Shown: piece by piece, positions 1-64,000 of the stretch
Layout: each line of letters opens with the position of its first letter
How positions within the stretch are numbered: position 1 is the stretch's first letter
Virus record (IMG/VR): IMGVR_UViG_3300027374_000001
Direction: 5' to 3' (one strand)
DNA: 64,000 bases
From: a virus
Taxonomy: Duplodnaviria; Caudoviricetes
The notes under the pieces: model-generated
Database searches by the model: none
Seen by the model: the letters and a program-made list of their open reading frames with translations, nothing else
Told to the model about the DNA's origin: nothing
Position numbers and translations under genes: made by a program

Positions 1-9298: not shown

Positions 9299-10825
9299 TT
9301 AGTTTCGATTTCTTGACACTATCTCTCGTATTTTGTTTAGATTATCTTGTGAGTAATTTCCTCTTGATAGTTTAAGCATCGTATAAGTATTAATGATTGT
9401 ATCTCTCTTATGATTTACTGAGTTATTGAACTCACCATCATTCTTAGAGATATATGCAGCATTCCTTGGATTAAATACATCAGATGCTCTTTCTAAGAAT
9501 GCCTGATTGATTATCAGTAATACATTCAATACATCACCATCAAAATCAGCAGCCATCGGCTCAAGAATCTGCAGTGGTACTCCCATCGTATACCCGTCTG
9601 TCATCTTCACACAATACATTTGGAATATTGACCCATAAGATATCGTAGGATTACGATTTATAAGTAAAGGCAGACCTCTTTTGCTCTTATCGTTATCTAT
9701 CAATGATTGTATAATATTGGCCACGGTTTCATTTCTAGTAATGCAAGCCCTATACCAAAAATTATATGCATCATTATAATTCATAGAATATGACTTGTGC
9801 AGAATATTTATAATCCTTTGCTGCAATAATTCACATAGCGCAGAATACGGAAGAGACACCTCATCTATTCTAAGCATTGGGTCTCCTACTATAACATCTC
9901 TAGACGTGAAATTATACCTTCCCCCTATAAGAGTTCTGATAGCTCCCTTTTTCCCTGAAAGTATGGCTTCTATAGAAGTATAAAGCTCGTTAAACTTCAT
10001 CTGCAAATTGTACAGACATTGAAGTTTTGGTTTTTTCATTCTAAATAATTTTAGAGACTCGTTATTAATTTGTGTCTTCAACTTGTTAATCATCATATAT
10101 AAAGCATTAGTATCTTCATAATATAATGATTTAGCATCAAATTCAAATGGTCTTAGTAAAGAAGTAAAAACAGGAATTGAACTCGTAAATACATCTCTAC
10201 GATGTTCCATTATATCGTCATAGTATGCCATTTTCTGTTTCTTTTTATTAATGTAATGAAACATGATTTCATCGAATCTCTCTATGAAATTCATCATACC
10301 TATGGCAAAATATGGCTCGTCATCCGGAGCTTTTATTTCCATATCATGTCCGTCTTCGTCTTTTGTAGTATGCTCAACGTCAAGAATATTTTGTAAAGTT
10401 TCTGTTCCTATGATGAATTCTATGGACTTATAAAATGATGGATGAATAATTTGATATGGTTCTTTAAGGACTATCCAACCAGTATAATCAAAATTATCAT
10501 CGACATATTTTACTTTTGTTCCACACACTTTACATTTAACTCCATCGTTAATCTTATGTGTGGTAGCACCGCATTCACAGCGATATTTATTAGCAAACTG
10601 ATTTATATCTTTGAGAGTTTGCCCATACTTTGGACTAAATATAGAATTTGGATCTTTGATATCCTTTTTAATACCTTTAGTATCTGATACTAAAAATCCA
10701 TTGTTAGAAAGAATATCAAGTATTCTCTCATCATCAAAGTTAATTCTTGTCAGCTTAGTCTCATATCTGTACTCGTCTGAATGCGGATAAGTCAATTTAA
10801 TATTCATTTTTGCTTGACTATCCAT
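9299..10825 (-). CDS. phage multisubunit RNA polymerase beta'-like subunit (N-terminal/catalytic part), likely the non-virion enzyme
   Basis: Zn finger CECG...CKVC, LSGKKGAIR, GGRYNFTSRDVI, NRNPTI and catalytic AADFDGD; early-type promoter upstream. Confidence 0.92.
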   Translation of the reverse strand: MDSQAKMNIKLTYPHSDEYRYETKLTRINFDDERILDILSNNGFLVSDTKGIKKDIKDPNSIFSPKYGQTLKDINQFANKYRCECGATTHKINDGVKCKVCGTKVKYVDDNFDYTGWIVLKEPYQIIHPSFYKSIEFIIGTETLQNILDVEHTTKDEDGHDMEIKAPDDEPYFAIGMMNFIERFDEIMFHYINKKKQKMAYYDDIMEHRRDVFTSSIPVFTSLLRPFEFDAKSLYYEDTNALYMMINKLKTQINNESLKLFRMKKPKLQCLYNLQMKFNELYTSIEAILSGKKGAIRTLIGGRYNFTSRDVIVGDPMLRIDEVSLPYSALCELLQQRIINILHKSYSMNYNDAYNFWYRACITRNETVANIIQSLIDNDKSKRGLPLLINRNPTISYGSIFQMYCVKMTDGYTMGVPLQILEPMAADFDGDVLNVLLIINQAFLERASDVFNPRNAAYISKNDGEFNNSVNHKRDTIINTYTMLKLSRGNYSQDNLNKIREIVSRNRN

Positions 10826-10855
10826 TTTATCCTCCTGTGCTTCATTTTATTGTAT

Positions 10856-10872
10856 TTCATCGTTATAATATA
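10856..10872 (-). promoter_or_regulatory. early-type promoter TATATTATA-N4-TGAA
   Basis: Exact motif match upstream of the beta' gene. Confidence 0.7.
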
Positions 10873-10913
10873 CGATTATTGTTTAAGTTGCGATTTTTAT
10901 AAAAATAAAATAA

Positions 10914-10941
10914 GTGGAGCAGTCACAATCGACCGCTCCAC
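10914..10941 (-). terminator. intrinsic terminator
   Basis: GTGGAGC...GCTCCAC stem with a minus-strand T-tract. Confidence 0.75.
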
Positions 10942-10953
10942 GTTATTTAAGAC

Positions 10954-11586
10954 TTATCTAGAAATCAAATAGTCCTTGGGGATTTCAGCAAATTTACTAC
11001 CATTTTTTATATCATAAATGGTTTTTAAGCTAAATTCTCCTATAAAATTAGAATAAATCTGATTACAAGGCATTCCCTTTTCAAGCATAATACATACTGC
11101 TCTTACTGCCTCTTCTTTAGACATAAACCCACCATTACGTATGTCACAAAGAACTTTGATCTCAAATGAATTTTTCCATTCAAGATTCCACACATAATCA
11201 TTAGTTTCTACCCAATTTTTATGATGAACAAAAAATCTATTCAGATATTTGTCATAACCTGTTTTTGGAATAAATGCTCTAGCAACAAGACGAGCCACCA
11301 TTACTCTTTTAGAGCATCCATCAGTTGTTCTAAGCTGCACTGTATTATAACCAGTCGACTTCGTCTGATATGACATCTCTTGACCAGTCTTAAACGAAAG
11401 CACCCTTCCAAAAGAGGAAATCACATATGAATCGGGCTTTATATTTAGAAAATCGATTATATAAAATCTTTCTTTTACCCATTCTCCGTTTACCTTTTTC
11501 TTCTTAGTATCTCTTTTATTTATAGGGTTATAGTCATAAAAATTATTTGAATTTGGGGTTATATCTAAATGAAAATTCATATACAT
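10954..11586 (-). CDS. NUMOD4/HNH homing-endonuclease-like protein, probably degenerate
   Basis: YVISSFGRV, GYNTVQL, VARLVARAFIP and VHHKN...NLEW follow the I-HmuI/NUMOD4-HNH layout; distal catalytic residues look altered. Confidence 0.7.
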   Translation of the reverse strand: MYMNFHLDITPNSNNFYDYNPINKRDTKKKKVNGEWVKERFYIIDFLNIKPDSYVISSFGRVLSFKTGQEMSYQTKSTGYNTVQLRTTDGCSKRVMVARLVARAFIPKTGYDKYLNRFFVHHKNWVETNDYVWNLEWKNSFEIKVLCDIRNGGFMSKEEAVRAVCIMLEKGMPCNQIYSNFIGEFSLKTIYDIKNGSKFAEIPKDYLISR

Positions 11587-11603
11587 AATTCTAAATCCTC
11601 CAA

Positions 11604-12839
11604 TTAAAATATTTTATCTAAATCTACTTCCATAAACTCTTTTACTGAATTATGGAATGATTTCATAGATATATTTTTTAATGTAGATGGAATTTTTGGC
11701 GTAGCCGCCCCCACATTTTCTTTATGTAACCTATAAAATGAAGTTCCTAAACATTTACTACACTTTTCTCCATTTTTAGACTGGCATAAAGAAGCAAATC
11801 TAAAGTGCACAGTTTTGCCTATGTACTTATCCATATTTTGAGATGTAAGTTCTACTAACTTGTTTCCTTCCTTCATGTAGAAATACATATAGGAAAGGAT
11901 ATTCTTTTTATCTAGTTTTACTGTTATCGTATATGGAGTACCACAATCAGAACCCTCGGGTCCTGCATGAATATGCTGTAATGCATTTACAAACAATTTC
12001 TCTAAATGACCACCATTAGCCGTTTTAATGGCGCGGTTATATGGGCCTTCAGTAAGAGAAGCTGCAAACAAAGCATATTCCTCAGCAGATATGCCATCTA
12101 TAAGATTAGATGTAGCCACCTTATATGGAACTTTAGCATTAGGATTGGGGTCTTTGATTATTCCTTTCATAACAAACATGTTTTTGAAGTTATTATTAAA
12201 GCTTCCTCTAGCTCCAGAAAGGAACATATCCATAGATGGGTCATCTTTCATATACTCTCTGGCATACTCCAATAATTCTTTTTCCATCTTGGCTCCAACC
12301 AAATAGTCTCCAGCATCTAAGTCTTTCTTGTATTTTTTAAGCAATTCTCTCTTTTTGATATTAATTGCTCTAGTACAAGTAAGCATCTTATCTGTAAAAT
12401 TTGGAGATAAAATGCACACATAGTCCATGAATAACTGATACTTTAAATTGTATCGTTTAAATGCTTCTAGTTCTATTCTGTCTTCAGCCAAAGCATATGA
12501 TAATACTTGGTTCATATAATCGTATTCATCACCATTGATAGATTTATTTATATAACCAAATATATCAAAAAAGTCTTGTTCTATAAAATATTTATTAAAA
12601 ATCCATATACCGACAGTAGTGGTAAATTTATTTTTATTTCTCTTACCTTCGGGTCCATAAGAACCAGCAGGAATTTCTATTATATCATATGGGTTAAACC
12701 TTGTTCTACCATTGAACTCTCCAAATGTTTCCATTATAGTAGTTCTAGTATATTCGTGGAGACTATCTCCAATATTTAGTAAAAATTCAACATCTGTTGG
12801 TTTTGTAATGGTAGATGATTTTCTTTTGTCACTGCTCAA
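11604..12839 (-). CDS. phage RNA polymerase beta'-like subunit (C-terminal part), likely the virion enzyme
   Basis: SGARGS, bridge-helix-like KTANGGHLEK, DCGT, Zn site C..CSKCLG and SMKSFH. Likely TTG start at 12839 behind AGGAGG; late-type AACT-N6-TA at 12867-12878. Confidence 0.88.
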   Translation of the reverse strand: MSSDKRKSSTITKPTDVEFLLNIGDSLHEYTRTTIMETFGEFNGRTRFNPYDIIEIPAGSYGPEGKRNKNKFTTTVGIWIFNKYFIEQDFFDIFGYINKSINGDEYDYMNQVLSYALAEDRIELEAFKRYNLKYQLFMDYVCILSPNFTDKMLTCTRAINIKKRELLKKYKKDLDAGDYLVGAKMEKELLEYAREYMKDDPSMDMFLSGARGSFNNNFKNMFVMKGIIKDPNPNAKVPYKVATSNLIDGISAEEYALFAASLTEGPYNRAIKTANGGHLEKLFVNALQHIHAGPEGSDCGTPYTITVKLDKKNILSYMYFYMKEGNKLVELTSQNMDKYIGKTVHFRFASLCQSKNGEKCSKCLGTSFYRLHKENVGAATPKIPSTLKNISMKSFHNSVKEFMEVDLDKIF

Positions 12840-12895
12840 TTCCCTAAACCTCCTTTCGTGCATCCTTATTAATAAGTTGAAGACAAAAAATAAAA

Positions 12896-12921
12896 CCTGT
12901 GCCGAATTGCTCCGGCACAGG
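12896..12921 (-). terminator. intrinsic terminator
   Basis: CCTGTGCCG...CGGCACAGG stem plus TTTTATTTTTTGTC on the minus strand. Confidence 0.8.
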
Positions 12922-12926
12922 ACAGT

Positions 12927-13328
12927 TTATTTAATTTTCTGATTATTTATATACATTTCCATTCCTTGTTCTGGAAAAGCTCCTATAATCATGTCGACTA
13001 CATCGTCTTCAGATAGTATTATCTCATAATCTTCCGAGCAGAATTGACATTCGTAGTTGACTTCTGGGTCTGGATAAGCATTACCGTCATTATATGCAAA
13101 ATGGGTATTAGGAATCTTATTAATGTCCCCACACCTTTCGCATACGAATTCTAAGGTACCAGTATCATTTTCATCCATATCAGATACAGTATCTATGGCA
13201 TCGAATGTCTGAATAAACTCGGTGTCACTTTTTCTTAAGAGTATCATAGAGAATTGATTATCCGAATTGAGGTTGCAGATAACCGCACTCTCGATATCCT
13301 CTACATTTAAATTGATTTCTTTTTCCAT
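12927..13328 (-). CDS. acidic zinc-ribbon protein (133 aa)
   Basis: CERC and CQFC pairs; AGGAGGAG SD. Confidence 0.7.
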   Translation of the reverse strand: MEKEINLNVEDIESAVICNLNSDNQFSMILLRKSDTEFIQTFDAIDTVSDMDENDTGTLEFVCERCGDINKIPNTHFAYNDGNAYPDPEVNYECQFCSEDYEIILSEDDVVDMIIGAFPEQGMEMYINNQKIK

Positions 13329-13397
13329 TAGTATCTCCTCCTATACGTTTAGTATATCTTTCTTTTAATAAAGTTGTTTAGATAAACATTTTTTAAT

Positions 13398-13826
13398 TTA
13401 AACTCTGCAGCTGATATTAAAATACTCCTTAACTTTATCTATATTTAAGATCTTTCTTTTTACTTGAAGATCTAAGGTTTTTGTTAGTTTTTCGCTATCA
13501 TGCCAACCTTTAATTGCTCTCATGTATATTACGTCGCATTCATCCGTCTTTATATCAAATTTTACCAACATAATCATATTTATAGGAGTAATTGTATTAA
13601 ATTTTACTACAGCTTCAAACGTAACATAATCGTCTCCTAAATCATACACTGTATCTATTACTGAAATGGGTAATTTTCTTCCGTTTGTAAATTCTACATA
13701 ATGATCGCTTTTAAAATCAGCGGTTTCAAAATATTTAAAGTTTTCAGGTTTCAAATATTGATCTTTTTCCATAACATCTGGAAAGTGACCAATCATTAGA
13801 GCCAATTTCATTCCATTATAAATCAT
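13398..13826 (-). CDS. hypothetical protein (142 aa), paralog of the adjacent gene
   Basis: N-terminus MIYNGMKLALMIGHFPD is similar to the neighbour's MLYNGMKLGFLIGEMPD. Confidence 0.75.
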   Translation of the reverse strand: MIYNGMKLALMIGHFPDVMEKDQYLKPENFKYFETADFKSDHYVEFTNGRKLPISVIDTVYDLGDDYVTFEAVVKFNTITPINMIMLVKFDIKTDECDVIYMRAIKGWHDSEKLTKTLDLQVKRKILNIDKVKEYFNISCRV

Positions 13827-14742
13827 CTGTATTTGCTCCTTTTATTTTGATTTCTGAGGTTAATACTAAATCAATGCTTTTTGCATTATGCGCTAGTTGT
13901 TCAGTTGCAAAATATTTAATTTTTACAATTTCAAACTTATCAGAATTCTCTTTATTTTTAAAAATAATTACTCCATTGCACGTGTCTATCGAGTTATCAA
14001 AAATTTTATTATCAAATTTAGCATGATACGTTATTTCCTTATTGTGAGGATCAACATTACGTTCACAGTCAATAACAACAATGGATTTACCATTTTCCAT
14101 ATCTATTATTTTAGAACCACTACATAATACAGAATCGATATCATCAGTATATTCATAATATTGATCTGTATCCAGATCCGTTTCTGGTGATATTTTAGGA
14201 TTACGTATTAGTCCCATATAATAATTTTCATGGTCTGTAATAAGATTTTCATCCATCTTTACAGTTTCAGTTATATTCTCACTAATCTCCGATTCATTTT
14301 CTATATATTTTACCACTTTGGTATCATTATTAGAATAATCTTCAATAATAGAACGCATTTGTTCATAACTTGGAACAATAAATTCACTTCTCGGAATTTT
14401 CATGCCAAAGATGTATTCACCTTTACTGATATTCAGCTTTTCAACATTTTTAGTTACACCTAACACGGTTGGATCTCCATACAAATCAATTCCAATAAGT
14501 ACCAAAACATTCACAACACTATCTTCAGTAACAAGCACCATGGTTTCAGAAATTATATCATCTTCACCATTATCATATATACTAGTTACCGAAGAAATTG
14601 GTATTTCAACTTGGTCGTTATAAATAACTTCTTCATAAATAAAGTTTGCAGGTTTTAATTGTTTTACCAAAGGTTCCCCTTCATTTATATGATCCGGCAT
14701 CTCTCCAATTAAAAATCCTAATTTCATCCCATTATAAAGCAT
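13816..14742 (-). CDS. hypothetical protein (308 aa), early-type promoter
   Basis: AGGAGG SD; promoter motif at 14772-14788. Confidence 0.75.
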   Translation of the reverse strand: MLYNGMKLGFLIGEMPDHINEGEPLVKQLKPANFIYEEVIYNDQVEIPISSVTSIYDNGEDDIISETMVLVTEDSVVNVLVLIGIDLYGDPTVLGVTKNVEKLNISKGEYIFGMKIPRSEFIVPSYEQMRSIIEDYSNNDTKVVKYIENESEISENITETVKMDENLITDHENYYMGLIRNPKISPETDLDTDQYYEYTDDIDSVLCSGSKIIDMENGKSIVVIDCERNVDPHNKEITYHAKFDNKIFDNSIDTCNGVIIFKNKENSDKFEIVKIKYFATEQLAHNAKSIDLVLTSEIKIKGANTDDL

Positions 14743-14771
14743 ATTAATTTCCTCCTATTGTATAAAATTTA

Positions 14772-14788
14772 TTCATTAATATAATATA
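14772..14788 (-). promoter_or_regulatory. early-type promoter TATATTATA-N4-TGAA
   Basis: Exact motif match. Confidence 0.7.
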
Positions 14789-14809
14789 TAATCTAAAATA
14801 AAAAAGAAC

Positions 14810-14835
14810 CCGGTAGGAGAATTACCTCCTACCGG
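14810..14835 (-). terminator. intrinsic terminator
   Basis: CCGGTAGGAG...CTCCTACCGG stem with a minus-strand T-tract. Confidence 0.8.
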
Positions 14836-14842
14836 TATAGTT

Positions 14843-15658
14843 TTAATAATAAATATGATAAGTTATGTCAATTCCCTTTGTAAGATCAATAAGGGATTCA
14901 TTCGGAAAGTTCAATTTAGTAAGTGGGCGAACTCCTTGATAGTATGTATACCCATCAATAACCACAGGGACTCCAGTAAGAAGAGAAATAGTATTAATCT
15001 TAGCATCGTTAATTCCTGTAGTTTTATCAAAGAATTCTCTACAATCATCTTTAGTAATTGTAAGCTTTAACTCTACGAATGTCTCCGCTTCACTCATGCT
15101 CTTATGACTAAGATAAATATTTTCATCTATTGGCGTACCATCAATGTATTGCACATTAAGAGTGGGCTCGGTCTCAAAGGCCTTAAAGTAATATGCAATA
15201 ACATCAGTTCCAAGTAATTTCTTTCTACCAAAATATCTTTCTCTCATTGCTGGGGAGAGGTCATTATCATCGAAGACGTATCTAAATGGAACTAAAGACT
15301 CCGGGCGAATCCATTTAGTATAATCTACATCAAACACTTGTGAAGACTCTGGTCCACATCCATCCGTTCCAACACAAAACAGGACAACCTTAGCACTCAA
15401 TTCTTGGGCATCACTTAATGCCTGAATTCCATCTAATCCTAATGCAGTATTATATGTAGGCAGCTTAACAGGTGGAACAATTCCAAAATGCTTACTAGCG
15501 GTATATATAGAGCCAGGAATTATAACCTTATTAGAACCCCTGAATAATTCTACATCAGTTCCGTGCACTTTTATAACTATATCTGTCTTCCTTATGATTG
15601 CATTATCATACGCTCTTGCTTTCTCTCCTCTATCAAATAGATTCAACTGTTTATTCAT
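14843..15658 (-). CDS. putative virion structural (baseplate/tail-associated) protein, 271 aa
   Basis: AGGAGG SD; AACA element upstream; beta-rich. Function inferred from context. Confidence 0.55.
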   Translation of the reverse strand: MNKQLNLFDRGEKARAYDNAIIRKTDIVIKVHGTDVELFRGSNKVIIPGSIYTASKHFGIVPPVKLPTYNTALGLDGIQALSDAQELSAKVVLFCVGTDGCGPESSQVFDVDYTKWIRPESLVPFRYVFDDNDLSPAMRERYFGRKKLLGTDVIAYYFKAFETEPTLNVQYIDGTPIDENIYLSHKSMSEAETFVELKLTITKDDCREFFDKTTGINDAKINTISLLTGVPVVIDGYTYYQGVRPLTKLNFPNESLIDLTKGIDITYHIYY

Positions 15659-15704
15659 GTCTATTATTCCTCCTATTTAATCAATTACTTATAATGTTTC
15701 GGAT

Positions 15705-18251
15705 TTAAACTACTTCGCGATAGCACATATCCTCTAACCCCGCTCTTTCTTTAAACACTAAATGAACGTTGGTGTCTACAATATGATCGTCTACCTTAAC
15801 GACATCGTTCCAATCATACAAATGACTATATTCATAGATTCCATCCCATTTCAGATTAGCCCATTCTTTTAGAATCATGCTAACAATAGACTCTACTATT
15901 TCATCCCAATACTCCATATAGTCCTTGAAGATCTTTTGAACCCAATAGGTGATATCTGTATACATTTTCTCTCTAGGAATTATACGTTCTGTTGGATGAA
16001 GATATACATTAAGGGCATTAATAAAGTCATCCATATAAACCATATCTGTCTTCAAGAAATTATATCTAAACTTTATTTCATCTATAATCTTAATCCAGTT
16101 TCCAAGCCTATCGTCTAATTTATAAATGACATTAGTATTTAATACATCTACTTTATATGACTTAAAGAAGTTAATTACTTTATACATATAAACCCTAATG
16201 AAATCTAAGGATATTGTAGGTATATTTTGAAAGATGTAATTGAATTCTTCTCTGTCTAAGTATATATATACATTTTCAACAATGTCATTTATATATCTAG
16301 TAATTTTCAGCCTTTTATCAGTTTCTTTTAAAGTTCCACGTACATCTTCTATTACACTATAAAGAGTAGATCCTTTAAGTTCAAGGTAATCAGAATATCT
16401 TTTAGGAACTTTTCCGTTTAATTTTCTAAAATAGTCATAATTGCATTTTGTCACCATAAGAGAATTATAAATCTTATAGTATATATCGTATATCTTCTTA
16501 TTATCAGCTTTTCTTATCTGATGAACTAAATGATCATGCACATTTTTATTCTTAAGATAAACGGTTATGAGCTGATCCCATGTAAATATTCCATTCTTAG
16601 GTATCTGAAATTCATCAAACCCCATATCTTTAGCAGTAAACCCTTGCTCTTCTACATAAGAAGACAGCACACTCATATCAGTTTCAAAATTAAATCCCAT
16701 CACAGCCAAATACTGTATCGGGTCGTACATAATATCATCTTCATATCCATTATACAAATACATTAATGAATATAAGCATATCAATACGTCTATAAATGGA
16801 AACTTAGCTGTGGATGATATTTCTGGAATTTCCATTACTACTTTAGAATTATCTATCTTTCCATTAAATAATACCATATTTATAAAATAGCATAATTGAA
16901 AAGATAACTCTGTTAATGAATAAACTGTATCTATAGAAATATACTTGGTAATTACAATATTAAACTCTCGTTTTAAAATCTGCTGCTTAACCCATTCTGC
17001 AGTGTGAACGCCATTCCAATATTGATCCTGATATACTATATCATCATAATCATGATAGTTCATTCTATCTCTTATCATATCATCTGCACATTTATCAAAA
17101 GGAACCTTAAGAAACTTTAATTCGTAGTTATTATCGTAGTCCGGAATGTCCTCTCCAGTCTTCGGATCTTCTATAGTATCTTTACGATAAGAACCGTCCT
17201 CATTCATTATGGGTATTCTGAGAAGGTAATACTTAAATAGCTTTACATCATCAAATCCAAACAGAGATGCAATATCGACTAAATTCTTATCACACGATTT
17301 AAATTTGATAAGTCTATTTAAATTCTTTACTAATCTCTTTTGATACTTCAATGGTATTTCTGGAAAGAACTCACACCCTTGAGATTCAAATACATATTGA
17401 ATCGTGCGAAGGTCAAACAATTCTCTTCTAATTATATATTCCGGTGCAAGCGTTATCATATCAGCAAAAGATTGAAAGATTATCATAACCGCTATGAAAT
17501 TATCATAATACTGAGATGCATATTTATATGCCTCAGAATACACAGTTTTCAAAAAATAAACTCTATTTCGTTCTAGAGTTTCTAAAAACTTATTATGCAC
17601 TTCAGAAGACTCAGATGATGTTAGATATAGAACACTAAAATTATTCATCCTTCTAGCAACATACGGGTCTATTTTCTTATCACCTAAAAACTCAAGGTAC
17701 TTATCATTAGGATGCTCTTCTTTTATAATATCTAAAACTCCAAATACTTTTAATAGATTTATCTCTTCAGCATTCATTTCATGAATATATTTCCCTCCAT
17801 CAAAATCAATAACCTCTATCATGTTAAATTGAGAGTCTGTTAATTTAATACCTTCATTCCCGATATTTGGCATACCATTAAGCATTCTATAATAATTATT
17901 CAATTCTTCATACTCATGTAAGAATTTTTTCTTTACTAAGTCATGGAGTAGTTCATGGGCAGATTCTGGAATCAGCTTGTTATTTTTGGCCATTTGAACT
18001 TTTTGTCTTGTAGTTAAATACGGAACCTGGTTCAATAGATCTAATCCATATTCGTACCATTCAAACTTACTTTTCCCTTCAATGATATCCGCATATCTAT
18101 CGGCTTGTTTTATCGTTTCTACGGTTTCATATTTAAGAGCCTCAGACTCCATTTTTAGAATAACCCCTTCTTTAATCATAGTTTGGCATTCATAAACTAC
18201 TTGATCTATTAGAGGATTATCAGTAACTTGTTTTCTCACATCGTTACTCAT
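15705..18251 (-). CDS. putative virion structural (baseplate-associated) protein, 848 aa
   Basis: Long ORF with AGGAGG SD. Function inferred from context. Confidence 0.55.
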   Translation of the reverse strand: MSNDVRKQVTDNPLIDQVVYECQTMIKEGVILKMESEALKYETVETIKQADRYADIIEGKSKFEWYEYGLDLLNQVPYLTTRQKVQMAKNNKLIPESAHELLHDLVKKKFLHEYEELNNYYRMLNGMPNIGNEGIKLTDSQFNMIEVIDFDGGKYIHEMNAEEINLLKVFGVLDIIKEEHPNDKYLEFLGDKKIDPYVARRMNNFSVLYLTSSESSEVHNKFLETLERNRVYFLKTVYSEAYKYASQYYDNFIAVMIIFQSFADMITLAPEYIIRRELFDLRTIQYVFESQGCEFFPEIPLKYQKRLVKNLNRLIKFKSCDKNLVDIASLFGFDDVKLFKYYLLRIPIMNEDGSYRKDTIEDPKTGEDIPDYDNNYELKFLKVPFDKCADDMIRDRMNYHDYDDIVYQDQYWNGVHTAEWVKQQILKREFNIVITKYISIDTVYSLTELSFQLCYFINMVLFNGKIDNSKVVMEIPEISSTAKFPFIDVLICLYSLMYLYNGYEDDIMYDPIQYLAVMGFNFETDMSVLSSYVEEQGFTAKDMGFDEFQIPKNGIFTWDQLITVYLKNKNVHDHLVHQIRKADNKKIYDIYYKIYNSLMVTKCNYDYFRKLNGKVPKRYSDYLELKGSTLYSVIEDVRGTLKETDKRLKITRYINDIVENVYIYLDREEFNYIFQNIPTISLDFIRVYMYKVINFFKSYKVDVLNTNVIYKLDDRLGNWIKIIDEIKFRYNFLKTDMVYMDDFINALNVYLHPTERIIPREKMYTDITYWVQKIFKDYMEYWDEIVESIVSMILKEWANLKWDGIYEYSHLYDWNDVVKVDDHIVDTNVHLVFKERAGLEDMCYREVV

Positions 18252-18351
18252 ACGACTCGACCTCCTGTAACAATTTAATTAAATGTAATACTCATTAATA
18301 ACGCAATACGAGAACTTTAAATTAAAGTCTTTTTATGAAAGGAGAATTGCA

Positions 18352-19098
18352 ATGGTTGTGAACGGAACAATGCCCGGAATAGACATAGAATATAATATGG
18401 ACTCAAATCCATGCATCTATTCGCCAAATGCTCAATATGGAATATATTTTAGACAATTTCCAGATACGCTAATAGATGTAGAACTATATAAGGCATTCAT
18501 AGATAATGTCATAAGTAGATTTAGACATTCTAAAACATATAAAAATTACAAATCTTATTTAATGGAATTAGGTATGACGAGGTGTCAAATTTTAGGAAAT
18601 ATAGATAGTGCACAAGAAATGGCAGAAGTCGAAATGCATCATAACTTTCTAACTATATTTGATATTGCTATCCTTATAACTGAGCATCTCGTTAATACTG
18701 TAGGAACAGTAAACACCTTTCAGGTTGTCCATCTATTAAAAGAAGAGCACAAGGCGAATAGAATACCAATAGTAATGCTATCTAAAACAATACATCAGTT
18801 ATATCATTCAAATGACGATTTTGTTATACCTGCTCAGTATTGTTTTGGTTATTGGCAAGATCTACTTATAAGATATCAAAAAGGAATTACAAAGGATATA
18901 GCGTATAAGTGTCTGAATTTTATACAAAAAAGTTTAGAATATCAACAAATATCAGATAATATAATTCCATTTGGTATATTGCAATTAAGAGAAAAAATAA
19001 TGGATTGGAGTGGATTAAATGACGGATTTAAGCATACTTATCCTATCAGTGGGATTAGTACTAATATGTATAATATTAGCAATACTATGGTTAGTTAA
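18352..19098 (+). CDS. HNH-like His-rich protein (248 aa)
   Basis: C...EMHH...LSKTIHQLYH pattern; paralog of 28905-29720; AACT-N6-TA at 18313-18324. Confidence 0.6.
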   Translation: MVVNGTMPGIDIEYNMDSNPCIYSPNAQYGIYFRQFPDTLIDVELYKAFIDNVISRFRHSKTYKNYKSYLMELGMTRCQILGNIDSAQEMAEVEMHHNFLTIFDIAILITEHLVNTVGTVNTFQVVHLLKEEHKANRIPIVMLSKTIHQLYHSNDDFVIPAQYCFGYWQDLLIRYQKGITKDIAYKCLNFIQKSLEYQQISDNIIPFGILQLREKIMDWSGLNDGFKHTYPISGISTNMYNISNTMVS

Positions 19099-19483
19099 TA
19101 AATATATAAAATACAAGTATTCTGAATTAAAACTTAAAGAACGAAAATTGCTATATAAGCATATTACTTCGGAAAAAGATTTTGGGGTTTTAAATGATCT
19201 CATAATAGAGGCGATACAAGAATATCAAATATTTAAACTTGAAACTGATAAGTACGCATATGTGACTCCAAAGGTTCAAAAAGATATGTTTAGTTATGTA
19301 GTGAGAAAAGTTTTATATAGAATATCTCCTACGTATAAAGAACAGTTAGAATTTATGTATAATAAAGAGAACTTTGACGAGATCATAACAAATAAAATTA
19401 ATATAGCAATTATAGACTTTAGTATAGAATTTAATTCAAATATTAATACTGAAGAGCAAAAAAATAAAAGGGATAACCTCTAA
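19019..19483 (+). CDS. hypothetical membrane protein (154 aa)
   Basis: Strong N-terminal transmembrane helix followed by lysines; GGAG SD. Confidence 0.7.
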   Translation: MTDLSILILSVGLVLICIILAILWLVNKYIKYKYSELKLKERKLLYKHITSEKDFGVLNDLIIEAIQEYQIFKLETDKYAYVTPKVQKDMFSYVVRKVLYRISPTYKEQLEFMYNKENFDEIITNKINIAIIDFSIEFNSNINTEEQKNKRDNL

Positions 19484-19493
19484 GGTTATCCCT
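19469..19493. terminator. bidirectional terminator
   Basis: AGGGATAACCT-CTA-AGGTTATCCCT between convergent genes. Confidence 0.75.
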
Positions 19494-20265
19494 CTATCTT
19501 TTTTCTTAAACATTCAACTGCATATCCATACATCTGACGCAATAATGCAAAATTATAATTAAAATCTACATTATAATCATTTGGTGTTGTCAGTATGGCA
19601 TACCCCATTGTTTTTGTAGGCATAGAATACCCAGAGTTAGACCTAAAACATCTATAACAATCGATACTAAGTTCCTTTCTGATATAGGCATCCATAATAG
19701 AATTTATAAAATCCAATGCTTCTTCTGGACCAAAGGTATTCATCGTCCTTATAAATTCTATTATTATTGAAAGGAATGGCATGTGATAGATTTCTAGATC
19801 TTCATCTTTTATTCCTTTTACGTCTATAACTTCTCGATCAAGATTTGAACCATAATACACTTGAATTTTGTCTAACTGCATAAAGGTATCATAAGTATTC
19901 TTCAGAACAAAATTTATATTTCCAAAAGAAGTTGCTTTTGCTATTTTATCCATTATAAATACTGCATCATTTTTAATAGATAAAATGTCGCTATCCAATA
20001 TGCCATTTGCTTCAAAAAACTTATTCTTGCTATCTGCGATTCCATTTTTTAATGCCTCACCAATAGAAGAGTTACTCCTTATAAGTTTACCTATATACAC
20101 TTGTCTATACATACGGTCTGCGTTGAATAACTCCTCGTATTTTTCCTTAGACAAAATTCCGAGCTCAAACAATATACTTATATTAGCCTTTCGGATATCG
20201 TATTCTCTTATATATCTTCCAAAAGAATATTTAATATCGGCTAAATAATTAACCTTCTGGATCAA
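19486..20265 (-). CDS. small polymerase palm-like protein (259 aa)
   Basis: IREYDIRKAN and ILSIKNDAVF resemble motif A and motif C acidic strands of DNA polymerase palms. Tentative. Confidence 0.45.
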   Translation of the reverse strand: MIQKVNYLADIKYSFGRYIREYDIRKANISILFELGILSKEKYEELFNADRMYRQVYIGKLIRSNSSIGEALKNGIADSKNKFFEANGILDSDILSIKNDAVFIMDKIAKATSFGNINFVLKNTYDTFMQLDKIQVYYGSNLDREVIDVKGIKDEDLEIYHMPFLSIIIEFIRTMNTFGPEEALDFINSIMDAYIRKELSIDCYRCFRSNSGYSMPTKTMGYAILTTPNDYNVDFNYNFALLRQMYGYAVECLRKKIEG

Positions 20266-20731
20266 TGTGAATTAATCCCCTTTCCTGCATAATCTTTATA
20301 TATCTTTCCTTGTCTTGATCGAATATCTGTATCCCTGCTGCTGAAAACCCTGACTCGTCATATCTGTTTAAATCACACATATAATTTATAATCTGATAAT
20401 TATATCCATACCTTTGCTGTATTAGCTTACATAAAGATTCGGTTACAATATCATAAGTATCTTCCCCGCGAGATACTAGAAGATACACATCATTACCTTC
20501 GTATAAAGGATACATTATCTTCATTATCTCCATAAATGGATCATCATTAGAAAAAATATATTCAGCATATGCGATATCAAAATTTTTCTCATCATTTAAT
20601 TCGGGCTGCACAGAAGGTGCAAGATGCACCTTCTCAAACCCTTCAATCAACGATGATAAGTTTAATATAACGCCGTGTTGTTCCTGAATCTCGGTGACCG
20701 GTATTGCTTCGTAACTACCTATAATTAACAT
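20249..20731 (-). CDS. hypothetical protein (160 aa)
   Basis: ORF within an operon; weak similarity to the adjacent gene. Confidence 0.7.
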   Translation of the reverse strand: MLIIGSYEAIPVTEIQEQHGVILNLSSLIEGFEKVHLAPSVQPELNDEKNFDIAYAEYIFSNDDPFMEIMKIMYPLYEGNDVYLLVSRGEDTYDIVTESLCKLIQQRYGYNYQIINYMCDLNRYDESGFSAAGIQIFDQDKERYIKIMQERGLIHIDPEG

Positions 20732-20735
20732 GTCT

Positions 20736-21374
20736 TTACACTCCTTCGTAAATCATTCCCCTTGTCATCGTTAACTGGTCTTTCAATGCGCTAAAGAATT
20801 TAACCAACTCTGGCGTATTGTTCATAATATCCTGCGGAATACCCGGAACTTCAGATTTAAGTTTCTCGATAGTAGTATCATCTAAGTTGCAAATATATCT
20901 AAGAAACTCAGTATAATCCACCAAGTTATTCAAATATAACAACGTGATATTTCTATCATTAAACTTAGGATTGTACATGAATGCCGTACTTTTGGTTGCG
21001 GTTTGAATTCCATAATTGTACTCTAAGAATTTAAACAAATAACCAATGTAGTCCAACCCATCCTCTGCTTCCGGCATATATATCACTATTCCATAACCAT
21101 TATGCAGACATGCAATAATAGCCGAAAACATTTCTGTAGCCGCTTTAGATGCCAACGACGCAAAATAGGCTTGTACAAATCCTCTTTCATTCCCATCGAC
21201 ATGCATTGCTAATGCATTATAATCTGGTACAAATGATGACGCCACTACAAACTTATCTAAAATTTCTTTAGGGACTGCAGACGAGTCCCCGACGAAGATA
21301 ACCTTAAACCCCTGTAGTAATGCATCATTTACAACATTGGGATCTTTAGTGCCCATAATCATGTTTTTAATCAT
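20736..21374 (-). CDS. hypothetical protein (212 aa), C-terminal RGMIY
   Basis: AGGAGG SD; operon context. Confidence 0.75.
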   Translation of the reverse strand: MIKNMIMGTKDPNVVNDALLQGFKVIFVGDSSAVPKEILDKFVVASSFVPDYNALAMHVDGNERGFVQAYFASLASKAATEMFSAIIACLHNGYGIVIYMPEAEDGLDYIGYLFKFLEYNYGIQTATKSTAFMYNPKFNDRNITLLYLNNLVDYTEFLRYICNLDDTTIEKLKSEVPGIPQDIMNNTPELVKFFSALKDQLTMTRGMIYEGV

Positions 21375-21385
21375 TTCTGTTCCTC

Positions 21386-23332
21386 CTAATAATTTTCTAC
21401 TATTTGCATCTTTTCTTCTTCTGTTATCTGGCTTTCATCTCTTCCATGAATAATCAATTTAGAAGTGATGCTTCCGCCCCCTTCCACTGGAGCAGAATAA
21501 TATGCCTCTCTAATCTTTTTACCCACTACGGTTTCCACATTAAAGCTGCTACTCATCCGGCTAACGTCTCTCTCTCCTTTAGCGCTTTCTTCAATGCTAC
21601 TCTGAGGGATATTTTTTCCAGTGGGTTTTTCTGAAACATCAACTTCAATAGCTGTAGATTCTATCGGATCTATAGAATCATCATACACAGTCCTTTCATG
21701 AAGATTTAAATCTCTTTCTTCTTCAGCAGGAAGAATCTCTTCAGCTTCTACTCTTTCTATTTCTTCTTCCTCCTGATCATGAAGTTCACTATCAGAATCA
21801 TCCATAGGCAATTCTTTTCTGGAAGAGTGGCTCAAACTTTCAGTCTCAGTCGTTTCTACAGCATTTTCATCCTTAGATACGCTGCCTTTATCTTCGCTGT
21901 TGTCATTTTTTTCATTTTTAACTTCATGGTTATTCTTTTTAGAATTAGAATCTGGTTTCGCTGTAGAGGTAGCCTTTCTAAATCTTTCCAACTGCGAAGG
22001 AATCAACGTAGCAATTACCGTACCATTTGTGCACTCAATGATTAATCCATTACTTAAATCTACTGCGGCCTCTAACTGAGCAGAATCGTCTACCTCTTCT
22101 GGATCTTCTAACTTCTCATTTTCTTCAAATGATGGAGTTAACGAAACACTGGTCTCAACAGTTTCTTCCTTAGGAGTTTCCTGCTCATCTTTTTGAACTT
22201 TTTCATGCAGCAAAGCTTCCAGTTCAGTTCCTCTAATCTGCTCCTTAATACTCTCTGGAATTGGGAGTTTAGCCTGTGTATACTGTGCAATGACATCGCC
22301 AAGGTTTGCTCTCACTGGAGGTTGCTCTGAATCCTTTTCTACCTTAACAAAATTTTGATGAAATCCCGCAAGATTTCTATCGCCAGTTTTAATAACAGGA
22401 AGATTTGTATTATCTTTATCAAGACAGTTCTCCGTAACTAGAGTGATGTTGTTGAGCCTTCCGCTCTTAATACCATTCTTGATAGTATCTACTGCTCTAC
22501 GAGTGTTTCCTAACCTGCTTACTACTTCATTACCTCTCATTAAAGAAATTTTCATTTTATCGTCCTTCCCTTCTACGATTATTTTTGCATCTTCATTTTT
22601 AACCGTTTTTAAGTCCGTAGCGATGTATCGCTTTCCACATTTCTTACATACTAAATCATTATATCCAATGTCATAATCTATTTCACCTAAACATGCAAGA
22701 TTTGTTATAGGGTCAACAGTATTGCATCTTAATTTAGCTCCATCTAGCTCATACACGTACGGATAATCTAATAGCACTGGGCCAAAGCAGTTTCGTATAC
22801 CATAATTCTGATAGTATTTCTCTCCTATATCATCTATGACATATTTGCCTATAAGATTATTAATAAGATTAAATACGTCATCAGCTATAGATAAAAATTC
22901 CTCTCTATACGTAATCGGAACTACCCTCTCAAACATTCCTACAGTACCGCATGGAGTAACATCAAAACACTTTGTTACAAAAGGTTTTAATAAATGCTGA
23001 TTAACCATTTCCATAGGATTGTCTCTGCATCCGACTTTATCTATAGCTATTTTTAATACAAAACTATAGTCATCCGCAAATCTATATACTACACGATTTG
23101 TCCCAGATGCCATTTTTACAAAACCTCTATTCATCATTATATTATTAATAAGACGATATTTCTCATTAGGTTTTGTAGATAATTTAATTGAAGTCGCTAT
23201 ATTGTTAAGATGTGCTATATCTTGCAAAGACAAATAACACAAAATTGGTGGATGAAATAAATTGTCAAAATTAAACTCACTAGCAGTTTTAGCTTTTGGG
23301 TAAAGTAACTGCAATGCATCTGACCTATTCAT
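21386..23332 (-). CDS. protein-kinase-like fold protein with Zn ribbon and long acidic tail (648 aa)
   Basis: ASGTNRVVY, VLKIA, N..E, DDIG...NYG and LLDY map onto kinase subdomains; followed by C..C/CKKC and a Glu/Ser-rich disordered C-half. Confidence 0.65.
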   Translation of the reverse strand: MNRSDALQLLYPKAKTASEFNFDNLFHPPILCYLSLQDIAHLNNIATSIKLSTKPNEKYRLINNIMMNRGFVKMASGTNRVVYRFADDYSFVLKIAIDKVGCRDNPMEMVNQHLLKPFVTKCFDVTPCGTVGMFERVVPITYREEFLSIADDVFNLINNLIGKYVIDDIGEKYYQNYGIRNCFGPVLLDYPYVYELDGAKLRCNTVDPITNLACLGEIDYDIGYNDLVCKKCGKRYIATDLKTVKNEDAKIIVEGKDDKMKISLMRGNEVVSRLGNTRRAVDTIKNGIKSGRLNNITLVTENCLDKDNTNLPVIKTGDRNLAGFHQNFVKVEKDSEQPPVRANLGDVIAQYTQAKLPIPESIKEQIRGTELEALLHEKVQKDEQETPKEETVETSVSLTPSFEENEKLEDPEEVDDSAQLEAAVDLSNGLIIECTNGTVIATLIPSQLERFRKATSTAKPDSNSKKNNHEVKNEKNDNSEDKGSVSKDENAVETTETESLSHSSRKELPMDDSDSELHDQEEEEIERVEAEEILPAEEERDLNLHERTVYDDSIDPIESTAIEVDVSEKPTGKNIPQSSIEESAKGERDVSRMSSSFNVETVVGKKIREAYYSAPVEGGGSITSKLIIHGRDESQITEEEKMQIVENY

Positions 23333-24117
23333 TATCCAGAATTTCGCGGGTCAGCCATTAAATGAGCTAAAAATGCCGCTTTCCTTTCTTGATAAGAATT
23401 CCTCAAATGAGGTGGCAGTTGTACAGTCATATCATCCACTGATACATTTTCTCTTAGACTTGCAAAAGAACTTCTATGCAGATTAGTTAGCTGGTTAAAG
23501 CTTTCGCTATCATATCGGTTTCTTATATTCTTCCGCATTTCTCTAACGACTTCATTTTGCATAATTTCCATAACTTCTTCTCCGGCAGTATCCATAAAAT
23601 GCTGGAATGACTCATCTACCGGATGCTTTGCAGTGTTCTTATTAAACACTTCTTCCATCTTGCTTTGCACATAAATATTACGAGTAGGGACATAATTCAT
23701 AGATATTGTTGCTAATCTCCCCATCTCACTATAATCATTAAACTCTTGTATTATGTGCGCATAAGTATTTGGATTGTAATATTTTTCCAAATATTCATCT
23801 GTAACTTGGTCTAAACCATTATATTTGCAATAAACCTTGTTCATCTGAACATTGGTTTTTATATAATTATCTATCGCCTCCTTCTCGGCTTTTTGACGCT
23901 CTTCCTCCATTCTTCTTATTTCTGATGGGTCATAATATTGATAATTTCCGGAATAATATCCGCCAAATCCAAGATTAGAATTATATCCTAAACCTCCTAT
24001 ATTACCTATATTTTGTGGAGGAATATAATAAGGATTAACTGGAGGGTTCATAAAGTTTTGCACTGTTGGAGACGAATAATTCAAACCGCCTCCATTGTTT
24101 CCTACATAACCCAGCAT
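23332..24117 (-). CDS. hypothetical protein (261 aa), low-complexity N/G/Y/P-rich N-terminus
   Basis: AAGGAG SD; early-type promoter at 24129-24145. Confidence 0.75.
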   Translation of the reverse strand: MLGYVGNNGGGLNYSSPTVQNFMNPPVNPYYIPPQNIGNIGGLGYNSNLGFGGYYSGNYQYYDPSEIRRMEEERQKAEKEAIDNYIKTNVQMNKVYCKYNGLDQVTDEYLEKYYNPNTYAHIIQEFNDYSEMGRLATISMNYVPTRNIYVQSKMEEVFNKNTAKHPVDESFQHFMDTAGEEVMEIMQNEVVREMRKNIRNRYDSESFNQLTNLHRSSFASLRENVSVDDMTVQLPPHLRNSYQERKAAFLAHLMADPRNSG

Positions 24118-24128
24118 AATATTCTCCT

Positions 24129-24145
24129 TTCATTAGTATAATATA
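24129..24145 (-). promoter_or_regulatory. early-type promoter TATATTATA-N4-TGAA
   Basis: Exact motif match. Confidence 0.7.
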
Positions 24146-24175
24146 TCACTAGGTTATTTTTTCAAAGACAAAAAA

Positions 24176-24209
24176 TATAGCAATAAGCCGTGTTAGGCTT
24201 ATTGCTATA
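24176..24209 (-). terminator. intrinsic terminator
   Basis: TATAGCAATAAGCC...GGCTTATTGCTATA stem, then TTTTTTGTC on the minus strand. Confidence 0.8.
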
Positions 24210-24241
24210 GATATTCAATTTCAATTTCTAGACCGCACGAA

Positions 24242-24634
24242 CTATTTCAGTTCGTCAAGCATTCTCTGCAGCTCTTCGTCAGAAGCCTGTTCCAATGACT
24301 TATTGTTACGCTCAGCCATAATGGCCATGATCTTCTGCCGTTTTGCTCGATTTTCTGCTTCTTTTTCCTTATTTTCCTTTTCTTTTAATTTTACGGCAAC
24401 AATATGCTTTATAATAGCAATCTGAATATCAAGAGACTCGTCTTCTTTAGATTTATCTCCTAACAGGCTTTCTTCCGATGTTTTAGCCCTCTTTTTTGCA
24501 TTGATCTCTTTAAACATCTCGTCCAAATCAGTTACAGGAAGATCCCACAAATCTTCAACTGATATAAGCCCCCTAAACAGAAATCTCATTTTGTTTCTTG
24601 TTGCGTACTCAAATACATTAATTTCTGATGTCAT
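24242..24634 (-). CDS. conserved phage coiled-coil protein (130 aa)
   Basis: FEYATRNKMRF..RGLISVEDLWDL N-terminus and coiled-coil C-terminus; AGGAGG SD. Confidence 0.7.
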   Translation of the reverse strand: MTSEINVFEYATRNKMRFLFRGLISVEDLWDLPVTDLDEMFKEINAKKRAKTSEESLLGDKSKEDESLDIQIAIIKHIVAVKLKEKENKEKEAENRAKRQKIMAIMAERNNKSLEQASDEELQRMLDELK

Positions 24635-24653
24635 TTTAATATTCCTCCTTAAT

Positions 24654-26714
24654 TTAAAATTTTACTTTCATTATCTTTTCATCTTTGCCTTTAACCTTAA
24701 CGATAAGTTCTGCACGCTCCGTCATACTAAATCCAATCCCAGAGAGTTGATTTTCTGTATTCGCTACTTTGCACTTAGAGCCCAATGCTTCAAATACTCT
24801 TTTGTAACCATTAACCAACTCTGATTTTAAGAATTCATTATAAAATCCATTAGGATTTCCTTCGTTGACACATCCATTCAAGAAGAAGAACAAATGCTGA
24901 TGTCCTATACCATTCTGATCATCAAAATAATTTGGACTATAGCTGATACAGTTTACCGGAACAAATTTATTAGTGCGGATACCCCATACTTCTTTCGACA
25001 GCGGCCTAGATTTAAGATGCTCTGTTATCATGAACTCTCCACTTTTATCCAACACAACTTCTGCTACTAAAATATTCTGTCTAGTAGGGATTGGATAATT
25101 ATATTCAAATTCATAAATATTATTATCAAACTCAATCTCTGCTCTAAATCCTTCAGAATTTCTAGCCGCAAATTGATTAACAAAAAATACATACTTACCC
25201 GGCGTCATATGCGATTTATTTCTATATATAATATTCTCTACAGATGGTTCTCCGGGGCGCTGAATAAATGGGTCGGTTATGTCAATGTCAAGAGTCCCTC
25301 CATTAGGAGATAATCTTCTATTCTTACCACAAAAAGAACCAAAGTAAATTTCTGCTCCTCCTGGCTCTAAAGCATGAGCATCAAGGTCGCTATTATCTTT
25401 TGTGCTATCATTCCACTGGATAGAGAATCTAAGTGCTCCATTTACTTCTCCTCCTGCGTCTTTCACGTTTTGCCTTATACTGGATGTAACGTTACCGTTA
25501 TATGCCCAACTTAAAGGATTATTCCATTTAAATAAAGATTTTGCATCTCTATTTACTGGGGCAATCATAGAAACCAAATTCCTGACATGCCTATTTTCCA
25601 TAAAAACTTCGATTTCCTTTGAAGATGGAATGACTTTTTCTATAAAATCTTGTACCGCGATCTCCTCTACACGAGAAAACTGTTTAGGATCAATAGAAAC
25701 TTCAGATTCTAATTCTCCAAATACATCGTTTGCAACTGTAGTAATATTAGTTGCATTTCTATTCGCAAACAATACGTTGTTTATGGTGATATCATCAATG
25801 TTGGCATACCGTCGTGGTAAGGAATCTATATATCCGAGCTCGGTAACTGTGTTCCTGGCATCTTCAAGCATTTTCTTACTGAATATAGCCTTCGGCCGTT
25901 TATAATTAGCGGGAGCCATAATAGATTCATACTTTCTTACTGCCGTATCTAAATCCACCCCTTCGCTTATATCAGTAAGTAGAGTTCCGATACTATGGTT
26001 GCGTATTCTTGATAAAACGTCCCCTGATCTCACAGAATGATACCATGTAAATATGTCTTTCTCATTTTCCAACTGAGAAAGGGATGCAAATTTCTCCTTA
26101 AGCCGTTTAAATGTCATAAGAATATACCTATTCTCTGCACCTCTATAAAGTGTATTAGAATCTATAAGCTCTAACACGGTATCCACTGAGTCTGATGTGA
26201 TCTCCTCAAGAGATCTCTTAAATACATTTTTGCTATCTCTATATTTTGCTTTTACAGTTTCTACAGTAACCTTAGATTGCAGAATGAATTTGTCTGGAAG
26301 GTCGACATAAAAATGGTTATACTTGATGGGTTCATCTCCTACCATTCCGAAATTCTCCTTGACTCCTATTCGTTTAAGCTTGCTAAAGAATACATCAACG
26401 ATTTTATATCTTTTAACAAAATCAGATAATGCATCTACAACGGGCTGCCAACTTCCTGCATCAAAATCCCATAATGTAATGATTTTGTAATCTTTGATAG
26501 CAACGACATTTCCAAATTGTTTAATAAAATGCCTACAATGTGAACAGTCATGAACACGATTTGTTCTATAAATTTCATTATCCCCATCCGGAAAACTGTT
26601 AAGATATAAATCATACAATTCGTCACAGGGGGCATCAACCACAAATAAATGACCACAATTTGTCATATCATTAAAATGCTCGATTAAACGGTTTCTAAAA
26701 TCTTCAAATCTCAT
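24654..26714 (-). CDS. conserved phage protein with YfaP/DUF2135-like domain (686 aa)
   Basis: DLDAHALEP..EIYF..GTLDIDI..VENI..GKY.FFVNQF resembles YfaP-like domains; HDCSHC near the N-terminus. Confidence 0.55.
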   Translation of the reverse strand: MRFEDFRNRLIEHFNDMTNCGHLFVVDAPCDELYDLYLNSFPDGDNEIYRTNRVHDCSHCRHFIKQFGNVVAIKDYKIITLWDFDAGSWQPVVDALSDFVKRYKIVDVFFSKLKRIGVKENFGMVGDEPIKYNHFYVDLPDKFILQSKVTVETVKAKYRDSKNVFKRSLEEITSDSVDTVLELIDSNTLYRGAENRYILMTFKRLKEKFASLSQLENEKDIFTWYHSVRSGDVLSRIRNHSIGTLLTDISEGVDLDTAVRKYESIMAPANYKRPKAIFSKKMLEDARNTVTELGYIDSLPRRYANIDDITINNVLFANRNATNITTVANDVFGELESEVSIDPKQFSRVEEIAVQDFIEKVIPSSKEIEVFMENRHVRNLVSMIAPVNRDAKSLFKWNNPLSWAYNGNVTSSIRQNVKDAGGEVNGALRFSIQWNDSTKDNSDLDAHALEPGGAEIYFGSFCGKNRRLSPNGGTLDIDITDPFIQRPGEPSVENIIYRNKSHMTPGKYVFFVNQFAARNSEGFRAEIEFDNNIYEFEYNYPIPTRQNILVAEVVLDKSGEFMITEHLKSRPLSKEVWGIRTNKFVPVNCISYSPNYFDDQNGIGHQHLFFFLNGCVNEGNPNGFYNEFLKSELVNGYKRVFEALGSKCKVANTENQLSGIGFSMTERAELIVKVKGKDEKIMKVKF

Positions 26715-26759
26715 CTTTCATTCTCCTTATCTTGTATTAATTATTAAAAAGTTTTAGAA

Positions 26760-27380
26760 TCAATAAAAAGGTAATCTCATTGATTCAAAAATTTCATATA
26801 TGGACTCATAATATCCAATCATATTTGACGGGCTCATATTTTTAATGATATTAATCTTAAGTAAATCATTATTAGTGATACTATTTATATTCCTACTAAA
26901 TGAAGTTGTAAATGCATTGTACAGTCCAGCAGCCAATTGGACCATTCCATCTTCATCATATATAAAGTAATCAAATGTAGTTTCACTGGAAATTGCATTA
27001 TTTAGGGTATCATTAATATCATTAAATACATTTAGGAATATATTTCTGCCCATAATTTCATTTTGAATAAGTTCACTATGGGTATAATACATTGATACCT
27101 TGTGTACACACTCATCGAATTCTTCTCTAAACAGAAATACTAATCCGCTTAATATTTGAGTATATGGAATTATCGTGCCTAAGTCAAATGCATATCTATT
27201 ATATATATACATATTAACTCTCAATTCCATTAAGTCTATGCCACAAGTAATTGCTTGTTCAAAATAATCCAATACTTCTCTTTGTGTCACGACAGCATTT
27301 AAAATTTCTAAATCTTTTAATTGTGGTGGGCCCTTTGGAAACATGAAATCCTCTCCTTTTTCATCCATATATATCATCAC
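26760..27380 (-). CDS. hypothetical protein (206 aa)
   Basis: ORF with AAGGAG SD. Confidence 0.7.
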   Translation of the reverse strand: MMIYMDEKGEDFMFPKGPPQLKDLEILNAVVTQREVLDYFEQAITCGIDLMELRVNMYIYNRYAFDLGTIIPYTQILSGLVFLFREEFDECVHKVSMYYTHSELIQNEIMGRNIFLNVFNDINDTLNNAISSETTFDYFIYDEDGMVQLAAGLYNAFTTSFSRNINSITNNDLLKINIIKNMSPSNMIGYYESIYEIFESMRLPFY

Positions 27381-27387
27381 TCCTTCT

Positions 27388-28068
27388 TTATATATTTAAC
27401 AGATATCTATATCTGTTAATATCAAATGTATTTGCTCCATATTCTAGAACAGAGAGCTTCTCTATATCTTTTATAGATAAATTCCTTATAAAATTCCTAG
27501 TATTATTATCTATCATATCATTATATTTCATTATATGAATAGCAATACTAGTAGAAATCTCATCTCTGAGCATATTAATCTCTTTAAATTTATCTATAAA
27601 TTCCTTTACCTCCGCTTTATTATTCGGATTGAAATGCCCTCTATTATGATAAAGACTAACTTCTAGATTGTTCTCCAATATAGTAAGTACAATACTCATT
27701 ATGATAGATTGATGAGTAACTTCTTTATTAGAAGAATTTATAAAGTTATAATCTTTAATATTATTTACCCATTTGAATATCCATTCCCTTAATGAGTAAA
27801 CACTGATCATAGAATCAGAGAATATATTTATCACTTTCACATTACTTCTGTATTGTAAAGCAAACTCTACTGCCATTTTAATAGCATAGATTTCAGCCTG
27901 GTTATTTGTGCTGTCTCTCAATGCTATAATCTTCTGATTAACTATTTTATCTCCAACCACTGCTACAAATCCCGGAAGACCTATAGTTTCTCCCCTAATA
28001 TTTTTTGTAGAAGCATCAGTGAAGATATTTAAAGTGTCAGAATTAAAAATTTCATGATATCTAATCAC
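27388..28068 (-). CDS. ribonuclease HI-like protein
   Basis: IFTDAS, TNNQAEIYA, IFSDS, HNRGH and NDMID are the RNase HI catalytic motifs. Confidence 0.85.
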   Translation of the reverse strand: MIRYHEIFNSDTLNIFTDASTKNIRGETIGLPGFVAVVGDKIVNQKIIALRDSTNNQAEIYAIKMAVEFALQYRSNVKVINIFSDSMISVYSLREWIFKWVNNIKDYNFINSSNKEVTHQSIIMSIVLTILENNLEVSLYHNRGHFNPNNKAEVKEFIDKFKEINMLRDEISTSIAIHIMKYNDMIDNNTRNFIRNLSIKDIEKLSVLEYGANTFDINRYRYLLNI

Positions 28069-28079
28069 TTTTCCACTTC

Positions 28080-28289
28080 CTATTCTATTTCATATTCGAT
28101 TTTACGATCATCAAGATATGCTTTTATGATATCAATTTGGTCGTCCGTAGGTCTAATTACGTGAACTTTACCACGGTTAAACGAGTCCACTATAAACCAG
28201 GCATCAACTAATTTTCTTAAAAGATCAGAAAATTTTATAGCTGTTTTATGGTCTTCAAAAACAAAAACCACATTTTTTTGTACATCCAT
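28080..28289 (-). CDS. small hypothetical protein (69 aa)
   Basis: GGAGG SD; first gene after the early-type promoter at 28322-28338. Confidence 0.7.
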   Translation of the reverse strand: MDVQKNVVFVFEDHKTAIKFSDLLRKLVDAWFIVDSFNRGKVHVIRPTDDQIDIIKAYLDDRKIEYEIE

Positions 28290-28321
28290 ATTTTTTATCC
28301 TCCATTTTACACGATTATTTT

Positions 28322-28338
28322 TTCATTTATATAATATA
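28322..28338 (-). promoter_or_regulatory. early-type promoter TATATTATA-N4-TGAA
   Basis: Exact motif match. Confidence 0.7.
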
Positions 28339-28369
28339 TAATTATTTTAAAATCAAAAAACAAAAAAGA

Positions 28370-28399
28370 TTTCCGGTGCGCGGGAAGACGCACCGGAAA
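28370..28399 (-). terminator. intrinsic terminator
   Basis: TTTCCGGTGCG...CGCACCGGAAA stem with a minus-strand T-tract. Confidence 0.8.
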
Positions 28400-28494
28400 G
28401 GCTTTTATAAAATACAATAAAATGAAAGATAAGATCAATGCATAATCATGAGAGGATTATTTCTTATGCATTTACCATAAGGTTAGGTATATTA

Positions 28495-28863
28495 TTATTT
28501 CTTACAAACGGTAATGTCATCACAATGCATTAAAGCATTCAGATCTAATTTATTAATACACGATTCATCAACGACCACGCATACATTTTCAAGCTGAATC
28601 TTATTGCACATAGCAATTTCAGACATAGCCTCGTTAAATGTAAGCTGCTGATCTTTCATCAGTCTTTCTATGTTCCCAGAGAATTCTACATAATATTTAT
28701 ATCCGTCCCCGTTTACAACAACCTTCTCCGGCGTAAACCCAGTAAGATGTCTTACAGACTCTGATACAGGTTTCATCTTTGAAAACACTTCAATGTTTGC
28801 ATCTTCCATAGATATAGGCATACCAAATTCTGATTCAAGCATAGCACGAACAGTTTCTTTCAT
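28495..28863 (-). CDS. hypothetical protein (122 aa), late-type promoter
   Basis: AGGAGG SD; AACA-N6-TA at 28893-28904. Confidence 0.75.
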   Translation of the reverse strand: MKETVRAMLESEFGMPISMEDANIEVFSKMKPVSESVRHLTGFTPEKVVVNGDGYKYYVEFSGNIERLMKDQQLTFNEAMSEIAMCNKIQLENVCVVVDESCINKLDLNALMHCDDITVCKK

Positions 28864-28904
28864 GATTTTAAATTCCTCCTAATTCTTAAAATTAACTATA
28901 TGTT

Positions 28905-38467: not shown

Positions 38468-38491
38468 GGGGTACGGTTTAAACCGTACCCC
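38468..38491 (+). terminator. intrinsic terminator
   Basis: GGGGTACGGTTT-AAACCGTACCCC followed by TATTCTTTTTTGTC. Confidence 0.85.
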
Positions 38492-38508
38492 TATTCTTTT
38501 TTGTCTCG

Positions 38509-38520
38509 AACATTTCATTA
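38509..38520 (+). promoter_or_regulatory. late-type promoter AACA-N6-TA
   Basis: AACA-tttcat-TA; the motif recurs upstream of many structural genes. Confidence 0.65.
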
Positions 38521-38547
38521 ATCTACCTTAGAAGGGAGGATAATGAA

Positions 38548-41500
38548 ATGGCCAATGCATTAAGTTATATTAGAAATGTAGGAAAATCAGTAAAATATAT
38601 GTCTATTGAAGTTGCTAAAGAGATGAATCCCACTATCAAGGGATTTAATGATACTAATAGCAATATCATGAAAGATATGTATTTGTCGGTAAAGACATTG
38701 AAGCGCAAATCTAAAGAAATGCCGGCAAAAATAATGGAAAGCCAATATACTGAATTTGGTAGAACATTTTTAAGGAATCTTAAGCAAGATATAAGTACTG
38801 GTCAATTCTATAACAGAGAACGTATCAACGAGTATGACGAGAAAGCAACAATGTCTATGCTTGGTGATAACGGTGACGGTATGGACTTTGATTTTGGCAG
38901 TATGGATGATGGCTTAGAACAAACTGAAATGTCATCTAATGAGATGATGGATTTAGTGGGAGAGAAATCATCGACTGCAGTGGCTTCGGCTGTAGCAAAA
39001 TCAGCAGAATATATTATGCAAGGTACTGGTGAAATCGCTAAAGCACAATATCGTCAGATGAATGCTATATACGCCGGTCTTCATACCGGAATGGGCACTA
39101 TCAATAAGAATGTAACTGCACTTCTTCAGTTCTCTACAGAAACTACTACTGCTCATTATGAAAATTCTAAGAAATTTTATGAATCTGTAAATAAGGCTGA
39201 CCAAGAAAAGATAACTCTTTTAAAAGAAATATCTGAGAATATAAAAAAGATTAGCGATGCTGATTCTAAAGATTCAAAAGGATATTCTTCAAAGAAGAAA
39301 ACGTATTCTGATATGACAGATTCAGATGGTATAGTAGATTTAGAAACGTATTTTGAAAGCGTCAAGAAAAATATCAAGGATAGGGTGGGAGAAGTAACGG
39401 ATATGCTTGATATGATGAGTGATAAAGATATGCTCATGACGTTTGCTTCTTCACCAGTATCATTAATAATGCAAGAAATTATGCCTAAGCTTCTTCCTAA
39501 AGTGGTAAAAACTTCTATGGAGTCATTTAATAAAACTTTGGGCGGAATGTTTGGCTCAGCATTATTGAAACTTAAAGAAACTGCCAATGAAAAGGGCGGA
39601 TTCTGGGATTTGGCTTCTGATATTTTTGGAGTTAATAATTCCATGAAAACTACCCTTGACCCGTCTAAGTATGAAAAGGGACGAGTTCCTTTTGATGGTA
39701 TAACACGAAAAGCAATAGTAGAAGTTATACCTACATACTTATCAAAGATATATTCTGCTTTAAGCGGTAATCAACAAGATAGATTTGATTATGAAACTGG
39801 TAAGTTTGTTACCATGGACCAGTTACAAAAACAGCTTAAGGACGTTACTAAATTTTCTAGAGATAGTGCTATGTTCGACGTAGATGATTTAGTAAAATCT
39901 AAGATGAAAAAAGATGGGTTTAAATCTGATAAAGAACGTAAAGCCTTTGAAAGAGATTGGGAAGCTCTTAAAGACTACATGTTCAAGAATCAGAGAGTAT
40001 TTAATACAAGACAAAAGAAATCTGCTTCTTCTTATGGTCTTAAGGGTGGTATGGCATCTGAAGTAAATTTGGAGATATTGCGTCAAATGCTTGACGGGAC
40101 TCCAGAAATGATGATGCTTGCAAATAATATAATGCAGGGTCGAGATAGTGTTACTCGACAAATGAAAGAACTAGAAAGTCGAGGAGATTCTGTATTTACG
40201 GCTCTACAGAATGGTTCTGTAGAGCAGAAGAGCGATGCTGATAAAAAATCCTCTCCTATAGCCGGTATTAATAATGGTGTGATTAATGAATTAAAAGCTA
40301 TTCATAAAGAAATATCTTATATTCGGCTATATGGAATTAGAGGTAGGGGAGGTTCTAATAACAAGAGGAATGGACCTATACCGTCTTTTGATAGCTTCGA
40401 CTTAGATGCTTTATCTAATGTGAAATCTAGATCTGGAGATAAAGATTATGATAAGAATCATGCAGAATACGAAAACATTCCAGATCTTACTAAAGAGGAA
40501 ATCAAATCTTATGCTGCTGAAAGAATTGATGATAAATATGATGCATACGGCAGAAATACAAAAAGCAAAAGTTTTTCAGCGCAAGTGAGAGAAGCTCAAG
40601 GATTATCAGCTAAGGCCGCAGTTGTAGTTGAAAATATAAAGAACTTAGCTAAACGACCAGGAGAGTTCATAGCATCTGTATATGATAAAGCAGATGAAAG
40701 AATGTACGATTTCATTTATGGCCCTAAAGAAGATAAGACCGGAAAGAAATCGTTTTCTGGAAGATTATTTAATAGACTTGAGCAAATATTTGATAAATTC
40801 TCTACATTCATTGATGACACGATTATTACTCCGTTAAAGGCAAAGATTAATAAGCAAAACATTCACGATGCAGCTTCTAGATTCTTTTCTATGTTTGGTA
40901 TTAATCTCGATGAAACTGTAGATAAAATGAAACAATTCTTTTTTGGTAAAAAGAATGACGGAAAAATATCTGAAAAAGGATTATTTACAGATTTTCAACA
41001 GGGATTATCTAAAGAGTTTAAGAATGTAGGTAGTTGGATTAAAGATGCATTTGCTGAAGCTGGAGATGATTTAGGATTAGACGGTTCTAAAAAGAAACAA
41101 TCTCTTGAACTGAGTAAACAATTAAGAGATATTAAAATAAAATATGCTAAATTAGGCGGAAATACAGATGACCTGACTCAGGCTGCTAGTGGAATGAGAA
41201 TGGTAGATAAGACTGGTCTTGCTGTTATCTCTGAAGGTGAAATGATTATACCTCCGGATATGGACCCGCTTAATATAGCTAAAAGATATAGAAAAGAACG
41301 TGCTGTTAAGAACAAGCTTAAATCTAATGGTGTAGATAATATAATGATGTATGCCAAAGGAAAGATTGTTCAATTTGATAGAAATAGAAAAGCAAAGAAG
41401 GCCGTAAATGAATCTTCTGCTCAAGGTCACGAGATGACTGAAGAAGAATACAATGCGGAGATAGATGCAAGGAAAAAGGCACAAACTGATGAAAAGAAAG

Positions 41501-44500
41501 AAGAAATTCGTAATAATATTCTGAATAGTTTGTTGAAGAAATACCAAAAGATTTCAGGTAATAAGAAAGATATAGATGAATCTAGATGGAAATTTTCTGA
41601 TGCAGCTTCAGATGCTTTACGAGGTTTTGGTAATTCTATACATGATGTAGTTGAAAAAGAGATCAAAGAAAGTGGTTTATTTGGTGATGAGAAAGAAGTA
41701 GAAACTCTCAAGAAACGCGGAAAAAATCTGTTTCAACAAGCAAAAGAATCGTTACCTTCTTTAACAACTGGAGCTACACTTGGAGCTGGTTTGTCTTTGA
41801 TGACCGGGTTCATCGGTGGACCATTAATAGGAGCCGGAATTGGGGCTGCTGTAGGATTAGCTAAAAGGTCTGAATCTTTTCAAAATTTCCTCTTTGGGGA
41901 GCAAAAGGATGGAGAGTATCAGGGAGGAATAATATTCTCTAAAGAGTTATCTAATAATATACATAAATATCTTCCTGGAATGGCAAAAAGCGCTACTGTA
42001 GGTGGTATTATTACTGCATTACCTTTAGTTCCAGGAGGTCCAGTAGCTGGTATCGTTTTAGGTTCAGCATTTGGGTTTGCTAAGAATAGTGAAACTGTTC
42101 AAAATGCTCTATTTGGAGAAGGGAAACTATTTGAAAATAAAGAGCAATTCCAAAATAAAATGAGATCTGTTCTTCCTAAGATGGGAATAGGAGCAGCTGC
42201 TGGATTATTAGCTGGTCCGTTTGGTATGACTACTAATATTCTTTTAGGTTCTGCATTAGGTTTTGCTTCTGATACGGATAAGTTTAAAGACTTTATGTTT
42301 GGTGCGGTAGACCCCGAAACTAATGAAAGAACTGGTGGATTGTTTGGTTCCATTACCAGACCAGCTATTGATTTTTTCCACGACATGTTTGTCGAATTTA
42401 AAGGATTTGTTAAAGATAAAATTCTTGAACCTATTAAAACTGCATTTGAACCATTGGCCAATCAATTTCACTTAATGATGGATTCTGTTACTGGATTCTT
42501 TAAAGATTGGATAAGCGAAAAAGTTGGTCAGCCTATTCATCGTATGATGGAAAGATTAACTAAAAAGGTATTTGGTGGAATTAAATCTGTATTAGGATTT
42601 ATTTTGAAACCAGCATTTTGGGCTGCTCAAATGCCTATAAGAGCATTTAGTAGACTTGGAGACACAGCAAGAAAGCATCAAGTTAAAACTGGTGGTACCA
42701 GAAAAACGATGAGTGCTGCTGCTCGTAATGCATATCGTAGGTCTAAAGGCGCTAAAATGCTTATTGGCGGAAGAGATCACTTTGCTCAATTTGATGAGTC
42801 TCTTGAGAATATGGACTACGAACAGATAGAACAATTTCAAGATATGCTTGCTGGAGTTGAAAGCTCTAGGCTTACAGCGAAGAAAGCTCATCAGGAATCT
42901 TTTAATAAGATAAGAAATGTAGTATGGAGTAAAGACTTTGATCTTAAGAAAACTGCTGTTGGTAAAGAGGTATTACGACTTATTAAGTCTGGATATTATG
43001 AAGATGCTTTAAAGTATATTGATAGGCTCGGTACCGACCCGTCTAAAGGTGGTTTAACAGAGGAGCAAAAAGATAAGCTTAGAGGAGTTATTAACAAAGA
43101 AGCGTCTAAGATGAAAATGGCTGATAAGGCTAGAAAGTCTAGGCCAGAGGCTATGAATGAACTTTACGGACAATTAGGTAGTCTTGGAATGAATATGGAC
43201 AGAAAGTTATTTGATAAAATAACTGGTTCTACTCATGAAGTAAATAAAATAAGAGACATGCTTAATTATGAGAAGTCATTACGTGGTGGCCCAATAGCAG
43301 AGCAACTTGCGAATCCAAATAAAGTTATAAGTGAAGAACAGAAACAACGTCATACTGAAATTAAAGATAAATTAGATAAGATTATAGAAAATCTTACTAA
43401 GATTTCTGATATAAGCAGTTCATTATATACCGATGATTTAAAGAATCAAGAAGAGAGGTTTAAATATGTAAGTAGCCATGGTGAAGAGGGAGAGGAAAAT
43501 CCTGAGTTAGCTGAGCGTACTCACATTCTTCCGTTTATAAGACGTGGGGTTAAAAAGGTAGCTGGGGCTCCGATTAAAGGCGTTAAGGCGGGAAGCAAAA
43601 TAGTATCAATGACTACTGGTGCTGTTAAAGGTGCCGCTGGTAAAGTTAGAAATACGAATACTATGAATAAGGTATTCGGTGATAAAAATACCGATTGGAA
43701 AAAGAAAGCTGCTGTTGTGTCTGAAGGAGAAGCTATAATATCCGATGTTGATGACGCTAAGGAACACGCTGTTGGCTCTCTTGGAGGAAAAAATAGAAGA
43801 GAAGGAGCTAATCCTTTATTTGATTTATTTAAAAATATAGAAAAGGGTATTAAGCTAATAGCGGCATCATCTGTATCTAAAAGTTCTAATGATGGAATAG
43901 ATATTGATACCGCTGCTGCTAACAAAAAGGGTTCTGTAGTAGATTTTGTTAAAAAGGCTAAGAATAAAGCTAAAAATGCATCTAGATACATTACCCAATT
44001 TGTAGATGGTCACCCTATAAAACTATTTAAAGATAAAAATGGAGATCAAGAGATAGACCCGTCTAGTGCGGAAACTAAAAACTCTTTAAAGATTATTCAA
44101 GATAAAGAAAATACCCAAAAGGGTATCTTGGCTAGTCTTACTTCACTTCCGAGTAAAATCGGTTCATTCTTTAAGGGTGGAGATAAAGAAGAAAAAGAGG
44201 AATCTTGGTTTTCTAAAATAGTAGGAGGAATAAAAAATCTTGCAAGTATTATTCCTACTGGATTAAAGGTAGCTGGAGGATTAACTGCTGGAGCTGTTTT
44301 AGCAGAAAAAGCATCCCCGTACTTAGAATCATTCTGGAATGAAACTGTTCATCCATATTTATCAGCATCTTGGAACGGAGAAAAAGATGGATTTGGAAAG
44401 TTTATTTACTTCTTCAATCCGGCAAATCCAGATGGATTATTAGAAAAATTCAAAACTTTTATGCAAGAGGATTTTCCTACTATTGCTAAAACAATAGCTG

Positions 44501-47500
44501 CATATACAGGAGATGCAGTTAATTGGGCTTTAACCAATGTACTTCCTGGATTAGTAACATCATTGATTACCAATTTCCCTACAGCAATGGTTGGTGTCGG
44601 TAAAGGTATAATTGCTGGTGTCGATAACCTTATATCTGGAAGGAAAAAGAATGATGGTAAACTTGATGATGTAAAGGTTTATCCAGCAGGGGGAGCTTAT
44701 AAAACTGGAAATGCAGCTGCCCCAAAATGGATGAGAGATTCAGCTAAAGATATTCAGCTAGGGTCTTATGATTGGGATAATATGAAATTCGATTCTTCTG
44801 GTTCTACTGTCGGTTATGACATAGATAGTAATATATCTAAAGTAAGAAACATGTCTGAAACTGTAGAAGAAGCTAAGAAAGATGGCGTTACTCCTAATCT
44901 TAAATATGAAGATACTGGGAAGAAAACTAAATCTGGTACCAAGACATACACTGTCGGTGGAGCTACCGTTGTAAAGAAAGATCCTCTTAATGGGAAGCTT
45001 CCAAAGGCATTTAATTTTATACCAGAAGCTTATAAAAGTAAGGCTATATCCGAATATGAGAAGGTTAAATATGCTGTAGTAGATATGAGTGGATATGGTG
45101 TCATGACTGTAGGAGAAGTCCTTAATAGCGATACCGTGGTTCTAGGTGTAACCGGTGATGGAGAAGAAATTACTGGTTCTCATGCATTAGAGCATTATGA
45201 AACTTCTAAGATGCTTGGTATGGAAGTAAAGCTTTCTCAGGATGAAATTAAAGCGAATACTGCTGCTGTTGGGTCATATGGGACTACTACTGGTTCTAAA
45301 TTGACTAAAGGCGGCCTTAAGGGTATAACTCGAAGTTTGCTTGGAGCATCTACTGGTGTTAAAGGCGGTTCTAAGGTTGTTGAGGGTGGAGCTAAAGCTG
45401 TAGGAGCTCTTACTAGACTTATTCCTGGAGTTGGCAAGTATTCTCAAAAAGGTCTTAATAAACTTGGAGAAGGCTCTGCTAAAGGAATGGGTAAAGCAAG
45501 TAAAGGACTCCAAAAACTTGGAGTTAAACTTGGCCTTAATAAAGGAAGCATTAAAGAAAATGGTTCTACGTTATTTGAGTTCTTAGATGATATTGCTAAG
45601 GGAGATCTTAGTTATGATGAAGTAGCAGATGTCGTTAAAGAATTAGATGCTGAGAAAGCCGCAGAAAAGGCAAAATCGGCATCATCAAAGGCTGCATCTA
45701 AAGCAGCTAAGAAAACTAAAACTAAAAAGTCATCATTCTTTGATAGATTTAAGAAACCTAAAGAGGTGTCTGAAACTTTTGGTGCAGATGTAATCGATGT
45801 AATTGATGCCGATGGAACTGTGCTGAAACACGCTGATGACGGAGCAACTGCTGCTAGTAAGTTTGCTAATAATGTATTAGCTCTTCCAGGAGAGACCATG
45901 GATGGTAAGACGGTAGATGCCGTTGCTGGTCTTACTGAAAAAGCTGCTAAGTCTTCAACTACAGAAGTAGCAAAAACTGCGGGAAAAGAAGTAGCAGAAA
46001 AAGCACTAAAGGATGGTGCTGGAAATGCTTTAGGTGAAATTGCGTCTAGCCAGAAGAAAGGCATATTAGGTAAATTTATAGACTTAGTAAAATCTGGTAT
46101 TAGTAAAGTTCTTAATTCACCTGTAGTGCAAAAGTATTTTAAGGGAGCTATTAAGGGAATAGGAAAGGGAGCTCAAAAAGCTACTGCTAATCTTGATAAA
46201 CTTGGTGTTAAACTCGGAACTAAGGTTGCCGAGTTATTGGCAAAGCATGGCGGAAAAATGGGTGCAAAAGCGGCTGCTAAGATAGGTGCTTATGCCGGTT
46301 CTGCTTTGGTAATTTTAGTAGCAGATGCATTATTATCATTTACGCTTGGTGTTAAAAATGCCAATAATATAGTAGGTACAGTAGAACAACCTGATGCTTT
46401 TACTAGATTTTTATGTGGTTTAGCCAATTGTGTTAATGAAGTATTTCTGTTAGGTTTAGTTCCATTAAATCTTGTTGTAGATATAATCATTAAACTTGGA
46501 GAAGAATGTCTTGGAATGGACTTTGGTGAGTTATCCGAACAACGTGAAGAGGCACAACGAATTGTTGATGAGTATAATGAAGAGCATGGTACTGACCTTA
46601 CTATAGAAGAATATAATAATAAAGATAAGCTCTGGACCAAAGTAAAGAAGGGGGCAAGCGATCTCTGGGAAGGAGCTAAAGACTTAGGCGGAAAAGCCGT
46701 TACCGAAGCTAAAGAATTTGGCTCTGGGCTTTTAGATAAAGCTAAAGGCGTTGGAGACAAAGCTAAAGAGTTTGGTTCTGGTCTGTTAGACAAGGCTAAG
46801 GGGGTTGGCGATAAAGCTAAAGACTTAGGCGGAAAAGTTATTACTAAGGCCAAAGACCTCGGTAAGAAAGCCAAGGAATCCATAATGGGTAAATCTTCAT
46901 TCACTGAAGAAGAATTATCCGAACTCGATGAATATAATAAGAAAAACGGTACTAATATAAGTGCCGAAGAATACTATAATGGCGGCAGGATTGGTTATGA
47001 AATAAAGAAAGGTATAGATAATGTAGTAACTGGAGCTAAGAAGAGAATAGATACCGCAGTAGACTTAGCAAGTTATGCTGGTAAAGTATTTAAAGATACT
47101 TGGGATGAATTAGTTACTGGAGAAGAAAAGAAATCACCTGACCTGAAAATAGATGCTAATGATCCATATCATGACCATAAGTATCTTATCTATTCTACTA
47201 TAAAGATAGCAGCATTTATACCTGGACAAATAGCTAAACTTGCTAGAAATATATACGAAAAAGCTCTTAAACCATTAGGAGAAGGAATAGTTACTGTAGG
47301 AAAAGGAATCGGAAATACAGTAACTGACATGTTTACTAATGCTTGGAATGGCGATATCAAGAATGTGTTTACTGCAGCTAGTAGAAATGCTGGTTTTGAT
47401 GATAATGACATGCTTAAGTATGTATCCATGGGAGCAAATACTGCTGTAGCTTCAATGCTTGCTGTTCCGACCTTGTTGACTTCTGGTATAGGGTTTGTAG

Positions 47501-50500
47501 TTAGACATTTTGAATCATTCGTCGATGGCGTTAAAACCATAGGTAGTGGAATAGGAAAGACTGTGTCTGGAATGTTCTCTAGTGCGTGGAAAGGCGATAT
47601 GAAAGGAGTATTATCTTCCGCAGGAGAAAATGCTCAGTTTAAAGATAATCAGTTACTAAATACTATGTCTATGGGAGCTAATGGTGTAGTTGGAGCATTA
47701 ATTTCTGTTCCTACATTATTAACTGCTGGTGTTGGAGTAGTAGCACGTAACTTTAATAAAGTGGTATCCGGGCTTAAGACTATAGGTTCTAGTCTCGGGA
47801 AAAATGTGCAGAATATGGCCACTAAAGCATGGTCTGGACATCCTATACAAGCTTTGACGGATAATTCTGCTAATGCTAATACTGATAATAATCTAATAAA
47901 TAAGTTGTCTGCCGGTATAAATTTTGCATCTAAAGTAATGCTATCTCCGATGGTGTTCTTAACGGCTGCCGTTGGTAAGCTAAAAGACTTACTTAATAAT
48001 GTAGTATCGGGACTTAAAACTATTGGAAATAGTATGACCAGTATGGTTTCTAATGTAATGTCAAAAGCTACGTCAGGAGAAAATCCTGCGTCCGCGATAT
48101 TCACTACAGAGGGAGATGCAAGAACTGGTAATAAGTTAGTAGACTACACGTCTACCGTAATAAATACTATTGTTAAGATACCATTGACTCCAGTAGCTAT
48201 GCTTACATACGGAGTTAATAAAGTAGCTAACGGTATTAAAACATTTGCTAGTACCTTAGCTGAGGCTGGTACCTTATCTGATGATGATCAAAAGTTAGTA
48301 GATCAAGCTAAAGAAGGAGATATAAACCCGTTTACTAAGAAGTACTGGACAGTAAATACTAGTCTTACTGGTGTAGCTAAAGGATTTAATACGTTTATAT
48401 CTATATTCCATAAAGTAATGGCATTACCTCAAGCATTGGTAGGATATCTCAATCCTTTGTCATTGGCTAAGAAGGGTGCTAAATGGGTATTGGACAAACT
48501 CGGAATTGATGATAGCGAAACTGGTAGTGGAAGTGGAGCTAAGGGAGCTGCTATTACAACCGGAGTTGCCGGTGCTGCTGCTGGAAAGGTATTAGGCACA
48601 GCAACAGATGCAGTGAAAAGTGTAACTGGAGGCGGTTCCGGCCAAAAAGCTGCTGAGGAGAATAGATTTAGAAATGCAGTACGTAAATCTCAAGATACTG
48701 AAAGAGCTATAAATGAAAAGGTATCTGATAACACCTTTGTATCCCAGTTAGATCCTAGGTACGCAAATAAGAGGTTTAATATCAAAGGAGATACTCAGGC
48801 ACAAACTCTGGGTGATACCGGCTGTGCGCCAGCCGCGGCTACAATGGCTATAAATGGTACATTAGGTCAGCGTCAAGAGTCTATGACATCTGCTGCTAAA
48901 TCTGCTATTAAGTATAAACTCAAAAACGATGGGGTTAACGCTGCATACTTTAATGAAGAATTTGCTAAGAATGGAATGAGTGCACAGTATATTACTACTA
49001 GTGATTCTAACGAAAGAGCAAATCAAATTAAAAAGCATCTCTCTAATCATAATAGAGTTGTACTTCTAGGACAAGATCCTACTAATTCGTCTAAGAAGCA
49101 ATCTCCATACGGCCCAGATAAGCATTACATAGTGGCTAATGGAATGTCTAAAGATGGAAAATATATTTATATTAACGACCCAGAGTCAAGTAAAGCTAAT
49201 GTGAAATATCCAGCTAATAAGATACTTAGCAATTCTTCTTTGGGAATTGCTGCTGCAACTGCAAAAGGGTCTAATCTTCCTAATTTAAGAGATAAGATAT
49301 TATACACTATTTCTGGTAGAGGAGCATTACCTGGAAGTGACGTTGCAGAAAAGTGTTGGAACTACATCAGATCAAGAGGATGCAGTGAAGCTGCTACTGC
49401 TGGTATGCTTGGAAACTTCCAGCAGGAAACGGGAATGAATCCTGCTGTAGACGGAGGACCAGCTGCTGGATTGTATCAGATGGAAAAGAGCACCGGTCAT
49501 TTTGCACAATATTGTGCTTATGCTAAATCTAAGGGTTGTGATTGGACAGATCTTAAATGCCAATTAGACTGGCTATTTGAAGGCGGTAAGATGGAAGAAA
49601 CCTTCAAGACCTACACTGGTAAACAACCACACTATTACTCTACTGGAGAATGGTGTTGGTGGCCACAAAAGATGACATGGGATGAGTTCAAGAAGCTTGA
49701 TGATGTAGCTAAAGCTACCGAGATATTCGAGAGAGTATATGAGAGAGGTAGCATACCTAGAATGGATAAACGTATCCAGTATGCTAAAGAGTATTATCAA
49801 AGATTTACAGGCAAGTTTGTTAAAGTTGATGGTACTAGCTCGGATGGTGGTTCTGGAGAAGGAGAAAGCTCTCAAAGTAATTCTGGTACATGGGTAGATA
49901 AAGTTTATGGTGTATTTGATAAACTTGCTACTGCTTATGGACTGAAATCTAATGAGTCTTCTGGCTCTTCCGATGGTTCTTCTTCTGGAGGAGTTGTAGG
50001 AGGAAGCGATAAGCAAAAAGCATTAGTTAATCAAATGAAATCCATTGAAGGTAAGCTGGCATACGCTCAGAATAATGCACAGTTCCCGGGGCCGAGAAGT
50101 GCTGAGGGAGGTATAAGTTCTGACTGTTCAGAGACTTGTCAGTGGGCATATAAGAAAGTCTTGAACGTAGACCCTGGTTCTTGGACAGGAGCTATGGAGA
50201 CTGACGATGATACTTATACAGTAACTACAAGTTTTGACGAGTCTAAAATGCAACCTGGAGATTTAATACTTTATAACGGACACGTTGAAATGTATGCTGG
50301 GGATGGTCAGATGATTGGACATGGAGGACCCGGAAAAGGACCAACGACGAAGAAGCTCTCTGACCAAGGAAGATTTAGAATGATAAGAAGATGGAAAGGG
50401 TTTAAAGACGGAGGTGAAAGCAGTGGTTCTGGCTCCGGTTTATTTGTAGGAAGAGGAACTGACCCAACTAAGTCTTCTAAAAATGCAACCAATAAATTTA

Positions 50501-51045
50501 GTTATGTTGAGAATAGTAAGTTTAGTTCACGTCCATATAAGAAAGTTGAGAATTTGATTTCTAAAGGAAATGTAAAAACTTGGCTTCCACCTGAATACGA
50601 CCAAGAGAAGTTTGAAGAGAAAGACATTCAGATTTCTAATATTGATAGTGATGGTGTAATGATAGATTCTAATAAGATTGACACCAACAAAATCAAGCGT
50701 GCAAGCGCTAGAGGAAGTAATGTCGATTTGTTGAGGAATCTTGGTAGTATGCTAGGTCGTACACAGACACAAAAGAAAGATGACGGAAATAGTAGAGAGC
50801 TTATTATTCTAATAAAAACTATTGTACAACTGCTTTCCAGTGTTGTTAAAAATACGGAACAGTTGAATAATATAGCTAAACTCTTAGGTGATTACTTATC
50901 AGAGACAGGAAAGAGCGGTTCTGATAGTAAGACTGCATTAATTGCTAAGCAAAATCTTATAAATGCTATGCAGGGTGGAAATAATTCTGTAAATGAGCAA
51001 CTTATGAGATTGATAGAAAGTACTGAGATGATAGCTAGTGAATAA
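38548..51045 (+). CDS. giant tape-measure-like tail protein with C-terminal C39-like peptidase, phage tail lysozyme and NlpC/P60 domains (4165 aa)
   Basis: Ala/Gly/Lys-rich helical repeats; SQLDPRY..GCAPAAATM..HYIV..INDP (about 48740-49240); AGMLGNFQQET..GLYQ..FERVYER (about 49340-49810); DCS..PGDLI..HVEMYAG (about 50010-50400). Confidence 0.85.
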   Translation: MANALSYIRNVGKSVKYMSIEVAKEMNPTIKGFNDTNSNIMKDMYLSVKTLKRKSKEMPAKIMESQYTEFGRTFLRNLKQDISTGQFYNRERINEYDEKATMSMLGDNGDGMDFDFGSMDDGLEQTEMSSNEMMDLVGEKSSTAVASAVAKSAEYIMQGTGEIAKAQYRQMNAIYAGLHTGMGTINKNVTALLQFSTETTTAHYENSKKFYESVNKADQEKITLLKEISENIKKISDADSKDSKGYSSKKKTYSDMTDSDGIVDLETYFESVKKNIKDRVGEVTDMLDMMSDKDMLMTFASSPVSLIMQEIMPKLLPKVVKTSMESFNKTLGGMFGSALLKLKETANEKGGFWDLASDIFGVNNSMKTTLDPSKYEKGRVPFDGITRKAIVEVIPTYLSKIYSALSGNQQDRFDYETGKFVTMDQLQKQLKDVTKFSRDSAMFDVDDLVKSKMKKDGFKSDKERKAFERDWEALKDYMFKNQRVFNTRQKKSASSYGLKGGMASEVNLEILRQMLDGTPEMMMLANNIMQGRDSVTRQMKELESRGDSVFTALQNGSVEQKSDADKKSSPIAGINNGVINELKAIHKEISYIRLYGIRGRGGSNNKRNGPIPSFDSFDLDALSNVKSRSGDKDYDKNHAEYENIPDLTKEEIKSYAAERIDDKYDAYGRNTKSKSFSAQVREAQGLSAKAAVVVENIKNLAKRPGEFIASVYDKADERMYDFIYGPKEDKTGKKSFSGRLFNRLEQIFDKFSTFIDDTIITPLKAKINKQNIHDAASRFFSMFGINLDETVDKMKQFFFGKKNDGKISEKGLFTDFQQGLSKEFKNVGSWIKDAFAEAGDDLGLDGSKKKQSLELSKQLRDIKIKYAKLGGNTDDLTQAASGMRMVDKTGLAVISEGEMIIPPDMDPLNIAKRYRKERAVKNKLKSNGVDNIMMYAKGKIVQFDRNRKAKKAVNESSAQGHEMTEEEYNAEIDARKKAQTDEKKEEIRNNILNSLLKKYQKISGNKKDIDESRWKFSDAASDALRGFGNSIHDVVEKEIKESGLFGDEKEVETLKKRGKNLFQQAKESLPSLTTGATLGAGLSLMTGFIGGPLIGAGIGAAVGLAKRSESFQNFLFGEQKDGEYQGGIIFSKELSNNIHKYLPGMAKSATVGGIITALPLVPGGPVAGIVLGSAFGFAKNSETVQNALFGEGKLFENKEQFQNKMRSVLPKMGIGAAAGLLAGPFGMTTNILLGSALGFASDTDKFKDFMFGAVDPETNERTGGLFGSITRPAIDFFHDMFVEFKGFVKDKILEPIKTAFEPLANQFHLMMDSVTGFFKDWISEKVGQPIHRMMERLTKKVFGGIKSVLGFILKPAFWAAQMPIRAFSRLGDTARKHQVKTGGTRKTMSAAARNAYRRSKGAKMLIGGRDHFAQFDESLENMDYEQIEQFQDMLAGVESSRLTAKKAHQESFNKIRNVVWSKDFDLKKTAVGKEVLRLIKSGYYEDALKYIDRLGTDPSKGGLTEEQKDKLRGVINKEASKMKMADKARKSRPEAMNELYGQLGSLGMNMDRKLFDKITGSTHEVNKIRDMLNYEKSLRGGPIAEQLANPNKVISEEQKQRHTEIKDKLDKIIENLTKISDISSSLYTDDLKNQEERFKYVSSHGEEGEENPELAERTHILPFIRRGVKKVAGAPIKGVKAGSKIVSMTTGAVKGAAGKVRNTNTMNKVFGDKNTDWKKKAAVVSEGEAIISDVDDAKEHAVGSLGGKNRREGANPLFDLFKNIEKGIKLIAASSVSKSSNDGIDIDTAAANKKGSVVDFVKKAKNKAKNASRYITQFVDGHPIKLFKDKNGDQEIDPSSAETKNSLKIIQDKENTQKGILASLTSLPSKIGSFFKGGDKEEKEESWFSKIVGGIKNLASIIPTGLKVAGGLTAGAVLAEKASPYLESFWNETVHPYLSASWNGEKDGFGKFIYFFNPANPDGLLEKFKTFMQEDFPTIAKTIAAYTGDAVNWALTNVLPGLVTSLITNFPTAMVGVGKGIIAGVDNLISGRKKNDGKLDDVKVYPAGGAYKTGNAAAPKWMRDSAKDIQLGSYDWDNMKFDSSGSTVGYDIDSNISKVRNMSETVEEAKKDGVTPNLKYEDTGKKTKSGTKTYTVGGATVVKKDPLNGKLPKAFNFIPEAYKSKAISEYEKVKYAVVDMSGYGVMTVGEVLNSDTVVLGVTGDGEEITGSHALEHYETSKMLGMEVKLSQDEIKANTAAVGSYGTTTGSKLTKGGLKGITRSLLGASTGVKGGSKVVEGGAKAVGALTRLIPGVGKYSQKGLNKLGEGSAKGMGKASKGLQKLGVKLGLNKGSIKENGSTLFEFLDDIAKGDLSYDEVADVVKELDAEKAAEKAKSASSKAASKAAKKTKTKKSSFFDRFKKPKEVSETFGADVIDVIDADGTVLKHADDGATAASKFANNVLALPGETMDGKTVDAVAGLTEKAAKSSTTEVAKTAGKEVAEKALKDGAGNALGEIASSQKKGILGKFIDLVKSGISKVLNSPVVQKYFKGAIKGIGKGAQKATANLDKLGVKLGTKVAELLAKHGGKMGAKAAAKIGAYAGSALVILVADALLSFTLGVKNANNIVGTVEQPDAFTRFLCGLANCVNEVFLLGLVPLNLVVDIIIKLGEECLGMDFGELSEQREEAQRIVDEYNEEHGTDLTIEEYNNKDKLWTKVKKGASDLWEGAKDLGGKAVTEAKEFGSGLLDKAKGVGDKAKEFGSGLLDKAKGVGDKAKDLGGKVITKAKDLGKKAKESIMGKSSFTEEELSELDEYNKKNGTNISAEEYYNGGRIGYEIKKGIDNVVTGAKKRIDTAVDLASYAGKVFKDTWDELVTGEEKKSPDLKIDANDPYHDHKYLIYSTIKIAAFIPGQIAKLARNIYEKALKPLGEGIVTVGKGIGNTVTDMFTNAWNGDIKNVFTAASRNAGFDDNDMLKYVSMGANTAVASMLAVPTLLTSGIGFVVRHFESFVDGVKTIGSGIGKTVSGMFSSAWKGDMKGVLSSAGENAQFKDNQLLNTMSMGANGVVGALISVPTLLTAGVGVVARNFNKVVSGLKTIGSSLGKNVQNMATKAWSGHPIQALTDNSANANTDNNLINKLSAGINFASKVMLSPMVFLTAAVGKLKDLLNNVVSGLKTIGNSMTSMVSNVMSKATSGENPASAIFTTEGDARTGNKLVDYTSTVINTIVKIPLTPVAMLTYGVNKVANGIKTFASTLAEAGTLSDDDQKLVDQAKEGDINPFTKKYWTVNTSLTGVAKGFNTFISIFHKVMALPQALVGYLNPLSLAKKGAKWVLDKLGIDDSETGSGSGAKGAAITTGVAGAAAGKVLGTATDAVKSVTGGGSGQKAAEENRFRNAVRKSQDTERAINEKVSDNTFVSQLDPRYANKRFNIKGDTQAQTLGDTGCAPAAATMAINGTLGQRQESMTSAAKSAIKYKLKNDGVNAAYFNEEFAKNGMSAQYITTSDSNERANQIKKHLSNHNRVVLLGQDPTNSSKKQSPYGPDKHYIVANGMSKDGKYIYINDPESSKANVKYPANKILSNSSLGIAAATAKGSNLPNLRDKILYTISGRGALPGSDVAEKCWNYIRSRGCSEAATAGMLGNFQQETGMNPAVDGGPAAGLYQMEKSTGHFAQYCAYAKSKGCDWTDLKCQLDWLFEGGKMEETFKTYTGKQPHYYSTGEWCWWPQKMTWDEFKKLDDVAKATEIFERVYERGSIPRMDKRIQYAKEYYQRFTGKFVKVDGTSSDGGSGEGESSQSNSGTWVDKVYGVFDKLATAYGLKSNESSGSSDGSSSGGVVGGSDKQKALVNQMKSIEGKLAYAQNNAQFPGPRSAEGGISSDCSETCQWAYKKVLNVDPGSWTGAMETDDDTYTVTTSFDESKMQPGDLILYNGHVEMYAGDGQMIGHGGPGKGPTTKKLSDQGRFRMIRRWKGFKDGGESSGSGSGLFVGRGTDPTKSSKNATNKFSYVENSKFSSRPYKKVENLISKGNVKTWLPPEYDQEKFEEKDIQISNIDSDGVMIDSNKIDTNKIKRASARGSNVDLLRNLGSMLGRTQTQKKDDGNSRELIILIKTIVQLLSSVVKNTEQLNNIAKLLGDYLSETGKSGSDSKTALIAKQNLINAMQGGNNSVNEQLMRLIESTEMIASE
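46672..46875 (+). repeat. coding tandem repeats within the tail protein (AKEFGSGLLDKAKGVGDK x2, AKDLGGK x2-3)
   Basis: Visible in the translation; synonymous divergence at the DNA level. Confidence 0.8.
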
Positions 51046-51051
51046 GATTAA

Positions 51052-51079
51052 AGGAGTAGGAGATTGTTCTCCTACTCCT
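51052..51079 (+). terminator. intrinsic terminator
   Basis: AGGAGTAGGAGA...TCTCCTACTCCT plus ATCTTTTT. Confidence 0.75.
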
Positions 51080-51101
51080 ATCTTTTTAGGAGGATAATAA
51101 T

Positions 51102-52622
51102 ATGCCGAACAAATTAGAAGCTGCTGTAGCAGTGCCTAAAGATCAAAATAATAAATTATCAGAAAAAGAGCAAATAGCTAGGGATGTACTAGATCAGCAG
51201 CAAAATATATTAGAAGCGTATTTAACGGATGAAGCAGTTAAACGTTCAGATGAAACAGTTGTGTCTGGACTTATGACTCATAATTTAAATGGCATATATG
51301 GATTGCCATATCAGTTTATGACTAATGTAGATCCTGTATTAACTGGTACCCAATTTGGAAGAAAATATGCAGAAAGAATAATTAGTAAAATGCCATTATT
51401 GCTTGTAACACCCGGAAAGGTTAGATTTATGAGTAACTTTTCTAAAGAAGAACAAACTGGAATATTAGCCGATTTAATTCAAGTGGGAAAGGGTCTTAAT
51501 GTAGAAACCGATATAGATAGTATAATAAAGGACAATGGTAAATTTTTTACCTTTGAATTTGCTTATACTGAATATTTTGATTATGTAAATGCGATATGCC
51601 GTACAGGAGCAAGATATTTAGGTATTCAAGATGTGGTAATGGATATAGGCGGAAAACAAGCAACTGCAGATAAGTTTCAATGGCAAAATGCTTTAAATTC
51701 TGATTTTAAGGCTACATTCACATCTCAAGAGTTCATTGCATTTTATATGGACTCTTCAGATCAGGTATCTGAAGAGTTTAGCAACGAAACAACTCAATCT
51801 CAACTTGCTAGTACAGTAAACGGAATGTCTGATTTGGGTAGAGAAATAGGATTCTTATTAGGTGCTGGTGCTGGAACTACATTTGAATGGATGGATCAAG
51901 CTGCCTTAGATTCTACCATGCAAACTATTGATGAATTGACTAATAAATATCTTAACGGTTCTAATATCATAAAGAATATAGCGAATAATTTTGCTACAGT
52001 AGCTTGTGGTGGTAAATTATTATTTCCAGAGATATGGGCAGATTCATCGTTTTCTAGATCATTTGATATTACCATTAAATTGAGAACACCTGATCCTAGT
52101 GTTATGGCGTGGTATACTAATATATTTGCACCATTGGCTCACCTCATGGGGCTTACCGCTGGGCATACTGAAACTGCAGCCACTCAATCTGCGCAATCGT
52201 ATTTTTCTCCATTCTTAATTAGAGCTTTCTATAAGGGGTTGTTTAATATAGAAATGGGAATAGTAACAAGTATGAGCATAACTAAAGGTAAAGAATCTGC
52301 TTGGACAGTGAATGGTTTACCTACAGAAGTAGATGTGTCATTAAGTATTAAAGATTTATATAATATGATGGCTATAACTCCTGGAACAAAACCAAAATAT
52401 TTTGTGTCCAATTCAATACTGATGGATTATATAGCTAATACTTGTGGGGTTAATATAAATAAGATGGATATTCAAAGAACGTTAGATATTTATCTTATTC
52501 TTACCAGTAATAGAATGACTGACATACCAAATAAGATTCACAGTAAACTGCAAACTAGTATTGATAATATGGCAATGCGAGTATACGATGCCGCAATTAA
52601 CAAACTATTGCCTAATCTGTAA
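51102..52622 (+). CDS. putative baseplate/tail-tube cap-like structural protein (506 aa)
   Basis: FPEIW..SRSFDITIKL..GIVTSMSITKG..NGLPTEVDVSLSIKDL recalls T4 gp48/gp54-type tube-fold proteins; follows the tape-measure-like gene. Confidence 0.5.
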   Translation: MPNKLEAAVAVPKDQNNKLSEKEQIARDVLDQQQNILEAYLTDEAVKRSDETVVSGLMTHNLNGIYGLPYQFMTNVDPVLTGTQFGRKYAERIISKMPLLLVTPGKVRFMSNFSKEEQTGILADLIQVGKGLNVETDIDSIIKDNGKFFTFEFAYTEYFDYVNAICRTGARYLGIQDVVMDIGGKQATADKFQWQNALNSDFKATFTSQEFIAFYMDSSDQVSEEFSNETTQSQLASTVNGMSDLGREIGFLLGAGAGTTFEWMDQAALDSTMQTIDELTNKYLNGSNIIKNIANNFATVACGGKLLFPEIWADSSFSRSFDITIKLRTPDPSVMAWYTNIFAPLAHLMGLTAGHTETAATQSAQSYFSPFLIRAFYKGLFNIEMGIVTSMSITKGKESAWTVNGLPTEVDVSLSIKDLYNMMAITPGTKPKYFVSNSILMDYIANTCGVNINKMDIQRTLDIYLILTSNRMTDIPNKIHSKLQTSIDNMAMRVYDAAINKLLPNL

Positions 52623-52691
52623 AGTATTGTTTTAAAGCCTCTGAAACATTTCAATATAATACGGATTTTGTAAGGCGTAGGGGGTGATAAT

Positions 52692-53420
52692 ATAAAAAAT
52701 AAAAACCGTAGTCAAAAAGCTAAAGAATATGCTGCTAAATATTCTGAGATTCCTATAAATTATGAAGAAAGACTATCGTGGATGGTAGATCATTATAATT
52801 TATCCGAATCTAAGATGGAAGAAATAATAAATAAAAGAGAAAATGTAATAGCTAATATGGTGTTTTTTACTTGTAAAGTGGTTCAGTTATTAGAAATTCC
52901 TGAGGGGACGCATCGTTCTAGATTTAGAATAATAAAGAAGGATAATTATAATAGAATAGCAATGCAAGATGAATTCGTTCATGTGTATACTCCAAATGCA
53001 CAGGATGATTTTAAATATATGCATCAAATGATAGATGAGGAATTAGTTTATATTGATGGATTAATTAATACCCCGTGTATTATAGATTATTATGCATATT
53101 TCAAAACACCATCATATTACAATACAACAGATATATTCTTAGGTGAAACAGGTTTATTCAGGCCCCCCATTGATAAGCCAGATTGGGATAATTGCGGAAA
53201 AAAATATTGTGATATGTATAATCATAACATATGGTTGGACGATGCTTTAGTACTAGATGGAGCAGTGCATAAATATTATTCTATACTTCCTAGAGTAGAA
53301 ATATATCTCAAATATTTAAACTGTACTTATACCAAGGCTCAATATAATAGAATAATAAAAAGAAAAGATTATGATGGAACGGAAATACATTATTTAGATA
53401 GATACGGGAGGCTAGTATAA
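52692..53420 (+). CDS. RusA-like Holliday junction resolvase, probable ATA start
   Basis: KPDWDNCGK..D..IWLDDALV..KYYS..PRVEI is the RusA signature. The frame is open upstream to an ATA 5 nt after GGGGGTG; AACA-N6-TA at 52645-52656. Confidence 0.8.
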   Translation: MKNKNRSQKAKEYAAKYSEIPINYEERLSWMVDHYNLSESKMEEIINKRENVIANMVFFTCKVVQLLEIPEGTHRSRFRIIKKDNYNRIAMQDEFVHVYTPNAQDDFKYMHQMIDEELVYIDGLINTPCIIDYYAYFKTPSYYNTTDIFLGETGLFRPPIDKPDWDNCGKKYCDMYNHNIWLDDALVLDGAVHKYYSILPRVEIYLKYLNCTYTKAQYNRIIKRKDYDGTEIHYLDRYGRLV

Positions 53421-53422
53421 AA

Positions 53423-53827
53423 ATGAACTATGATTTACGTAGACTTATTACTGAACTAAGGATATTTTTTAATAATTATATATATACAGATAAAAATTAT
53501 GCGGATACATTATTAGAACTTATACAAACTAATTCATTCACTCCGGTAGTTTCAGCTGTAATAGAGTATACTTCACCTACACATGTTGTATTAATATTCG
53601 AGAAAAAATACGAGTATAATGTAGATATACGCAATGCTGTTCATTCATTTTATAAGTATTTATTTAGTTCAGGAGATTTAAGAAAATTAATTGAAACTCA
53701 ATATACTGGTGAATATAAAAATGAATTACTACAAATGATCCCGCAAATCAGTGACGATTCTTCTATAATTTGTAATATGTATAATATGACAATGATGGAT
53801 GCAAATATAATGTATATATATCTATAA
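53423..53827 (+). CDS. hypothetical protein (134 aa)
   Basis: GGAGG SD; coupled to the RusA-like gene. Confidence 0.7.
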   Translation: MNYDLRRLITELRIFFNNYIYTDKNYADTLLELIQTNSFTPVVSAVIEYTSPTHVVLIFEKKYEYNVDIRNAVHSFYKYLFSSGDLRKLIETQYTGEYKNELLQMIPQISDDSSIICNMYNMTMMDANIMYIYL

Positions 53828-53833
53828 AAGAGT

Positions 53834-53858
53834 CCCCATGGGAAGTGATCCCATGGGG
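53834..53858. terminator. terminator between convergent genes
   Basis: CCCCATGGGA...TCCCATGGGG stem. Confidence 0.75.
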
Positions 53859-53863
53859 GCATT

Positions 53864-54730
53864 TTATTTCATATCTTCTAAAACCCTTTTAACGTAACTC
53901 TCGTTTACATTTTTTAACTCTAATACATTCAGCATTTCAAGAAATGTATACATCGTAGTTACGTTTCTTCTTATAGCCCGAACATCAAGTTTTCCGTTAT
54001 CTCCGGTAAAAGTTTCAAGCATTGCCTTATCATTGACCGTGCTCTGAGTAGCAAGATTCATCATCTCTTCAAAAAGATTAATTCTTCTATAGTTCTTACG
54101 TCCTTTTATTTCATCTACCTGACGTCTGTACATTTGAACGAATTCTTGTTTAATCTTTTCTTTTTCTTCTTTATTTTTAGCTTTAATATTATCGATCTTT
54201 TCTTTAGTTTCCGCTGCTAATTTATCGAGTTTCTCCTTATCTTCAGCATTAGCTATAGCATAATCTTCTATTGCGCAGCATACGTTTTTATTTATCCTGG
54301 TCGTAATTTCGGGTTCTGATAAGGTTTCAAGCTTTTCAAAGAAATTATCTGTAACAGTTTTACTAATCTTAAATGTAGAAGGATCTGTATCTTTAGCTCC
54401 ATGAACTACAACTCTATGTGTAGATTCTACTGCTTCTGCTATTGATGCTAACAGTACAGATTGACTTTTCATATGACTTAACAGCCTGGGAGTAGTTTCT
54501 TCTGTAACGAAAGATTCGCATAAGAATTTTCCCATCTGATTATTAGCATCTTTTAAGCACGGCTGCAAAAAATAATTCAACGCCTCAGATAATAAATAGA
54601 TTTTGGATTCACTCACAAAATCTGTGTATTTTCTTTTATTTTGCTCCATATTCATAAATCTCTTTCTATCCTGATTATACATTTCTTGTTGAACTCTTTG
54701 TTGTTCAACAGTAGGAATTTCGTAACTCAT
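53864..54730 (-). CDS. hypothetical helical protein (288 aa), late-type promoter
   Basis: AAGGAGG SD; AACA-N6-TA at 54755-54766. Confidence 0.75.
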   Translation of the reverse strand: MSYEIPTVEQQRVQQEMYNQDRKRFMNMEQNKRKYTDFVSESKIYLLSEALNYFLQPCLKDANNQMGKFLCESFVTEETTPRLLSHMKSQSVLLASIAEAVESTHRVVVHGAKDTDPSTFKISKTVTDNFFEKLETLSEPEITTRINKNVCCAIEDYAIANAEDKEKLDKLAAETKEKIDNIKAKNKEEKEKIKQEFVQMYRRQVDEIKGRKNYRRINLFEEMMNLATQSTVNDKAMLETFTGDNGKLDVRAIRRNVTTMYTFLEMLNVLELKNVNESYVKRVLEDMK

Positions 54731-54766
54731 AATTTGTATTTCCTCCTTTTATTTTAAGTATATGTT

Positions 54767-57400
54767 CTAGAGTACCCGTAAATTGATGTCTGGAGTCATA
54801 TCAGACACATTTATACATAAAAACTCTGGTGTTATAGTAACATCATCTTTATCTTGTTTATACAAATGCTGATATCCGGGTCCATACTCATTAAACCCAA
54901 GGAACTCAAAATATTCTATTGAGTTTCTATAGTCATTTGTAATTTGAGTTATAAGGTTCGGTATATGTAAAGAACTCATATCATTGAGATTTTCTACATA
55001 TTGTTTTATATCATGAAGGATATAGTTCTTCGTTTGATTATCAGAAGTTTTAAGTAATCTAACTTCAAAGTTCATTGTTAGATGTATTCTATCTACAGGT
55101 ATTTCTCCATTCTTATCTATAGTGAATATAGTAGAACTACCATAAGTATTAAACAACTTAAAATCAATTAAGAAGTTATTTTCTAATAGATAAATAGCTT
55201 TATCTATATATGCCTTTTCGTAATTGAATTGTTGTACTAAAGCTTGTACATTATCCTCTGTATTTAGATAAGAATGTTTAATCACTGGTACCGATCTAAC
55301 TTCAAATCCATATTCTTCATCATATTCTGTTTCCATAACATTATCTGTTACATGAGAAGACATAATCTGTGAATAATTATAGAAAAATTCTAATCCTCCA
55401 TTTATAGTATACATATTGGTCACAGACCATCCATATGTACCACCTTCTCCATCTACAGGAACAATACTATCTAGATCATATCTACCATACTCATTGTAAA
55501 CTTCGGTAGAAGCTTCAAATTGATATAGCACATATATTCTAGCCTCGACATGACTAGTAAAATATCCATAGTCAGTAGCTAAAGTTCCTGGAATAGATAC
55601 ATTTTTAATGTGAATTTTATTATCATCATTTAGTTTATCTGTAGTTTCAAGGTTGAAGTTGAAGATATATCTGCCGGTCTTCATATTTATATCTATAAAC
55701 TCGCCTTCACAGTATCTATAAGGCTCGGTAGAATCCTCATTATATAAAACCAATATTGTTCTTATCTTATTTCCTATATTAGTACTAGAATCTCCGGCAG
55801 CATCTCCAAGCATAGATATATTTGGAGAGAGCATAATAGATAATTTATAAATATTTGGTTCTGAGAGATATTTTCTACACCACTCTACATAAGTAGCAAT
55901 AAATTGCCTAGTAGCTTGATGGTTGATGTAACTAAATGTGAGCTGAGCCGGATAGTCCATTATGGATAGATAATACGATACATATAGCGGGTCATCGGTT
56001 ACAACTAAAGAAAATGGTATTGTGTAAATATAATTGTGGGTATCGTCCTTTAGCATCTCTATAAGTTTCTCATCATTTTTATCATAAATATGCCCAATGC
56101 CATTTTCCAATACTATATATGAACCAGGCTTTAATACATATTTACGATTATCTCGTGTTGTAAACTGAGATCTTCGTATTTCTATATCAATGGTATTAGT
56201 GGGAACGACGTTATCGTACACATCCTTTAAAACAAGATACGCAAAGTAAGACCTCTCAAATTGGTTATCCACCTTTTTCATTATTTCTATTCTAGTTTTT
56301 TCTGCATCTAGAATCATCATATTGAAATAATTTTTAAGATCCTGCATATTGGTTATACTTCCTCTAGCTAACGCTTCTTTTGGAAGTAATCTTTTTAATT
56401 CTTCTACTGTTTTTCTATCTTCACCTCCGGTTGAACGTTTTGCTGGTCTTATGATAGAATAAACGTTTTTATATTTAAATCTATCTGAAGTCAATTTTGC
56501 ATAAACGATATCGTCATAGTCAAAGTTGCCTTCACTTCCTTTAGTAGTATAAATATATACAGTTATCTCATCATTTAGTTTTGGTAAATATGATATAGAA
56601 TCAAATCTGACTCTTATGGTTTGCTCATCTATGTAAGTATAATAACAATAATCTTTAATATTGTTTTCTATACCCATGCCCTCGAACATCGGAGTCAGAT
56701 AAGTTTCTTTGCCATTTTCATTTACACAAACTTCAAACCCGGCAAGTTGATCAAAGAACGTGAATTCAAAAGTTTTATTATCAATAGAAGAACTTGATAT
56801 AACCTTCTTAGTTTCTGTTTTATGCGTAACCTGCATCAACTGACAGGGGATATATATCATATTTCTTCTTTGGTCTATTTGTACATATGGAGTTGCAGTG
56901 TATGGATTAGTGATTTTACTTAACTCATTTTTCCTGTCTATTTTATATTGAGCAGAATAGGCATATTCATTGTTCGCTATTACTGTACGTATAAGCATCA
57001 AATCATATTCTAAATGAAACTCAAAATCACCAATATTAAATATCATTTCTTTGGTTATAGTAAACACATCAGCAACAAAAAGATCAAATATTTCGTCTTG
57101 ATCTAGTCCTAAATATATAGGTAAAATAGCAGGAGATGCGTTTATATCATTTATATTCTGTATAATTGCATGTGCTATTACATTCTTTTCATACTTGGCT
57201 CTAGATGGCCACAATTCATTTCCGAGTTCTGAATTTATTATAATATCATTTTGTATTTGTTGTGACATCATATCTATGAGGTATCCAAAAATACCGACAG
57301 ATAGAGTGTCTTCCGTCTTATTCGGTATATAAGTTTTAGATACGTCATGTACCATGTCTGTGATATTATAAATACTTGGATCTATAATATTATTAGCCAT
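54767..57400 (-). CDS. baseplate wedge protein (T4 gp6 / baseplate-J-like)
   Basis: NELWPSRAK, YTTKGSEGN and TGGEDRKTVEELK...ITNMQDL match the gp6-like pattern; start at ATG 57400 behind GGAGG. Confidence 0.7.
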   Translation of the reverse strand: MANNIIDPSIYNITDMVHDVSKTYIPNKTEDTLSVGIFGYLIDMMSQQIQNDIIINSELGNELWPSRAKYEKNVIAHAIIQNINDINASPAILPIYLGLDQDEIFDLFVADVFTITKEMIFNIGDFEFHLEYDLMLIRTVIANNEYAYSAQYKIDRKNELSKITNPYTATPYVQIDQRRNMIYIPCQLMQVTHKTETKKVISSSSIDNKTFEFTFFDQLAGFEVCVNENGKETYLTPMFEGMGIENNIKDYCYYTYIDEQTIRVRFDSISYLPKLNDEITVYIYTTKGSEGNFDYDDIVYAKLTSDRFKYKNVYSIIRPAKRSTGGEDRKTVEELKRLLPKEALARGSITNMQDLKNYFNMMILDAEKTRIEIMKKVDNQFERSYFAYLVLKDVYDNVVPTNTIDIEIRRSQFTTRDNRKYVLKPGSYIVLENGIGHIYDKNDEKLIEMLKDDTHNYIYTIPFSLVVTDDPLYVSYYLSIMDYPAQLTFSYINHQATRQFIATYVEWCRKYLSEPNIYKLSIMLSPNISMLGDAAGDSSTNIGNKIRTILVLYNEDSTEPYRYCEGEFIDINMKTGRYIFNFNLETTDKLNDDNKIHIKNVSIPGTLATDYGYFTSHVEARIYVLYQFEASTEVYNEYGRYDLDSIVPVDGEGGTYGWSVTNMYTINGGLEFFYNYSQIMSSHVTDNVMETEYDEEYGFEVRSVPVIKHSYLNTEDNVQALVQQFNYEKAYIDKAIYLLENNFLIDFKLFNTYGSSTIFTIDKNGEIPVDRIHLTMNFEVRLLKTSDNQTKNYILHDIKQYVENLNDMSSLHIPNLITQITNDYRNSIEYFEFLGFNEYGPGYQHLYKQDKDDVTITPEFLCINVSDMTPDINLRVL

Positions 57401-57402
57401 AA

Positions 57403-58578
57403 TTAAATCCTCCATTTGAGTTTATAGGAATAATTCATATCAGATGGACCGTTCCAGTTATCTGGTTTATTCACTCTAACTACAACTGGCATAGTGGCCC
57501 ATCTTCCATCTACCATTCCTTTACTAAAATTAAACACCGGTAAGTCATTTGTATATTTTATGAAATTATATGTGAGATCATTAAAATCTGTTAATATTGC
57601 CGGGTCCAGGTCGTCAAGGAATGCAGCTTCAAAATCAACGGCATAGGTTAATCCACCCTCTGTTTTCATATCAGAAAATGAATCTCGTGGAACCGATTTA
57701 GGAAATACACCCCATAATTTGGCATAGTATATTATGGTTTCACCATCATCTTCTACTATAAATTTATATATAGCAAATTGATCGTGCAATCTTTTTGTCC
57801 TGGTATAGTAATCCATACACACCCCGTTTACTACAGGAGCATTATCTATATTTGGCGGTGTTACCATTCCTATTTTTTTTAATCTCTCATAATTTTCATA
57901 TGCTTTAAATAACTGGTATATCTCTAAATATTTCGTGTCTTCAAACTCTAATGAAAATTGAACTTTTTCATCGGAGTTATATCCAGAGCCTCTATAGCTA
58001 TATGACGTTCCATATATATTAGAAGGAGTATCTATGGTATCAGCAGATATACTTGGTAACTCTAAGGTGTTTTGTACAGCATTAGATAGTACCGCCATAA
58101 ATGGATTACTAGAACTGTATTCTGATGATTTCTGCAATTGACCAATCACGTTACCATATCTTTCTTTTAGTTCTAGAAAGAATGGGCTTCCGTTAAGCTC
58201 ACTATTTAATGTCTTTCTTTGTGGAACTGTAATATGTAAATCTGGTTTTGTAAAAAACAAGTATTCTCTACTACCAGTTACTGCGTTGTAAGGATCCATT
58301 ATTCCAAATCTGCTAAATTTATCGTACCATTTTATATCTATCCTGTCATATATACCATTCGCGTAAAATGTAGGTTGCAAATCTTCAGATATACTTGGTC
58401 TATTACCAATATTTGTATTTGGAACTACCCTATTAAAACCCTTAAGTTCAGCATTAATGGCTGCTAGTGCGCTGCCTATACCCATAGCTTCACTGGGTTT
58501 TAATTGAGGTATTTTAGAAACCACTTTTTTGTTCTTAGGTTGAACTCTGGATTTTAAATTACCTATGACGGATGGCAT
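57403..58578 (-). CDS. tail-tube-fold baseplate protein (391 aa)
   Basis: SLEFEDT..IYQLFKAY..YYAKLWGVFPKSVP resembles T4 gp19/gp54 tube-fold motifs; AACA-N6-TA at 58610-58621. Confidence 0.55.
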   Translation of the reverse strand: MPSVIGNLKSRVQPKNKKVVSKIPQLKPSEAMGIGSALAAINAELKGFNRVVPNTNIGNRPSISEDLQPTFYANGIYDRIDIKWYDKFSRFGIMDPYNAVTGSREYLFFTKPDLHITVPQRKTLNSELNGSPFFLELKERYGNVIGQLQKSSEYSSSNPFMAVLSNAVQNTLELPSISADTIDTPSNIYGTSYSYRGSGYNSDEKVQFSLEFEDTKYLEIYQLFKAYENYERLKKIGMVTPPNIDNAPVVNGVCMDYYTRTKRLHDQFAIYKFIVEDDGETIIYYAKLWGVFPKSVPRDSFSDMKTEGGLTYAVDFEAAFLDDLDPAILTDFNDLTYNFIKYTNDLPVFNFSKGMVDGRWATMPVVVRVNKPDNWNGPSDMNYSYKLKWRI

Positions 58579-58646
58579 TATTTCACACTCCTTCCCTCTT
58601 CAAATTGATTAATTCTATGTTTCGAGGGCAAAATAGTACCAAATTA

Positions 58647-58663
58647 TATATTATAGATATGAT
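58647..58663 (+). promoter_or_regulatory. early-type promoter TATATTATA-N4-TGAT
   Basis: Motif match on the plus strand. Confidence 0.65.
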
Positions 58664-59114
58664 AAAGACTTATTCTAAATACCTTTTCATATAAAACTGA
58701 TTGAATCAGAAATGCTAAATCCAATTACAAAATGTGATTTATCATGTATACACCTCCCCAAATGTACGTTGCCGTTTGGCGTTAAAAAATACAGAAGATT
58801 ACAGGAGGGACGCCATGATAAATTTTGCAAAGGTAGTTGCCGGGGCTATACCGGTCATTACAACTTTAGCATCAATATTACTAAAAGAATCAGACGAGAG
58901 AAGAGATACAATTTCTGTAAAAGAAAAAGCGCCGCCTATGCAGGTTTCACCACCAATACAGCAAAAACAAATTCAACCATTGGTGCCTCAGGATATCAAT
59001 TTAACAGTAAATGTGAATATTAAATTGCCAGATTTTGATAACAAAACTGGTGATTTTTTAACGAGAGGTATGCGTTATTATCCCTGATTAGGGATATCTA
59101 GAATAAGTCTTTAT
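58662..59114. repeat. 16-bp perfect inverted repeat bracketing a small gene
   Basis: ATAAAGACTTATTCTA (58662-58677) and TAGAATAAGTCTTTAT (59099-59114), extendable to about 20 bp with one mismatch. Confidence 0.85.
58815..59087 (+). CDS. small protein (90 aa) with N-terminal hydrophobic helix and C-terminal RGMRY
   Basis: AGGAGG SD before ATG 58815; MINFAKVVAGAIPVITTLASILLK... Confidence 0.7.
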   Translation: MINFAKVVAGAIPVITTLASILLKESDERRDTISVKEKAPPMQVSPPIQQKQIQPLVPQDINLTVNVNIKLPDFDNKTGDFLTRGMRYYP

Positions 59115-59167
59115 TTTTTATTTTTTAACATCGAGATAAATCTTATAAGGAAGGAAGGGAACATATC

Positions 59168-60814
59168 ATGGGATTTGAAACAGTTCATGAAACAGTAGTA
59201 AGTGATGTATTGGATATCATAAAAGATGGTATTCATACAGCTTCGGATCTAATGAATAAACCTGGTGATGTGGGAAGGGCAAGGTCTCTTACTAAGTATA
59301 CAAAGGGATTAATATTAGTATTCCCAGTAGCAGCAAGTAAAAGCAATCATATTGAATCGGTAGGTATAGTAGCTAAAGCAATAGAACAAAAGGCGGTAAC
59401 ACTGTTACAGTTAGCCTTTTCTGCTGCTAATATTACTACAGTAAAATCTGGTATTGACTATCTTCAACAATTTCATACTAATTTAGATTTTGATAAAATG
59501 AGCTTAGATTCATTTATTGATCTTATGGATGGAATGGTTGATGAATCTACAATTTCCGCAGATGCGTATAGTCAATACAGAACAGTTACTGAAGATTTAA
59601 GAAATATATCTTATACTCTTAATAATGAGATAAATGAGTCATTCTCACTTAATCAGTATAGTATAGTAAAACCTGACTATGCTAGAGATGGATATACCAT
59701 TCTTAAAGAAGCTGATTATGATAGTATAGTGAAAAATCAGAAAAAGATTAAAGATGATGATGGATATTGGGACGATATTCGTAAAGGTTTGTATGATTCT
59801 AGGCTCAACCCGTCTAGGGTTAATCCTTCTACTGGAATAGATGCAGTTGCAATGAATACTGCCAATGCTGATTTAGAAAAGCTCAAGTCTACGTATAGAA
59901 GCTCTAAGTCTAGTGAATTAGATGAGCTTTTAAAAGCTGCTAATATGGCAGAAAAAGATGCTCAATTTTTAAAAACTTATTTGCAAAACAGTGAGAAATT
60001 AAAAAATGATAAAAGAAAAACTGATATTGATGCAGAAAAGTTTTTACATCAAAAGAAGAAAGATCTGAAAGACGACGAGTATCGTACAAAACGGGATGAA
60101 ATTATGGATGCTGAAAGAGAGCGTCAGGCTCGTCTTGATCTTATGAGAAATAATCTCGTTGCTAACGACGTAAGAAAAGCTAATGAACTTGTCCCTACCA
60201 TGATGATAGTAAATTTTAAAGTTCTTGATGGAGATGCTGGAGAAGTTAATCGTCAGATGGTAATTGGAGTTAAAGCAAAGATATACGAGATAGAGCCTTC
60301 TGATATGGTAAACAAGATAGTTACAAAACACGTGGATAGTAATGTACTTCTTAAGCTTGTTAAGGTTGGTACAAGAGAAATTAGTTTTGTTAAAGATTTC
60401 TTACTTGCTATTAACGATGCTAAGATTGATGCTCTTTCCAAATCAAGAAGAGGGTCTTCTAACAAACTTTTTAAAGTTCTTGAAAGAAGATCTTTAAAAG
60501 GTAAAATCGGCAGAAGTCTTAAATCTAAAGATTACTTTAAGGCTATAACAACTCTTGTTATTTCTCAAGAGGAAGCGGAAGAACTTCTTAAAAACAATGT
60601 GAACGTGTCCGATGTAAATACCATTCGTCCTATAATGGAAAAGCTCAATATTATGTGCTTTGTGATTATTGATGAATCTGCAGAAGCGGCAAGGTTTATC
60701 TTTGACACTGGAGATGACACATATGAAACTATTCCATTTACTCAGTTGGAACGTGAACAGAAGGATGGAATGTCTCGTAAAGTAATTAATCTTATAGCAA
60801 AGATGAATAGATAG
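59168..60814 (+). CDS. putative head/virion protein (548 aa)
   Basis: AAGGAAGG SD; AACA-N6-TA at 59127-59138; structural-gene context. Confidence 0.6.
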   Translation: MGFETVHETVVSDVLDIIKDGIHTASDLMNKPGDVGRARSLTKYTKGLILVFPVAASKSNHIESVGIVAKAIEQKAVTLLQLAFSAANITTVKSGIDYLQQFHTNLDFDKMSLDSFIDLMDGMVDESTISADAYSQYRTVTEDLRNISYTLNNEINESFSLNQYSIVKPDYARDGYTILKEADYDSIVKNQKKIKDDDGYWDDIRKGLYDSRLNPSRVNPSTGIDAVAMNTANADLEKLKSTYRSSKSSELDELLKAANMAEKDAQFLKTYLQNSEKLKNDKRKTDIDAEKFLHQKKKDLKDDEYRTKRDEIMDAERERQARLDLMRNNLVANDVRKANELVPTMMIVNFKVLDGDAGEVNRQMVIGVKAKIYEIEPSDMVNKIVTKHVDSNVLLKLVKVGTREISFVKDFLLAINDAKIDALSKSRRGSSNKLFKVLERRSLKGKIGRSLKSKDYFKAITTLVISQEEAEELLKNNVNVSDVNTIRPIMEKLNIMCFVIIDESAEAARFIFDTGDDTYETIPFTQLEREQKDGMSRKVINLIAKMNR

Positions 60815-60827
60815 AGGGGGTGAAAAA

Positions 60828-61880
60828 ATGGTAAAAACCGTTTGCGATGCTTTATTTGAATATTATGATATGAATTCTACTCCTACACGGAGGCATATAC
60901 TTGCTCTTGACGAATCCGGAAAAGATGAGTTAGCCGCAGCGTTAGCATCTAAATTATATGGGATGATTGTTAAACGAATAGAAGACATAGACTATGGTTC
61001 AATTCCAGCCTCTAAAGGAGATATTACTAAAGTAGAAAATTTTAGTGAACTTAAAGAGTGTGTGGATACAATAGAAGAACTTCTTAGCCATTTCAATCAG
61101 CCAGCAACTCAAGTAGGAACTATTAATACAGCAATTGCCAATATGGAGTCTAGTAAAAAGACATGGCAGAAGGCTTTCAACATAGGAGCAGAGATACCAT
61201 GTGCATTTTACAATAACGTCGTATTAGCTATTATTTCTGGAGTGTCATTATTGATATCTGCATCTATAGAGTTCATTAAGGAACCTGGAGATAAACAGTT
61301 CGCATTAAGCTTCGACAGAGCGGGTTATTCTAAGACCAAAGACAAATTGTTATTTTCTAATCTTGAGAAATTTAACAAGAGTTTTGCTAAGGGAGAAATT
61401 GTAAAATTAATGGATAACCTCAACAAATCTCAAGCAAATATTGGAGAAAGCGCATTATATGCTGGAGAGGTGATGACGGAGTCTATTGCTCTGACTACCA
61501 TAGTAGCAGGTATAGGATTCGTTGGTGGCGTGGTAGTTTTATTAACCTGCGTAGTTCCTATTTTGCATGAACTCACATGTTTCTTCTATTCTTGTAAGCA
61601 AAACACTTCTGACTATTTTGCTTTGCAGCATCAATTGGTATTATTTAATGCTGAGCAGTTAAAGTATAATTATACTAAGTCAGATGCTGAGATAAAGAAG
61701 ATTTATGATAAACAGGTTAAGATAGCTGAGTTTTTTAAGAAGATCAGTAATAAATTTGCTGTTAAGGTAAATAAAGCTGAAAACGATGCTGCTAAGCTTA
61801 TAAAGAAGGAAAGCTCGGAGAAAATTACTATTCCCGATGAAGGAATCAGTAATACTATACAAGGATCAAGTATATTTTAA
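60828..61880 (+). CDS. putative virion protein with hydrophobic segments (350 aa)
   Basis: GAGGGGGTG SD; two hydrophobic stretches. Confidence 0.6.
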   Translation: MVKTVCDALFEYYDMNSTPTRRHILALDESGKDELAAALASKLYGMIVKRIEDIDYGSIPASKGDITKVENFSELKECVDTIEELLSHFNQPATQVGTINTAIANMESSKKTWQKAFNIGAEIPCAFYNNVVLAIISGVSLLISASIEFIKEPGDKQFALSFDRAGYSKTKDKLLFSNLEKFNKSFAKGEIVKLMDNLNKSQANIGESALYAGEVMTESIALTTIVAGIGFVGGVVVLLTCVVPILHELTCFFYSCKQNTSDYFALQHQLVLFNAEQLKYNYTKSDAEIKKIYDKQVKIAEFFKKISNKFAVKVNKAENDAAKLIKKESSEKITIPDEGISNTIQGSSIF

Positions 61881-61996
61881 CCAGTTTAGACATAGTTAGA
61901 TAAACATAATAAGTAATACAAATACACTTGGAACTAAATAACCGTGGGTTTGTATGAAACAAAAATATCAAACCAAAAATAAAGGAGGATTTTATA

Positions 61997-63079
61997 ATGG
62001 AATTCGGAAATATGGAAGAACTTATTTTCGGCGAAAGTAGCGAACTGTTTTTCGATGAGAATGCCGGAGAAGAGATATCTGATGAAGAACTGAATGAGTT
62101 CGGTATTATTGAAACCGGAGAAGAGCCGGAAGTTGCTGGATATGCCATTGCTCTTGAAAACGAGCAGAATTTCAACGCTATCATGAATGCAATGATGGTT
62201 AAAGAATATGCTTGTCTTGAGAGCACGGGGACAGAGCTGGTGTATACGGAAGGAGCAATCGGTGACTTTTTCGAAGCTGTTAAAACTACTATTAAAAGAT
62301 GGTGGGGAAAGTTTGCAGAAATGATCAAAAAGGCCCAGGATAAAATTATCAAGTATACTAGAGAAAATGGTGCTTTCGTTAAAAAGTATAAAGGTAAAGA
62401 CATGAAAGCTCCGTCACAAGGTACTATGGATGTAGAAGGTTATACATATTCTAATCTGCAAAGATCTGGCCCTACACTCATTAGTGTTGTTGCTGAAACT
62501 TACAGAATTCGCGGTAGCAAATTCTTGAGTGATCTTAACGCAGATAGCAGTGAAAAAATAGAAGAGGTCAAGACGGCGATCGAAGATTATGTTGAAAAGT
62601 TCGATGACGGCTTAAAGGAAAAATTGAATGCAAAAGCCGGAACTAAAGATAAAGCTTTGGCTGAGGCCGTAAAGGCATATTACAGAGGCAAGAAGCAGAA
62701 AATTACGGTAAAAGGATTTAAGGATCTTATCAAAGAAATGGATCAGGCTGCAGAAATTAGAAAGCATTTAAAGAATGATTATGATGCTGCAAAGAAGGCA
62801 TCTAAGGAACTGCTTAAATCCGTTCATACTATGCAAAAGTCTTGTGATCGAAAAGACGATACAGAAAAGGCAAGATTGGCTGCAACCAAACCTCTTGTAT
62901 CTCTCTTAAAGAAGACCATGAATGCAATGGGAAAAGTGCAGAGTGTGTCTATACAGGTTTACTATGAAAAATGTAAGGCTGATCGGGCTATGGCTATGTG
63001 GATTATAAATCACCAGCCGAAGAAAGCAACAAAAGAATCTACAGTAGAAAACGAGGGGCTTGGAATTGTTTTAGTGTAA
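61997..63079 (+). CDS. putative internal head protein with acidic pro-region (360 aa)
   Basis: AAGGAGG SD; Glu-rich N-terminus followed by a Lys-rich helical body. Confidence 0.55.
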   Translation: MEFGNMEELIFGESSELFFDENAGEEISDEELNEFGIIETGEEPEVAGYAIALENEQNFNAIMNAMMVKEYACLESTGTELVYTEGAIGDFFEAVKTTIKRWWGKFAEMIKKAQDKIIKYTRENGAFVKKYKGKDMKAPSQGTMDVEGYTYSNLQRSGPTLISVVAETYRIRGSKFLSDLNADSSEKIEEVKTAIEDYVEKFDDGLKEKLNAKAGTKDKALAEAVKAYYRGKKQKITVKGFKDLIKEMDQAAEIRKHLKNDYDAAKKASKELLKSVHTMQKSCDRKDDTEKARLAATKPLVSLLKKTMNAMGKVQSVSIQVYYEKCKADRAMAMWIINHQPKKATKESTVENEGLGIVLV

Positions 63080-63091
63080 ATCTAAGTAGCA

Positions 63092-63117
63092 TAAGGGAGG
63101 ACTTCGGTCCTCCCTTA
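63092..63117 (+). terminator. hairpin with cUUCGg tetraloop
   Basis: TAAGGGAGGAC-TTCG-GTCCTCCCTTA; weak U-tract. Confidence 0.7.
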
Positions 63118-63150
63118 AAATTTGTTAAGCAAGTTTAGGAGGTTTGCAAA

Positions 63151-64000
63151 GTGAGTAATACATTTAATTTTAAATATCTTACAGAAAATAGTTCTAATCT
63201 TGAGTCTAAGATGATAAAGGGTGTAGCGAGAGAGATGTATCTTAACGCCGCTATTGCATCCCTCCGGAAATTGAATACCTTTGTCACCGAATCTACCAAG
63301 AGTTTATATTCTCAAATATTAGAAGCAGAATCTAAAGAAGATGAGAATAAACTATTTGCTGATTACTTTGGTCAGTTTAAAGATGTTTTTGATAAGTTTA
63401 AAGGTCGAATTGAAGAAATGGAACAAAGGTCAGCCATGGCTATCGAAACGCTCGGTTCAGCAAATTCAGATTTGATTGATTCTGACCAATATATATCTGG
63501 GTTTGAAGGGTTATTCTCATATTCTGGATGGAAATTTAAAAATCTTTCAGATACACTACCGAAAGTAGAATTAAGAACGTGTTTTCAGAGAGATTTTGAT
63601 ACCCTTGGTAGGGTTATGCAAGACGAAGGTATTAAAGCTTCTCCTATAGAAAGAGTAAAGATTATAGCACAAGTATGTAACGATTTCTGTAAGAATTCTA
63701 AGCATTGGTATAAGAAAGTAACAAAGGACATTCTTGGAGAGGATTGTGAAGAGTGCTGTGATACTTCTTTTACAGAATTTCTTTATTCTTATTTTAGAGA
63801 GAAGGAAGAATTTGAAGTTAATAAGGGTACCCTTTACAAGTGTAAGGATGAACTTAACAATATAGAAGAATATAAGATATCTATTTATCAAATGTGTGAT
63901 CGTCTTATAGAAGATATAGATTTCATATCTTATGAAATTTCATCTTATCTGTTTAGAAATAAAGATAACACTCTCAAGATAAAAACTCCAACAGATGGGG
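63151..64000 (+). CDS. hypothetical (probably virion) protein, truncated by window end
   Basis: GTG start behind AGGAGG; the frame (MSNTFNFKYLTENSSNLES...) is open to 64000; missing from the ORF track because it has no stop. Confidence 0.8.
   Translation, partial: MSNTFNFKYLTENSSNLESKMIKGVAREMYLNAAIASLRKLNTFVTESTKSLYSQILEAESKEDENKLFADYFGQFKDVFDKFKGRIEEMEQRSAMAIETLGSANSDLIDSDQYISGFEGLFSYSGWKFKNLSDTLPKVELRTCFQRDFDTLGRVMQDEGIKASPIERVKIIAQVCNDFCKNSKHWYKKVTKDILGEDCEECCDTSFTEFLYSYFREKEEFEVNKGTLYKCKDELNNIEEYKISIYQMCDRLIEDIDFISYEISSYLFRNKDNTLKIKTPTDG

Follow-up and report, generated by a model that had tools for sequence, protein, structure and literature searches.

A lineage-private terminal peptide tag on unrelated proteins of an uncultured giant phage and its AR9-like relatives

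Introduction

The closest described systems are those in which a short peptide, or a common address, brings otherwise different proteins to one place. In phage T4, the proteins gp43, gp55 and gp33 carry similar C-terminal motifs that act as interchangeable ligands of one hub (PMC2988020). The tails of the gp45 clients of T4 and RB69 consist of a short hydrophobic motif at the end of a variable flexible linker, and recur within one phage on replication and transcription proteins that are otherwise unrelated (PMC2988020); both features are also present in the tag system analyzed here. Unlike those tails, the ones that we describe have a different sequence, are rewritten in each lineage, can stand at either terminus and are repeated in tandem up to four times. 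They are also carried by a mini-protein and by a membrane-anchored protein, and no gp45-like clamp or loader is detectable.

The beta-clamp motif (QL[SD]LF) and the PCNA PIP box (QxxLxxFF) follow the same principle, since a terminal linear motif (N or C) leads many clients to one peptide site. However, these motifs are kept throughout entire domains of life, whereas the present tag is private to each lineage, matches no such consensus and has no leading glutamine. Another comparable case is the SSB tail (DDDIPF), a disordered tail peptide that organizes many genome-maintenance proteins. There, a single hub bears the tail and many proteins bind it; here the situation is reversed, as many proteins bear the tail and presumably one binds it. 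Finally, chimalliviruses selectively gather replication and transcription enzymes with the phage DNA by means of nucleus import (PicA/Imp1). According to the literature, patches on the protein surface, not signals at the termini, direct this import, and the AR9-like phages are reported not to be Chimalliviridae and to have no chimallin (PMC13282480).

The DNA under study, hereafter the window, is a stretch of 64,000 nt of IMGVR_UViG_3300027374_000001 (Duplodnaviria; Caudoviricetes), an uncultured giant phage. We found no publication describing the tag system presented here.

Results

A six-frame scan of the window recovered five copies of RGM.Y, all located inside four ORFs (P0001, P0002, ORF C and ORF D) and placed 2, 2, 3, 3 and 17 residues upstream of the stop codon. 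The preliminary description, according to which four unrelated proteins end in RGM[IVR]Y with a copy 2-3 residues from each C-terminus, was thus borne out, the copy at 17 residues being the second one of P0002. The sole further GM.Y in any frame lies in a spurious 33-aa ORF. Residue shuffles of the 52-gene set gave a mean chance expectation of 0.07 copies (Poisson P 1.3e-8), and the probability that the last 25 residues of all four proteins contain the motif is about 2e-5. The codons differ among the copies (AGG/AGA, GGA/GGG/GGT and TAC/TAT), so that conservation acts on the peptide and the motif is not a repeated DNA element. No similarity was detectable among the four tagged proteins. The tags sit on exposed, flexible termini, 2-17 residues from the C-terminus in tails modelled with pLDDT <50, and the tails in the window read [LI][IV]RGM.Y.

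P0001 (212 aa; 20736-21374, minus strand) is a Rossmann-like alpha/beta protein of unknown function that ends in LTMTRGMIYEGV, with its RGMIY tag at 20748-20762 (minus strand), three residues before the stop codon. Its best fold matches are generic alpha/beta folds (Z 7.0), and residues 206-212 are modelled as disordered (AF2, pLDDT <50). Among its 16 homologues the tail shifts from TRGMIYEGV to LIKGMSYSK and to PL[IV]NG[IV]QYAG.

P0002 (271 aa; 28905-29720, minus strand) belongs to phrog_12252, whose match covers only residues 27-207, and is a homologue of AR9 gp242 (g242 in the AR9 match). It ends in NFVRGMVYEEEPKPNLIRGMVYGTA and carries two RGMVY tags on the minus strand, the upstream one at 28959-28973, 17 residues before the stop codon, and the terminal one at 28917-28931, three residues before it. 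Both lie in a tail (residues 233-271) modelled as disordered (AF2, pLDDT <50). More than 300 homologues have lineage-specific tails, changing from LIRGM.Y to LIRGVTYD, KPLFKKI and others. The top structural matches of the model, although weak, are HNH-type nucleases: 5h0o (Z 5.5), 9qgx (Z 4.4) and 6ghc (Z 3.7), the superposition on the GVE2 HNH endonuclease having Z 5.5 and rmsd 2.9 over 83 aligned residues. Histidines H85, H86 and H137 are invariant, H141 is nearly so, and H122 is invariant or nearly invariant; Pfam gave no HNH match in this protein. P0002 may have an HNH-like (beta-beta-alpha-metal) core. It is the only member of the tagged set of the window that looks like a DNA enzyme; RNase H, a RusA-like resolvase and the RNA polymerase subunits have no tag there.

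Neither the P0001 nor the P0002 model gave a significant Foldseek match in the PDB, and phmmer searches of the tagged proteins against the PDB gave no match. Single-protein scans of IMG/VR with P0001 and P0002, and a search of the genome contigs with the P0001 profile, did not produce matches either. The P0002 profile recovered seven MAG loci, too distant to show tags.

In ORF C (39 aa; 37697-37816, plus strand) a KGKEPK linker joins a helical head to the tag LVRGMIYIS, and the protein ends in EPKLVRGMIYIS; its RGMIY is found at 37793-37807 (plus strand), two residues before the stop codon. A profile search recovered 192 cluster representatives in the database, nearly all of 35-70 aa, which share a small helical head, conserved over about 30 residues ([DE]F[IL]..L..M...E[IL]N.[FY]I..KGK.PK) followed by a hypervariable tail. 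A syntenic orthologue of 47 aa is present in the relative G002 (BLASTP E 2e-8), and orthologues occupy the same position in G006, G008, G007, G001 and G003. These relationships indicate that ORF C is a real gene of a conserved family. The preliminary description had suggested that it may be a competitor with little beyond the motif; the protein indeed carries the tag, but on a conserved head of its own, and therefore it looks like an adaptor or regulator that would present the tag on this helical head. The head has no significant match in Pfam or the PDB, and weakly resembles the L7/L12 N-terminal domain in 8 of 121 members (best E 4e-4). The mini-protein is absent from AR9, and no homologue was found in the cultured phages of the collection.

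At its N-terminus, ORF D (90 aa; 58815-59087, plus strand) has a hydrophobic helix that resembles a membrane anchor; a linker rich in Pro and Gln leads from there to the C-terminal tag, with the end DFLTRGMRYYP. Its RGMRY lies at 59064-59078 (plus strand), two residues before the stop codon, and the gene has a strong ribosome-binding site (AGGAGG) 6 nt upstream of the ATG. In the four called homologues (75-99% identity) the DFLTRGMRYYP tail is invariant and the linker varies. The positional equivalent in G002 keeps the hydrophobic head and the PQ linker and has no KPF tag, KPF being the version of that phage. The absence of the tag in G002, together with the several untagged enzymes of the window, counts against the docking-motif reading. 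Scans for promoters and terminators around ORF C and ORF D gave no informative signal.

In related uncultured AR9-like jumbo phages, the orthologues have in the same place other versions of the tail, such as RGVTY, NGIQY, KPFTI, DPPFKI, HDYS and AFSxI, and some N-terminal copies are also present. Unrelated proteins of one phage always have the version of that phage in common. Thus, within single relatives, two unrelated proteins carry private pairs such as KLIDPPFKI/KLVDPPWKI, VIHHDYS/PIYHDYS, SRNAFSTIV/TPRAFSYI, QKPFVRGV/IKPFTIGR and ITRPFGRG/MTKPFTID. Three unrelated protein families thus change their tag together from one lineage to the next, with P <= 5e-5 in a permutation test of three families and seven lineages that were chosen partly for look-alike tails. 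An unbiased held-out test with the mini-protein alone was moderately significant (exact P = 0.03). The preliminary description had made its idea depend on C-terminal enrichment and on conservation in orthologues; both were found, the position of the tail being kept while its sequence is rewritten. From these comparisons, the tag is by all appearances a fast-evolving address tag, with the general grammar [L/I/P/K]-[I/V]-x-[P/G/A/M/L]-hydrophobic-x-hydrophobic followed by a polar residue.

The mini-protein follows this behavior. Its tail agrees clearly with the local tag in five of seven lineages, and loosely in the other two (G007 and G001); when the agreement was tested as a prediction in six relatives, it was clear in G002, G006, G008 and G003. 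Across the family the tails read [LPK][IV]x[P..] and then four hydrophobic residues. The 5-mers of 121 mini-protein tails were almost all distinct, and a generic PSSM built from them was not specific enough to find tags.

The relatives G002 and G003 are 99% and 93% complete, respectively. In an unbiased scan of G002, [KR]PF was the top terminus-enriched tripeptide (13 of 21 occurrences, P 6e-7). The KPF tag is found there on DNA polymerase B (three copies), a DnaB-like helicase, an SF2 helicase (two copies), a PD-(D/E)XK exonuclease, an HTH-like protein and two RNA polymerase beta-like subunits, one of them with four copies. The same de novo scan showed no terminal tag in AR9. A second terminal pattern of G002 (RR.I) proved to be a composition effect. 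Relatives also encode a tubulin homologue, which is itself untagged.

In the search for the partner, the gp45-type clamp (PF09116) was not matched in G001-G003; in the genome bins G004 and G005 it gave only hits below the threshold (E 0.002 and 0.1), located on other contigs. The clamp loader (PF13177) was absent from G002 and G003, and the same profile matched 14 of 14 control genomes (13 above the curated cut-off). Published comparative genomics did not find a classical clamp in this phage group either (PMC7824862). The tails matched none of the known clamp-binding consensus sequences (QL[SD]LF, QxxLxxFF, LDFLF-type). In G006, G008 and G003 the gene immediately after the tagged polymerase subunit encodes a protein of about 200 aa; in G002 this gene lies 1.3 kb downstream of that subunit, past a cassette of small membrane-protein ORFs. 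The profile of this family had no match in the PDB by sequence, and a search of the Atlas gave no model.

Discussion

The explanation that we favor, and regard as probable, is that RGM.Y is a short linear docking motif, private to its lineage, for one shared partner that is encoded by the phage and co-evolves with the tag. The idea of a docking peptide is strongly supported because the motif is terminal, the tails are modelled as disordered, the position is kept and the tag is rewritten in concert. Placed on disordered ends, the tag would dock otherwise unrelated proteins (in the window, the possible HNH-like enzyme with two copies, the alpha/beta protein, the 39-aa mini-protein and the small membrane-anchored protein) to one shared partner. 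It would work like the interchangeable clamp-binding tails of T4 gp43, gp33 and gp55. That the receptor is single and that the phage encodes it are both points that we infer, and the mini-protein and the membrane protein may serve as adaptor, competitor or tether. The phage-specific docking peptide proposed in the preliminary description, by analogy with clamp-binding tails, is thus strongly supported in its core; no gp45-type clamp or clamp loader was detectable in G002 and G003.

What the partner is admits more than one answer. It could be a divergent sliding-clamp-like processivity factor encoded beside the DNA polymerase, so that the tagged proteins would ride the DNA as a tool-belt. We give this possibility appreciable weight, although short of an even chance. 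It has the T4 precedent (PMC2988020), and the tagged set of G002 is made of DNA and RNA enzymes that include the polymerase, with an HTH-like factor that recalls gp55 and gp33 of T4. The gene of about 200 aa, adjoining the tagged polymerase subunit in G006, G008 and G003 and near it in G002, would be a candidate for such a factor, but the profile of its family finds no PDB structure. Neither the PF13177 loader nor the gp45 family has a match in the near-complete relatives, and the motif departs from every known clamp-binding consensus. Furthermore, an RNA polymerase subunit with four tandem tags, a membrane-anchored carrier and a DnaB-type helicase would be odd clients of a clamp. Somewhat less likely, and to be taken as tentative, is that the tag addresses proteins to, or retains them in, a replication-transcription compartment or scaffold (viral factory). 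A scaffold protein could read it, or it could act through multivalent co-assembly mediated by the tags, with ORF D as tether and the mini-protein as cap or regulator. The 2-4 tandem copies of the tag provide multivalency, ORF D couples a membrane-anchor-like helix to the tag, and the classes tagged in G002 are those that nucleus-forming phages concentrate with their DNA (review PMC13282480). The same source reports, however, that AR9-like phages have no chimallin and that known phage-nucleus import uses no terminal signals. Relatives do encode a tubulin homologue, yet it is untagged, and no scaffold candidate was found. In a more speculative form, to which we assign a low probability, the tag would be the address code of a replication and transcription compartment that needs no chimallin, in a large clade of jumbo phages that are uncultured and encode tubulin. 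A private, rapidly rewritten code would then gather the enzymes and could also exclude those of a co-infecting relative, with the mini-protein as regulator and the membrane protein as anchor, a proposal just as speculative.

The signals recognized by ClpX or Lon are exposed, hydrophobic and located at either protein end, as the tag is. It might be a degron, through which replication and transcription proteins would be delivered at a given moment to a protease or adaptor, and the mini-protein would be a decoy that could compete for the same site. We consider this improbable: tandem degrons, here 2-4, are rarely kept on essential enzymes, and no phage protease or adaptor is linked to the tag. 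A degradation tag, as the preliminary description had contemplated, is unlikely to be read by a conserved host protease, since each phage lineage has its own version. That the motif merely reflects a shared nucleic acid element at the ends of genes, DNA or RNA (a terminator, a ribosome-binding site or a mobile repeat), or arose by chance, is a reading that the results refute. AGAGGAATG bears a superficial resemblance to a ribosome-binding site and a following ATG, but codons and flanks vary between copies, homologous tags stand at N-termini in relatives, and the covariation of the peptide spans lineages with unrelated DNA; chance is excluded at P about 1e-8.

If the docking-motif reading holds, the replication and transcription machinery of a whole clade of gut jumbo phages is wired together by a private peptide code, rewritten in each lineage at some 20 sites at once. 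Such a code would offer a direct handle for finding the hub that is missing from a phage group believed to be without sliding clamp, a natural case of motif-receptor concerted evolution, a possible mechanism of incompatibility between co-infecting relatives, and a set of short orthogonal docking peptides usable as tools. Moreover, the mini-protein tail would be a one-gene read-out of the tag of each phage, so that the code should be easy to catalogue from metagenomes.

Other candidates considered in the window deserve mention. MMIY (26760-27380) and MIYNGMKL/MLYNGMKL (13398-14742) were examined as N-terminal tags, and were rejected because the equivalents in G002 start with MILMIDE or MILVDEK, which resemble a folded strand. 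The protein of 686 aa at 24654-26714 was considered as a nuclear shell and likewise discarded, as it belongs to phrog_1735, a widespread family of unknown function also present in Ackermannviridae and Bacillus phages.

A terminal peptide in four proteins of the window

Translation of the window bore out the preliminary description, which had placed the peptide RGM[IVR]Y at the C-terminal ends of four ORFs and proposed that it is a phage-specific docking peptide. In the six-frame translation RGM.Y is found five times, always inside these ORFs: P0001 (20736-21374, minus strand, 212 aa), P0002 (28905-29720, minus strand, 271 aa, with two copies), the mini-protein ORF C (37697-37816, plus strand, 39 aa) and ORF D (58815-59087, plus strand, 90 aa). 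All lie close to the C-terminus, with 2, 2, 3, 3 and 17 residues left before the stop codon, and the sole other GM.Y in any frame lies inside a spurious ORF of 33 aa. Residue shuffles of the 52-gene set gave a mean expectation of 0.07 copies (P ~1e-8), and for all four proteins to bear RGM.Y among their final 25 residues by chance, the probability is about 2e-5. Since the copies use different codons and sit in unrelated flanking DNA, the conservation acts at the peptide level; the same observations rule out a terminator, a ribosome-binding site or a repeat. None of the virion proteins of the window is tagged, nor are its RNase H, RusA and RNA polymerase subunits.

The predicted model of P0001 is a Rossmann-like alpha/beta fold with generic matches (best Z 7.0), a helical C-terminal part and seven disordered final residues. 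P0002, a homologue of the hypothetical protein gp242 of AR9, belongs to phrog_12252 by a match limited to residues 27-207; the top structural matches of its core are weak but consistently of HNH type (GVE2 HNH, Z 5.5; T5 SciA, Z 4.4; McrA, Z 3.7), there are invariant histidines across the homologues, and both tags fall within residues 233-271, a stretch that is disordered in the predicted model. The phrog_12252 family has two copies in most relatives, as it does in AR9, PBS1 and S6; in the window the second copy (18352-19098, plus strand, E 3e-25) is untagged, and the related genome G002 likewise has one tagged and one untagged member. A strong ribosome-binding site (AGGAGG) precedes ORF D, whose product has a hydrophobic helix at the N-terminus and a linker rich in Pro and Gln; in its homologues (75-99% identity) the tail is invariant while the linker drifts.

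The residues E-P-K often precede the tag, as in EEEPKPNLIRGMVY of P0002 (28932-28958) and KGKEPKLVRGMIY of ORF C (37778-37792), and the G002 tails QEEPKTKPFII and EEPKKLTRPFERL share this prefix, so the tag may move from gene to gene as part of a somewhat longer portable unit. Three minus-strand proteins (13398-13826, 13816-14742 and 26760-27380) have similar short hydrophobic N-termini (MIYNGMKL, MLYNGMKL and MMIYMDE). They were rejected as tag carriers, as their G002 equivalents begin MILMIDE or MILVDEK, and are probably a fast-evolving paralogous family.

Rewriting of the tag among related phages

The terminal tail is kept in homologues of P0001 and P0002, as the docking proposal demanded, with its sequence rewritten clade by clade. 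Among more than 300 metagenomic homologues of P0002, the nearest (97-76% identity) end in LIRGM[MVT]Y, a clade at about 55% identity in LIRGVTYD or LIPGIIYVD, often twice, and farther clades in KPLFKKI, KPFIKL, PFEFVYG and others. The P0001 tails change from TRGMIYEGV through LIKGMSYSK to PL[IV]NG[IV]QYAG; in both families Gly and Tyr are fixed and Met becomes Val or Ile. Within each phage, the unrelated P0001 and P0002 orthologues share a private tail. In 20-kb loci from IMG/VR relatives the respective pairs are KLIDPPFKI and KLVDPPWKI (L061), VIHHDYS and PIYHDYS, the latter twice (L012/L015), SRNAFSTIV and TPRAFSYI (L002/L004), QKPFVRGV and IKPFTIGR (L005/L006), and ITRPFGRG and MTKPFTID (L021/L022). 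The same motifs also appear near the N-termini of other proteins of these loci, every match lying at most about 20 residues from a protein end. When tail similarity within lineages was compared with that across lineages by permutation, three families in seven lineages gave P <= 5e-5, the lineages having been partly picked for look-alike P0001 and P0002 tails.

G002, a 99% complete relative of 247 kb whose 116-182 kb region is syntenic with the window, was examined in full. Here [KR]PF occurs 34 times, 19 of them within 25 residues of an end (22% expected; P 2e-5), and when all tripeptide patterns were scanned without bias, KPF ranked first for terminal enrichment. A DNA polymerase B subunit bears three copies, an SF2 helicase two, and one of two tagged RNA polymerase beta-like subunits four; the other carriers are a DnaB-like helicase, an HTH-like protein, a PD-(D/E)XK exonuclease, whose tag is N-terminal, the orthologues of P0001 and P0002, and a mini-protein.

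This mini-protein, a 47-aa ORF ending in FIRQKGREPKMTKPFICLHHQ, occupies the position of ORF C (BLASTP E 2e-8), just upstream of the orthologues of a 176-aa gene and a giant gene. As a prediction test, the 176-aa gene was located in five further relatives, and a mini-protein was beside it in all five. Its tail clearly follows the local tag in three of them (KIRPFVYLR for KPF in G006, ITKAFSYFNE for AFS in G008, VKLVSFLK for MVSF in G003) and loosely in two (LFNPIMHCVK for NPIYHDY in G007, YNVPWYID for DPPWKI in G001). For this held-out protein alone, the exact permutation in six relatives gave P = 0.03, a conservative value given that the KPF class covers two of the lineages. A profile built from seven mini-proteins recovered 192 cluster representatives from 1.8 billion proteins, nearly all of 35-70 aa, with a common head, [DE]F[IL]..L..M...E[IL]N.[FY]I..KGK.PK, and tails of which nearly every one is different; in Pfam and PDB the head has no significant match. 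The grammar of 121 tails is [L/P/K]-[I/V]-x-[P, then M/L/A/G]-four mostly hydrophobic residues-polar, to which the ORF C tail LVRGMIYIS conforms. ORF C had been suggested to be perhaps little more than the motif; it does bear the tag, but its orthologues beside the 176-aa gene and the conserved head in the 192 representatives indicate a real, conserved gene that is more than a bare motif. The family offers a one-gene reporter of each phage's tag.

Possible partners of the tag

Because the tag is rewritten in concert and privately in each lineage, a partner encoded by the phage is favoured over a conserved protein of the host. The system resembles beta-clamp or PIP motifs, and it could work like the C-terminal tails of T4 gp43, gp55 and gp33, which bind the clamp and are interchangeable (PMC2988020). 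However, the tag has no known clamp-binding consensus, and the clamp-loader family PF13177 has no match in G001-G003, two of which are at least 93% complete; judged from sequence on these two criteria, consensus and clamp loader, the tagged proteins would fall outside the clamp clients. The gp45-type clamp family PF09116 is likewise without match in the phage contigs of G001-G003, with only sub-threshold matches on other contigs of two genome bins, in line with published comparative genomics of this phage group, which reported no classical clamp (PMC7824862). The tandem tags, the predicted membrane anchoring of ORF D and the mini-protein keep alive, beside the clamp, the reading that a compartment or scaffold recognizes the tag. 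According to a review, chimallin is missing from AR9-like phages, and import into the phage nucleus does without terminal signals (PMC13282480). Tubulin homologues (PF00091, above cut-off), both untagged, are encoded by G003 (192780-193250, locus L113) and G002 (213358-214572, locus L114); the one in G002 is located some kilobases upstream of an RNA polymerase subunit that bears a tag.

In G006, G008 and G003 a gene of about 200 aa comes right after the polymerase subunit that bears the tag, and the profile of its family has no sequence match in PDB. In G002 it lies 1.3 kb downstream (198 aa), past five small, very hydrophobic ORFs of 64-145 aa (233252-234547; 13252-14547 in locus L106); the two genes adjoin in the other three genomes, and this cassette looks like an inserted membrane-protein block.

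We found no description of such terminal tags in jumbo phages in the literature, and cultured AR9 has neither the mini-protein nor a terminal tag. New here are the four carriers of the window, the mini-protein family as a reporter of the tag, the predicted membrane-anchored carrier and the failure to find the clamp-loader family.

The source phage and other genes of the window

The window (G+C about 32%) encodes split multisubunit RNA polymerase subunits, virion proteins, a giant protein of 4165 aa, RNase H and a RusA-like resolvase. The closest cultured relatives, AR9/PBS1, phiR1-37 and Staphylococcus phage S6, are very distant (about 30% identity at an RNA polymerase subunit), and the phage collection holds no nucleotide-level match; by sequence, therefore, the source is classed as an uncultured AR9-like jumbo phage. 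An HNH endonuclease gene (10954-11586, minus strand) separates the genes of two beta-prime-like RNA polymerase subunits (9299-10825 and 11604-12863), and the layout is the same in G002 (170266-170811, between 168872-170263 and 171321-172658), which points to an ancient insertion of a homing endonuclease at the site of the split in the subunit gene.

The 686-aa protein at 24654-26714 (minus strand) aligns with phrog_1735 from end to end (E 9e-243). Homologues at 35-51% identity occur in 547 phage records, among them Ackermannviridae, Bacillus phage BCP78 and Caulobacter and Vibrio phages; almost all are called hypothetical proteins, and the few other annotations conflict. As it was present in only one of 80 related 20-kb loci, its gene looks mobile or patchily inherited.
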